Shown one piece after another: positions 1 to 37,290 of a stretch of DNA of 37,290 nt. Numbering within the stretch: position 1 is the stretch's first letter; the number at the start of each line of letters is the position of its first letter. The DNA lies in the IMG/VR virus record IMGVR_UViG_3300028394_000043. One strand, given 5' to 3'. The notes beneath the pieces were generated by a model that saw only the letters and a list, made by a program, of their open reading frames with translations, was not told where the DNA came from and searched no databases. Made by a program: the position numbers and the translations under genes. This stretch comes from a virus. Lineage: Duplodnaviria > Heunggongvirae > Uroviricota > Caudoviricetes.

Positions 1-144
1 AAATACTCCAACACCTACAGTAACTGAGACACCAACAAATACTCCAACACCTACAGTAACTGAGACACCAACAAATACTCCAACACCTACAGTAACTGAG
101 ACACCAACAAATACTCCAACACCTACAATAACTGAAACACCAAC
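1..144 (+). repeat. 36-bp coding tandem repeat (3 exact copies plus 1 variant), truncated by the window edge
   Basis: aaatactccaacacctacagtaactgagacaccaac at 1-36, 37-72 and 73-108; variant at 109-144. Confidence 0.95.
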
Positions 145-361
145 AAACACACCTACATCAACCATAACCCCAACTATAACTGAAACTCCGACAAACACAC
201 CTACATCAACCATAACCCCAACCACAACAGTAACACCTACTCAAACTAATACCCCAACCACAACAGTAACACCTACACCAACAGAACCATTCTTTATATT
301 AGCTCAGAATGGTAACATATTAACCGCTCAAAATGGTAATGGAATAGAATATCAACATTAA
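1..361 (+). CDS. 5'-truncated Pro/Thr-rich (mucin-like) putative virion protein, not in the ORF track
   Basis: Frame +2 is open from base 2 to TAA at 359-361. It reads ([12 protein letters not shown])x3, [12 protein letters not shown], further PT-rich sequence, then [26 protein letters not shown]. Confidence 0.9.
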
Positions 362-367
362 AATTAA

Positions 368-375
368 TATTTATA
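368..375 (+). promoter_or_regulatory. TATTTATA motif, candidate late promoter element
   Basis: Exact octamer 3 nt before the ATG at 379; it recurs before four other structural-type genes. Confidence 0.5.
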
Positions 376-378
376 AAA

Positions 379-885
379 ATGGGAAACACATTAATATCAG
401 ATTTACAAACATACACAGGAAACACAGATGGTGTTTTTCTTGTTATGAACAATAGTGGTAACACAGAATCATTCAAAATAACTAAAGAAACATTATTTAG
501 TGGGTATTCACAAAGTGCGATATCCCCCGTCACAGGAAGTTGGTCGTTATCTGCAGGTACAAATACTGTTGATTTTACAGTTCCGGCGGGTCAATCATAT
601 GTTATGTGGGTGAATGGAAATATTCCAAACGGTATTGTTAATTGGAACGCAACAGTAACATTATCAAATAATAATGTACCCGTAATAGGTGTACAATATG
701 GTTGGTATTATCTTGCTGGAAATGCTTTGGTGTTAACATCAATGCCAAGTCAAATAGTTGGAACTGCGGGGAGTATTATTACCTCATCTCCAGCGGTTTC
801 AAATACAAATACCTTCACATTTGGTATAACCAATAACAGTGGTTCACCTAAAACAGTATATTACGGATACGTTAAAATAAGTTAA
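379..885 (+). CDS. Putative virion fibre/decoration protein (N-terminal 'ISxL' module plus beta-rich head)
   Basis: 168 aa. The N-terminus MGNTLISDLQ..FLVMNNS..SFKITKETLF resembles the next gene's N-terminus; the C-terminus is Ser/Thr/Asn/Gly/aromatic-rich, consistent with beta strands. Confidence 0.6.
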   Translation: MGNTLISDLQTYTGNTDGVFLVMNNSGNTESFKITKETLFSGYSQSAISPVTGSWSLSAGTNTVDFTVPAGQSYVMWVNGNIPNGIVNWNATVTLSNNNVPVIGVQYGWYYLAGNALVLTSMPSQIVGTAGSIITSSPAVSNTNTFTFGITNNSGSPKTVYYGYVKIS

Positions 886-930
886 AATGTACGACACAAA
901 CACCAATCTAAATAATAAAAAAATAAAAAC

Positions 931-938
931 TATTTATA
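931..938 (+). promoter_or_regulatory. TATTTATA motif, candidate late promoter element
   Basis: aacTATTTATAta in the intergenic gap, 15 nt before the ATG at 954. Confidence 0.6.
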
Positions 939-953
939 TAAAAAACAAAAATT

Positions 954-1535
954 ATGTTAACAGGAAAAACAATTAGCGAATTACCATTACTACCTTACGA
1001 TGTATTAAATGATAATGTTTTAGTACCGGTAGAGGCAAGTGGTTCAACATATCACGTACCTTTCTCAGATATTTTACACAGACCTTTCGCTGCGTTATCT
1101 GATTCAACAACACAACCATTATCAGGGTCAAATATCCCAACGGTAATAACTTTTAATAGTGAAGATATTATAAGTGGAATAACATTAGTTAATAGTTCTC
1201 AAATTACGGTACCAAGACCGGGTGTTTATAGTGCCGGAATTTCAATGCAATTTGATAAAAATTCAGTAACATCAGCAGAACCAATATATGTTTGGACAAG
1301 AGTTAATGGTGAGGATGTACCAAATAGCGCGGGTGAGTTTAGATTATTAAATAATAATATAGAGGCGTTACCATATATCCCATATACGTATGAATTAAAT
1401 GCTGGTGATTACATTGAATTTGTTTTTGCATCCGTGGATGATGGTGTATTTTTATCATTCATACCATCATCAGATTCTCCATATGTGAGACCGGCATCAC
1501 CATCAATTACTTTAGAAATAAAACAAATAGCTTAA
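954..1535 (+). CDS. Putative fibre protein with C1q/TNF/BclA-C-like trimeric head
   Basis: 193 aa. ITFNS..ITVPRPGVY..MQF..VWTRVNGEDVPNS..YELNAGDYIEF matches the C1q/BclA-CTD jelly-roll pattern; N-terminal KTISELP module. Confidence 0.7.
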   Translation: MLTGKTISELPLLPYDVLNDNVLVPVEASGSTYHVPFSDILHRPFAALSDSTTQPLSGSNIPTVITFNSEDIISGITLVNSSQITVPRPGVYSAGISMQFDKNSVTSAEPIYVWTRVNGEDVPNSAGEFRLLNNNIEALPYIPYTYELNAGDYIEFVFASVDDGVFLSFIPSSDSPYVRPASPSITLEIKQIA

Positions 1536-1541
1536 TATTAA

Positions 1542-2567
1542 ATGTCCCAATCAATAATAATTGAAAGTATAAATTTTGATGGAGAATTCGCAACCATTAT
1601 ATTAACCCCTTATAATAATGATAATGTGGTTAATATTGGATTGCAACAATTACCATATACTTTTAATCCAAGTTTAATTAACCCATTACTTGAAATATAC
1701 GGGACATACACTTTAGTTATAAATGAAAATGGAAAGGATTGTACATATTTCTTAAATGTGATTAAGGAAACTCCTACTCCAACACCAACTATAACCCCAA
1801 CTAAAACTCCTACTCAAACACCGACAGTTACACCAAGTGTTACTGCAACATATAACCCTTGTCCGGACCCATCACAAACACCGGCACCGACGGAAACACC
1901 AACCAATACTCCAACACCTACGGTTACACCAACTGTTACACAAACGCCTTGTTACCCACCAAGTCCAACACCAACTAAAACACCAACACCTACACCGACT
2001 CCGGTGTATTTCGCATACTTATTTATTGAACCAACAACAGGAGCAACCGACATAGGTCAATGGATGTATGATAGTGGTTCTAACTTCTTTGGATTTACAA
2101 ATAATAGTCAGCCGTCTCAAAACCAAACTCAATTTAATGTTGATATGAATAATTATGTTGACTTTAGTGGTTGGACAAATGGATTATTCCCAACAATTAT
2201 TCAACAATCAGTACCACAACAAAGTGGTGGATTTGATACATTTGGTAATCCAATTGTTAGATACAATTTCTTAACAACTGAAGTTCTTGAAAATACTATT
2301 CCTGTAAATGCTTGGTATACTTGGATAATCCCAATATCATTAACTAATAACCAAACTCAAACGGCTATTGATGTAAATAGTGATGGTGACCCTAATAATT
2401 TAGCAACAGTATTAACTGATAGTACTATTAATACTTATACATTTACTTATACAGGAAACACTATTCAACCGGTAACTTATAAAGTTTATACAACTTTCCC
2501 GAGTAGAATTTTAGCATTAAACAATAATCAAAGTATTTATTTCAGAGGGAATACAGTTTCTCCGTAA
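1542..2567 (+). CDS. Pro/Thr-linker putative virion structural protein
   Basis: 341 aa: ~75-aa N-domain, ~80-aa TPTPT tract with two Cys, beta-rich C-domain; no signal peptide evident. Confidence 0.7.
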   Translation: MSQSIIIESINFDGEFATIILTPYNNDNVVNIGLQQLPYTFNPSLINPLLEIYGTYTLVINENGKDCTYFLNVIKETPTPTPTITPTKTPTQTPTVTPSVTATYNPCPDPSQTPAPTETPTNTPTPTVTPTVTQTPCYPPSPTPTKTPTPTPTPVYFAYLFIEPTTGATDIGQWMYDSGSNFFGFTNNSQPSQNQTQFNVDMNNYVDFSGWTNGLFPTIIQQSVPQQSGGFDTFGNPIVRYNFLTTEVLENTIPVNAWYTWIIPISLTNNQTQTAIDVNSDGDPNNLATVLTDSTINTYTFTYTGNTIQPVTYKVYTTFPSRILALNNNQSIYFRGNTVSP

Positions 2568-2585
2568 TATATAATTTGATAAAAT

Positions 2586-5500
2586 ATGTCTAATCTAAAC
2601 TATAAGAATCCTTTATCTCCTCTTATTGCGAATGGAAGTCAAACTTCATTACGTACAAGTACTTTTGGAACAACCTTTAGTGTCCTTAACACAGGTGGTT
2701 TTATGGAGGTTTACACCCTGAATGATTTAATTTATAACATACCAATTGGTAGTTATGGTGATATTGAATTTTCGGGGAATACAATTCCTATTCAATTATG
2801 GAAAGGAACGGGTAGTTCATTTTCTTTTGACACTTTAACTTTAAATTCAGACAATATTTCATCCGGAAGACGCCGTCTTGGGATGTTAGTTTATGTTTAC
2901 GAAACAAATCAAATTTATCAGTATTCAATAGATAATTACAATACTTTATGGTCGGACGCATTAGGTGCGTCAGGACCGGGTGGTAATACCGTAGTTGTAT
3001 CGGATTTTGGAACAACAATTAAAAATAATACACCTGAAGGTCAAACATTTATAAACACTTGGATAGACTCAACTATTGAGGGTGTTAATGGGGTTACAAG
3101 ACCAAACGCCAGATGGAGAATATTGGCAACATCTTCAACAGACATATATGTTACCGGAGGTACTTATTTTTCATCATCAACAACATTAGATTTATACAGA
3201 AATGATGGTGTGACAGTATCTATCACAGGATTTACATCCGGTGGTGGTGGTACAGGTACATCAGGTACAAGCGGAACTTCAGGAACAAGCGGTATAGATG
3301 GAACTTCAGGAACAAGCGGTATAGATGGAACTTCGGGTACTAGTGGTATAGATGGAACTTCGGGTACTAGTGGTATAGATGGAACTTCGGGTACGAGTGG
3401 TATTGACGGAACTTCAGGGACAAGTGGTACTTCAGGCACAAGTGGAATTGATGGTACTTCGGGAACGTCAGGTACTAGCGGAACTGCGGGTACGAGTGGA
3501 ATAGACGGAACTTCAGGAACAAGTGGAACATCAGGTACGAGTGGAATTGATGGTTCATCAGGAACAAGCGGTATAGATGGTTCATCCGGTACTAGTGGTA
3601 TAGATGGTTCATCAGGAACTTCAGGGTTAAGTGGTATTGACGGTATAGACGGAACATCAGGTACTTCTGGTACAAGCGGTACTTCAGGTACATCCGGAAC
3701 TTCAGGTACAGGTGGAACAAGTGGAACTGCCGGTACGTCAGGTACGAGTGGCACATCAGGAACAACGGGTACTTCAGGTACTAGTGGGACTTCAGGAACG
3801 TCAGGCACTAGCGGTACAACAGGAACAAGTGGGACTGCGGGTACATCAGGGACAAGTGGTATAGATGGAACATCAGGGACAAGTGGTATAGATGGTACTT
3901 CAGGTACATCAGGTATAGACGGAACATCAGGAACATCAGGATTAAGTGGTATTGACGGTTTAGACGGTACTTCAGGAACAAGTGGTACAAGCGGAACAAC
4001 AGGAACAAGTGGTACAAGCGGAACAACAGGAACAAGTGGTACAAGCGGAACAACAGGAACAAGTGGTACTTCAGGTTCAACGGGAACATCAGGGACTTCA
4101 GGTACTAGTGGAACGACAGGTACATCGGGAACTTCAGGTACAACAGGAACTAGTGGAACATCAGGAACAACAGGTACTAGCGGAACATCAGGAACTGCGG
4201 GTACTTCAGGTACGTCAGGAACTACCGGAACATCAGGAACATCAGGAACATCGGGTACTTCAGGTACAAGCGGTATAGATGGAACATCAGGTACGAGTGG
4301 AACTGCGGGTACAAGCGGAACTTCAGGGACTAGTGGAATAGACGGAACCTCAGGTACAAGCGGAATAGACGGAACATCAGGAACAAGTGGTATAGACGGA
4401 ACATCAGGTACAAGTGGTATAGACGGAACATCAGGAACATCAGGATTAAGTGGTATTGACGGTTTAGACGGTACTTCAGGAACAAGTGGTACAAGCGGAA
4501 CAACAGGAACTTCGGGTACTAGTGGAACAAGCGGAACATCAGGTACATCAGGTACATCAGGTACTAGTGGCACAACAGGAACAAGTGGAACAAGTGGAAC
4601 TGCGGGTACGTCAGGGACATCAGGTACTAGCGGCACAACAGGAACGTCAGGAACTGCGGGTACAAGTGGAACATCGGGTACATCAGGCACTTCAGGTTCT
4701 AGCGGAACATCAGGAACTAGCGGTACAAGTGGAACTTCAGGAACAAGCGGAACTTCGGGTACAAGTGGAACTTCGGGTACAAGTGGAACTTCGGGTACAA
4801 GTGGTACATCAGGTACAACAGGAACTTCGGGTACTAGTGGAACAAGCGGAACATCAGGTACATCAGGTACATCAGGTACTAGTGGCACAACAGGAACAAG
4901 TGGAACTTCAGGGACTAGTGGAATAGACGGAACATCAGGAACTAGCGGTACAAGTGGAACTTCAGGAACAAGCGGAACTTCGGGTACAAGTGGAACTTCA
5001 GGAACAAGCGGAACTTCGGGTACAAGTGGTACATCAGGTACAACAGGAACTTCGGGTACTAGTGGTACTGCGGGTACAAGTGGAACATCAGGTGTAAATG
5101 GTACTTCAGGAACATCAGGTACATCAGGTATAGACGGAACATCGGGTACTTCAGGTATAGATGGAACATCGGGCACTTCAGGTACAAGTGGTATAGATGG
5201 TACTTCAGGTACATCAGGAATAGACGGAACATCAGGAACAAGTGGTATAGATGGTACTTCAGGAACATCAGGAACATCAGGAACATCAGGGTTAAGTGGT
5301 GTAGATGGTATTGACGGAACTTCAGGAACATCAGGAACAACAGGTACTAGCGGAACATCAGGAACAAGCGGTACATCGGGTACTTCAGGAACAACAGGCA
5401 CTAGCGGAACATCAGGAACTGCGGGTACAAGTGGAACTTCAGGAACTACAGGCACTAGCGGAACAACCGGAACTTCAGGTACATCAGGAACTAGTGGCAC

Positions 5501-8500
5501 TTCAGGAACAAGTGGAACAACAGGTACATCGGGTACGAGTGGAACTTCGGGTACTTCAGGAACTAGCGGTACATCAGGAGTAAATGGTACTTCAGGAACA
5601 AGTGGTATAGATGGTACTTCAGGTACATCAGGTATAGACGGAACATCAGGTACGAGTGGTACAACAGGAACAAGCGGAACTTCAGGTACTGCTGGTACAA
5701 CAGGAACAAGTGGTACTTCAGGTACAAGCGGAACTGCGGGTACTTCAGGAACTAGTGGAACATCAGGAACAAGTGGAACTGCGGGTACAAGTGGTACTTC
5801 AGGTACAAGCGGAACATCGGGTTCTTCAGGAACTTCAGGTACTTCAGGTACTAGCGGCACAACAGGAACAAGTGGAACTGCGGGTACATCGGGGACAAGT
5901 GGTTCATCAGGAACAAGTGGGACTAGCGGTACTTCAGGAACTAGCGGAACATCAGGGGTAAATGGTTTATCAGGTGTAAATGGTACTTCAGGCACATCAG
6001 GAATAGACGGAACTTCAGGTACATCAGGAACTTCAGGTTCAACAGGAACTAGTGGAACATCAGGAACAAGTGGAACTTCAGGAACAAGTGGGACAACGGG
6101 TACAAGCGGAACATCAGGTACTAGTGGGACTTCAGGAACATCAGGAACAAGTGGAACTGCGGGTACAAGTGGTACATCAGGTTCAACAGGAACTTCAGGA
6201 ACTTCAGGGACTAGTGGAATAGACGGAACCTCAGGTACTTCAGGTACATCGGGAACTAGCGGTACTGCGGGTACATCCGGAACTTCGGGGACAACAGGAA
6301 CTAGCGGAACGTCAGGAACTGCGGGTACAAGTGGAACATCAGGAACAAGTGGAACTGCGGGTACAAGTGGTACATCAGGAACAAGTGGTATAGACGGAAC
6401 TTCAGGTACATCGGGAATAGACGGAACATCAGGAACAAGTGGTATAGACGGAACTTCAGGTACATCAGGGTTAAGTGGTGTAGATGGTATGGACGGAACT
6501 TCAGGCACATCAGGAACTAGCGGAACATCAGGTACTTCAGGTACATCGGGAACTTCAGGTACATCGGGAACTTCAGGTACATCGGGAACTTCAGGTTCAA
6601 GTGGAACATCGGGTACGAGCGGGACATCGGGTACAAGTGGAACTAGCGGTACAACAGGGACTAGTGGCACGTCAGGAACGAGTGGAACTGCGGGTACTAG
6701 TGGGACTTCAGGAACGTCAGGTACTAGTGGTACATCAGGTTCAACAGGTACATCAGGAACTAGTGGAACAACAGGAACAAGCGGTACGTCAGGTACAAGT
6801 GGAACTACCGGAACATCAGGAACAAGTGGTTCAACAGGAACTAGTGGGACTTCGGGGACAACAGGAACTTCGGGTACATCGGGAACTTCAGGTTCAGCGG
6901 GTACATCGGGCACAACCGGAACTAGCGGAACTTCAGGTATTAATGGTACTAACGGTACAAGCGGAACTTCAGGTACAACAGGAACTTCAGGTACAACAGG
7001 GACTAGCGGTACATCAGGGACAACAGGTACGTCAGGAACAAGTGGAACTAGTGGTACAACAGGGACATCAGGTACTTCAGGTGTAAATGGTTTATCAGGT
7101 GTAAATGGTACATCAGGAACTTCGGGTACAACAGGAACAAGCGGTACATCAGGAACTACGGGTACAAGTGGAACTGCGGGTACAACAGGAACAAGTGGAA
7201 CATCCGGTTCATCAGGAATAAATGGAACAAATGGTACGTCGGGAACTGCCGGTACAAGCGGAACATCAGGAACTGCTGGTACTTCAGGGACATCGGGAAC
7301 AAGTGGTACAACAGGAACTAGCGGCACGTCAGGAACGAGTGGAACATCGGGGACAAGTGGTTCTTCAGGAACAACAGGTACATCAGGAACTGCGGGTACG
7401 AGTGGAACATCGGGTACAAGTGGAACATCGGGTACAAGTGGAACATCGGGTACAAGTGGAACATCAGGAACTGCGGGTACAAGTGGAACTGCGGGTACTA
7501 GTGGAACAACAGGAACTTCGGGGACATCAGGTTCAACAGGTACTTCAGGAACATCAGGAATAAATGGAACTAACGGTACGTCGGGAACTACGGGGACTAG
7601 CGGAACTTCAGGAATAAATGGAACTAATGGTACAAGCGGAACATCGGGAACAACCGGGACAAGTGGTACTTCAGGAATAAATGGAACAAACGGTACGTCA
7701 GGAACTGCGGGTACATCAGGGACTTCAGGTACAAGCGGAACTGCGGGTACTTCAGGCTCAACAGGTACTTCAGGAACTGCGGGTACAAGTGGAACAACCG
7801 GAACTAGTGGTACATCAGGTACAAGTGGAACTAGCGGTACAACAGGGACATCCGGAACATCAGGTACAAGTGGTACTTCAGGTGTAAATGGTTTATCAGG
7901 AGTAAATGGTACTTCAGGAACTGCGGGGACAAGCGGTACATCAGGTACAAGTGGAACTTCAGGAATAAATGGAACTAACGGTACTTCAGGGACAACAGGA
8001 ACATCAGGTACTAGTGGAACATCGGGTACTTCAGGAACAAGCGGAACAACAGGTACATCGGGTACGAGTGGAACATCAGGCACTACAGGTACAAGCGGGA
8101 CTGCGGGTACTACAGGAACCTCAGGAACAAGTGGTACGTCAGGAACAAGTGGTACGTCAGGTACATCGGGTACGAGTGGAACATCGGGTACTTCAGGGAC
8201 AACAGGAACATCAGGTACTAGTGGAACATCGGGTACTAGTGGAACATCGGGTACTTCAGGAACAAGCGGAACAACAGGTACATCGGGAACTTCAGGAACA
8301 AGTGGAACTGCGGGAACATCAGGAACTACGGGTACGAGTGGGACTGCGGGAACAACAGGTACGTCAGGAACAAGTGGAACTGCGGGTACTTCAGGAACAA
8401 CAGGTACTTCAGGTTCAACGGGTACAAGTGGTACATCAGGTGTTAACGGAACTAATGGTACTAGCGGAACAACAGGGACATCCGGAACTTCGGGGACAAC

Positions 8501-11500
8501 AGGGACTAGTGGAACATCAGGTTCAACAGGAACATCCGGTACTGCGGGTACTTCAGGCTCAACAGGTACTTCAGGAACAAGTGGAACATCCGGTACTACA
8601 GGTACGTCAGGAACTAGCGGAACAACAGGAACTAGTGGAACATCAGGAACTGCGGGTACGAGTGGTACATCAGGAACATCAGGAATAAATGGAACTAACG
8701 GAACAACAGGTACAAGCGGTACTAGTGGTACAACCGGGACTTCAGGAACTAGCGGTACCACAGGTACAAGTGGAACTACAGGAACATCGGGTACATCGGG
8801 AACGAGTGGAACAACAGGAACTAGCGGAACTTCAGGAACTTCAGGAACAACCGGAACTTCGGGAACTAGTGGTTCAACGGGAACTAGCGGAACTGCGGGT
8901 ACAAGTGGTACATCGGGAACTACAGGAACTAGTGGTACTTCAGGAACAACAGGTACATCGGGAACTGCGGGGACAAGCGGAACTACAGGTACTAGTGGTA
9001 CGTCGGGAACTACGGGAACTAGCGGAACTTCAGGAATAAACGGAACTAATGGTACAAGCGGAACATCGGGAACAACCGGAACTAGCGGGACTTCGGGAAC
9101 AACAGGTACTAGTGGAACATCGGGAACATCGGGAACATCAGGTACAAGTGGTACTTCAGGTGTAAATGGTTTATCAGGAGTAAATGGTACTTCAGGAACT
9201 GCGGGTACAAGTGGAACTAGCGGTACAACCGGAACATCAGGTACAAGTGGAACAACAGGTACATCAGGTACTAGTGGAACATCGGGAACATCAGGTACTA
9301 GTGGTACTTCAGGAACTGCGGGTACTAGTGGTACTTCAGGAACTGCGGGTACAAGTGGAACTAGCGGAACGTCAGGAACAAGTGGTTCAACAGGTACTTC
9401 GGGAACTAGTGGTACGTCAGGTACAACAGGAACAAGCGGTACTTCGGGAGTTAATGGAACTAATGGTACAAGCGGAACTAGTGGAACTTCAGGTTCAACA
9501 GGAACGTCAGGTACAACCGGTACGAGTGGAACAACGGGTACTTCAGGTACATCAGGAGTTAATGGAACTAATGGTACGTCAGGAACTACGGGTACTTCAG
9601 GTACTTCAGGTACTTCGGGAACAAGTGGAACTACAGGAACATCTGGTACAAGCGGAACATCAGGAACTAGTGGAACTGCGGGTACGTCAGGAACATCGGG
9701 TACAACAGGAACAAGCGGTACATCAGGAACTTCAGGAATAAATGGAACTAATGGTACAAGCGGAACTTCAGGAACTTCAGGAACTGCGGGTACAAGTGGA
9801 ACAACCGGGACAAGCGGTACTTCAGGAACAACCGGGACATCGGGTACGTCGGGAACTGCCGGTACAAGTGGTACGTCAGGTACGAGTGGAACTTCGGGAG
9901 TAAATGGAACTAATGGTACGTCAGGAACTTCGGGAACTTCAGGTACATCAGGGACAAGCGGTACTACAGGTACAAGTGGAACATCAGGAACTGCGGGTAC
10001 AACAGGAACAAGTGGAACATCCGGTTCATCAGGAATAAATGGAACAAATGGTACTTCGGGAACTACAGGAACTAGTGGAACTTCAGGAATAAATGGAACT
10101 AATGGTACAAGCGGAACTACAGGAACTTCAGGTACATCGGGTACTTCAGGAACTAGTGGTACAACGGGTACAAGTGGAACATCAGGTGTTAACGGTACAA
10201 ATGGTACAAGTGGAACTACAGGAACATCAGGTACAACGGGTACTTCAGGAACTAGTGGTACAACGGGTACAAGTGGAACATCAGGTACAAGCGGTACAAC
10301 AGGAACAAGTGGAACAACCGGAACTAGTGGAACAACCGGAACTAGTGGTACATCGGGAACTTCAGGTTCAACGGGTACATCGGGAACTTCAGGTTCAACG
10401 GGTACATCGGGTACATCGGGTACATCGGGAACTAGTGGTACTAGCGGAACATCAGGTACATCAGGGACTTCGGGTACAAGTGGAACATCTGGTACAACCG
10501 GGACTTCAGGAACAAGCGGAACATCAGGCACTTCAGGGGTAAATGGTTTATCAGGAGTAAATGGTACTTCAGGAACTAGCGGAACATCAGGTACAAGCGG
10601 TACAACAGGAACAAGTGGAACAACCGGAACTAGTGGAACAACCGGAACTAGTGGTACATCGGGAACTTCAGGTTCAACGGGTACAACAGGAACTAGTGGA
10701 ACTTCAGGAATAAATGGAACTAACGGTACATCGGGTACGACCGGGACTTCAGGTACGAGTGGGACTTCAGGAACTGCGGGCACAAGTGGAACTAGCGGAA
10801 CATCAGGAACTACGGGTACGAGTGGGACTTCAGGTGTTAACGGTACTAATGGAACATCAGGAACTACGGGTACAAGTGGAACTTCAGGAACTACAGGTAC
10901 AAGCGGAACTTCAGGTACTAGTGGAACATCGGGTACAACAGGTACAAGTGGAACAACAGGAACTTCAGGGACTAGCGGAACAACAGGAACAAGCGGTACA
11001 TCAGGTACAACAGGAACATCGGGTACTAGCGGTACTTCGGGAGTTAATGGGACTAATGGTACATCAGGAACTACAGGTACTAGCGGTACTTCAGGAATAA
11101 ATGGAACTAATGGTACTTCAGGTACAAGCGGTACGACAGGTACAAGTGGTACGTCAGGTTCAACAGGAACATCGGGAACTAGCGGTACAACAGGTACTTC
11201 AGGTACTTCAGGAACTGCGGGTACATCAGGTACAAGTGGAACTGCCGGTACAAGCGGAACATCGGGTACGTCAGGAACAAGTGGAACTACCGGAACATCA
11301 GGAACTACGGGTACGAGTGGAACATCAGGAACTACAGGTACAAGCGGAACTACGGGTACAAGTGGTACGTCAGGTACAACAGGAACAAGTGGTACAAGCG
11401 GAACATCAGGTACAAGTGGTACTTCAGGTACAAGCGGAACATCAGGAGCTAATGGTGTAGATGGTGCTGTAGGTCCAACAGGAGCGTCAGGAACAAATGG

Positions 11501-14500
11501 AACAACAGGTACAAGCGGAACTAGTGGTACATCAGGAACATCGGGCACTTCAGGAATAAATGGAACTAACGGTACTTCGGGTACAAGCGGAACATCAGGG
11601 ACTACAGGAACTAGTGGGACTTCAGGTTCAACGGGTACATCGGGGACTACAGGAACTAGTGGAACTAGTGGAACTTCAGGTTCAACGGGTACATCAGGGA
11701 CTAGCGGAACTTCAGGAACATCAGGAACTAGTGGAACAACAGGAACAAGCGGAACTGCAGGTACGAGTGGTACTTCAGGAATAAATGGGACAAACGGTAC
11801 CTCAGGTACTACCGGAACAAGTGGAACTTCAGGTTCAATGGGGACATCAGGAACATCCGGTACAAGTGGAACTTCAGGTTCAACGGGGACATCAGGAACA
11901 TCCGGTACAAGTGGAACTTCAGGTGTTAACGGTACTAATGGTACTTCGGGAACTTCGGGAACTACGGGGACTAGTGGTACAACAGGAACTAGTGGAACTG
12001 CCGGTACTTCAGGAACATCAGGAATAAATGGAACTAATGGTACTTCAGGAACAACAGGAACTAGCGGTACCACGGGAACATCAGGTACAAGTGGAACAAC
12101 GGGTACTAGTGGAACAACGGGTACAAGTGGAACTTCGGGGACTACAGGAACGTCAGGTACATCGGGAACTACAGGTACAAGTGGTACGAGTGGTTCAACA
12201 GGAACTTCGGGAACTACAGGTACAAGTGGTACGAGTGGTTCAACAGGAACTTCGGGAACTACAGGTACAAGCGGTACTTCAGGTTCAACAGGTACTAGCG
12301 GTACTTCGGGAGTTAATGGGACTAATGGTACATCAGGAACCACAGGTACAAGTGGAACTAGCGGTACAACAGGGACTTCAGGTACAAGCGGTACTAGCGG
12401 AACATCGGGGACAAGTGGTTCAACAGGAACATCAGGAACAAGTGGAACTTCAGGAACTGCGGGAACTTCAGGAATAAATGGAACAAACGGTACATCAGGA
12501 ACTAGCGGAACTGCGGGAACAAGTGGAACAACAGGTACGAGTGGTACAACAGGAACGTCAGGTACGAGTGGAACAACAGGTACAAGTGGTACTTCAGGAA
12601 TAAATGGAACTAACGGTACTACAGGAACTTCAGGGACTGCGGGTACAAGCGGTACTACAGGAACATCAGGAACTAGTGGAACAACAGGAACAAGCGGAAC
12701 ATCGGGTACTTCAGGAACTAGTGGAACTACAGGAACATCCGGTACAACAGGAACTAGTGGAACTTCAGGTGTTAATGGAACAAACGGTACCTCAGGTACA
12801 AGTGGTTCATCAGGCACAAGTGGAACATCAGGAGCCAATGGTGTGGATGGTGCTGTAGGCCCAACAGGAGCTTCAGGGACAAATGGAACTAGCGGAACTT
12901 CAGGAACTACGGGGACTAGTGGTACAACAGGAACAAGCGGGACTTCGGGTACAACAGGTACATCGGGGACAAGCGGAACTACAGGTACTAGCGGTACTAC
13001 AGGTACTAGCGGTACTTCAGGAATAAATGGTACTTCAGGTACAAGCGGTACTAGTGGAACTGCCGGTACAAGCGGTACAACAGGAACATCGGGGACTAGT
13101 GGAACAACGGGGACAAGCGGTACGTCAGGAACTACAGGTACATCAGGAACATCAGGTGTTAATGGAACTAATGGTACGAGCGGTACTTCGGGTACAAGTG
13201 GAACAACAGGAACTAATGGTACGAGCGGTACTTCGGGTACAAGTGGAACAACAGGAACTAGTGGAACTGCCGGTACAAGCGGTACTTCAGGAACGTCAGG
13301 AACAAGTGGGACTACCGGAACAAGCGGTACGACAGGAACATCAGGAACTGCTGGTACAAGCGGGACTTCGGGTACAAGCGGGACTTCGGGTACAAGCGGA
13401 ACAACGGGTACATCAGGTTCAACAGGAACATCGGGAACTAGCGGAACAACAGGTACTTCGGGTACGACAGGAACTAGTGGTACTTCAGGTACATCAGGGG
13501 TTAATGGAACAAACGGTACATCGGGAACTAGCGGGACCACAGGAACTTCAGGTACATCAGGTACAAGTGGTACTTCAGGAGTTAATGGAACTAATGGTAC
13601 ATCGGGAACTACAGGAACTAGTGGGACATCGGGAACTACAGGTACATCGGGTACGAGTGGAACTAGTGGAACTGCCGGTACAAGCGGAACTTCAGGAACA
13701 TCAGGAACATCAGGAATAAATGGAACTAATGGTACAAGTGGAACTTCAGGAACTTCGGGTACTTCAGGAACAACAGGTACAAGCGGAACTTCAGGCTCAA
13801 CCGGTACATCAGGAACTAGTGGGACTGCGGGTACAAGTGGTACTTCAGGAATAAATGGAACTAACGGTACTTCAGGGACAAGCGGAACATCAGGAACTGC
13901 GGGTACAAGTGGAACAACGGGAACATCCGGTACTTCAGGTTCAACGGGTACATCGGGTACTTCAGGTACAAGCGGTACTTCAGGAATAAATGGAACTTCG
14001 GGGACTACAGGTACAAGTGGAACTTCAGGTGTAAATGGTACAAGCGGAACTGCGGGTACGTCAGGAACAAGTGGAACTACCGGAACATCAGGAACTACGG
14101 GTACGAGTGGGACTTCAGGTGTTAACGGTACTAATGGAACATCAGGAACTAGTGGAACAACAGGTACAAGCGGTACGTCAGGTACTAGCGGAACGTCAGG
14201 TGTAAATGGTACAAGCGGAACAACAGGAACTAGCGGAACAACAGGTACAAGCGGAACATCAGGTACAAGTGGAACTTCAGGGACTAGTGGAACAACGGGC
14301 ACTTCAGGTACTAGTGGAACAACGGGTACTTCAGGTACAAGCGGAACATCAGGAGCTAATGGTGTAGATGGTGCTGTAGGTCCAACAGGAGCGTCAGGAA
14401 CAAATGGAACGAGCGGAACAACAGGTACATCGGGAACATCAGGTACAACCGGAACATCAGGGACTTCAGGAATAAATGGAACAAACGGTACATCAGGAAC

Positions 14501-17500
14501 TACAGGAACAAGTGGTACATCAGGAATAAATGGGACAAACGGTACCTCAGGTACAAGTGGAACTGCGGGTACGTCAGGTACAACAGGAACTTCAGGAACA
14601 AGCGGGACTTCAGGTACAAGTGGAACTTCAGGAACAAGCGGGACTTCAGGTACAAGTGGAACTACAGGTACTTCGGGTACGACAGGAACATCAGGAACTT
14701 CTGGTACAAGCGGGACTTCGGGTACAAGCGGAACAACGGGTACATCAGGCACTAGCGGTACATCAGGAACTTCAGGTGTTAATGGTACATCAGGAACAAG
14801 TGGAACATCAGGAGTTAATGGAACAAATGGTACAAGCGGTACTTCGGGAACAAGCGGTACAACAGGTACTAGTGGAACGACAGGTACAAGCGGGACTTCA
14901 GGTACAAGTGGTTCAACAGGAACTAGCGGTACATCGGGAACGTCAGGAACTAGCGGTACAAGCGGTACTTCAGGAACTACAGGAACATCGGGAACTACAG
15001 GAACATCGGGAACTAGTGGTACAAGTGGTACTACAGGAACTTCAGGGACAAGTGGTTCAACAGGTACAAGTGGAACATCAGGTGTTAATGGAACTAATGG
15101 TACAAGCGGAACTAGTGGAACAACAGGTACTTCAGGAACTGCCGGTACAAGTGGAACGACAGGAACTAGCGGTACATCAGGTTCAACAGGAACATCGGGA
15201 ACTAGCGGAACAACAGGTACTTCGGGTACGACAGGAACATCAGGAACTACAGGAACTAGCGGTACTACAGGTACAAGCGGAACTACAGGAACTAGTGGTA
15301 CTTCAGGTACATCAGGGGTTAATGGAACAAACGGTACATCGGGAACTTCAGGTACATCAGGAATAAATGGAACTAACGGTACATCGGGTACGACCGGGAC
15401 ATCAGGAACAAGTGGAACATCAGGTACTTCGGGGACTACAGGTACTAGTGGAACATCAGGAACAAGCGGAACATCGGGTACTTCGGGAGTTAATGGGACT
15501 AATGGTACATCAGGTACGAGCGGTTCTTCAGGAACTACCGGAACATCAGGAACTACGGGAACAAGTGGTACTTCAGGTACATCAGGAACTAGTGGAACTT
15601 CAGGTTCAACAGGAACTAGCGGAACTGCGGGTACAAGTGGTACTTCAGGAATAAATGGAACTAATGGTACTTCGGGAACTAGTGGAACATCGGGAACAAC
15701 AGGTACGAGCGGAACTTCAGGTTCAACAGGAACAAGCGGTACTTCGGGAGTTAATGGAACTAATGGTACATCAGGTACTTCAGGTACAAGTGGAACGTCA
15801 GGTGTAAATGGTACAAGCGGAACTACAGGTACAAGTGGTACTTCAGGAATAAATGGGACAAACGGTACTTCAGGTACTACGGGGACAAGCGGTACGTCAG
15901 GTGTTAATGGTACAAATGGTACAAGTGGAACATCAGGAACATCAGGAACATCAGGTACAACCGGAACTAGTGGAACATCGGGTACTTCAGGTACAAGCGG
16001 AACTACAGGTACAAGCGGAACATCGGGTACTAGCGGAACATCGGGAATAAATGGAACTAACGGTACCTCAGGTACAAGTGGTTCTTCAGGAACATCAGGA
16101 ACCAGAGGTACATCGGGTACAAGTGGAACAACAGGAACTAGTGGTACATCGGGGACTTCAGGTGTAAATGGTTTATCAGGAGTAAATGGTACTTCAGGAA
16201 CTGCGGGGACAAGCGGTACATCAGGAACTACGGGGACTAGTGGTACAACGGGTACATCAGGAACGAGTGGAACTTCAGGGGTTAACGGTACTTCAGGGAC
16301 TAGCGGTACCACAGGTACTTCAGGAACTTCAGGTGTTAACGGTACAAGCGGTACTGCGGGAACAAGCGGAACTACAGGTACGAGTGGTACTTCAGGTACT
16401 ACGGGGACAAGCGGTACTTCCGGTACAAGTGGAACAACAGGTACTAGTGGAACGACAGGTACAAGCGGGACTTCAGGAACATCGGGAACTACAGGAACAT
16501 CGGGAACTAGTGGGACTACAGGTACTTCAGGGACTAGTGGAACTACAGGTACTTCAGGAACAACAGGAACTAGTGGAACTTCAGGTGTTAATGGAACTAA
16601 TGGTACTTCAGGTACTAGTGGAACGACAGGAACTAGCGGTACATCAGGTACTAGTGGTACGACAGGTACATCAGGTACAAGCGGAACAACAGGAACTTCA
16701 GGTACATCAGGAACATCAGGAATAAATGGTACAAGCGGAACATCAGGAGCTAATGGTGTAGATGGTGCTGTAGGTCCAACAGGAGCGTCAGGAACAAATG
16801 GAACAAGCGGAACAACAGGTACAAGCGGAACTAGTGGTACATCAGGAACATCGGGCACTTCAGGTACAAGCGGTACTTCAGGAATAAATGGAACTTCGGG
16901 GACTACAGGTACAAGTGGAACAACAGGTACATCGGGTACTACAGGAACATCAGGTACAACAGGAACATCGGGAACTAGTGGAACTAGCGGTACAACCGGA
17001 ACATCAGGGACAAGTGGAACTGCGGGGACTTCGGGAGTTAATGGTACATCAGGAACTAGTGGTACTTCGGGAACTGCCGGTACAACCGGAACATCAGGGA
17101 CTTCGGGTACGACAGGTACATCAGGGACAAGTGGTACATCAGGGACTTCAGGTGTTAATGGAACTAATGGTACTTCAGGTACTACGGGTACAAGCGGAAC
17201 ATCAGGTTCAACAGGTACTAGTGGAACGACAGGTACATCGGGTACGAGTGGAACTAGCGGTACTACAGGTACTTCAGGAACTTCAGGAGTTAATGGTACA
17301 TCGGGGACTTCAGGTACTGCGGGTACGAGTGGAACTACAGGAACTAGTGGTACTTCGGGTACATCCGGAACTACAGGAACTTCAGGTACATCAGGAACAA
17401 CAGGAACTAGCGGTACTTCAGGTATTAACGGTACAAGTGGAACAACGGGAACTTCAGGTACTACAGGAACTAGCGGTACTTCAGGTGTTAATGGAACTAA

Positions 17501-20500
17501 TGGTACAAGCGGTACTTCAGGGACAACAGGAACTAGCGGTACTACAGGTACTTCAGGAACTTCAGGAGTTAATGGTACAAGCGGAACAACAGGAACATCA
17601 GGTACTAGTGGAACTTCTGGAGTAAATGGGACTAGCGGTACCTCAGGTACGAGTGGAACAACAGGAACAAGTGGTACATCAGGTACAACCGGAACATCAG
17701 GTACTACAGGAACATCAGGAACTGCGGGTACAAGCGGTACATCAGGAGTTAATGGCACGAGTGGAACAACAGGTACATCGGGAACTAGTGGAACAACGGG
17801 AACATCAGGGACTGCCGGTACAAGTGGAACTGCGGGTACAAGTGGAACAACGGGTACTTCAGGTACAAGCGGTACTTCAGGAATAAATGGAACTTCGGGG
17901 ACTACAGGTACATCGGGTACTACAGGAACATCAGGAACATCGGGAACTAGTGGAACTAGCGGTACAACCGGAACATCGGGAACTACAGGGACATCAGGGA
18001 CAAGTGGAACTGCGGGGACTTCTGGTGTAAATGGAACTAACGGTACTTCAGGAACAACAGGTACAAGTGGAACTGCGGGGACTTCGGGAGTTAATGGTAC
18101 ATCAGGAACTAGTGGTACTTCAGGTACAACAGGAACATCCGGAACATCGGGTACATCCGGTACTTCAGGTGTAAATGGTACAAGCGGAACAACGGGTACA
18201 TCAGGTACAAGCGGTACAAGCGGAACTTCAGGTGTAAATGGTACAAGCGGAACAACGGGAACATCCGGTACTTCAGGTTCAACGGGTACTTCAGGTACAA
18301 GCGGTACTTCAGGAATAAATGGAACTTCGGGGACTACAGGTACATCAGGGACAAGTGGAACTGCGGGGACTTCGGGAGTTAATGGTACATCAGGAACAAC
18401 AGGAACTAGTGGAACGTCAGGTACAAGTGGAACTTCAGGAATAAATGGAACGTCAGGTGTTAACGGTACTAATGGTACAAGTGGAACAACCGGAACTAGT
18501 GGTACTTCGGGAGTTAATGGAACCTCAGGAACAACAGGAACTAGTGGAACTTCAGGAACTACAGGTACAAGCGGAACTTCAGGTACTAGTGGAACATCGG
18601 GTACAACAGGAACAAGTGGTACTTCAGGTGTTAATGGAACTAGCGGAACAACGGGTACATCGGGTACAACAGGAACAAGCGGAACTTCAGGAGTTAATGG
18701 AACATCAGGAACAACAGGAACATCGGGTACAACAGGAACAAGCGGAACTTCAGGAGTTAATGGAACATCGGGAACAACAGGAACTAGTGGAACTTCAGGC
18801 GTAAATGGTACAAGCGGAACAACAGGTACAAGCGGAACAACAGGTACATCCGGAACAACAGGAACTAGTGGTACTTCAGGTGTAAATGGTACAAGCGGTA
18901 CGACAGGAACATCGGGAACAACAGGAACATCGGGTACAAGGGGTACTTCGGGAACAAGTGGAACGACAGGAACTAGTGGAACAACAGGTACAAGCGGTAC
19001 GACAGGAACATCAGGTACAAGTGGAACTTCAGGTATTAACGGTACAAGCGGTACGACAGGAACATCAGGTACAAGTGGAACTTCAGGTATTAACGGTACA
19101 AGCGGTACGACAGGAACATCAGGAACAACAGGTACAAGTGGAACTTCAGGAATAAATGGAACATCAGGAACAACAGGTACAAGTGGAACTTCAGGAATAA
19201 ATGGAACATCAGGAACAACAGGTACAAGTGGAACGTCAGGTGTAAATGGTACAAGTGGTACTTCAGGTGCAAATGGTATTGATGGTGTTGCTGGTGCGGG
19301 AGGTACGAATGGAACATCGGGCACTTCAGGTATTAATGGTGCTAACGGTACAAGTGGAACTTCAGGAACTAGCGGAACTGCAGGAACATCCGGTACTTCA
19401 GGTACAAGAGGTACAAGTGGAACTAGCGGTACAACAGGAACATCGGGTACTTCAGGTATAAATGGTACATCAGGCACAAGTGGTACTTCAGGTATAAATG
19501 GTACTTCAGGAACTAGCGGTACAACAGGAACATCGGGTACTTCAGGAACAAGTGGTACAACAGGAACATCGGGTACAACAGGAACGTCAGGTACAAGAGG
19601 TACAAGTGGAACTAGCGGAACAACAGGTACATCCGGAACAACAGGAACATCGGGAACAACAGGTACATCCGGAACAACAGGAACATCGGGAACATCGGGG
19701 GTATCAAATTCAAACGCAACTGCGGTATCGGTTACTAACGCAAATACAACAGCGTCAACATTTTATCCGGTCTTTGTAACAACAGATGGTTCCTCACAAA
19801 CTTTATATGTTGATAAAGAATCTACAGCGGCAACATCTTTATCGTATAACCCAAATACCGCATATTTATATGTTGGGTTAGGAATTTCCTCGTCAGCTGT
19901 CCTAACAGGGTCATTTGGGTTTAACATTGGTATTTATTCACAAATAGGTGGATTAGCACCTGGTTTAACCACAGACGGTGTTTCAGGGTTATTATTAGGT
20001 GATGTTAATGCTGGTGGTGCCTCAACAGCATTTATTGGTCCAACATATGTTGATAATGCTGAGTTAACTTCGGGAGGTTTAAAATTTAATGAAAGAACAA
20101 CATATAAACAACCAACATCAAACATTGGTTATGGTGACACTGTTTATTATGGTAGTTCAGGTGGAGCTTTAACTGCAGGACTTATTTATTATTTAAACAC
20201 GGCAGGTGCTTGGACTATTGCAAACTCAAACGTTGTTTCATCATCTAAATATATGTTAGGTATTGCATTAGGAACATCAATATCTAACGGTATGTTAGTT
20301 AGAGGTTATGCTAAATTTGCGGTTGGTAATTACGCTTCAGTAACTATTGGTCAAATACTTTATTTAGGAACAACAAATGGGTATTTCCAATCAACCGCAC
20401 CGGCATCAACAGCTCAGGTAGTTAGGGTTGTTGGATATTGTGTGGACGCAACAAATGACATTATTTATTTCTGTCCTGACAATACTTGGGTTGAAATAGC

Positions 20501-20504
20501 TTAA
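2586..20504 (+). CDS. Giant collagen-like (Gly-Thr-Ser)n fibre protein, 5972 aa
   Basis: ~223-aa non-repetitive N-domain, Gly-X-Y repeat at aa 224-5707, ~265-aa beta-rich C-domain. Third codon positions vary while the protein repeat is conserved, showing this is the coding frame. Confidence 0.92.
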   Translation: MSNLNYKNPLSPLIANGSQTSLRTSTFGTTFSVLNTGGFMEVYTLNDLIYNIPIGSYGDIEFSGNTIPIQLWKGTGSSFSFDTLTLNSDNISSGRRRLGMLVYVYETNQIYQYSIDNYNTLWSDALGASGPGGNTVVVSDFGTTIKNNTPEGQTFINTWIDSTIEGVNGVTRPNARWRILATSSTDIYVTGGTYFSSSTTLDLYRNDGVTVSITGFTSGGGGTGTSGTSGTSGTSGIDGTSGTSGIDGTSGTSGIDGTSGTSGIDGTSGTSGIDGTSGTSGTSGTSGIDGTSGTSGTSGTAGTSGIDGTSGTSGTSGTSGIDGSSGTSGIDGSSGTSGIDGSSGTSGLSGIDGIDGTSGTSGTSGTSGTSGTSGTGGTSGTAGTSGTSGTSGTTGTSGTSGTSGTSGTSGTTGTSGTAGTSGTSGIDGTSGTSGIDGTSGTSGIDGTSGTSGLSGIDGLDGTSGTSGTSGTTGTSGTSGTTGTSGTSGTTGTSGTSGSTGTSGTSGTSGTTGTSGTSGTTGTSGTSGTTGTSGTSGTAGTSGTSGTTGTSGTSGTSGTSGTSGIDGTSGTSGTAGTSGTSGTSGIDGTSGTSGIDGTSGTSGIDGTSGTSGIDGTSGTSGLSGIDGLDGTSGTSGTSGTTGTSGTSGTSGTSGTSGTSGTSGTTGTSGTSGTAGTSGTSGTSGTTGTSGTAGTSGTSGTSGTSGSSGTSGTSGTSGTSGTSGTSGTSGTSGTSGTSGTSGTSGTTGTSGTSGTSGTSGTSGTSGTSGTTGTSGTSGTSGIDGTSGTSGTSGTSGTSGTSGTSGTSGTSGTSGTSGTSGTTGTSGTSGTAGTSGTSGVNGTSGTSGTSGIDGTSGTSGIDGTSGTSGTSGIDGTSGTSGIDGTSGTSGIDGTSGTSGTSGTSGLSGVDGIDGTSGTSGTTGTSGTSGTSGTSGTSGTTGTSGTSGTAGTSGTSGTTGTSGTTGTSGTSGTSGTSGTSGTTGTSGTSGTSGTSGTSGTSGVNGTSGTSGIDGTSGTSGIDGTSGTSGTTGTSGTSGTAGTTGTSGTSGTSGTAGTSGTSGTSGTSGTAGTSGTSGTSGTSGSSGTSGTSGTSGTTGTSGTAGTSGTSGSSGTSGTSGTSGTSGTSGVNGLSGVNGTSGTSGIDGTSGTSGTSGSTGTSGTSGTSGTSGTSGTTGTSGTSGTSGTSGTSGTSGTAGTSGTSGSTGTSGTSGTSGIDGTSGTSGTSGTSGTAGTSGTSGTTGTSGTSGTAGTSGTSGTSGTAGTSGTSGTSGIDGTSGTSGIDGTSGTSGIDGTSGTSGLSGVDGMDGTSGTSGTSGTSGTSGTSGTSGTSGTSGTSGTSGSSGTSGTSGTSGTSGTSGTTGTSGTSGTSGTAGTSGTSGTSGTSGTSGSTGTSGTSGTTGTSGTSGTSGTTGTSGTSGSTGTSGTSGTTGTSGTSGTSGSAGTSGTTGTSGTSGINGTNGTSGTSGTTGTSGTTGTSGTSGTTGTSGTSGTSGTTGTSGTSGVNGLSGVNGTSGTSGTTGTSGTSGTTGTSGTAGTTGTSGTSGSSGINGTNGTSGTAGTSGTSGTAGTSGTSGTSGTTGTSGTSGTSGTSGTSGSSGTTGTSGTAGTSGTSGTSGTSGTSGTSGTSGTSGTAGTSGTAGTSGTTGTSGTSGSTGTSGTSGINGTNGTSGTTGTSGTSGINGTNGTSGTSGTTGTSGTSGINGTNGTSGTAGTSGTSGTSGTAGTSGSTGTSGTAGTSGTTGTSGTSGTSGTSGTTGTSGTSGTSGTSGVNGLSGVNGTSGTAGTSGTSGTSGTSGINGTNGTSGTTGTSGTSGTSGTSGTSGTTGTSGTSGTSGTTGTSGTAGTTGTSGTSGTSGTSGTSGTSGTSGTSGTSGTTGTSGTSGTSGTSGTSGTSGTSGTTGTSGTSGTSGTAGTSGTTGTSGTAGTTGTSGTSGTAGTSGTTGTSGSTGTSGTSGVNGTNGTSGTTGTSGTSGTTGTSGTSGSTGTSGTAGTSGSTGTSGTSGTSGTTGTSGTSGTTGTSGTSGTAGTSGTSGTSGINGTNGTTGTSGTSGTTGTSGTSGTTGTSGTTGTSGTSGTSGTTGTSGTSGTSGTTGTSGTSGSTGTSGTAGTSGTSGTTGTSGTSGTTGTSGTAGTSGTTGTSGTSGTTGTSGTSGINGTNGTSGTSGTTGTSGTSGTTGTSGTSGTSGTSGTSGTSGVNGLSGVNGTSGTAGTSGTSGTTGTSGTSGTTGTSGTSGTSGTSGTSGTSGTAGTSGTSGTAGTSGTSGTSGTSGSTGTSGTSGTSGTTGTSGTSGVNGTNGTSGTSGTSGSTGTSGTTGTSGTTGTSGTSGVNGTNGTSGTTGTSGTSGTSGTSGTTGTSGTSGTSGTSGTAGTSGTSGTTGTSGTSGTSGINGTNGTSGTSGTSGTAGTSGTTGTSGTSGTTGTSGTSGTAGTSGTSGTSGTSGVNGTNGTSGTSGTSGTSGTSGTTGTSGTSGTAGTTGTSGTSGSSGINGTNGTSGTTGTSGTSGINGTNGTSGTTGTSGTSGTSGTSGTTGTSGTSGVNGTNGTSGTTGTSGTTGTSGTSGTTGTSGTSGTSGTTGTSGTTGTSGTTGTSGTSGTSGSTGTSGTSGSTGTSGTSGTSGTSGTSGTSGTSGTSGTSGTSGTTGTSGTSGTSGTSGVNGLSGVNGTSGTSGTSGTSGTTGTSGTTGTSGTTGTSGTSGTSGSTGTTGTSGTSGINGTNGTSGTTGTSGTSGTSGTAGTSGTSGTSGTTGTSGTSGVNGTNGTSGTTGTSGTSGTTGTSGTSGTSGTSGTTGTSGTTGTSGTSGTTGTSGTSGTTGTSGTSGTSGVNGTNGTSGTTGTSGTSGINGTNGTSGTSGTTGTSGTSGSTGTSGTSGTTGTSGTSGTAGTSGTSGTAGTSGTSGTSGTSGTTGTSGTTGTSGTSGTTGTSGTTGTSGTSGTTGTSGTSGTSGTSGTSGTSGTSGANGVDGAVGPTGASGTNGTTGTSGTSGTSGTSGTSGINGTNGTSGTSGTSGTTGTSGTSGSTGTSGTTGTSGTSGTSGSTGTSGTSGTSGTSGTSGTTGTSGTAGTSGTSGINGTNGTSGTTGTSGTSGSMGTSGTSGTSGTSGSTGTSGTSGTSGTSGVNGTNGTSGTSGTTGTSGTTGTSGTAGTSGTSGINGTNGTSGTTGTSGTTGTSGTSGTTGTSGTTGTSGTSGTTGTSGTSGTTGTSGTSGSTGTSGTTGTSGTSGSTGTSGTTGTSGTSGSTGTSGTSGVNGTNGTSGTTGTSGTSGTTGTSGTSGTSGTSGTSGSTGTSGTSGTSGTAGTSGINGTNGTSGTSGTAGTSGTTGTSGTTGTSGTSGTTGTSGTSGINGTNGTTGTSGTAGTSGTTGTSGTSGTTGTSGTSGTSGTSGTTGTSGTTGTSGTSGVNGTNGTSGTSGSSGTSGTSGANGVDGAVGPTGASGTNGTSGTSGTTGTSGTTGTSGTSGTTGTSGTSGTTGTSGTTGTSGTSGINGTSGTSGTSGTAGTSGTTGTSGTSGTTGTSGTSGTTGTSGTSGVNGTNGTSGTSGTSGTTGTNGTSGTSGTSGTTGTSGTAGTSGTSGTSGTSGTTGTSGTTGTSGTAGTSGTSGTSGTSGTSGTTGTSGSTGTSGTSGTTGTSGTTGTSGTSGTSGVNGTNGTSGTSGTTGTSGTSGTSGTSGVNGTNGTSGTTGTSGTSGTTGTSGTSGTSGTAGTSGTSGTSGTSGINGTNGTSGTSGTSGTSGTTGTSGTSGSTGTSGTSGTAGTSGTSGINGTNGTSGTSGTSGTAGTSGTTGTSGTSGSTGTSGTSGTSGTSGINGTSGTTGTSGTSGVNGTSGTAGTSGTSGTTGTSGTTGTSGTSGVNGTNGTSGTSGTTGTSGTSGTSGTSGVNGTSGTTGTSGTTGTSGTSGTSGTSGTSGTTGTSGTSGTTGTSGTSGTSGANGVDGAVGPTGASGTNGTSGTTGTSGTSGTTGTSGTSGINGTNGTSGTTGTSGTSGINGTNGTSGTSGTAGTSGTTGTSGTSGTSGTSGTSGTSGTSGTSGTTGTSGTTGTSGTSGTSGTSGTSGTTGTSGTSGTSGTSGVNGTSGTSGTSGVNGTNGTSGTSGTSGTTGTSGTTGTSGTSGTSGSTGTSGTSGTSGTSGTSGTSGTTGTSGTTGTSGTSGTSGTTGTSGTSGSTGTSGTSGVNGTNGTSGTSGTTGTSGTAGTSGTTGTSGTSGSTGTSGTSGTTGTSGTTGTSGTTGTSGTTGTSGTTGTSGTSGTSGVNGTNGTSGTSGTSGINGTNGTSGTTGTSGTSGTSGTSGTTGTSGTSGTSGTSGTSGVNGTNGTSGTSGSSGTTGTSGTTGTSGTSGTSGTSGTSGSTGTSGTAGTSGTSGINGTNGTSGTSGTSGTTGTSGTSGSTGTSGTSGVNGTNGTSGTSGTSGTSGVNGTSGTTGTSGTSGINGTNGTSGTTGTSGTSGVNGTNGTSGTSGTSGTSGTTGTSGTSGTSGTSGTTGTSGTSGTSGTSGINGTNGTSGTSGSSGTSGTRGTSGTSGTTGTSGTSGTSGVNGLSGVNGTSGTAGTSGTSGTTGTSGTTGTSGTSGTSGVNGTSGTSGTTGTSGTSGVNGTSGTAGTSGTTGTSGTSGTTGTSGTSGTSGTTGTSGTTGTSGTSGTSGTTGTSGTSGTTGTSGTSGTTGTSGTTGTSGTSGVNGTNGTSGTSGTTGTSGTSGTSGTTGTSGTSGTTGTSGTSGTSGINGTSGTSGANGVDGAVGPTGASGTNGTSGTTGTSGTSGTSGTSGTSGTSGTSGINGTSGTTGTSGTTGTSGTTGTSGTTGTSGTSGTSGTTGTSGTSGTAGTSGVNGTSGTSGTSGTAGTTGTSGTSGTTGTSGTSGTSGTSGVNGTNGTSGTTGTSGTSGSTGTSGTTGTSGTSGTSGTTGTSGTSGVNGTSGTSGTAGTSGTTGTSGTSGTSGTTGTSGTSGTTGTSGTSGINGTSGTTGTSGTTGTSGTSGVNGTNGTSGTSGTTGTSGTTGTSGTSGVNGTSGTTGTSGTSGTSGVNGTSGTSGTSGTTGTSGTSGTTGTSGTTGTSGTAGTSGTSGVNGTSGTTGTSGTSGTTGTSGTAGTSGTAGTSGTTGTSGTSGTSGINGTSGTTGTSGTTGTSGTSGTSGTSGTTGTSGTTGTSGTSGTAGTSGVNGTNGTSGTTGTSGTAGTSGVNGTSGTSGTSGTTGTSGTSGTSGTSGVNGTSGTTGTSGTSGTSGTSGVNGTSGTTGTSGTSGSTGTSGTSGTSGINGTSGTTGTSGTSGTAGTSGVNGTSGTTGTSGTSGTSGTSGINGTSGVNGTNGTSGTTGTSGTSGVNGTSGTTGTSGTSGTTGTSGTSGTSGTSGTTGTSGTSGVNGTSGTTGTSGTTGTSGTSGVNGTSGTTGTSGTTGTSGTSGVNGTSGTTGTSGTSGVNGTSGTTGTSGTTGTSGTTGTSGTSGVNGTSGTTGTSGTTGTSGTRGTSGTSGTTGTSGTTGTSGTTGTSGTSGTSGINGTSGTTGTSGTSGTSGINGTSGTTGTSGTTGTSGTSGINGTSGTTGTSGTSGINGTSGTTGTSGTSGVNGTSGTSGANGIDGVAGAGGTNGTSGTSGINGANGTSGTSGTSGTAGTSGTSGTRGTSGTSGTTGTSGTSGINGTSGTSGTSGINGTSGTSGTTGTSGTSGTSGTTGTSGTTGTSGTRGTSGTSGTTGTSGTTGTSGTTGTSGTTGTSGTSGVSNSNATAVSVTNANTTASTFYPVFVTTDGSSQTLYVDKESTAATSLSYNPNTAYLYVGLGISSSAVLTGSFGFNIGIYSQIGGLAPGLTTDGVSGLLLGDVNAGGASTAFIGPTYVDNAELTSGGLKFNERTTYKQPTSNIGYGDTVYYGSSGGALTAGLIYYLNTAGAWTIANSNVVSSSKYMLGIALGTSISNGMLVRGYAKFAVGNYASVTIGQILYLGTTNGYFQSTAPASTAQVVRVVGYCVDATNDIIYFCPDNTWVEIA
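3255..19706 (+). repeat. Degenerate 9-bp coding repeat GGN-ACN-(TCN/AGY/ACN), 16,452 nt = 1828 triplets
   Basis: First Gly codon at 3255; last triplet (GVS) ends at 19706. All 20 internal landmark Gly codons I checked lie a multiple of 9 nt from 3255. Confidence 0.95.
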
Positions 20505-20518
20505 TAAATTAAAATAAT

Positions 20519-21217
20519 ATGGCAACAATAACATCTGCGGCAACAAGAGGTAGTGTAAAAGCACAAGGGATTAGTTCGTTATATAGTACTTGGGAAGAAA
20601 TTAGAGATTTCACAAATGGAACAAGTGTTTCCGTAAATACAAATGATGCTCAAGCAATTAGAGTAAGTGATGTGACAACTAAATTAACAACAACTTGGAC
20701 TTGCCATAGATATTTTATGGCGTTTGACACTTCGGCAATAACGTCAGTTCCCGGTTCGGCAACATTGTATATCTATGGTAATACAACCGCCACTAGTGAT
20801 TTAATTGCGGTTAAAGCAACAGCCCCAACAACATCCACAAATATTGCAACAACAAATTATTCAAATATTTCCGGTTATCTCGCCACTAATAGTATGGCAG
20901 GATTAGTTACCGACTATTCATCAGTCGCAGGACCGGGATTAAGTACTACTGCATATAACGCAATCCCTTTAAACTCCGCAGCACTATCTGATATGAATAG
21001 TTTAACAACATTTAAATTAGCGTTAGTTAATTATTCACAAGATTATTTATATGTGGCACCATTAGGTGGTCAAGATTTAAGGATGGGAATAAGTATTACA
21101 AATGCCCCGTATATAACATATACGGGGTTTGGAGGTAAAATTTATAGTATATCATTGGCGAGTATTAGTAAGGTTGATGATACCGCAATATCAAATATTG
21201 GTAGTATAAATGTTTAA
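20519..21217 (+). CDS. Putative fibre-tip/adhesin partner protein, possibly a DNRLRE/CBM96-like beta-sandwich
   Basis: 232 aa, 14 nt downstream of the giant gene. HRYFMAFDTSAI..SATLYIYG resembles the DNRLRE-type pattern; short C-terminal I-x-x-I repeat tail. Confidence 0.5.
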   Translation: MATITSAATRGSVKAQGISSLYSTWEEIRDFTNGTSVSVNTNDAQAIRVSDVTTKLTTTWTCHRYFMAFDTSAITSVPGSATLYIYGNTTATSDLIAVKATAPTTSTNIATTNYSNISGYLATNSMAGLVTDYSSVAGPGLSTTAYNAIPLNSAALSDMNSLTTFKLALVNYSQDYLYVAPLGGQDLRMGISITNAPYITYTGFGGKIYSISLASISKVDDTAISNIGSINV

Positions 21218-24200
21218 TCAAATAAATGTTGTATTTGGTTTATAACCATTTCTGATGTTATTGATTTGTGACACTCAAATTGACGTTGAGTTCCTTTATG
21301 TTCGGGACACCAATTCCAATCACCTTTATCAAATTTAAATTGTGGTTTATTCCAACATCCATTACATACGGAGGTGTTAATAATCCTCGTACAATTAGTG
21401 GTAAACTCGTGGTCAGGTTCAGTAAAATTAGAAATCATAACAACGTGTTTTCCAATCGCCCAAGATAACCAAGAAAGACCACTTGATAACCCAATAAAAA
21501 AATCGCTATTATGAATAACATTCATAGTATTTTCAATTGAAGTATCTTTTATTTTTGTAACATTTTTTAAGTCATCTCCTTTTTTGGAAACATTTATAAC
21601 TTTGTAACCTTTTAAAACTAAATAATCAACCAATTCTTGCCAACCCGTTGGGTTGTTCCAATATTTTAATCCTGATGTTGATTCATTTGCTATTGTCACA
21701 TATTTTGTGTTATACGGATTACCTTTTGGTGTAAAATTAATCTCAGGTTTTATTTCAGTAAATTCTAAACCAAGTATGTTGGTTACCGTTTTCTGTAATG
21801 GAATAGTATTTGGTAATTCAGGTTCGCAATCTTCGTTATAAAACCAACCCAATTTATACATACCATAAAGGTTATGGACTGTTACTCCCGGTTCAACAAA
21901 CACTAACTCAGGATATGTTTTCTTAAATAATTTATTCCAAAATGTTGACACAATTACAATACAATTATGTTTTTTCTTAAATTCTAATGCGTATGGTATC
22001 CAAGCAATTGTGTCACCTAAAGACTTACTATCATATGCGATATATACTCGTTTACCGGTATAGTCTAAAGTATTCTCATATATAATATTACCATCTTTAG
22101 TGATTTGAGTGTTCCATTTAGTGTAATACTCTCTATTTAATTTAACCCACGTATTAAGTGAGATATTATTTTCATATTGAACAACACCTTGTTCATCTCT
22201 GAATTTAACATTATAAATCCCATCATCAGTTCCTTTAATCTCTAAAAAAGGTTTCTCAACAAAATATTGAGTCACCTCAATTTCTAATGATAGTTTTTCT
22301 TGTTTAGTAATATCCATATTGTTTACTTTCTTATATAAATTTTCGTGTTTCTTTGCAAAAGTTTCTGATTGATTAACCGGTAATGTATATGATACCTCAC
22401 TATCCAATAACTGTAATAATTTGTTCTTGGTAGATTGTAAATTATCATATATTGGTGTAATATACTGAATAAACATATCCATATATTGTGGTAAGTTTCT
22501 TGATAATATTTTAAGACCATATGATGCAGCTTCTCTTAAAACTAATGGATTACATTCCCAAGTTGAATTAAACATAAGGACATCCGCGGATTTCATAAAT
22601 AAATGAACATCGTTTCTTTCACCCCACACAATAACATTAGAGGGGATGTCTTTCATTATTGGTTCCCAGTATTCTTGGAAATTTGGAGCTTGATTTCCTA
22701 TGAAATGAAATTGTAATTCCGGATTGGTATTTTCCAATAACCTTGCTAATTCAATACCTTCTTTTTGGTTTTTACCTTGTGTCCAAAGACCAACATTAAT
22801 GATATGTTTTTTAGATAAATCAAAACCTAATTTAATTTTTGACGATAATTTATCATCTTCAGTTGTAATATTATTATCTATAGGAAATTCTAATACTTCA
22901 CTATACGATGGCATATCTGTAAATGATTTTTCTTTATGGTATGGAGTACAAAATGCGTATGCCTCAGGGTGAAATTTTTTGGATAAATATGGGTTAAAAA
23001 ATATGTTATGACAAGTTTCAATAACTTTCCAAGTTCTATTATTATTGTATAGTAAATTCATTAATTCTGATGAAACATTATTAAACGCATCAAAGGATTC
23101 TAACATCTCATCTAAATGAACGATATCTATATTATTTTTTTTGATAATATCTATCACTTCTAATTTATTTTCACCTAATGTCCAAAAATGAGATGGAGGT
23201 ATTAATTTTTGGATTTCACTTTTTTGAACAATATACTCGTAACTAACATTTGAATATTCAACAACAAATATTTCAAATATGGTGGTATATTTTAATAATG
23301 TTTCAATTCTTTTTAATAAGAAACTTGGCATACCTCCGGTTGAAAGATGAGGACACAAGAATAAAATTTTAATTTTAGAAGTCTCATTTTTATTATCAAT
23401 TAAATCAAATATTTTTTCAATTTCGGATTCTCTTTTTTCTCCGTGAAATACTTTAATATTTGTTTTATTTTTTGGTAATAAATAAAATTCTTTTACCATT
23501 GTATCTGACTCAACATTAGTTGTTAAAAAATGATTAACAGTATCCGCACCATTAACATTAATATAAACCATAGGTAACCCTTTACCTTCTGTTGATAATT
23601 TCCAAGTCAATACATTATAAATTGTTTCATCAGAAAATGGGCAAATATGTGCAACGTCAACTATTTTTGAAAATAGATTTTTACATTCTTTCCATATTAA
23701 AATAAAATCTTTAACATCTTTAGTTCCAACTATAACATTAGTTGTTCTATAGTGACTTCTCTGTTCAGGTAACATCCCAAAAAAACTCATCATAGGCCAT
23801 TCTAAAGTATTTGTTAAATCAACCGAATTATCTTTTTTCCAAAATGGGTTTCCTTTTAAAGACCCATCTGAATTTACAATTAAAACATATTCATACGGAC
23901 CTAAACTTGCCAATGGAAATTCTTTAACTTCTTTACAATAGTCAAATAAATCATCAATATTTGTGTTTGCAATACAATCCGAGTCTAAATAAACCCACTC
24001 ATCTATTTGAGATTCACAAGCGTCCAACATACTATCAATTTTAGCCCCTAACGATAGAAAAGTTCTTAATGTTTGTCTATTAACATATTGATTACCCTCG
24101 TAGGTTGTAAAACTATCTTCAGATAGTGAGGGTAAATTTAAATCTAACCTTTTACATTTACAGATAGAGGTTAGTTTATCTGTTGCGGTATAATCAATAG

Positions 24201-24303
24201 TATAAACAATAATATCATATTTTGAATATTTTTTGATGCTACGAACTAATTGATACGTAATATCTTCATAATTTTTTGTTGTGTGTGTTATAAAACTTCT
24301 CAT
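21214..24303 (-). CDS. Three-domain glycosyltransferase: GT-A (GT8-like) + GT4 + Aah/TibC-like protein O-heptosyltransferase domain
   Basis: aa ~1-305: YLDSD DxD, FSDE, VFHG. aa ~310-665: PHLSTGGMP, NVGLWTQGKNQ, ECNPLVLREA (GT4 E-X7-E). aa ~675-1029: SLGDTIAW, FIGLSSGLSWLSWA, CNGCWN..WCP..FEC (four-Cys iron finger of Aah/TibC). Confidence 0.85.
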   Translation of the reverse strand: MRSFITHTTKNYEDITYQLVRSIKKYSKYDIIVYTIDYTATDKLTSICKCKRLDLNLPSLSEDSFTTYEGNQYVNRQTLRTFLSLGAKIDSMLDACESQIDEWVYLDSDCIANTNIDDLFDYCKEVKEFPLASLGPYEYVLIVNSDGSLKGNPFWKKDNSVDLTNTLEWPMMSFFGMLPEQRSHYRTTNVIVGTKDVKDFILIWKECKNLFSKIVDVAHICPFSDETIYNVLTWKLSTEGKGLPMVYINVNGADTVNHFLTTNVESDTMVKEFYLLPKNKTNIKVFHGEKRESEIEKIFDLIDNKNETSKIKILFLCPHLSTGGMPSFLLKRIETLLKYTTIFEIFVVEYSNVSYEYIVQKSEIQKLIPPSHFWTLGENKLEVIDIIKKNNIDIVHLDEMLESFDAFNNVSSELMNLLYNNNRTWKVIETCHNIFFNPYLSKKFHPEAYAFCTPYHKEKSFTDMPSYSEVLEFPIDNNITTEDDKLSSKIKLGFDLSKKHIINVGLWTQGKNQKEGIELARLLENTNPELQFHFIGNQAPNFQEYWEPIMKDIPSNVIVWGERNDVHLFMKSADVLMFNSTWECNPLVLREAASYGLKILSRNLPQYMDMFIQYITPIYDNLQSTKNKLLQLLDSEVSYTLPVNQSETFAKKHENLYKKVNNMDITKQEKLSLEIEVTQYFVEKPFLEIKGTDDGIYNVKFRDEQGVVQYENNISLNTWVKLNREYYTKWNTQITKDGNIIYENTLDYTGKRVYIAYDSKSLGDTIAWIPYALEFKKKHNCIVIVSTFWNKLFKKTYPELVFVEPGVTVHNLYGMYKLGWFYNEDCEPELPNTIPLQKTVTNILGLEFTEIKPEINFTPKGNPYNTKYVTIANESTSGLKYWNNPTGWQELVDYLVLKGYKVINVSKKGDDLKNVTKIKDTSIENTMNVIHNSDFFIGLSSGLSWLSWAIGKHVVMISNFTEPDHEFTTNCTRIINTSVCNGCWNKPQFKFDKGDWNWCPEHKGTQRQFECHKSITSEMVINQIQHLFD

Positions 24304-25256
24304 TGTTGGATTTTATAATTTAAAGACCCTTTTTGTCTATATTCATTTTTATTTTCTTCGGTAATAATAAATTGTTTTTGAGAGATGTAACCATTATCAT
24401 TTATTTCTATATTAATAATTTCATTGTCATTAACGTATTGGTAATACCAATGTCTAGCCGTTAAAGATAAATGATGATTATCATTTATTGTAAAAAATAT
24501 TAATTCTTCATTTGCTATATTATTTAACCATAAAATTAAACGATTATCAATATTATTCCCAATAATCTCAACAGAATAATCGTGAGTAATAATGTTAATT
24601 CCGCTATCATTAAAAAAAGAAGATGATTTTTGATTGATTATTAAAAAATTAAAATTTTGATTATTAACTTTATCGTATAATATTCTTTCTAATGATTGCC
24701 CCGGATTTACAACAGTATTAATTAGTTGATTAATTGATGAAGGTAATTTTATATTCTCAAGATAATAGTTTGGGACTCCTCCAAAAATTAAAGTCTCATA
24801 AATTAAATATTCTTCAGCACATTGATGAAAGAAAATCATTTTTTTATTTTGTTCAAACATTTTCTCGCGCAATGTTTCAAGTTTACTTAAATCTTTATCA
24901 CCAAATAAATTATCTGATTCAAGAAAATAAAAAAACTCATACCCCAAATTATTACAAAAATTGATTCCATTATTAATGTTTTTACTGACCGTTAGTGTGT
25001 GACCATTATTGTTGATTATTGTGTCAAAGTCGGTTGTTATACAAAATGTTATTGGTGTTAAATCATACGGTAATAATAAATTTTCATTATCGTATAACGT
25101 ATAATTAACTTTTTCTTGTATATATGTCGGGATTGGATAGTGAGAAACAACCATTAAGTCATAATCTGTATTAGATAATATATCTATACAGTCTGATAAC
25201 ATTTTTTCACTATTATTAGTTGAAGGATAACACCCTATTATAATAATTTTTTTCAT
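24300..25256 (-). CDS. Hypothetical protein, possible divergent GT-A glycosyltransferase
   Basis: 318 aa. Rossmann-like start (IIIIGCYP..LMVVSHYP) and FFYFLESD at a DxD-like position; ATGA overlaps with both neighbours. Confidence 0.45.
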   Translation of the reverse strand: MKKIIIIGCYPSTNNSEKMLSDCIDILSNTDYDLMVVSHYPIPTYIQEKVNYTLYDNENLLLPYDLTPITFCITTDFDTIINNNGHTLTVSKNINNGINFCNNLGYEFFYFLESDNLFGDKDLSKLETLREKMFEQNKKMIFFHQCAEEYLIYETLIFGGVPNYYLENIKLPSSINQLINTVVNPGQSLERILYDKVNNQNFNFLIINQKSSSFFNDSGINIITHDYSVEIIGNNIDNRLILWLNNIANEELIFFTINDNHHLSLTARHWYYQYVNDNEIINIEINDNGYISQKQFIITEENKNEYRQKGSLNYKIQQ

Positions 25257-25894
25257 AACATATCTTTAAATCTATATTCTCTTTCAATCCTATCATTTTC
25301 ATTCCCTTTTTGTATAATAATACAATTTGGTGCAAATGTAATCATTTTAATATTTAATGGATTTGAGTGTAAATTATAATGACTGTTGACGGTGTGATTA
25401 AGTTTTGTGAAATAATCAACAATATTTAGATTTCCGGTATTATAACCATATAATGTGGTATTAGGGTTCCAATAACTACATTCAATATCTTCAATAATAT
25501 AGACACCTCCGTCTTGTAATAAATTTTCAAATAAATAATAAAAACATTTTAATTGATGGTCGGCTATATGACTACCATCATCAATTATTATTTTACAATC
25601 ATCTATTTTAGATGAAACACTTATTAAATCATCTATATTACTTTGGTCTCCCATAAAAATTTCACCTCTTTCAGTAATTGAAGAATGTCCAATATCCATC
25701 CCATATATTTTAGCAAGACTAAAATATGTTTCCCATAATTTATAAGATTTTCCCTCATCAATACCAATCTCTAATAATGAGAACTTTTCATTTTTAAATT
25801 TATCTAAAAATATAGGATAAATTTCTGTATATTGATGATATGTTGATTTATCACAATCAAAATTATTTGATAATTTGGTCATTAATTCATTCAT
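25253..25894 (-). CDS. Class I SAM methyltransferase, MycE/TylE-like sugar O-methyltransferase type
   Basis: LLEIGIDEGKS (motif I), IYGMDI, GDQS, IIIDDGSH, GGVYIIEDI. Confidence 0.8.
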   Translation of the reverse strand: MNELMTKLSNNFDCDKSTYHQYTEIYPIFLDKFKNEKFSLLEIGIDEGKSYKLWETYFSLAKIYGMDIGHSSITERGEIFMGDQSNIDDLISVSSKIDDCKIIIDDGSHIADHQLKCFYYLFENLLQDGGVYIIEDIECSYWNPNTTLYGYNTGNLNIVDYFTKLNHTVNSHYNLHSNPLNIKMITFAPNCIIIQKGNENDRIEREYRFKDML

Positions 25895-25898
25895 AGTT

Positions 25899-27470
25899 TT
25901 ATTCTATATTTAATTTGTGTAATGATATTAATTTATTGTCATTGTCGTATCCCTCAATTTTAATGTATTCAGTTATAACGTAATTAGATAAATCTATATA
26001 AAAAAGTGTTTTAGATTTTAATGTATAATATTCAATTTCATAAATTAAATTGTCCGTTAAATCTTTAATTTTTAATTTAATATATGGTATATCTAATAAT
26101 GACCTAAATATTAATCGATTATCCTTTATTTCAACATTAACTATCGCCCCACCCGAAAAGAAGTTTAAATCACATAAAAGATTAACCCTATCTTCTTTTT
26201 TATATCCTGTGACGTGAACTATAAAATCTCCCGGATTCCAACATAGGTCATTAACTCCAAAATAGTTGAATACCATAAACGGAGAATTTATATACCAAAA
26301 TCTGTTTAAAATTTTTTCATCAATAATTTTAATATGAGGGGCGAATTCAGGTTTAAGTATAGTTATTCTAGCCTGTCTACCTTCGTAGTCGTGAGTAAAA
26401 AAATCCATACCATTAGGATATTCTTTTGCCTCCCAAATATCTTCTAATATTTTTAAACCAAACTCGTCGTTCTTAACTAAAAATTGACTTGTTATGATAT
26501 TATCAGTATTAAATGGGGTGATTGTTGGGGTATCAATTGCCGGATTATTATGACACGGAACAATAAATGAATAATCGTCATCAATTATTGTTTCCAATTT
26601 TATTGTGGTATTCATAATTAAACAATCCAAATCAATAAAAAATAACCAATCAAAATTATTAGTTTTCAAAACATCTATTGATGATGATATTTTAGCCCAA
26701 CAAACACTTCTATCGAAATTTTCAACTTTATGTGGAATTAATGTATATCCGTGTAAATCACAATATTTTTTAATATTTCTATCTACGGTTATCTCTTTCA
26801 TTTTTTCATAATTGTCGTCGTAAACAATTAAAACCGCAATCCTTTTAGTCTCTAGTTTTTTTTTTAAAGACCAAGTACCAAACCGCTCATTAGTTATTGT
26901 TGGTATATAACCATTCTTTTTGCAAAATTCGTCTACGGCTGGATTAACACCAAATACTCCGTGATAAAATTCACCATTCCATATATGTTTATCTTTTTTA
27001 TTTTCCGCAAAATTTGGGTCGTTATACCAATCAATATTCATATAATCGTGACCACATAGATACCCACCCAGTTTCAATTTAGGGTACCATAAATTAATAT
27101 CCTGAACAACATAATCATATGCGTGATTTGCATCAATATAAACAAAGTCTAATGAGTTATCTTCAAAAATATCAGAAGAAACTTCTGAAGACGCTCTAAC
27201 CATAATTGCTCTATCTTCATAACCTGAGATATTATTCATCGCCTCACCATAAACTCCATTTACAAAATTACCGTGGTTACTTGAATCTAAGTATTCTTCG
27301 TCACTTAATGGTCTCCACACATCAACCATATATAGGGTTCCTCCCCACATATCTAAAATTTCTTTTGAGAACTGCCCTTTAAATGTTCCAACTTCAACAC
27401 CTTTCCCCAATGGGAATTCTTGAGTGATTTCTTGAATTAATTCGTTTCTTGTTATATCTCTTCTTATCAT
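25899..27470 (-). CDS. Fusion: Methyltransf_24-like methyltransferase + GT34 (MNN10/GMA12)-like glycosyltransferase
   Basis: N-half: GVEVGTFKG, DFVYIDANHAY, GGYLCGHDY, GVNPAVDEF. C-half: YCDLHGY, WAKI, DWLFFIDLDCLIMN, YEG, GDFIVHVTG. Confidence 0.82.
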   Translation of the reverse strand: MIRRDITRNELIQEITQEFPLGKGVEVGTFKGQFSKEILDMWGGTLYMVDVWRPLSDEEYLDSSNHGNFVNGVYGEAMNNISGYEDRAIMVRASSEVSSDIFEDNSLDFVYIDANHAYDYVVQDINLWYPKLKLGGYLCGHDYMNIDWYNDPNFAENKKDKHIWNGEFYHGVFGVNPAVDEFCKKNGYIPTITNERFGTWSLKKKLETKRIAVLIVYDDNYEKMKEITVDRNIKKYCDLHGYTLIPHKVENFDRSVCWAKISSSIDVLKTNNFDWLFFIDLDCLIMNTTIKLETIIDDDYSFIVPCHNNPAIDTPTITPFNTDNIITSQFLVKNDEFGLKILEDIWEAKEYPNGMDFFTHDYEGRQARITILKPEFAPHIKIIDEKILNRFWYINSPFMVFNYFGVNDLCWNPGDFIVHVTGYKKEDRVNLLCDLNFFSGGAIVNVEIKDNRLIFRSLLDIPYIKLKIKDLTDNLIYEIEYYTLKSKTLFYIDLSNYVITEYIKIEGYDNDNKLISLHKLNIE

Positions 27471-27500
27471 TTAATTAAAAACTAATAGTTTATTATGTAT

Positions 27501-27530
27501 AAAATAATAAAAAGTCATTAATGAATCAAG
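27501..27530 (-). promoter_or_regulatory. Candidate host-type promoter for the minus-strand glycosylation cassette
   Basis: Minus strand reads cTTGATT-N17-TATTTT (overlapping TTATTATTTT), ~30 nt upstream of the ATG at 27470; AT-rich context weakens this. Confidence 0.3.
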
Positions 27531-27569
27531 TTTAAAAAAAAACTATTTATGGAAAAAGATTTATAATTA

Positions 27570-27577
27570 TATTTATA
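27570..27577 (+). promoter_or_regulatory. TATTTATA motif, with a second TATTTAT at 27544-27550
   Basis: Exact octamer 3 nt before the ATG at 27581, plus aacTATTTATg 30 nt upstream. Confidence 0.55.
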
Positions 27578-27580
27578 AGG

Positions 27581-29914
27581 ATGTTAACAATAGAGATTAC
27601 AAGTTTATCGGGACACCCACCTTACAATTTATCAATATGTGATATTTCGTATGCTAATTGTTCTTTAGTTGCCACTAATGTTATGGTTGCTCCGGTTATT
27701 TTAACTGTTCCAACATTATTACAATCCGCAACACAATTAATTGTGTCTGTTACCGATTTTTTAGGATGTCAATATTTTGAAGTGATTAATTGTTTAACTC
27801 CGACACCAACACCAACAATTACAACAACACCAACAGTAACTCCAACAAATATTTCTTGTAGTTGTATTACATTTGTTAATGATAATCCGGCTAGTTATGG
27901 TTACGAATATACCGATTGTGACGGATTTACTTACACATATAAATTAGATGCTTATACAACAGTATATGTTTGTGGTAAAGACCCTAATGTTTTTGGTGGT
28001 CCTGTAACCTATACAATCGGTTCACCTTGTGTTGACAATACTTGTCCATTCCCAAGTCCAACACCATCAGGGACACCAACTCCAACACCCACGTTACCAC
28101 CAATAGTTGGTTATTTTGAAGATTGTTGTAATTCATCGAATCAATTTACAATTTCAGACATTCCCGTTTCATTCTCACCATTATCAGGAATATATTTTAT
28201 TGATGTTAAAGGGTTTATTGGTTGTGCGACATTTATCCCAAGTACAACTTCGGGGGATGTATATTCATATGGTGCTATGAGCACATCTTTTTTTACTTGT
28301 GACGATTGTTTTAAATTAAACCCATTTTACACCTGTGTTACCCCAACACCAACATCAACACAAACACCTACACCAACCGTAACACCAACAATAACACCAA
28401 CAATAACGTTAACACCTAGTATAACCTCAACTATTACTCCAACAGTTACCCCAACAATTACTCAATCAGTTACTCCAACTATTACCCCTACTATTACCGC
28501 AACTAGTACTACGACACCAACGGTAACTCCATCAATTACCGCAACAAGAACTGTTACACCAACTATTACCTCAACAAGTACTTTAACACCCACCTCAACA
28601 CCAACAAATACTGCAACGATAACTCCATCTATAACGCCAACTAATACTGTCACACCGACTGTTACACCAACTCAAACTCTAACACCTACATCCACAGTAA
28701 CTCCAACTATGACTGAGACTCCAACAAATACGCCAACACCTACTATAACGGAAACTCCAACACCTACACCAACTAATACATTAACCCCAACAAGTACGCC
28801 ACAACAAATGGTTTTACAACTATTGGGATGTTGTGGAGGAATAACAGAGTATGTTTTAGATAACCCGACACTTTACTCATTACCGGGAGTTTATACCGCA
28901 ACAAATGGTTTACCTTATGAGGTTGTTAATAATACACCAATACCAGGTGTCCCAACAGTAGTGATAAATGATACCTTTAATTATAATAGCTGTAGTTATT
29001 GGTTTTCATTTTTCGCAACTTCTTGTCCTACACCAACACCAACACCAACAAATACTCAAACACCGACTCCAACAGTAACAACAACCCCAACAACAACACC
29101 AACAACAACACCGACACCTACTACATTACCAATTACTAATCCTGAAGCGTTTGCTTATGCTTCACAAGTTATCGCTTCAGGTGGTTCGATTGATTATACA
29201 ACAGCATTAGCTTTAGACACTTTATTTACCGATTTACAAAGTTATGGTTTATATAGTCTGTTAGAAGGGTTTTATCCTATGTTAGGAACCACTTCGGCAA
29301 CACAAGCAATTAATGCCAATGGAAATACCGCATATGATTTACAACTTAGTGGTGGTTGGATATTTGGTTCTTTGGGAATGCAAGGTAATGGAATCAACAC
29401 ACAAGCTTACACAGGTAAAGATTATGTTTATATAACAGGTAATGAATTAGATAACACTCACTTTTCAATATATGGAACGGTACCAAATAACACACCAAGT
29501 AATGGGGATTTATCAGTTAGTGGTAGTATTTCCCGATGGGTAACTATAACCTTAAATAGAATAGGTGCTGGAACAGGTCGTTATGAATATGATTGTAATT
29601 CGGGAAGTGATGCGTCACCTAATTTAAACTCAGGTGATTTTGTTACCATTTCTACTCAGGGTGGTAGTACATATGCCTATCAAAATGGTGTAGCTGCAAT
29701 TCCTAGTAGTGCTGGAAGTATAACATCTTTTTACGACATAGCATCATTATATTTAGGGGTGTCTTATAATGTTAGTTGTTCATCATATGTTGGTCGTTCA
29801 GTAAATACATTTGGATGGTCTAGCTTTGGTGGGTTTATGAGTACATTAGATATGGCAACTTATCAAACTATTGTCAATACATTTATGACATCAATCGGAA
29901 GAAATACTTATTAA
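27581..29914 (+). CDS. Modular Cys-rich / Pro-Thr mucin-like putative virion fibre protein with C-terminal head domain
   Basis: 777 aa: four small Cys-containing modules separated by PT tracts (longest ~150 aa, nt ~28340-28800), then a ~260-aa C-domain beginning [29 protein letters not shown]. Confidence 0.75.
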
Positions 29915-29915
29915 T

Positions 29916-30143
29916 ATGAAAGTAACAATTTTAACAACAGAACAAAAAGACATTCTAAATAAACAAGAGGTGTGTCCAAAATTAACATTTAACCCGGTTC
30001 AGGATGTAAATGAAGATTGGGTTATTTCTGAAAAAGAAATAAATGATTGTGTTAACCCCAATTTTATGTGGGTAAAAGAATTAGTTTTAACTGATTGGTT
30101 AGGTTCGTATGTTCCACCAATAATAAGTGAAGAAGAAATATAA
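29916..30143 (+). CDS. Small acidic protein, possible assembly chaperone/partner of the upstream fibre
   Basis: 75 aa, starts 1 nt after the upstream stop; LTTEQKD..FNPVQD..WVIS..E..WVKEL. Function is inferred from position only. Confidence 0.55.
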   Translation: MKVTILTTEQKDILNKQEVCPKLTFNPVQDVNEDWVISEKEINDCVNPNFMWVKELVLTDWLGSYVPPIISEEEI

Positions 30144-30170
30144 ATAATGTCTTAACTCACAATAAGTAAT

Positions 30171-30200
30171 CTTTATATTTTCTAACTCATTATTATCTTT
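30171..30200 (+). promoter_or_regulatory. Candidate host-type promoter for the plus-strand glycosylation cassette
   Basis: CTTTAT-N13-TTATTATCTTT(tg), a near match to the Bacteroidota -7 element TAnnTTTG, ~20 nt before the ATG at 30220. Confidence 0.3.
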
Positions 30201-30219
30201 TGTTTAAAATAAGAGATAT

Positions 30220-31467
30220 ATGAAAATATTTGTACAGATAGCCGCCTATCGTGACCCCCAACTTATCCCAACAATTAAATCTATGTTGGAGAATGCTAAA
30301 AAACCTAAAAATGTTGTAATCGGAATTTGTCGTCAATATCATCCGGAAGATGGGTTTGATGATTTATCTGAATATGCGAAAGATAAACGATTCAGAGTTG
30401 TTGATGTTTTATACTCAGAATCAAAAGGTGTTTGTTGGGCAAGAAACCAAGTACAACAATTATATAAAGGTGAGGAGTATACCCTTCAAATTGATTCACA
30501 TATGAGATTTGAAAAAGATTGGGACGATACCTTAATCAAAATGATTAAACAACTTCAAAAGAAAGGTTTTGAGAAACCTTTATTAACAGGGTACGTATCT
30601 TCTTTTGACCCTGATAATGACCCGGCGATGAGAGTTAGAGAACCTTGGAGAATGTCTTTTGATAGATTCATTCCTGAAGGTGCTGTATTCTTCTTACCTG
30701 AAACAATTCCGGGATGGCAACAAATGACCGAACCGGTTACCGCAAGATTCTATTCCGCTCACTTCGCATTTACATTAGGTCAATTTAGTGTTGAGGTTCA
30801 ACACGACCCTGAGTTTTATTTCCACGGAGAAGAAATCTCAATAGCTGTTAGAGCATTCACTCACGGATATGATTTATTCCACCCACATAAAGTAGTTATT
30901 TGGCACGAGTATACTCGTAAGGGTAGAACCAAACAATGGGATGACGATAAGGATTGGGTAAACAAAAATAATTTATCTCACCAAAAGAATAGACAATTAT
31001 TCGGTATGGATGGTGAAGAGGTTACTATGGATTTTAGTAAATATGGGTTTGGTACCGAAAGAACCTTAAAAGACTATGAAATATATTCAGGTCTTAGATT
31101 TTCACATAGAGCAATTCAACAATATACATTAGACAAACATTATCCACCAAACCCAACAATCTACGAGACAGAAGAAGAATGGGAAGCAAGTTTTGCAAGT
31201 ATCTTCAAACATTGTATTGATGTTAGTTTTGGACAAGTACCTGAGAAAGATTATGATTTTTGGGTTGTCGCATTCCACGATGAGAATGATGAAACATTAT
31301 TTAGAAAAGATGCTGATATCAATGAGATTAATAATATGATGAGAGACCCTGATGGGTATTGTAAAGTTTGGAGAGAATTTCAAACAATACATAAACCAAA
31401 ATACTGGGTTGTTTGGCCGTTTAGTAAGTCAAAAGGTTGGTGTGATAGAATAACAGGTAATCTATAA
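30220..31467 (+). CDS. GT60-like (Gnt1 / Pfam 'GlcNAc') polypeptide N-acetylhexosaminyltransferase
   Basis: IFVQIAAYRDP, GVCWAR, YTLQIDSHMRF..WD, F.GEE...AVRAFTHGYDLFHP...WHEY are the characteristic GT60 motifs, including the DSH metal-binding motif. Confidence 0.88.
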   Translation: MKIFVQIAAYRDPQLIPTIKSMLENAKKPKNVVIGICRQYHPEDGFDDLSEYAKDKRFRVVDVLYSESKGVCWARNQVQQLYKGEEYTLQIDSHMRFEKDWDDTLIKMIKQLQKKGFEKPLLTGYVSSFDPDNDPAMRVREPWRMSFDRFIPEGAVFFLPETIPGWQQMTEPVTARFYSAHFAFTLGQFSVEVQHDPEFYFHGEEISIAVRAFTHGYDLFHPHKVVIWHEYTRKGRTKQWDDDKDWVNKNNLSHQKNRQLFGMDGEEVTMDFSKYGFGTERTLKDYEIYSGLRFSHRAIQQYTLDKHYPPNPTIYETEEEWEASFASIFKHCIDVSFGQVPEKDYDFWVVAFHDENDETLFRKDADINEINNMMRDPDGYCKVWREFQTIHKPKYWVVWPFSKSKGWCDRITGNL

Positions 31468-31471
31468 TCTA

Positions 31472-32200
31472 ATGGTAAAATTTAATGATATAAAGATTGC
31501 GGATATAGGGTTTTATATAAATCTTGATATACGTGAAGATAGAAAAGAAAAAATAGAATCTCAATTAATAGATTTTAATATCACCGGAGTGGAAAGACAC
31601 TCGGCGTTTTCAAAAACAAATTCTCCAACATTAAATTGTAAAACAAGTCATTTACAATTAATGAAAAAATTTTTAGAAACCGATTTTGAAACATTATTAA
31701 TATTAGAAGATGATTGTTTGTTCTTAGATGTATTAAAAGAAAACGGTGATGAAATATTTAACGAAATAAATAATACCGATTGGGATATATTTTGGTTAGG
31801 TTGTAAAAATAGGAGAATGCCATTAAAATATAAAAATAATTGTTACCGTGTTTCTTCAGTGTCTTACGCTCAATCATATTTAATTAGAAGAAAATTTTGT
31901 AAATTCATAATGGAAAATTATTCTGAAAGTAATTTTAATGGTCGTGAGTCGTTTGAACAACCTTCCGGCACTGATGAATTGTTATCATTAGCCCCATATG
32001 GTATAGATGTTGTTGCCCATCCTGAAAAATATGATTATTATAATTTAGACCAACCATTGGACGTATTACCAACAATTTATACATCATTGTGTTATAAGTA
32101 CGCATTGACAACACAATATTCATCGTATAGTAATTTATGGCATTTTGTTGTAAATTATGAAGAGTACATTAAACAAGGATTCCCAAATGAAGAAGAATAA
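31472..32200 (+). CDS. GT25 family glycosyltransferase
   Basis: FYINLDIREDR, CKTSH, LILEDD, WDIFWLG, AQSYLI. Confidence 0.85.
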   Translation: MVKFNDIKIADIGFYINLDIREDRKEKIESQLIDFNITGVERHSAFSKTNSPTLNCKTSHLQLMKKFLETDFETLLILEDDCLFLDVLKENGDEIFNEINNTDWDIFWLGCKNRRMPLKYKNNCYRVSSVSYAQSYLIRRKFCKFIMENYSESNFNGRESFEQPSGTDELLSLAPYGIDVVAHPEKYDYYNLDQPLDVLPTIYTSLCYKYALTTQYSSYSNLWHFVVNYEEYIKQGFPNEEE

Positions 32201-32937
32201 TGAAGTTAGTCTCAATTACTTGGTCTAATGACCAAACCTTTGATTATAAAAATACGATTTTATATAAGTCGTTTATAAAACATAACGATGAAAATAATTT
32301 TATTAACATACATTTTAACAGAAACGAATATTCCGAACTTGAAAAAGACTTTGAGAATAATTACGGATATCAGTTTGAGTTTATCCTTTATAAAATATTT
32401 TTATTAAAAGATAAATTAAAAGAAATTGATGATAACATTATTGTTTATTGTGACACAAACGATGTTGTTTGTTTAGATAATATTAATAACATAGATTATA
32501 GAGAGGGTATTATTTTTTCGTCTGAAAAAAACAAATATCCTACGGATAATTCTTCGTGGAGTCCTGTATCTTCATATTCTGAATGGAATCTAAATAATAG
32601 TCTTTACCTAAATTCTGGTTTAATTGTTACAACTAAAGAATTATATCTTAAGTTATTAGATAATGTGATTGAGAATGTTATTCCATTAAACTATAAGAAT
32701 TTTGGTGGAGACCAAGGGGTTTATACCTATTACTACATTAATAATCTTTCGCCAAATATTAAGTTAGACGACACTTGCGAATTTTTTGTGAGTACATATT
32801 TGTCTTCAAGTAGTTGGTTTGAAAAGATAGGTGATAGACTAAAACATAAATTAACAAACACGACACCAATGTTTGTCCACGATAATGGATGGAATTATGG
32901 TAGTCCAAGAATAATAGAAGGATTTAATTTAATATGA
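32200..32937 (+). CDS. PLOD/LH3 glycosyltransferase-domain-like protein (paralog 1)
   Basis: VYCDTNDVV, IIFSSEKN.YP, YLNSGLIV, GDQ..YT, IKLD..C.FF, TPMFVHDNG follow the LH3 GT-domain motif order. Confidence 0.8.
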   Translation: MKLVSITWSNDQTFDYKNTILYKSFIKHNDENNFINIHFNRNEYSELEKDFENNYGYQFEFILYKIFLLKDKLKEIDDNIIVYCDTNDVVCLDNINNIDYREGIIFSSEKNKYPTDNSSWSPVSSYSEWNLNNSLYLNSGLIVTTKELYLKLLDNVIENVIPLNYKNFGGDQGVYTYYYINNLSPNIKLDDTCEFFVSTYLSSSSWFEKIGDRLKHKLTNTTPMFVHDNGWNYGSPRIIEGFNLI

Positions 32938-33668
32938 AAAAACACGCAGTAATTACAACATATTATTGTTATGGTTGTCAAAAACCATCACAACAAGATT
33001 TAAAAAATAAATTTAATTATGACGGTGATGTAGAAGACATCTACGTTAATTTTTCAAATGAATTTGACCCGTTTAATATGGATTCAATACCAAATGTTGG
33101 TGTTACAAGAAGACGGGATTTAGTTTACGGTAAAATATTTGTTTTAAGAAAATTTATTGAGGAAAATATTTTAGGAAAATACGAATATCTTTCACACATT
33201 GATTATAGCGATACTAAATTCAAAAGAAGTTGTGAGGAGATGGTTGATAAATTTATCCAAACGGGTGAGGATATTATTGTATCCACCGAAAAGAATTGTT
33301 GGCCTTACTTAGATGCCGTATCTAAATGGATGGAAACTAATCTTGAAGATAAGGAATTCTTCTATTTAAATTCCGGAGCTATCATCTCTAAAACAAACAC
33401 CTTTTATGAAATCATTAAAGAATTGGAAAACATCTGTTTAACAGTAGACTTAGATTTTTGGGACGACCAAGGTGTTTGGCAATACTATCACTTAAAAGTG
33501 AAAGAACTTAATAAAGATTCAATATGTGATTATTTCTTTTCAACAGCAATGTTAGATGAAACATATTATACACTTGAAAATAATACAATAAAAACTAAAT
33601 TTAACACGGAGCCGTATCTAATTCACGATAATTCAAGCTTCTCACTAAACCTAATTAAACAATTTTAA
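32934..33668 (+). CDS. PLOD/LH3 glycosyltransferase-domain-like protein (paralog 2)
   Basis: HIDYSDT, IIVSTEKNCWP, YLNSGAII, DDQGVWQ, KDSICDYFF, EPYLIHDN. Confidence 0.8.
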   Translation: MKKHAVITTYYCYGCQKPSQQDLKNKFNYDGDVEDIYVNFSNEFDPFNMDSIPNVGVTRRRDLVYGKIFVLRKFIEENILGKYEYLSHIDYSDTKFKRSCEEMVDKFIQTGEDIIVSTEKNCWPYLDAVSKWMETNLEDKEFFYLNSGAIISKTNTFYEIIKELENICLTVDLDFWDDQGVWQYYHLKVKELNKDSICDYFFSTAMLDETYYTLENNTIKTKFNTEPYLIHDNSSFSLNLIKQF

Positions 33669-33669
33669 T

Positions 33670-34275
33670 ATGAATATTACAGGATTTTTTGTCTATAGAA
33701 ATTTAACGACAATGCAACACACTTCAATTGAAGAAAAATTTACAAAATTACTTACAGAGATAAAACCGGTTAAGGTTTTAGAGATTGGTACATCGTCAGG
33801 TGGATTAACATTATTATTGAGAGATATTTTAGACAACAATGGTTTAGAATCAACAAGATTGGTTAGTTACGATGTTAATGACCCGGTATATTTAAGACAC
33901 TACGTTAACGAAGGTTCTAAAATTGAGTTAAGAGTTGAAAACATTTTTAATCATCAATACGACAAGTTAGAAAATGGTCAAGAAGTTATAGACATTATCA
34001 CATCAGAAGGTACCACATTAGTATTATGTGATGGTGGTAGTAAAAAGAATGAGTTTAGAATATTGTCTGACTACATAAAAGTTGGTGATGTTATAATGGC
34101 TCACGATTATGCCCCAAATGAAACTTACTTCCAAGAACATATAAACAACAAAGTTTGGAATTGGTTAGAGATACAAGATACCGACATTAACGAATCTTGT
34201 GTTAAAAATAATTTAGTTCCGTTTATGGAAGAAGACTTCAGACAAGTTGTATGGGCTTGTAAAATTAAACAATAA
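33670..34275 (+). CDS. Class I SAM methyltransferase (CmcI/Methyltransf_24-like, probable sugar O-methyltransferase)
   Basis: VLEIGTSSGGLT, VSYDV, VLCDGG, GDVIMAHD. Confidence 0.75.
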   Translation: MNITGFFVYRNLTTMQHTSIEEKFTKLLTEIKPVKVLEIGTSSGGLTLLLRDILDNNGLESTRLVSYDVNDPVYLRHYVNEGSKIELRVENIFNHQYDKLENGQEVIDIITSEGTTLVLCDGGSKKNEFRILSDYIKVGDVIMAHDYAPNETYFQEHINNKVWNWLEIQDTDINESCVKNNLVPFMEEDFRQVVWACKIKQ

Positions 34276-34284
34276 TCAATTTAT

Positions 34285-35970
34285 ATGAATACAGATATTA
34301 CAATAGTAACCGGTCTTTGGGACTTAGGTAGAGGAGATTTAGATTCTTGGGCTAAGAGAGATTTTAATTATTATAAAGAACGTTTTTTTGAAATGTTAGA
34401 GGTAGATGTTCAAATGTGTATATGGATACCTTCAGATTTAAAATCAGATGTTGAACGTATCAGAGGAGATAAACCTACAAGGATTTTTATTAAAGAAGTT
34501 TCTGACTTTAAAAATTGGAACCCATTTTTTGATAGAATACAAGAGATTAGACAAAAAGAAAGTTGGTTATCTCAAGCCGGTTGGTTAAGAGAATCACCAC
34601 AAGCCACTTTAGAATCATACAACGCGATGATGTTTACTAAAATGTTTATGTTAAACGATTCAGCAATAACCAATCCATTTAACAGTAAATATTTTTATTG
34701 GATTGATGGTGGTTTAACAAACACTGTTAATAAAGGGTATTTCCAAAAAGACTTAGTCTTAGATAACTTAAGTAATTTTATGTCTCAAAAAGATGCTAAG
34801 TATGTTCATTTAGCATATCCTTACGAGGGTAACACAGAGATTCACGGGTTTGAAAGAACTGCGATGGCAAGATATTGTGATACAGATTATGTTGGATACG
34901 TTTGTAGAGGAGGATTCTTTGGTGGGGATAAAGATACGATACATCAACTAAACTCATTGTATTATTCTGTAATGGAAAATACTTTAAGAAGTGGATATAT
35001 GGGAGCTGATGAATGTTTATTCACAATATTAACTCACACTTATCCTAATTTAATTTATAAGTTTGATATTGAGGGGAATGGTCTTGTGTGGCCGTTTTTT
35101 GAGGAACTTAAAAAGTATGACCAAGAATTTGTTAAAAACAATAAGGTATCAAAAATAAATACTGATAATGTGGGGTTATATGTAATAACATTCAATTCTC
35201 CAAAACAGTTAGAAGTATTAATTGATTCTATGTTAGAGTATGATAAGGATTTTATAGAAAAACCTAAAAAATATTTATTAGATAATTCAACAGATTTAAC
35301 AACAACACCAAGATATATTGAACTATGTGAACAATACGGTTTTGAACACATTAAAAAAGATAATATTGGAATAGTTGGTGGTAGAGTATTTGTTGCTGAC
35401 CATTTTAACAATACAGACTTAGATTGTTATTTTTGGTTTGAGGACGATATGGCGTTTTATCCGAAGAAGGGAGAAGTTTGTAAAAATGGATTCAATAGAT
35501 ATACCGATAAATTATATCAAAAAAGTTTAGAGATTATTAAAAAAGAAAATTTTGATTTTTTAAAACTTAATTTTACCGAATTTTTTGGTGATAATAGTGT
35601 TCAATGGAGTTGGTATAATGTACCACAAGAGTTTAGACAAAAACATTGGCCAAATAATACAAAATTACCTGTACAAGGTTTAGACCCAAACTCACCTAAA
35701 ACAAAATTTAATGAAATTAGTGTGTATAAAGGATTGGGTTATATTACCGGAGAGATTTATTTATCAAACTGGCCTATAGTATTAACTAGAGAGGGTAACT
35801 ATAAATGTTATTTAGAAACTACGTGGGCACATCCATTTGAACAAACTCTAATGTCATATTGTTATCAAGAAACTGTTAAGGGAAATGTTAATCCGGGTCT
35901 ATTGTTATTAACACCAACCGAACACGATAGATTTGATTTTTATGATGCTAAATTAAGAAAAGAAAGTTAA
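34285..35970 (+). CDS. Fusion: HtrL/YibB (WlaTC)-like glycosyltransferase + GT2-like domain
   Basis: N-half: TIVTGLWDLGRG, KMFML..AI..NPF.S.YF.WIDGG, GGFFGG, ADE. C-half: LYVITFNSP, LLDNS, FWFEDD. Confidence 0.75.
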   Translation: MNTDITIVTGLWDLGRGDLDSWAKRDFNYYKERFFEMLEVDVQMCIWIPSDLKSDVERIRGDKPTRIFIKEVSDFKNWNPFFDRIQEIRQKESWLSQAGWLRESPQATLESYNAMMFTKMFMLNDSAITNPFNSKYFYWIDGGLTNTVNKGYFQKDLVLDNLSNFMSQKDAKYVHLAYPYEGNTEIHGFERTAMARYCDTDYVGYVCRGGFFGGDKDTIHQLNSLYYSVMENTLRSGYMGADECLFTILTHTYPNLIYKFDIEGNGLVWPFFEELKKYDQEFVKNNKVSKINTDNVGLYVITFNSPKQLEVLIDSMLEYDKDFIEKPKKYLLDNSTDLTTTPRYIELCEQYGFEHIKKDNIGIVGGRVFVADHFNNTDLDCYFWFEDDMAFYPKKGEVCKNGFNRYTDKLYQKSLEIIKKENFDFLKLNFTEFFGDNSVQWSWYNVPQEFRQKHWPNNTKLPVQGLDPNSPKTKFNEISVYKGLGYITGEIYLSNWPIVLTREGNYKCYLETTWAHPFEQTLMSYCYQETVKGNVNPGLLLLTPTEHDRFDFYDAKLRKES

Positions 35971-35985
35971 TTTCATATATTAAAG

Positions 35986-35993
35986 TATTTATA
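35986..35993 (+). promoter_or_regulatory. TATTTATA motif, candidate late promoter element
   Basis: aagTATTTATAat, 13 nt before the ATG at 36007. Confidence 0.6.
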
Positions 35994-36006
35994 ATAAAAA
36001 CTTTAG

Positions 36007-36423
36007 ATGGAATTTTTTATTAAAAAGAAAACAACTTTACCGGTATTAAAATTACAAGTAGTTAAAGACGGTAGAAGCGACTATAATCATTTTATGAAAG
36101 AGATAGAATTATCTTCTATCTTTTTCTCTATGGTTGATGTTGAGACCGGGTTAATAAAGATAAATTCAAAACTTGCCGGGTTTGTTGAAAAAACTTTTTC
36201 TGACCCAAACGCAGAACCTGAATACTATATTTATTACCAATTTACATCAATTGATACTAATAAAGTTGGTAGATATGAAGGTCAATTCCTTCTTAGAAAC
36301 GATGACGGGGTATTAATAGTACCAATCAGAGAACAATTATTTATTAATGTTCAAGAATCATTTGTTGCTGATGATTTAATTTACGACACACCACACACTT
36401 CAGAATTTCCTTGCTGTAACTAA
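36007..36423 (+). CDS. Putative virion structural protein, BppU N-terminal-like Ig fold
   Basis: 138 aa. FFIKK..TLP.L at the start and YYQF...DT..VG.Y.GQF......LIVP near the end resemble BppU-type baseplate domains. Confidence 0.5.
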   Translation: MEFFIKKKTTLPVLKLQVVKDGRSDYNHFMKEIELSSIFFSMVDVETGLIKINSKLAGFVEKTFSDPNAEPEYYIYYQFTSIDTNKVGRYEGQFLLRNDDGVLIVPIREQLFINVQESFVADDLIYDTPHTSEFPCCN

Positions 36424-36450
36424 ATAAAATATTTTTTTGTCAATTCTAAC

Positions 36451-36458
36451 TATTTATA
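36451..36458 (+). promoter_or_regulatory. TATTTATA motif, candidate late promoter element
   Basis: aacTATTTATAgt, 15 nt before the ATG at 36474. Confidence 0.6.
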
Positions 36459-36473
36459 GTTAAAAAACATTGT

Positions 36474-37290
36474 ATGGCAAATATTAAGTATTTAGTAAAA
36501 AATTTAAGTTCAAGTATTGTATTGTTGAGTTACCAAAACTCTAATGACAATATGTGGAATTACCAAATTGTATTAAGACCGGGACAGACTAAAAATATTT
36601 GGTGTGTAGAAGGTACTTTATCACATTCAGGAAGAAATGGTGACGTTAGTATTACTATTGATAATAGTACTTGTAGTATTACACCTACAACTTCTCCAAC
36701 ACCTATTGTAGGTGACTCAAACCCATTGGTGTTAACACCGGTTTATTATCCGGGGTCTATTGGTGTGGTTTATACGTTATCATCTAAATATCCTTCAGAT
36801 ACTGATATTACCGTTAATTTTACTAACATATTAGGAACTATAGATAATGGTGGAATTTCTATTAAAAGTTCTGTGACTTTATTTACCGGAGAAAAATCGG
36901 CTTCAACTCAAGTTGTAATTGACGGTGATTTTACTACATTAAATGATTCAACATTATTCTCTGATGTTGTAGTAACAACAGATAGTCCTTCCCAATATTT
37001 TGAAACACCAATATCGGCACCACCATCAGTTCTTAGACCTATAAAACCTATTGACCCAATTTACTATGTTTCATATTTAGTTGGAAGTTGTTGTTACTCT
37101 GGAGTGACAGGTATTATGTCGTTACCTATGGGTGGTTTTATGTCTGTTGATTGGATAAATACTATTGTAGTAGACTCAACAGGAAACTGTTATTACGTTA
37201 TTAGTGAATATTCGCCTATATTGTTTCCTGACCCGGCGACTATGAAACCTAAAATTTTGACTTATGCAAACATTTACTATAAAAATTGTG
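36474..37290 (+). CDS. 3'-truncated modular Cys/Pro-Thr putative virion protein, not in the ORF track
   Basis: Open from the ATG at 36474 to the window end: MANIKYLVKNLSSS..NIWCVEGT..CSITPTTSPTP..GSCCYSG..GNCYYVI..YKNC. Confidence 0.85.
   Translation, partial: MANIKYLVKNLSSSIVLLSYQNSNDNMWNYQIVLRPGQTKNIWCVEGTLSHSGRNGDVSITIDNSTCSITPTTSPTPIVGDSNPLVLTPVYYPGSIGVVYTLSSKYPSDTDITVNFTNILGTIDNGGISIKSSVTLFTGEKSASTQVVIDGDFTTLNDSTLFSDVVVTTDSPSQYFETPISAPPSVLRPIKPIDPIYYVSYLVGSCCYSGVTGIMSLPMGGFMSVDWINTIVVDSTGNCYYVISEYSPILFPDPATMKPKILTYANIYYKNC

Follow-up and report, generated by a model that had tools for sequence, protein, structure and literature searches.

A candidate virion O-glycosylation island beside a giant collagen-like fibre gene in a freshwater jumbo phage

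The stretch of DNA analysed here, the window, comprises 37,290 nt and is best explained as the fibre module of a jumbo myovirus of freshwater origin. Searches of IMG/VR yielded 248 relatives, whose contigs reach 322 kb and include genes for the tail sheath and tube. The wider sequence is thus viral and not cellular, in agreement with the preliminary description of this DNA. The sheath gene of relatives lies in the same half of the genome as the window-type module and, in the complete relative G003, is adjoined by the tube gene. The source is an AT-rich, contractile-tailed jumbo phage of ~320 kb from lakes, probably of the ‘moraphage’ lineage with Bacteroidota as hosts.

A giant ORF on the plus strand (2586-20504) encodes a fibre protein of 5,972 aa. 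Its N-terminal non-collagen domain (aa 1-220; 2586..3245) is conserved in relatives, with 84% identity in G003 and 45-59% in others, is always followed by collagen repeats and is probably the virion attachment end. The collagen-like shaft (3246..19706), supported by its G-X-Y count, a Pfam Collagen match and independent contigs, consists of 1,829 uninterrupted G-X-Y triplets (residues 221-5707), most commonly GTS (1,192) and GTT (272). Thr occupies 87% of X positions, and Ser or Thr 84% of Y positions. Overall, the shaft contains 3,180 Ser/Thr residues, 4 Pro and neither Lys nor Glu; if fully triple-helical, it would measure ~1.57 μm. The C-terminal globular tip of ~265 aa (19707..20504) shares 38% identity with the C-terminal end of gp047, an annotated tail fibre of Flavobacterium phage immuto, and is probably the trimerisation and receptor-binding end. 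The occurrence of a related tip on another collagen gene in G003 indicates tip shuffling.

According to the literature, (Gly-Pro-Thr)10 requires galactosylation of its Thr to fold, and glycosylated Thr is present on the BclA and Riftia collagens (PMC11923368). Because the shaft lacks Lys and Glu and has so little Pro, glycosylated Ser/Thr would be the most plausible stabiliser of what is predicted to be a proline-free (GTS)n triple helix of up to ~1.6 μm. The same residues would also shield the fibre.

It is very improbable that the giant gene is an artefact of assembly or annotation, whether through collapse, expansion or chimerism of the repeat or because the real ORF is on the opposite strand, with no 1.6-μm fibre behind it. 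Public gene callers do annotate the opposite strand; however, the 5,437-aa ORF there is a (V/L/E/D)-V-P shadow frame with no flanking domains, whereas both conserved terminal domains share a reading frame with the G-X-Y repeats. The array shows rich synonymous variation, and its longest exact DNA repeat of 105 nt and self-identity of ~71% make a simple repeat artefact unlikely. Contigs from three other samples matched positions 2-10,912 at 99.75-100%, with ~8.3 kb of these 10.9 kb lying within the giant gene, and one further contig matched positions 20,220-37,290 at 100%, including the gene’s final 285 nt. By contrast, two contigs of one sample break near 16,445-16,499, judging from contig extents and alignment. 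The join at this point is present only in the window’s own assembly and Logan contigs covered every bin of the array solely as fragments, so the total length of the gene lacks independent confirmation. Relatives carry versions of 1,856 to 3,195 aa.

Translation and composition bore out the Ser/Thr-rich genes reported earlier, namely the giant GTS gene and four Pro/Thr-tract genes, all on the plus strand. The first (2..361), cut by the window edge, encodes a C-terminal Pro/Thr tract and a short globular end (42% Thr, 18% Pro); its counterpart in G003 is a 1,252-aa Pro/Thr-tract ORF in the same position, beside the homologue of the gene at 954. The second (1542..2567) encodes a 341-aa protein in which a Pro/Thr linker joins N- and C-terminal domains (18% Thr, 12% Pro). 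It matched phrog_15511, which has no assigned function, and has a homologue of 75% identity directly 5' of the collagen gene in G003. The third (27581..29914) encodes a 777-aa protein of Cys-rich modules linked by long Pro/Thr tracts, with 237 residues in tracts (22% Thr, 10% Pro, 10% Ser). The fourth (36474..37290) continues beyond the window, which contains only the N-terminal 272 of the 1,216 residues of this Cys-containing protein; its Pro/Thr signal is weak inside the window, but the full gene in contig L001 has 164 tract residues. In G003, 11 of the 362 ORFs are Pro/Thr-tract ORFs.

Four further plus-strand genes belong to the module. The 168-aa product of 379..885 has homologues in some relatives (54-82% identity) and no match in Pfam or PHROG searches. 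The conserved 193-aa protein encoded 5' of the fibre gene (954..1535) gave a sub-threshold match to BclA_C (PF18573, E=0.011, 16 bits vs a cut-off of 38). Its homologue in G003 (50% identity) occupies the same position, and others adjoin collagen genes in L229, L265, L276 and L310. Between the fibre gene and the adjacent glycosyltransferase (GT) cassette, 20519..21217 encodes a 232-aa protein with 28% Ser/Thr, which matched nothing in family searches and has a homologue of 71% identity in L004. Finally, a conserved 138-aa protein (36007..36423) is always encoded 3' of the HtrL-like gene described below; its homologues occur in most relatives (49-93% identity), and L519, L524 and L526 carry one next to a divergent GT60 gene.

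The preliminary description had counted ~11 GT and three methyltransferase domains. Profile and structure searches verified ten GT domains and all three methyltransferases, with one GT tentative. On the minus strand, a 1,029-aa triple GT (21214..24303) is encoded convergently to the fibre gene, an arrangement shared by most relatives. It comprises a retaining GT-A domain (aa 1-310; AF2 pLDDT 89, GT6/GT8 fold, invariant DxD), a GT4 domain (~320-660; Pfam) and an Aah/TibC-type domain (696-1025; TIGR04414, 289.9 bits vs a cut-off of 200). The last matched TibC (PDB 4rap) with E=8e-48 and keeps the CxxC...C...C iron-finger cysteines. Next is a 318-aa protein (24300..25256) with a GT-A/nucleotide-diphospho-sugar transferase fold and a poorly modelled beta-rich C-terminal part. 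Its model (AF2 pLDDT 72.5) matched KdsB, GnT-I, COLGALT1, LH3 and PBCV-1 A64R in Foldseek, and in other phages the module is fused to GT4, GT2, GT25 or TibC-like proteins. The cassette also encodes a 213-aa MycE/TylE-type sugar O-methyltransferase (25253..25894; PDB 8ia9, E=1.3e-16; 3ssm, E=2.5e-15) and a 523-aa fusion of a class-I methyltransferase (Methyltransf_24) with a GT34-type GT (25899..27470; Pfam E=7e-13 and 2e-13).

The plus-strand cassette opens with a 415-aa GT60-family enzyme (30220..31467; PF11397, 245.5 bits, E=1.5e-72). Identity to this protein was 76-94% in the best 80 of the 248 IMG/VR relatives and 46-49% in Xanthomonas/Stenotrophomonas jumbo phages. It is followed by a 242-aa GT25-family GT (31472..32200; PF01755, 31.7 bits vs a cut-off of 24), two paralogous stand-alone PLOD-type GT-A GTs (32200-32937 and 32934-33668; PF25342, E=8e-12 and 5e-9), and a 201-aa class-I, Methyltransf_24-like methyltransferase (33670..34275; E=4.7e-5), whose 24.6 bits fall just below the cut-off of 26.3 and which has homologues of 41-71% identity in many relatives. 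The last gene encodes a 561-aa HtrL/YibB (WlaTC)-type GT (34285..35970; PF09612, E=1.3e-18; TIGR02192). Its C-terminal half is the tentative GT, being GT2-like by language-model features only. A full-length homologue occurs in nearly all relatives, and comparison of these genomes identifies GT60 and the HtrL-like GT as the conserved core of an island whose content is otherwise strongly variable among close relatives.

Two enzymes, the Aah/TibC-type domain and GT60, belong to families with characterised members acting on protein hydroxyls, as the preliminary description had stated. GT60 is a family of polypeptide O-alpha-GlcNAc transferases, and characterised Aah/TibC enzymes use ADP-heptose as donor and autotransporter beta-helices as acceptors. 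The accompanying proposal that the GT25 and PLOD-type enzymes are of collagen type is unsupported: the shaft offers no Lys, no hydroxylase is encoded, either as a domain of the PLOD-type proteins or elsewhere, and neither family tracks collagen in relatives. Homologues of GT25 are patchy and only 25-35% identical, and the PLOD-type GTs are confined to the window’s own contigs and one weak match in L054. By their distribution, both are variable accessories that are not collagen-specific.

Linkage to collagen genes was found for the TibC-like enzyme. In 23 of 43 dereplicated IMG/VR loci, a GTS/GSS collagen ORF lay on the other strand, 0.05-5.6 kb downstream; about one-third of informative loci had no collagen gene within 10 kb, and several collagen-‘negative’ contigs carry one farther off. 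Among five large relatives, the same four carry both genes and the 91%-complete G002 has neither. The pair recurs in Microcystis phage Mel-JY01 (202 GXY triplets 1.7 kb from the TibC-like gene), in the 735-kb phage LR756501, and in nine MAG contigs of Bacteroidota, Ignavibacteria, Methylococcales and Burkholderiales. In a tree of TibC-like sequences, a branch with support of 100 set apart a mostly phage-borne clade containing the window, all 46 viral sequences and 15 MAG contigs from the remaining 64, bacterial, sequences. Of 32 collagen-adjacent members, 31 fell within this clade and one among the 64, and all but one of the neighbouring collagen genes were GTS/GSS-rich. Adjacency changed state nine times on the tree, vs a mean of 25 after shuffling.

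GT60 showed a corresponding link to Pro/Thr tracts. In 31 of 40 sublineages, GT60 is preceded on the same strand by a Pro/Thr-tract ORF ending no more than 400 nt away; in the window, the 27581..29914 gene stops ~300 nt 5' of GT60, making its product a candidate acceptor. The equivalent protein beside GT60 in G003 has domains resembling the immuto ‘structural protein’ gp051. Divergent GT60 genes (37-49% identity) had such an ORF within ~1 kb in five of ten contigs, and L526 provides a further case with a closer GT60 (66%). TibC-like genes occurred in 15 of 47 (GTS)6 contigs vs 0 of 42 (TP)7 contigs (p=2e-5), and GT60 in 3 of 47 vs 10 of 42 (p=0.03). These data suggest two enzyme–substrate pairs, TibC-like enzyme with collagen and GT60 with Pro/Thr tracts, and point to reciprocal specificity. 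All these associations partly reflect inherited synteny in abundant freshwater lineages, and many of the contigs are fragmentary. The repeats do not strictly need the enzymes, as TibC-like genes are absent from four of eight near-complete GTS-collagen phage genomes and GT60 from eight of ten complete (TP)7 genomes.

Taken together, the genes present, their families, their synteny and their co-occurrence lead us to infer which acceptors and sugars are involved, in which order the enzymes act and what purpose they serve. A hypervariable island of cytoplasmic GTs would O-glycosylate the phage’s own virion proteins before assembly, a reading to which we assign a probability of roughly 0.6. The phage-type Aah/TibC (BAHT) enzyme would initiate glycosylation at Ser/Thr residues in the (G-T/S-S)n fibre, and the fused retaining GT-A and GT4 domains would extend the glycans. 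GT60, with the HtrL-like GT, would start glycans on ‘mucin-like’ Pro/Thr linkers of neighbouring structural proteins. The variable GT25, PLOD-type, GT34 and GT-A-fold proteins would lengthen glycans, and the three methyltransferases, including the MycE/TylE-type enzyme, would cap them. The donors would be host sugar nucleotides. The pathway is not ‘complete’, as had been claimed, because the window holds no sugar-nucleotide synthesis genes, and neither the heptose-pathway gene gmhA nor NTP_transferase turned up in searches of five large relatives. The heptose donor and autotransporter acceptors of characterised Aah/TibC enzymes likewise speak against the proposed scheme.

A narrower reading, in which modification of virion proteins is confined to the two initiating enzymes and the other GTs and methyltransferases have unrelated roles or are decaying cargo outside any single initiate-extend-cap pathway, appears improbable. 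It accommodates the confinement of GT25 and the PLOD-type GTs to nearest kin and the other insertions that separate GT60 from the HtrL-like gene elsewhere, including a carbamoyltransferase in phage XacN1. However, none of the island genes is disrupted, they are closely spaced and share one orientation within each of the two cassettes, a homologue of the methyltransferase–GT34 fusion (50% identity) again adjoins a triple GT in a separate 108-kb DTR phage contig (L273/G047), and fusions of TibC-like domains to methyltransferases are common in viral clusters.

Somewhat less improbable, though still unlikely, is a role for the island in the infected cell, where its enzymes would modify acceptors outside the virion, such as the LPS core, O-antigen or capsule of the host envelope, perhaps to block superinfection or alter the cell surface. 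Most knowledge of the HtrL/YibB, GT25, GT4, GT9-like and GT34 families comes from the synthesis of LPS or polysaccharides, making lipid-linked acceptors possible. On this reading, the position beside fibre genes would simply mark where accessory genes accumulate in this phage. Variability between close relatives is expected of arms-race genes at the cell surface, and a jumbo-phage comparison reads cyanophage GT clusters as outer-polysaccharide modifiers (PMC7824862). By contrast, both best-assigned enzymes fall in protein-O-glycosylating families, collagen genes accompany the TibC-like clade across unrelated phages and MAG contigs, and the apparent reciprocal specificity also argues against an envelope target. 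Moreover, profile searches revealed no flippase, polymerase or lipid-carrier genes in the window.

Overall, phage-made virion glycoproteins are likely on this genomic evidence. The glycosylation system first proposed is partly supported: its virus origin and enzyme families are borne out, and the enzyme–repeat links and XacN1 add to it, whereas the collagen-type GTs and completeness find no support. The statement that no such phage system had been described holds only in part, since a 2018 proposal already had phage GTs glycosylating the virion of XacN1, and virion glycosylation has been reported for mycobacteriophages according to a citation in PMC12619734. The cultured phage XacN1 encodes orthologues of GT60 (48%) and of the HtrL-like protein (ORF330, 38.5%) adjoining baseplate genes, and its virions contain periodic-acid-Schiff-positive glycoproteins, which argues against the envelope as target. 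It differs from the window in carrying its carbamoyltransferase where the window has the GT60–HtrL-like inserts.

The window is AT-rich and densely coding, with ∼24–39% G+C outside a giant gene of 5,972 codons (2586–20504, plus strand). This gene is preceded by the end of a Pro/Thr-tailed gene (2–361), two small genes (379–885 and 954–1535) and a Pro/Thr-linker gene (1542–2567). It is followed by a small gene (20519–21217), a first enzyme cassette of four genes (21214–27470, minus strand), a Pro/Thr- and Cys-rich gene of 777 codons (27581–29914), a second enzyme cassette of six genes (30220–35970, plus strand), a small conserved gene (36007–36423; 138 aa) and the start of a further Pro/Thr-tract gene (36474 onward). 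The Pro/Thr-tract proteins at 27581–29914 and 36474–37290 are Cys-rich (22 Cys in the 777-aa protein), with small Cys modules between the linkers. The GT60 protein of the second cassette has 248 relatives in IMG/VR, on contigs that reach 322 kb and are complete by CheckV, and a tail sheath gene (1,130–1,273 aa) is present in five large relatives. In the complete relative G003 (322 kb, 31.5% G+C), which repeats the module order of the window, the sheath and tube genes are ∼35% identical to those of the Flavobacterium phage immuto. Judged by these relatives, the wider contig is viral and not cellular. Megablast of the enzyme half of the window against 50,697 phage records returned no match, and no RNA sequencing run was found to contain the stretch. 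The three relatives whose completeness is 91% or more, namely G002, G003 (311090–312871) and G005, each encode a full-length DnaK. The ∼320-kb size of the relatives, the freshwater origin, DnaK and the multiple core GTs fit the moraphages, a recently named lineage with predicted Bacteroidota hosts (PMC12619734).

The giant protein matches the PF01391 collagen model, and its residues 221–5707 form a long unbroken Gly-X-Y repeat of 1,829 triplets with Gly at each third position. GTS accounts for 1,192 triplets and GTT for 272, followed by GTA, GVN, GTN, GIN, GID and others, such that Thr occupies X in 87% of triplets and Ser or Thr occupies Y in 84%. The 5,487-residue shaft contains 3,180 hydroxyl residues, 46 Asp, four Pro, four Arg and neither Lys nor Glu. 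Bacterial collagens have two known stabilisers, proline and Lys-Glu/Asp clamps. By composition, the shaft lacks the known collagen stabilisers, Pro/Hyp and Lys-Glu/Asp salt bridges alike. At the collagen rise of 0.286 nm per residue, it would be ∼1.57 μm long if triple-helical. The first quarter of the shaft is dominated by GIDG motifs and the remainder by GINGTNG/GVNGTNG. A 19-residue motif, GANGVDGAVGPTGASGTNG, recurs at protein positions 2954, 3416, 3923 and 4721; the four copies, 462–798 residues apart, contain all four shaft prolines. The shaft is flanked by an N-terminal domain of 220 residues, conserved at 84% in G003, and by a 265-residue tip that shares 38% identity with the C-terminal end of gp047, the annotated immuto tail fibre. 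A related tip in G003 sits on another collagen gene, the pattern expected for exchangeable fibre tips. At the sequence level, the protein thus combines the conserved N-terminal anchor, repetitive shaft and exchangeable, known-fibre-like tip of a tail fibre.

The DNA of the array is imperfect as a repeat: exact repeats reach 105 nt at most, internal identity is ∼71% and many synonymous codon combinations are used. Positions 2–10,912 are reproduced at 99.75–100% by contigs from three other lake samples, and 20,220–37,290 exactly by another contig. One contig (L085), otherwise identical to 5–10912, has one 27-nt gap in the array, three triplets long and in frame, which suggests that array length is polymorphic within the population. 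Two contigs of one sample appear, from their lengths and alignment, to end or start near 16,445–16,499, and Logan contigs cover every bin as fragments with repeat-induced, short-sided joints, which are uninformative on how long the whole array is. Evidence for the total length thus comes from the assembly of the window itself. An opposite-strand ORF of 5,437 codons (3164–19477, minus strand) was rejected as a real gene: it is a shadow frame encoding only (V/L/E/D)-V-P, and flanking domains are absent. The shadow frame was called on the wrong strand by JGI, at this locus and on the matching contigs L084–L086, and in the GenBank record of Microcystis phage Mel-JY01 (L199, 1–2298), so that GTS-collagen fibres are systematically missed in databases. 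Viral contigs also often break inside collagen arrays (contigs behind L141–L159 and L073–L081), and the 318-kb G005 has collagen matches at both record ends, as if assembly had split one gene. Such breaks bias tests of presence and absence. In practice, wrong-strand annotation of these fibre genes is routine, and contigs end within them.

According to profile and fold searches, the window encodes ten GT domains, an eleventh tentatively, and three methyltransferases, as counted in the preliminary description. A 1,029-aa protein (21214–24303, minus strand), termed tri-GT, comprises an N-terminal retaining GT-A domain (AF2 pLDDT 89, GT6/GT8 fold, D107-x-D109 invariant over 24 homologues), a GT4 domain and an Aah/TibC-type domain. 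The last of these (residues 696–1025) scores 289.9 bits against the BAHT model TIGR04414, for which the cut-off is 200, and matches TibC (PDB 4rap) with a phmmer E-value of 8.3e-48. The iron-finger cysteines are conserved, with CNGCW, WCPEHK and FECH aligning with CYGCW, WCPRHK and FECT of 4rap. An autotransporter, whose passenger domain is the BAHT acceptor and is encoded close by in known systems, was not found in the window, where the neighbour is the collagen-like gene. A 318-aa protein has a GT-A-fold domain that is fused in other phages to GT4, GT2, GT25 and TibC-like proteins. The remaining GTs are a GT34 fused to a methyltransferase, the GT60, a GT25, two PLOD-type GTs and an HtrL/YibB domain. 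The GT60 gene (30220–31467, plus strand) belongs to PF11397 (245.5 bits, cut-off 21, E = 1.5e-72), and no sequence match to a solved structure was found for it. The HtrL/YibB domain is part of a two-domain, 561-aa HtrL-like protein (34285–35970, plus strand), whose C-terminal half is tentatively GT2-like from language-model features only. One methyltransferase is akin to MycE and TylE, the O-methyltransferases of macrolide sugars; pairwise BLAST detected no relationship among the three.

In the best 80 of the 248 GT60-centred loci, the GT60, two-domain HtrL-like and 138-aa genes are almost always present; GT25, the PLOD-type GTs, tri-GT and the methyltransferases are variable. The first of these variable genes resemble animal collagen glycosylation, in which COLGALT1 (GT25) acts with LH3/PLOD3, in that GT25 and PLOD-type GT-A enzymes lie side by side. 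The preliminary description accordingly linked them to collagen, a role that we rejected. The animal acceptor is hydroxylysine, whereas the window's shaft has no Lys. The PLOD matches cover the GT domain alone, in 244–245-aa proteins, and lysyl hydroxylase, with its 2OG-Fe domain, is absent. Moreover, the genes behave as lineage-specific accessories that do not track collagen.

A scan for the TibC-like domain identified 443 viral relatives, the best 80 of which fall into 43 clusters when grouped at 95% identity. As in the window, 23 clusters have a GTS/GSS-rich collagen ORF on the opposite strand, 0.05–5.6 kb downstream; 13 with at least 8 kb of flank have no such ORF, although several of the contigs in these 13 carry (GTS)n arrays elsewhere. 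Among the five large relatives, collagen and TibC-like genes occur together in the same four, and both are absent from the fifth, which is 91% complete. The 26 GT60-ascertained fragments compared for the two genes are 23–64% complete, and contigs end in collagen genes. The pairing extends to other lineages. In cultured Mel-JY01, a 1,016-codon open frame (record positions 2–3049) with 202 G-X-Y triplets (GTS 77, GSS 57) lies 1.7 kb upstream of a gene (4750–8430) for a 1,226-aa protein that contains the TibC-like domain and is labelled a methyltransferase in GenBank. Similarly, the 735-kb phage LR756501 has a GTS/GSS collagen-like ORF ∼3.6 kb from its TibC-like gene. In GTDB, GTS/GSS collagen ORFs accompany nine of the 14 closest matches, mostly directly adjacent to the TibC-like gene, on MAG contigs labelled Bacteroides, Ignavibacteriaceae, Polaromonas, Burkholderiaceae, Methylococcaceae and Saprospirales, versus one of 65 more distant bacterial matches, of GAT type. 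The closest match in bacterial bins (60% identity) is on an 8-kb MAG contig of Sediminibacterium, a freshwater Bacteroidota; this contig could be phage DNA binned in error or could point to the host.

In a maximum-likelihood tree of 126 TibC-like domains, built by a "quick" method, a branch with support 100 separated 62 sequences (all 46 viral sequences, the window and 15 MAG contigs) from 64 bacterial ones. All but one of the 32 collagen-adjacent members fell in the group holding the viral sequences, the exception lying in the bacterial group. The collagen-adjacency label changed nine times on the tree, whereas 1,000 shuffles gave 25 changes on average and never fewer than 17; counts of this kind are inflated by kinship. 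What is new, by phylogeny and gene order, is a clade of phage TibC-like enzymes that goes with collagen fibres saturated in Ser/Thr. Literature searches found nothing relevant on phage TibC or O-heptosyltransferase and, for GT60 in viruses, nothing on phages.

The GT60 gene has a different neighbour. Of 40 informative clusters (97% dereplication), 31 have a Pro/Thr-tract ORF whose end lies within 400 nt upstream of GT60 on the same strand; in G003, such tracts occur in only 11 of 362 ORFs. The Pro/Thr-tract protein beside GT60 in G003 has domains like those of the immuto "structural protein" gp051. For divergent GT60 genes (37–49% identity, unrelated ascertainment), a Pro/Thr-tract ORF was within ∼1 kb in five of ten contigs, and a sixth case (L526) involves a closer GT60 (66% identity). 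This adjacency makes the tracts the candidate acceptor of GT60. XacN1, a cultured Xanthomonas jumbo phage, carries orthologues of GT60 (48%) and the HtrL-like gene (38.5%) beside baseplate wedge genes and a structural gene of 3,313 codons. Both occur there in matching order, and the pair predates the window's lineage. In XacN1 (L180, 213153–232496), a carbamoyltransferase gene and two unknown ORFs lie between the two, a slot that seems to be an insertion site for lineage-specific glycan-tailoring genes.

To examine the pairings reciprocally, contigs were chosen solely by DNA pattern, either (GTS)6 (n = 47) or (TP)7 (n = 42). The TibC-like domain (TIGR04414) was present in 15 of 47 (GTS)6 contigs versus none of 42 (TP)7 contigs (Fisher p 2.2e-5), and GT60 (PF11397) in three of 47 versus 10 of 42 (Fisher p 0.033). 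This split argues for enzyme-substrate specificity over a general "glycosylating lineage" effect. The test also indicates that the two enzymes act on different proteins, and we rejected a scheme in which they divide the Ser and Thr of one repeat. The co-occurrence and synteny of repeats and GTs anticipated by the preliminary description held for both pairings and failed as a rule: TibC-like genes are missing from four of eight near-complete GTS-collagen genomes and GT60 from eight of ten complete (TP)7 genomes, so neither enzyme is obligatory for its repeat protein. The main rival explanation, that the enzyme island remodels host LPS or capsule, agrees with the GT family names and with the view of PMC7824862, but leaves these reciprocal pairings, which recur across lineages, unexplained.

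Virion proteins fold in the host cytoplasm, out of reach of periplasmic host O-glycosylation. In the virion-glycosylation model, the TibC-like domain would prime Ser/Thr on the collagen chain, and the glycan would be extended by the fused GT-A and GT4 domains and by the neighbouring GT-A-fold and GT34 proteins. GT60 and the HtrL-like GT would prime and extend glycans on the Pro/Thr linkers, with the variable GT25 and PLOD-type GTs as putative extenders, and the methyltransferases would cap the products. Sugar donors would be host-derived: gmhA, of the heptose pathway, and NTP_transferase were not found in the five large relatives, one of which has a cytidylyltransferase-like gene. In Mel-JY01, a 639-aa cytidylyltransferase-like gene (L199, 11243–13162) lies ∼3 kb from the TibC-like gene, and its product could supply an activated sugar; the LPS of the host is said to be without heptose. 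BclA and Riftia collagens depend on glycosylated Thr, and (Gly-Pro-Thr)10 stays a random coil unless galactose is attached to its Thr (PMC11923368). Given these precedents and a shaft without Pro or Lys-Glu/Asp clamps, glycosylation may be structurally required.

Overall, phage-encoded virion O-glycosylation, as originally proposed, is plausible. The observation is real and the proposal has sharpened to two enzyme–repeat pairings; the "complete" pathway fell short at sugar activation, and the collagen specificity of GT25 and PLOD was lost. A more far-reaching and tentative reading, to which we give a probability of roughly 0.4, is that a phage-specific clade of TibC-like enzymes has (G-T/S-S)n collagen as its dedicated acceptor, that dense Ser/Thr glycans replace hydroxyproline and salt bridges and permit micrometre-long, protease-shielded fibres in many aquatic phages, and that an independent GT60 module makes Pro/Thr linkers into viral mucins. 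If so, BAHT enzymes would have a hitherto unknown class of acceptor and would extend to phages, and the folding of proline-free, uncharged collagen-like shafts, common in aquatic phages, would be explained. Large phages would also be shown to coat themselves in glycans by means of enzymes of their own, at a scale for which only giant eukaryotic viruses have as yet provided examples. Two cultured phages carry one module each (TibC-like plus collagen in Mel-JY01, GT60 plus HtrL-like in XacN1), which makes the hypothesis directly testable.

Of known systems, BAHT enzymes are soluble and cytoplasmic and put sugar directly on protein Ser, with ADP-heptose as the donor. The window domain clearly belongs to the Aah/TibC family and shares its iron-finger cysteines, but it is phage-borne, fused to two more GTs, placed in a separate, well-supported clade and adjacent to (G-T/S-S)n collagen-like genes instead of an autotransporter. 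In protists, GT60 enzymes are polypeptide O-α-GlcNAc transferases that modify Ser/Thr or Hyp, including those of mucin initiation in Trypanosoma cruzi and the Gnt enzymes of Dictyostelium. The strong PF11397 match and the Thr/Pro-rich, mucin-like candidate acceptors recall these systems; the phage enzyme differs in its putative action in the bacterial cytoplasm and its HtrL-like partner. XacN1 shares the GT60 and HtrL-like orthologues and their order with the uncultured window phage and has them near baseplate and giant structural genes. It differs in having just two annotated GTs, the intervening carbamoyltransferase and no TibC-like, collagen or Pro/Thr-tract gene at the locus. Virion glycoproteins have been demonstrated for XacN1, at least two being Schiff-positive, with phage GTs as their proposed makers (PMC5852040). 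Xoo-sp13, Stenotrophomonas phage CM1 and RAS14 have a GT60 orthologue (46–49%; GT60 alone checked).

BclA, of the Bacillus anthracis exosporium, and Riftia cuticle collagen share G-X-Thr-type repeats without hydroxyproline, in which O-glycosylated Thr stabilises the helix; BclA glycans include methylated sugars. Their repeats are, however, Pro-rich (GPT) and far shorter, and the enzymes involved bear no relation to BAHT or GT60. The window shaft has Thr in X and Ser in Y, and its glycosylation is predicted. Mycobacteriophages, chloroviruses (with the GT-GT-MT protein A064R) and mimivirus, with its fibrils, glycosylate their own virions using cytoplasmic GTs, some methyltransferase-fused, encoded beside structural genes, and decorate capsid, tail or fibril proteins. 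GT families and acceptors differ from those of the window, and we know of no report in these viruses of a BAHT–collagen or GT60–Pro/Thr-linker pairing. The window also differs in scale, with ∼11 GT domains and one protein that offers more than 3,000 potential sites.

Follow-up and report, generated by a model that had tools for sequence, protein, structure and literature searches.

The fibre gene and its neighbourhood

The window, by which we mean the whole 37,290-nt stretch of DNA that was analysed, contains a giant fibre gene, a conserved small gene 3' of it and a set of glycosylation genes (Table 1). The termini of the 5,972-aa product identify it as a phage fibre protein. Phage homologues of its N- and C-terminal domains are joined in the same order in the closest orthologue (L002:5006-10810), which is located on a 215-kb contig of a contractile-tailed phage (IMGVR_UViG_3300032330_001609). 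The N-domain of this orthologue is 91% identical and its last ~130 aa are 93% identical to those of the giant fibre (tblastn). Its flanks are also the same, with a 341-aa gene (93%), the 232-aa gene (71%) and the TibC-like gene (69%). A gp18-like tail sheath is present in a relative (G001). The source is most likely an uncultured freshwater (lake) jumbo phage with a contractile tail.

A long open reading frame on the antisense strand was rejected as a gene. It is open because the sense codons GGN-ACN-TCN/AGY give no stop codon in that antisense frame.

Table 1. Positions of the genes, domains and repeat landmarks in the window.
Feature	Position (nt)	Strand	Remarks
Giant fibre gene	2586..20504	+	single ORF, 5,972 aa, 509 kDa, pI 4.05
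N-terminal domain	2586..3245	+	aa 1-220; candidate virion-attachment domain
Antisense ORF	3164..19477	-	5,437 aa; by-product of repeat
Collagen-like tract	3246..19706	+	1,829 unbroken Gly-X-Y triplets, aa 221-5707; almost Pro-free, nearly uncharged
27-nt tandem array (GTS-GTS-GID)	3273..3429	+	TRF: period 27, 5.8 copies, 92% matches
Landmark GANGVDGAVGPTGAS	11445..11489	+	copy 1 of 4; others 12831-12875, 14352-14396, 16746-16790
Related landmark GANGIDGVAGAG	19266-19301	+	GAN-GID-GVA-GAG; aa 5561
Beta-rich neck	19707..20114	+	aa 5708-5843; low-confidence beta strands in monomer model
C-terminal beta-tulip domain	20115..20504	+	aa 5844-5971; candidate trimerisation/tip or capsid-binding domain
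Conserved partner gene	20519..21217	+	232 aa; directly 3' of fibre gene
Three-domain glycosyltransferase	21214..24303	-	1,029 aa; GT-A-like, GT4/GT1, TibC/Aah-type; Pfam GT1 + GT9
TibC-like domain of this enzyme	21217-22206	-	aa 700-1029
Methyltransferase and methyltransferase-GT34 fusion	25253..27470	-	213 aa and 523 aa
Second glycosylation cassette	30220..35970	+	GT60-type GlcNAc transferase, GT25, two PLOD-type GT domains, methyltransferase, HtrL/YibB-like

The collagen-like tract

A scripted check bore out the strict register described in the first-pass annotation, with Gly found at every third residue. The annotation had counted 1,828 triplets from aa 224 (nt 3255); the run begins three residues earlier and comprises 1,829. 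It had also given only four Pro and no Lys, and the same was counted here (T 1910, G 1832, S 1270, N 165, A 90, I 78, V 73, D 46, L 13, P 4, R 4, M 2, K 0). Thr occupies the X position of 1599 of the 1829 triplets (87%), and the Y position is Ser in 1221 (67%) and Thr in 311. Together, these two residues account for 58% of the tract. Its triplets include GTS (1192), GTT (272), GTA (73), GVN (61), GTN (57), GIN (41), and GID (37). The two atypical inserts that had been reported to stay in register are both present and both keep the Gly frame. GAN-GVD-GAV-GPT-GAS starts at aa 2954, 3416, 3923, and 4721, and in the orthologues P0003 and P0005 the motif GANGIDGVAGA(S/G) is retained towards the C-terminal end of the collagen region. 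Pfam Collagen (PF01391) matched each of three 1,000-aa pieces of the tract with an E value of about 1e-139.

At 0.286 nm per residue, the predicted length of the tract is 1.57 um. What is new in this fibre is its extreme unbroken length. The size of the tract had been put forward as exceptional, and this stands for the 1,829 triplets without a break; length alone has a precedent, as interrupted collagen-like polypeptides with as many as about 2,000 triplets have already been noted in prokaryotes (PMC11923368). Relatives show about one register break per 70-100 triplets. This rate predicts roughly 18-26 breaks and none was seen, so the unbroken register is not due to chance. The longest unbroken run in any relative is 194 triplets (L003). 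The L002 orthologue has 1,934 aa, and its 316 triplets are in seven segments parted by globular domains and a few register breaks, whereas the giant tract has neither an internal globular domain nor a break. The G-(T/S)-S chemistry is common to the giant fibre, this orthologue and the relatives L037, L003, L049, and L030.

The strict Gly periodicity is under purifying selection. The third positions of the Gly codons are fully randomised, with an identity at any lag close to the 0.42 expected under independence. Since these synonymous positions are saturated while all 1,829 Gly codons are free of non-synonymous changes, selection must have acted on Gly. No indels of 3 or 6 nt were found in the 16.4-kb tract. 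Frequent non-triplet indels in homologues had been named as a point against a triple helix. Occasional interruptions do occur there, namely Gly-to-Ala changes that stay in register and a small number of non-triplet breaks. Thus, the strict register is a property of this copy and not of the fibre family.

The gene is intact and reproducible. Contigs from at least five other samples match positions 2-12,594 and 19,117-22,137 at 99.8-100% identity. L121 is a 100% match to 2-12,567, L122 matches 5-12,594 with one 27-nt in-register indel and L123 matches 5-10,385 with one synonymous SNP. The 3' end of the fibre region is matched by L119 and L120, and the last 4 kb were recovered from another sample. 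In the L122 contig (16,441 bp) the repeat frame is open to the contig end, over 13.3 kb or about 1,475 triplets. The longest exact internal DNA repeat of the tract is 105 nt and all 127-mers are unique. The tract DNA is codon-scrambled; the two most similar 198-nt windows share 88.9% identity, where the baseline is 64%. The sole high-identity DNA repeat is the 27-nt array. Its copy number differs between samples, as L122 has one unit fewer and is otherwise identical over 12.6 kb.

The misassembly that the first-pass annotation had allowed for is thus largely answered by these assemblies of the 5' part and the 3' end. It is very unlikely that the tract arose during assembly as a chimera or loop of a shorter repeat or of several strain variants. 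In favour of such an artefact, the tract is about 9x longer than the longest unbroken run in any relative, and the contigs of other samples all end somewhere within the repeat. Among the contigs compared, a junction of roughly 27 nt near 16,472-16,499 is bridged only by the window. In addition, no C-domain proteins of 3,284-10,451 aa were found in a collection of 5.8 billion proteins. This gap is explained by gene callers that pick the antisense frame; the recorded gene calls on L121-L123 took the antisense strand of the tract. Against an assembler loop there are also the lack of long or near-identical internal duplicates, the agreement of separate assemblies and the orderly zoning of the landmark motifs, which sit in successive zones along the tract.

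Terminal domains and glycosylation genes

The family of the N-domain has 237 cluster representatives (E<=0.001), which are proteins of 250-2,196 aa. The domain is always found at residues 1-~220 and is followed by very diverse C-termini. Its AF2 model has a pLDDT of 79. No clear fold match was found in PDB, where the best hits (Z 3.8) were N-terminal anchor regions of phage tailspikes, and the BFVD search gave one match, an uncultured Caudovirales protein. The neck has only weak matches, to the trimeric fibre shafts of T7 gp17, T4 gp34, S16 gp37, and T5 pb1 (Z 2.8-3.8).

The C-domain was modelled with a pLDDT >90. With VIA-align, its best match is HFTV1 8qsy_JI (Z 10.7, rmsd 3.0, 115 aligned), followed by Pam3 8hdt_G (9.8), FCWL1 9kmh_ak (9.5), XM1 (8.8), and Adjutor (8.4). 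The phi29 gp12 C-terminal fragment 3gqh (6.8) and the base of the phi29 head fibre gp8.5 (6.2) were also matched. Foldseek agrees on a capsid-decoration-like fold. Its best matches, which are capsid decoration proteins, fit an anchor on the head no less than a distal tip. The domain was found in 115 loci of phages or metagenomes and is 38% identical to the end of a "tail fiber protein" encoded in an annotated tail-module gene of Flavobacterium phage immuto. A homologue of the partner gene starts within tens of nt of the fibre stop in 63 of 106 C-domain loci. The partner protein had no Pfam, PHROG or PDB sequence match. Its Atlas model resembles CBM96 carbohydrate-binding modules (TM 0.57-0.62), which may serve as a lead.

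Judged by its homology, the end domain of the 1,029-aa enzyme is a true member of the TibC/Aah-type protein O-heptosyltransferase family. It scores 290 bits with TIGR04414 (autotransporter strand-loop-strand O-heptosyltransferase; cut-off 200) and aligns with the PDB structure of TibC (4rap, E 5.6e-49), including all four Cys of the iron finger, which are Cys 339, 342, 358, and 370 in TibC (PMC4358343). The Pfam matches of the second cassette are PF11397 (E 1.5e-72), PF01755, PF25342 (twice), PF13578, and PF09612, and its GT60 shares 49% identity with genes of Xanthomonas jumbo phages. When only loci with a downstream flank of 5 kb or more were counted, all Gly-X-Y fibres (5/5) had a TibC-like gene within 10 kb, as against none of the fibres that lack Gly-X-Y (0/24; Fisher p 8e-6), although many of these loci are related and ~4-5 independent lineages are behind the counts. 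In all fibres with such a neighbour, Ser is in 50-92% of the Y positions and Pro is almost absent. The enzyme is not specific to collagen-like repeats, because in Microcystis phage Mel-JY01 a TibC-like domain adjoins a Ser-rich structural protein without Gly-X-Y repeats.

Proposed structure of the fibre

Taken together, we favour with moderate confidence an N-attached, homotrimeric, glycosylated virion fibre of the collagen type that would be about 1.6 um long. The conserved N-domain most likely anchors it to the particle and the tract most likely forms a homotrimeric triple helix. The neck and beta-tulip most likely trimerise and set the chain register, and with the 232-aa protein they most likely form the distal tip. 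Because the tract is without imino acids or Lys/Glu-Asp pairs, the helix is probably stabilised by glycans, in the form of dense O-glycosylation on its Ser (roughly 1,270) and Thr (roughly 1,910). These glycans could be made in the host cytoplasm by the TibC/Aah-type O-heptosyltransferase and the two transferases fused to it, and GT60 may also contribute, as may the remaining transferases and methylases encoded in the flanking island. The earlier proposal that folding depends on glycosylation thus gains genomic support from a TibC/Aah domain 0.7 kb downstream that co-occurs with Gly-X-Y fibres, and glycosylation itself is what we infer from these genes. In favour of a stabilising role for glycans, (Gly-Pro-Thr)10 is a coil unless its Thr is galactosylated (PMC11923368). 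Host-guest peptides give low helix propensities both for Thr in X and for Ser in Y, and the known precedent for glycosylated Thr has Thr in Y; both weigh against the model. A further point against it is that TibC acts within its dodecamer ring on a beta-helix that is already folded, a substrate geometry other than that of a collagen-like tract (PMC4358343). Such a long, flexible, glycan-coated line could give the phage a wider capture radius for host cells.

The fibre could also be turned around, with the beta-tulip bound to the capsid at three-fold or quasi-three-fold sites, the thread pointing outward and its free end formed by the N-domain. The capsid is bound likewise by decoration proteins and by the phi29 gp8.5 base. 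Capsid decoration or cement proteins take the first 13 places among the structural matches of the C-domain (Z 7.1-10.7), herpesvirus triplex proteins follow at Z 5-6, and collagen-like capsid auxiliary proteins such as SPP1 gp12 exist. However, a constant N-terminus with a variable C-terminus is usual for N-terminal attachment, and in phage immuto the C-domain gene is part of a tail module, a short way 5' of the gene for the sheath. The phi29 gp12 fragment, which we take to be its autochaperone domain, matches the C-domain similarly, and a conserved small gene 3' of it is reminiscent of the chaperones and adhesins after tail-fibre tips. Hundreds of 1.5-MDa trimers per capsid would also be very costly. 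A head fibre therefore seems rather unlikely.

We consider it similarly doubtful that there is no triple helix and that the chain is a single O-glycosylated, mucin-like tether (bottlebrush) or disordered, with a Gly periodicity that is mostly the legacy of duplications in multiples of 9 nt. The lack of imino acids and salt-bridge pairs, the low helix propensity of the residues, a Thr and Ser content like that of mucin domains and the large adjoining glycosylation island are consistent with it. The only natural length variant seen is the 27-nt unit, so slippage alone would keep the register. However, unit duplication cannot account for Gly that was kept while synonymous sites became saturated, whereas selection on Gly at every third residue can, and a disordered chain would not need it. 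The in-register Gly-to-Ala changes of relatives are the mildest collagen defect, and the folds of the terminal domains have trimeric relatives. Gly-X-X repeats with little Pro are also known in stacked polyglycine-II/PPII bundles, as in the snow-flea antifreeze protein or the phage S16 gp38 adhesin, and the hydrophobic-X/Asn-Asp triplets about every 7-11 triplets could mark turns. Such a bundle is highly improbable here. It needs register-breaking turns while the register is unbroken for 5,487 residues, the candidate turn motifs are irregularly spaced (1 to 53 triplets) and Pfam Collagen matches throughout the tract.

Parts of the favoured glycosylated trimer have parallels in known systems. 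Collagen-like tail-fibre proteins of bacteriophages were reportedly described as "Bacteriophage collagen" by Smith et al. in 1998. In P-SSM2 orf028 and the E. coli O157 prophage proteins EPclA-D, Gly-X-Y tracts are likewise placed between non-collagen fibre domains. The X and Y positions of cyanophage P-SSM2 are often Pro, Ser or Thr (PMC1079782), and the EPcl proteins have been demonstrated to form trimeric triple helices (PMC3368898; PMC11923368). Known phage collagens have tens to low hundreds of triplets, Pro and about 22% charged residues (EPclA), and no dedicated glycosylation genes have been described for them, whereas the giant fibre adjoins a protein-O-glycosylation island. BclA has tens of GPT triplets, with Pro in X and Thr in Y, and a C1q/TNF-like end domain. 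BclA forms a Thr-rich collagen-like filament on the Bacillus anthracis exosporium, with O-glycosylated Thr and a C-terminal trimeric globular domain (PMC8968730, PMC11923368). In contrast, the giant fibre has Thr in X, Ser in Y, no such Pro and a beta-tulip at its end. The cuticle collagens of Riftia and annelids are about 1.5-2.5 um long. Galactosylated Thr is reviewed as replacing hydroxyproline as their stabiliser (Mann et al., 1996, in PMC11923368). These are extracellular proteins of animals that have Thr in Y and a substantial amount of Pro, unlike the viral, presumably cytoplasmically made fibre with Thr in X and Ser in Y.

The glycosylation genes can be compared in the same way. Mimivirus combines collagen-like fibril proteins with viral collagen-type glycosyltransferases, according to a review (L230; Luther et al., 2011, in PMC8968730), and the window also carries GT25 and two PLOD-type GT genes. 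The L230 hydroxylase/glucosyltransferase modifies hydroxylysine. The acceptor chemistry must differ here because the tract has no Lys and no hydroxylase gene was found within the window. In TibC-TibA and Aah-AIDA-I, as at the fibre locus, a heptosyltransferase adjoins a long repetitive Ser-rich surface protein, the presumed substrate of hyperglycosylation. The substrates of TibC and Aah are beta-helical autotransporter passengers of bacteria, whereas the fibre locus has no autotransporter and a presumed collagen-like substrate, and its enzyme is fused to two more transferases. The last ~130 residues of the fibre have the same fold as phi29 gp8.5 and HK97-type decoration proteins (Z 6.2-10.7), whose beta-tulip domains form trimers, and gp8.5 likewise carries a fibre. 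The beta-tulip of gp8.5 is N-terminal and its fibre is alpha-helical and not collagen-like, whereas that of the giant fibre is C-terminal and is a candidate for capsid binding.

Periodicity and composition of the tract

The fibre gene was found to be a single open reading frame that contains a very long collagen-like tract (see the table). A script was run to check Gly periodicity, and Gly occupies every third residue through 1,829 triplets without a break. The unbroken register described in the first-pass annotation therefore stands, but its count of 1,828 triplets does not. The atypical inserts that it had pointed out are present and all are in register. At 0.286 nm per residue, a length of 1.57 µm is expected, close to the earlier estimate of approximately 1.6 µm.

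Features of the fibre region and of related loci (window positions unless another contig is named)
Feature	Position (nt)	Strand	Description
Fibre gene	2586-20504	+	One ORF, 5,972 aa
Gly-X-Y tract	3246-19706	+	aa 221-5707
27-nt (GTS-GTS-GID) array	3273-3429		The tract's only high-identity DNA repeat
Junction of ~27 nt	near 16,472-16,499		Supported by the window alone among the contigs compared
Antisense ORF	3164-19477	-	5,437 aa
Partner gene	20519-21217		232 aa, 3' of the fibre gene
1,029-aa enzyme	21214-24303	-	0.7 kb downstream of the fibre gene; GT-A-like, GT4 and TibC/Aah-type domains
GT25 and two stand-alone PLOD/LH3-type GT domains	31472-33668		
193-aa gene	954-1535		Orthologue on L002 at 3380-3955 (191 aa), two genes upstream of the fibre
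ORFs related to phrog_15511	27581-29914, 1542-2567, 2-361		Weak matches
Fibre orthologue on L002	5006-10810		1,934 aa
Mel-JY01 locus (L128, PP395634.1)	3065-8430		TibC-like domain

The low proline content and the lack of lysine were also borne out, with 4 Pro and 0 Lys in the tract. The other charged residues among its 5,487 residues are 46 Asp and 4 Arg, with 0 Glu. Thr fills the X position in 87% of the triplets, and the Y position is mostly Ser (67%) or Thr (17%). GTS accounts for 1,192 of the triplets and GPT for four. The whole chain has a mass of 509 kDa and a pI of 4.05. Each of three 1,000-aa pieces of the tract scores 452-458 bits with PF01391 (Collagen; IPR008160) against a cut-off of 27.2, a score that is mostly a product of Gly periodicity.

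Motifs are zoned along the tract. GID is found only at aa 236-1286, apart from one copy at aa 5564 within the terminal landmark. G(I/V)N-GTN is found at aa 1451-5291, and G(I/V)N-GTS mostly lies beyond aa 4400. Triplets with a hydrophobic residue in X show no periodicity within the tract except for a 3-triplet spacing in the first zone.

The stability of collagen has been explained by imino acids, by hydroxyproline and, more recently, by Lys-Glu/Asp clamps (PMC11923368). By composition count, imino acids in X/Y and Lys-Glu/Asp pairs are absent as stabilisers from the 5,487 residues. A different stabiliser would be required for a helix of this tract.

Authenticity, selection and relatives of the tract

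It is very unlikely that the tract is an assembly artefact. An assembler loop, or the joining of near-identical strain variants, would give long near-identical segments, and the lack of any such segment argues against both. Exact internal repeats are no longer than 105 nt, and no 127-mer occurs twice. Across the 16.4 kb, the most alike pair of 198-nt windows has 88.9% identity (baseline 64%). In addition, contigs from other samples were located by exact-protein look-up of the flanking genes. Contig L121 (JGI 3300027963) is 100% identical to window 2-12,567, L122 (3300010160) matches window 5-12,594 apart from one absent 27-nt unit, and L123 (3300009155) matches window 5-10,385 with a single synonymous change. 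The 5' end is also matched by L124-L126 and the 3' end by L119 and L120. In the 16,441-bp L122, the repeat frame stays open up to the contig end, for ~13.3 kb or ~1,475 triplets, and a 26-kb contig from sample 3300010885 bears the final 4 kb of the fibre gene. Misassembly had been named earlier as what could bring down the length claim. It is largely countered by the recovery of 12.6 kb of the 5' part and of the 3' end from other samples; among the contigs compared, the junction of ~27 nt is seen in the window only.

None of the 1,829 Gly codons is replaced, no 3- or 6-nt indels are found in the tract, and the synonymous sites are randomised. Thus, the register is held by selection and not solely by duplication in multiples of 9 nt. 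The single natural length variant seen is one GTS-GTS-GID unit at nt ~3368 (L122 compared with the window), and it is in register. The difference between samples in the 27-nt array is an in-register copy-number polymorphism. Third positions of the Gly and Thr codons are not correlated at any lag, except for a slight anticorrelation at lag 1 (identity 0.370 versus 0.422 expected), and adjacent Gly codons tend to alternate between GGA and GGT. Codon usage was also seen to differ between the tract and the rest of the window for Ser TCT (1% versus 21%), Ser AGC (16% versus 3%) and Ala GCG (69% versus 18%). The codon bias and alternation might come from selection against identical neighbours, which are prone to slippage, or from mutation of one Ser codon family into the other by way of Thr.

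The long antisense ORF was considered as a real gene and rejected. Its termini lack homology, and the codon pattern necessarily keeps the frame open. The recorded gene calls of L121, L122 and L123 nevertheless pick this minus-strand frame, as proteins of 3,407, 4,426 and 2,406 aa. Protein collections thus lack the fibre protein, and anyone who searches them for giant collagen-like proteins of viruses will miss it. Since public gene calls fall on the antisense frame, it is a weak negative that a large protein collection contained no proteins of 3,284-10,451 aa with the C-terminal domain of the fibre. A short search with the repeat region, weak for the same reason, found a single protein of 3,469 aa, in which there are just 173 triplets. 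An exact search of IMG/VR with a 41-nt landmark gave no match in a collection that does not include the window itself.

The closest orthologue is syntenic and lies on L002, a 215-kb phage contig (IMGVR_UViG_3300032330_001609). By tblastn, it shares 91% identity with the window fibre in the N-domain and 93% in the last ~130 aa. It has 316 triplets in seven segments with globular domains between them, the four globular inserts being at roughly aa 412-527, 768-938, 993-1075 and 1469-1576. The window fibre has no globular insert, even though the flanking genes are 70-95% identical to those of L002. With the synonymous sites of its DNA saturated, the long tract of the window fibre looks either ancient or acquired, and not recently amplified. 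L002 is a jumbo phage with a contractile tail, as its gp18-like tail sheath shows; the nearest sheath relatives are in a 484-kb uncultured phage and in Microcystis phage Mel-JY01. The Terminase_6C family was not found on the contigs of the relatives. A search for T4 gp23 was blank there and on every control genome alike, and so is uninformative on absence. No tRNA genes were found in the window.

The other fibres of the C-domain family have at most 325 triplets, and the longest unbroken run is 194 (in the relative L003). Frequent non-triplet indels in homologues had been put forward earlier as evidence against a strict register. The relatives have in-register Gly-to-Ala replacements and a few non-triplet breaks. 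The family thus tolerates interruptions, and the window copy is unusually perfect.

Glycosylation genes and terminal domains

The TibC/Aah-type domain, the last in the 1,029-aa enzyme, matches the NCBIfam equivalog TIGR04414 (290 bits, cut-off 200) and TibC 4rap (E 5.6e-49). The four iron-finger Cys (C-x-x-C, C, C), as described for TibC (PMC4358343), are aligned. No autotransporter families were found among the window ORFs, and the repetitive Ser-rich neighbour of this gene is the fibre. Other glycosylation genes in the window encode two methyltransferases, a methyltransferase-GT34 fusion, a GT60 GlcNAc transferase, a GT25, two PLOD-type GT domains and an HtrL-like protein. The GT25 and PLOD/LH3-type domains, relatives of collagen hydroxylysine glycosyltransferases, adjoin a collagen-like protein that is free of Lys. 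There is no hydroxylase gene in the window.

Co-occurrence was counted over distinct loci with 5 kb or more of flank downstream. All five fibres there with Gly-X-Y runs of at least 20 have a TibC-like gene within 10 kb, and none of the 24 others does (Fisher p 8e-6). When every distinct locus is included, the figures are 7 of 11 Gly-X-Y fibres and 1 of 73 others. As many of the loci are related, this co-occurrence amounts to about 4-5 independent lineages. All of the fibres that adjoin a TibC-like gene are of the G-(T/S)-S type with hardly any Pro. In Mel-JY01, the TibC-like domain belongs to a protein of 1,226 aa that bears the annotation 'methyltransferase FkbM' and is encoded directly after a Ser-rich 508-aa 'structural protein' without Gly-X-Y repeats. 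The enzyme therefore accompanies Ser-rich phage fibres generally. TibC-like domains 37-47% identical to that of the window were also seen in LR756501/LR756503 (735 kb) and LR756504 (636 kb), records of uncultured phages whose genomes are among the largest known.

At E<=0.001, 237 cluster representatives are related to the N-domain (aa 1-220); they are 250-2,196 aa long. In all 150 of those listed the domain is at residues 1-~220. The beta-tulip C-domain is absent from all 150, and the C-termini differ very widely. By this pattern, the N-domain is a candidate for virion attachment, with distal parts that can be exchanged. The N-domain model has a pLDDT of 79, and the PDB fold search gave no clear match (best Z 3.8), which is no proof of a new fold. 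The one significant match in BFVD is a homologous uncharacterised phage protein.

The C-terminal 266 residues consist of a beta-rich neck, poorly modelled, and a confident domain of ~130 residues. In structural comparisons, its best matches were without exception decoration or cement proteins of capsids, from HFTV1 (Z 10.7; 8qsy_JI, rmsd 3.0, 115 aligned), Pam3 (9.8), FCWL1 (9.5), XM1 (8.8) and Adjutor (8.4). Further matches are the C-terminal autochaperone fragment of phi29 gp12 (3gqh, Z 6.8) and the base of the phi29 head fibre (Z 6.2). The modelled fold is a beta-tulip, a class of trimer-forming proteins. PDB sequence-profile searches with the C-domain and with the 232-aa partner gave no meaningful match.

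Altogether 115 loci, viral or metagenomic, were found to have the C-domain. In 63 of 106 C-domain loci, the fibre stop is followed at once by the start of a gene homologous to the 232-aa one, and many others have a different gene family of ~187 aa at the same place. By analogy, this gene order resembles pairs of a tail-fibre tip and a chaperone or adhesin. The Atlas model of the 232-aa partner resembles CBM96 carbohydrate-binding modules with a TM of about 0.6, which is a lead only.

A possible glycan-stabilised helix and its alternatives

Collagen-like phage fibres have been known since 1998, and both Thr-rich glycosylated bacterial collagens (BclA) and animal collagens with glycosylated Thr are known. 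BclA-type exosporium proteins have GPT repeats and a C1q/TNF-like C-terminal domain, whereas the fibre has only four GPT triplets and ends in a beta-tulip. To our knowledge, no longer fibre encoded by a tailed phage is known, and that of the window would be by far the longest. Prokaryotic collagen-like chains reach up to about 2,000 triplets, with interruptions (PMC11923368). What the window adds is 1,829 unbroken triplets, loss of all the internal globular domains of the orthologue, full codon scrambling and reproducibility across samples.

We tentatively propose a third route to the collagen triple helix, which is possible rather than probable. A micrometre-long, unbroken helix without imino acids or salt bridges would be held by dense O-glycans alone. 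These would be heptose on Ser and perhaps GlcNAc on Thr, and a ring-shaped TibC-type enzyme would attach them while threading the chain processively. The helix would serve the jumbo phage as a line for long-range host capture in dilute lake water. In the broader model, which is slightly likelier than not, the chains would be O-glycosylated in the cytoplasm. Heptose would be placed onto Ser by the TibC-type domain and extended by the fused transferases, GlcNAc could be placed onto Thr by the GT60, and capping would be the task of the methylases. Trimerisation and the setting of the register would fall to the C-terminal neck and beta-tulip domain, and the helix would zip along the tract; a C-terminal start is the norm for collagen folding (PMC11923368). 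The N-domain would dock on the particle, and the fibre would be a long, flexible, glycan-coated line that widens the capture radius. A need for glycans is suggested by the tract's lack of Pro and charge pairs, together with the result, as cited in PMC11923368, that (Gly-Pro-Thr)10 folds solely with galactosylated Thr. If six trimers per virion are assumed, the eighteen chains have ~107,000 residues, a cost that is not prohibitive.

A head fibre, anchored through the C-domain, is improbable. Every one of the six C-domain matches with Z>=8 is a capsid decoration protein. Decoration proteins and head-fibre bases bind three-fold sites of the capsid, with a beta-tulip that is stand-alone or N-terminal; here it ends a 5,972-aa protein. 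The C-domain is 38% identical to the end of a 'tail fiber protein' of Flavobacterium phage immuto, a name given by annotation and not by experiment. Its gene is in the tail module, upstream of the lysozyme, sheath and tube genes; the window itself has no tail genes. A non-helical, mucin-like tether has similarly poor odds; in the tract the Gly register is under selection. A polyglycine-II-type fold is very unlikely.

With none of the described stabilisers, strict selection for Gly and glycosylation enzymes of its own, the fibre is thus a natural test of glycan-only triple-helix stability. If the glycan-held helix is true, the fibre would be a clear example of a virion protein that is glycosylated by the phage itself. 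The examples documented so far are mainly capsid and tail-tube proteins of mycobacteriophages (Freeman et al., 2023, cited in PMC12619734). For materials science, this codon-scrambled (GTS)n gene, genetically stable and accompanied by transferases to match, is a template for recombinant glyco-collagens. Mel-JY01, which is cultured, could be a tractable system for phage fibre heptosylation.

Some other genes were noted. The 191-aa gene of L002, which has a 193-aa counterpart in the window, has a sub-threshold match to the BclA C-terminal (C1q-like) domain (PF18573, E 0.0055, 17 bits versus a cut-off of 38). Three ORFs of the window weakly match one PHROG of unknown function, phrog_15511; homologues of the 777-aa ORF among them were seen only in the closest relatives, L002 and L037.

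Follow-up and report, generated by a model that had tools for sequence, protein, structure and literature searches.

Here we show that one phage encodes members of two unrelated families of predicted protein-O-glycan initiators, a GT-A enzyme of family GT60 and a GT-B domain of the TibC/Aah type. A pair of this kind had been proposed in a sequence-only reading of the same DNA, and profile matches (PF11397 for the former, TIGR04414 together with the TibC structure 4RAP for the latter) uphold it at the family level, with both scores far beyond chance. We consider it somewhat probable, judging from sequence comparisons, that these enzymes define two independent cytoplasmic nucleotide-sugar systems that would glycosylate the phage's own proteins and would be split by substrate, hence in practice by residue. 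The proposal draws on family membership, conservation of catalytic residues, gene linkage and co-segregation; from these, we infer that the acceptors would be phage proteins, what their sugars might be, and putative roles in stabilizing a proline-free triple helix and shielding stalks. The residue specificity assumed for both enzymes is that of characterized members of their families.

Organization of the two cassettes

The analyzed DNA (hereafter, the window; 37,290 nucleotides) comes from an uncultured lake jumbo phage. Its features are collected in Table 1.

Table 1. Predicted genes and domains in the window
Feature	Coordinates	Strand	Remarks
Partial ORF	2-361		Thr/Pro tract
341-aa protein	1542-2567	+	two Thr/Pro tracts; further candidate GT60 acceptor
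5972-aa fiber protein	2586-20504	+	PF01391; candidate acceptor of the TibC-type enzyme
232-aa protein	20519-21217	+	no family match; homologs in only 2 related loci
1029-aa three-domain protein	21214-24303	-	last gene of the minus-strand block
TibC/Aah-type O-glycosyltransferase domain, aa 697-1029	21217-22215	-	TIGR04414 and 4RAP matches, conserved residues
GT4 domain (Glycos_transf_1, GT-B), aa ~301-696 of the 1029-aa protein	22216-23403	-	family match
N-terminal GT-A domain, aa 1-300 of the 1029-aa protein	23404-24303	-	D107-S-D109 and predicted fold
318-aa protein	24300-25256	-	no family match; homologs in 17/80 TibC-centered loci
213-aa protein	25253-25894	-	no family match; within the minus-strand cassette
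523-aa Methyltransf_24 and GT34-like galactosyl/xylosyl-transferase fusion	25899-27470	-	first gene of the minus-strand cassette
777-aa protein	27581-29914	+	six Thr/Pro tracts; directly upstream of GT60; candidate GT60 acceptor
GT60 (PF11397) polypeptide GlcNAc-transferase-like enzyme, 415 aa	30220-31467	+	profile match, DxH, predicted fold
GT25-like glycosyltransferase	31472-32200	+	accessory; variable among relatives
Two paralogous PLOD-type GT domains	32200-33668 (32200-32937, 32934-33668)	+	accessory
Methyltransf_24-like methyltransferase	33670-34275	+	
561-aa HtrL/YibB-family protein	34285-35970	+	extra C-terminal half; conserved GT60 partner

In the giant fiber protein, 1829 Gly-X-Y triplets follow one another without a break (nt 3246-19706), flanked by an N-terminal domain and a C-terminal globular domain. 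Thr occupies 87% of the X positions, and Y is Ser in 67%, Thr in 17% and Asn in 9% of the triplets; the collagen-like repeat is proline-free and offers no Lys or Hyl acceptor. The 232-aa gene that follows the fiber gene and the 1029-aa gene converge, their stops overlapping by 4 nt, and the TibC-type domain abuts the end of the fiber operon.

The sequence-only reading had placed a GT60-like gene at the head of one cassette and an Aah/TibC-like domain at the end of the other, nearest the giant gene. Both placements hold: the former opens a same-strand block (30220-35970) after a 305-nt gap, and the latter is the C-terminal part of the gene that closes the minus-strand block. The physical cassettes are not clean glycan units, as among relatives GT25-like accessory genes are found in both types of cassette.

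The TibC/Aah-type domain

The last 333 residues of the 1029-aa protein match NCBIfam TIGR04414 (hepto_Aah_TibC) with 290 bits over profile positions 29-373 of 374, the equivalog cut-off being 200, and align with TibC residues 62-383 (PDB 4RAP; E 8.3e-48). Aah and TibC hyper-heptosylate Ser residues of repetitive autotransporters in the cytoplasm. The predicted catalytic Asp764 (nt 22012-22014) aligns with TibC Asp-110, and T876, K880 and W945 align with Thr-226, Lys-230 and Trp-305, respectively. In TibC, Asp-110 is the catalytic base, whereas the other three residues contact the donor, Thr-226 and Lys-230 at the phosphate and Trp-305 at the heptose; Ser is modified and Thr is not, and this takes place in the cytoplasm, the gene of the substrate lying next to that of the enzyme (PMC4358343). 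The intact four-cysteine finger reported earlier is indeed present: the predicted iron finger C980/C983/C999/C1011 (nt 21271-21366) comprises a CNGC motif (C980 and C983; nt 21355-21366), C999 in WCP and C1011 in FEC, which align with TibC C339, C342, C358 and C370. These four cysteines, along with D110, T226, K230 and W305 (TibC numbering), are invariant among 50 distinct phage sequences, and the cysteines are kept in 70-71 of 71 bacterial homologs of less than 41% identity.

Arg-286, the TibC residue that contacts adenine N1 and underlies ADP-sugar specificity, gives way to Thr in 48 of the 50 phage sequences and in that of the window; the same position is Arg in 65 of the 71 bacterial homologs. 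The beta-hairpin thumb, which builds the TibC dodecamer, is largely missing from the phage type, the region being about 10 residues shorter (median of 26 residues vs 36 in bacterial homologs), with the TibC thumb tip, Phe265/Val266, falling within the deletion. Because of these two changes, the donor and the oligomeric state of the phage TibC branch may differ from those of TibC. For the sugar itself, we can only infer heptose. The gmhA gene was not detected in five near-complete relatives; of the five MAGs, mostly Bacteroidota, in which the closest genome-contig matches lie, four have GmhA-like genes. Identity to true bacterial autotransporter heptosyltransferases (BAHTs) is 32-40%, compared with 59-80% inside the phage branch.

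Of 80 related loci, 77 have the GT4 domain joined to the TibC domain, and GT4 is probably the first extender. In the N-terminal GT-A domain, D107-S-D109 is invariant, and the predicted fold is closest to retaining GT8/GT6 enzymes (glycogenin, ABO, LARGE1).

Compared with the E. coli BAHT systems TibC-TibA and Aah-AIDA-I (4RAP/4RB4), the homologous GT-B catalytic domain (E 8e-48) has in common the catalytic Asp, the Thr/Lys phosphate contacts, the heptose-contact Trp and the iron finger, as well as the arrangement of a predicted cytoplasmic enzyme beside a highly repetitive, Ser-rich gene, which implies multi-site modification. It differs in being phage-encoded and fused behind GT8-like and GT4 domains, and in having as its neighbor a proline-free collagen-like fiber (beta-roll in some relatives) rather than an autotransporter beta-helix.

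The GT60 enzyme

The GT60 ORF matches Pfam PF11397 ('GlcNAc') with an E-value of 1.5e-72 and 245.5 bits, against a gathering threshold of 21 bits. Its DxH motif (D92-S-H94, nt 30493-30501) and downstream H229 are invariant among 41 diverse sequences of 35-90% identity. A sequence search found no GT60 structure. For the AF2 model (pLDDT 95.6), the best ~30 Foldseek matches are all ppGalNAc-transferases, with GalNAc-T2, T4, T1, T10, T12, PGANT9 and TgGalNAc-T3 as the top PDB matches (E 2e-10 to 1e-8), pointing to a fold of this type. The enzyme is predicted to be soluble, without an N-terminal anchor, and has an additional beta-rich domain at its C-terminus (aa ~325-415).

Among the protist alpha-GlcNAc-transferases of GT60, T. 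cruzi OGNT acts on mucin Thr, the Dictyostelium Golgi pp-alphaGlcNAcT acts on Thr/Pro-rich coat proteins, and Gnt1 acts on Hyp of Skp1. With these, the phage enzyme shares PF11397 (245 bits), the DxH...H metal motif, a modeled fold closest to GT27 ppGalNAc-transferases, and a link to mucin-like Thr/Pro tracts; like Gnt1, it appears to be soluble. It differs in its phage or bacterial origin, the additional C-terminal domain and the HtrL/YibB-family partner, which is present in 72 of 80 GT60-centered loci but in none of 69 TibC-centered loci lacking GT60. The PLOD-type GT domains of the GT60 cassette are almost unique to this phage among the sampled relatives.

Linkage of the two enzymes to different repeat proteins

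A convergent Gly-X-Y ORF lies just downstream in 36 of 80 TibC-centered loci, compared with 1 of 80 GT60-centered loci; after clustering at 70% identity, 9 of 13 informative clusters show the pairing. A PF01391 collagen-like fiber is present in 18 of 19 TibC-positive records, and no Gly-X-Y ORF was found within 10 kb in 44 of the 80 TibC loci. The TibC-type gene adjoins a repetitive fiber gene that is a convergent Gly-X-Ser fiber in the window and, in some loci, a beta-roll repeat fiber; therefore, the acceptor class would be 'repeat fiber', not strictly collagen. Among 30 distinct linked fibers, Y is Ser in 58-100% of the triplets (mean 78%), and X varies between Thr and Ser. Ser at Y is a conserved feature of these fibers, whereas X swaps freely, with 73% Ser, for example, in one of them (L138).

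The tracts of the 777-aa protein contain ~112 Thr vs 15 Ser; throughout the window, Thr outnumbers Ser about 10 to 1 in the Thr/Pro (PT) tracts, and Pro makes up 20-35% of them. In 59 of 80 GT60 loci, the same strand carries a PT-rich ORF whose end lies less than 600 nt upstream of GT60. Tracts coding for TPTPTP occur in 12 of 14 GT60-positive records and in 2 of 5 GT60-negative records (G028 and G022, both incomplete). Relatedness confounds the co-segregation of both enzymes with their repeat proteins, as all GT60-positive phage records form one AT-rich jumbo-phage group, from outside which the GT60-negative controls were drawn. More divergent phage lineages with GT60 (55-67% identity) show a PT ORF within 10 kb at no more than 14 of 34 loci. 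Across several bacterial phyla, PT-tract ORFs are found within 10 kb in 18 of 61 GT60 loci vs 1 of 59 TibC control loci, and Gly-X-Y ORFs in 0 of 61 and 5 of 59, respectively.

The two enzymes segregate independently across related phages. Phage G041 (91% complete) encodes GT60 and nine PT-rich ORFs, with neither TibC nor collagen; its fiber orthologue has the same N-domain (59% identity) and a non-collagen shaft, and the cassette is absent between syntenic neighbors. GT60 is also present, and a collagen-like gene absent, in G044, G047 and G048. In G032, G033 and G034 (76-100% complete), TibC and the fiber are present, GT60 is absent, and X is Thr in 51-61% of the triplets. The expected co-segregation of each cassette with one substrate class is seen for TibC with fibers and for GT60 with PT ORFs, incompletely in both cases, given the TibC loci without a nearby Gly-X-Y ORF and the two GT60-negative records with PT tracts.

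Proposed assignment of substrates

The sequence-only reading had allowed two different glycans to be split by residue or by substrate. The split by substrate is favored because the TibC-type gene tracks Gly-X-Ser fibers, whereas GT60 persists without collagen and sits behind Thr/Pro-tract genes. Under this model, the TibC/Aah-type domain would add the first sugar to Ser, mainly at Y of the Gly-Thr-Ser triplets of the collagen-like fiber, and the fused GT4 and GT8-like domains, perhaps with the GT34/methyltransferase gene, would extend and decorate it. The soluble GT60 would transfer an alpha-GlcNAc-type sugar onto Thr in the Thr/Pro tracts of the 777-aa, 341-aa and other structural proteins, to be extended by the HtrL-family protein and the variable accessory transferases (GT25, the two PLOD-type GT domains and the methyltransferase).

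We consider it unlikely that one or both cassettes serve to alter a glycan of the host surface, LPS or capsule, so as to exclude superinfection, or to glycosylate bases of the phage DNA. The accessory families GT25, HtrL/YibB, GT4 and GT9-like are usually annotated as involved in LPS or polysaccharide synthesis, and phage-encoded DNA or O-antigen glycosyltransferases are common, but the members characterized in both initiator families modify polypeptides, the TibC-type domain exceeds the cut-off of a protein-specific equivalog model, and the modeled GT60 fold is closest to ppGalNAc-transferases. All five near-complete relatives checked have ThyA-family genes, which could encode thymidylate synthases or hydroxymethylases; however, these genes lie more than 100 kb away from the cassettes, which sit among structural genes and whose initiators vary together with particular repeat proteins, in phages as in bacteria.

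Quite unlikely, too, is a division by residue on one substrate, the other option of the earlier reading, in which GT60 would modify Thr at X and the TibC-type enzyme Ser at Y, yielding a doubly glycosylated triple helix. Both genes are within 10 kb of the fiber gene, the fiber provides 1,599 Thr at X and 1,221 Ser at Y, and GT60 relatives use Thr whereas TibC uses Ser only (PMC4358343). Nevertheless, X remains Thr-rich without GT60 and exchanges freely with Ser, and GT60 does not track the fiber, occurring in phages that lack a collagen-like gene and being placed behind PT-tract genes rather than fiber genes. The 1,910 Thr of the fiber may still serve as extra GT60 sites in this phage.

A Skp1-type route, in which a prolyl hydroxylase would make hydroxyproline in the PT tracts and GT60 would add GlcNAc to Hyp rather than to Thr, fits Dictyostelium Gnt1, a soluble cytoplasmic Hyp-GlcNAc-transferase, the likewise predicted soluble phage GT60 and the Pro content of the tracts, but is very improbable given that a P4H-type 2OG-Fe(II) oxygenase (PF13640) was not found in the window or in four of five near-complete GT60-positive relatives, although a host enzyme might act instead.

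Relation to known glycosylation systems and implications

In mimivirus and animal collagens, Hyl is glycosylated by GT25 and LH3/PLOD; GT25-type and PLOD-type GT domains are also encoded in the window. Other glycosylated collagens include the collagen-like BclA of B. anthracis (pmid 15152001) and the cuticle collagen of Riftia, which carries galactosylated Thr at Y (pmid 8757292). O-glycans on Gly-X-Y repeats, as proposed here for the phage fiber, would be common to all of these, with the distinction that the phage acceptor would be Ser, with no Lys or Hyl, and the initiator a TibC-type GT-B enzyme. In glycosylated collagens, glycosylated hydroxy-amino acids at Y can replace hydroxyproline as the triple-helix stabilizer, and purely by analogy, the fiber sugar might do the same.

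Virions of mycobacteriophages are O-glycosylated by enzymes of the phage itself, which modify its structural proteins (Freeman et al. 2023, pmid 37329881, cited in PMC12619734). As summarized in the citing paper, Ser/Thr/Pro-rich segments are modified in the host cytoplasm, a feature that the systems proposed here would share. The enzyme families differ, a single system is described there compared with two here, and the acceptors in that summary are short C-terminal tails of capsid or tail-tube subunits, as opposed to micrometer-scale collagen-like shafts or long PT stalks.

The model of two substrate-split systems can be taken further, albeit tentatively. The distinct phage TibC branch might be a 'collagen serine glycosyltransferase', the sugar at Y replacing hydroxyproline so that the proline-free chain of 1,829 Gly-Thr-Ser triplets would fold as a stable triple helix of ~1.6 micrometers, while a separate, mucin-type GT60 system would stiffen or shield the Thr/Pro stalks. 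Each virion would then carry two orthogonal O-glycosylation codes, both cytoplasmic and free of lipid carriers, and because the adenine-contact Arg is lost, the donor of the TibC branch may not be ADP-heptose.

If the two-system model is correct, bacteriophages would possess two orthogonal enzyme-acceptor pairs for cytoplasmic protein O-glycosylation. These compact pairs would supply directly testable acceptor codes. Since each combines one soluble initiator with a simple repeat tag (GxS or TP), they would lend themselves well to bacterial glyco-engineering. Virion glycosylation would reach well past the mycobacteriophage case, and the stabilization of giant proline-free collagen-like fibers could be explained. 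BAHTs, known only from virulence autotransporters, would have a large environmental branch directed at different repeat folds, a branch that numbers 443 matches in IMG/VR and over 5,000 proteins from metagenomes.

Two unrelated candidate initiators

The window encodes two unrelated enzymes that could each start sugar chains on protein, as the sequence-only reading had proposed. One is a 415-aa enzyme assigned to GT60 by its PF11397 match (E 1.5e-72) and its GalNAc-transferase fold; the other is the TibC-type domain formed by the C-terminal 333 residues of a 1029-aa minus-strand protein, which scores 290 bits in the curated Aah/TibC equivalog model (cut-off 200). The 37.3-kb window is AT-rich, with 24-39% GC outside the repeat region of the fibre gene. 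The 1029-aa triple transferase gene and a plus-strand 232-aa gene are convergent, with stop codons overlapping by 4 nt (21214-21217), which leaves no space for a terminator between them.

Coordinates of features in the window and in related records
Record	Feature	Position	Strand
Window	Fibre gene, 5972 aa	2586-20504	+
Window	Convergent block, four genes	21214-27470	-
Window	1029-aa protein with TibC-type domain	21214-24303	-
Window	Thr/Pro-rich protein, 777 aa	27581-29914	+
Window	Block of six enzyme genes	30220-35970	+
Window	GT60 enzyme, 415 aa	30220-31467	+
Window	GT25-like gene and two PLOD-type GT paralogues	31472-33668	
Window	HtrL/YibB-family (HtrL) protein, 561 aa	34285-35970	+
Window	138-aa protein	36007-36423	+
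Window	More Thr/Pro-tract proteins	both window ends	
L159	Beta-roll fibre	13794-17339	-
L108	Beta-roll fibre	16947-20993	-
L157	Beta-roll fibre	16292-20962	-
G041 (L180-L181)	Fibre with 1340-aa non-collagen repeat shaft	68218-72240	
G017	Three 2OG-Fe(II) oxygenase genes	312344-321891	

In the GT60 enzyme, D92-x-H94 and H229 are invariant across an alignment of 41 homologues with identity down to 35%. A PDB sequence search found no genuine match, so the fold was compared instead: the top structural matches of the AlphaFold model (pLDDT 95.6) are essentially all polypeptide GalNAc-transferases, the kinship that a GT60 enzyme should show. The protein begins at the first beta-strand and is thus predicted to be soluble. 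Self-glycosylated linkers in GT60 enzymes were rejected, given that a Thr/Pro (PT) tract within the enzyme itself was found in just one of 150 representatives. Metagenomic homologues (P0242-P0254) include giants of 1,300-2,461 aa in which the GT60 domain is present in two to four tandem copies.

The TibC-type domain aligns with TibC residues 62-383 (E 8e-48). In the TibC structure, Asp-110 is the base, Thr-226 and Lys-230 contact the phosphates, and Trp-305 contacts the heptose (PMC4358343); the equivalents of all four are retained, as is the four-cysteine finger, which had been called intact from the sequence and whose cysteines, located at the nucleotides given in that reading (CNGC ~21355-21366), show no variation among 50 distinct phage sequences. 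However, Arg-286, which contacts adenine N1 in TibC, is replaced with Thr in 48 of the 50 phage sequences, whereas 65 of 71 bacterial homologues have Arg, and the thumb hairpin, through which TibC assembles as a dodecamer, has about 10 fewer residues in the phage branch. Identity is 59-80% inside this branch but only 32-40% to genuine bacterial autotransporter heptosyltransferases (BAHTs). A search for a phage heptose pathway in five near-complete relatives detected no gmhA, and the search for RfaE domain II in relatives produced only weak matches to generic nucleotidyltransferases. On these comparisons, the phage domain is a true homologue with a predicted intact active site, to which the labels 'heptose' and 'dodecamer' are not transferable from TibC. 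The remainder of the 1029-aa protein consists of a GT4 domain (residues ~301-696) and, in the first 300 residues, a GT-A domain in which a DSD motif is invariant and whose model (pLDDT 86.9) resembles retaining GT8/GT6 enzymes.

Association of each enzyme with a distinct class of putative substrate

For each enzyme, we compared the 10 kb on either side of the gene in 80 relatives, defining collagen-like ORFs as those with at least 30 Gly-X-Y (GXY) triplets. Such ORFs occur in 36 of the 80 TibC-centred loci compared to 1 of the 80 GT60-centred loci, and in all 36 the linked collagen ORF lies directly downstream and convergent, as it does in the window. The pairing stands in 9 of 13 informative clusters (70% identity), and several seeming negatives have a fibre gene in the same position after all: its collagen is interrupted (L123, PF01391 E 3e-82), or it consists of beta-roll repeats and closes with an S74 chaperone. 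In three collagen-free loci (L159, L108 and L157), the convergent downstream fibre contains ~14-residue repeats of the 'GGxxNxASGxxS' type and terminates in a Peptidase_S74 chaperone domain; such beta-roll fibres come closer to what bacterial BAHTs modify, namely strand-loop-strand acceptors. Across 30 distinct fibres linked in this way, Ser occupies Y in 58-100% of the triplets (mean 78%), X varies between Thr (61%) and Ser (26%), and Pro and Lys are virtually absent. The Ser-rich Y position fits the demonstrated modification of Ser, not Thr, by a TibC-family enzyme (PMC4358343).

Of the 80 GT60 loci, 72 have an HtrL-family gene after GT60, and 59 have before it a Thr/Pro-tract ORF of 341-1761 aa that ends less than 600 nt upstream. 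Among GT60 lineages at 55-67% identity, a nearby PT ORF was found in only 14 of 34 loci; in the larger records of these lineages, TPTPTP tracts are present elsewhere. PT tracts also occur in two incomplete records lacking GT60. The tracts of the window contain about 10 Thr per Ser. The 138-aa protein is conserved beside GT60 and HtrL in 70 of 80 relatives, and none of the 69 TibC-centred loci without GT60 has it; it may be part of the GT60 module.

Bacterial loci from many phyla lend independent support: a PT-tract ORF lies within 10 kb of 18 of 61 GT60 homologues, several directly adjoining the gene, compared to 1 of 59 TibC homologues, whereas GXY ORFs were detected near none of the 61 and 5 of the 59, respectively.

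Independence of the two systems

The two systems also occur separately. Three related viral records (G032, G033 and G034; 82%, 100% and 76% complete) encode the TibC type and Gly-Thr/Ser-Ser fibres, with no GT60 and nearly no PT tracts. Conversely, G041 (272 kb, 91% complete) encodes a GT60 enzyme of 89% identity, an HtrL protein and nine PT-rich ORFs, with neither the TibC type nor collagen. Its fibre orthologue retains the N-terminal domain (59% identity) and has a non-collagen repeat as the shaft; only ~0.5 kb lies between this gene and the 777-aa protein homologue. In the window, that interval accommodates the collagen shaft together with the 232-aa gene and a 6.3-kb TibC cassette. Thus, the collagen shaft and the TibC cassette were gained or lost jointly, independent of GT60, and a shaft type and its own glycosylation cassette appear to be swapped as a single module. 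Co-segregation of cassette and substrate class across genomes, suggested earlier as a check, was indeed observed: collagen is present in 18 of 19 records with the TibC type (in the lone exception, TibC is at the contig end), and G041 has GT60 without collagen; because the phage records are related, Fisher tests on them, which ignore kinship, overstate independence.

The physical blocks are not strict glycan units, since both kinds of cassette can carry GT25-like genes. Across the window and L082, L105, L143, L146 and L155, such a gene follows GT60, as in the window, or else immediately precedes the TibC-type gene or forms a fusion with it. Accessory transferases are shuffled between both systems. 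Two PLOD-type transferase paralogues are nearly specific to the window (0-1 of 160 loci); they and the GT25-like gene of the window may serve either glycan.

Readings of the two cassettes

Of the two splits considered in the sequence-only reading, by substrate or by residue, the substrate split is favoured, with the TibC type accompanying collagen fibres and GT60 following PT tracts. The best reading is that this split coincides with residue, the putative targets being Ser of the fibre and Thr of the PT stalks. The headline proposal that the enzymes divide Thr and Ser of the same G-T-S repeat is unsupported because the collagen shaft and TibC cassette vary independently of GT60. A Skp1-type route, with GT60 acting on hydroxyproline, was rejected as the main reading: no prolyl hydroxylase-type oxygenase was found in four of the five relatives searched. 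The complete relative G017 carries three 2OG-Fe(II) oxygenase genes ~5-15 kb from its TibC-type gene, and four other relatives carry none. DNA or a host glycan is an unlikely target of the cassettes; DNA glycosylation keeps a low weight, as the ThyA-family matches in all relatives checked may be either thymidylate synthases or hydroxymethylases.

Source of the window and relation to known phages

Megablast of the window against the phage collection gave no match and no close phage record, and the PHROGs search gave generic collagen and tail-fibre matches only. Close relatives of GT60 and the TibC type are encoded in 248 and 443 IMG/VR viral contigs, respectively, some of which reach 270-326 kb and are rated 91-100% complete, indicating that the window derives from an uncultured jumbo phage. 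In the collection of bacterial genomes, both enzymes matched best to contigs that are short or unplaced and come from Bacteroidota metagenome-assembled genomes (MAGs; L195, L308-L312): Sediminibacterium for the TibC type (60%), and a Bacteroidetes MAG (87%) and Saprospiraceae MAGs (71%) for GT60. Either phage DNA was binned with these MAGs, or the contigs hint at freshwater Bacteroidota hosts.

Literature searches found no paper tying TibC-type enzymes or GT60 to phages. The 'moraphage' paper mentions four core glycosyltransferase groups, possibly of another clade than that of the window (PMC12619734); mycobacteriophage virion glycosylation, cited in that paper, is the closest published phage system (PMC12619734). 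What the window newly provides is both systems side by side, together with a natural presence/absence comparison.
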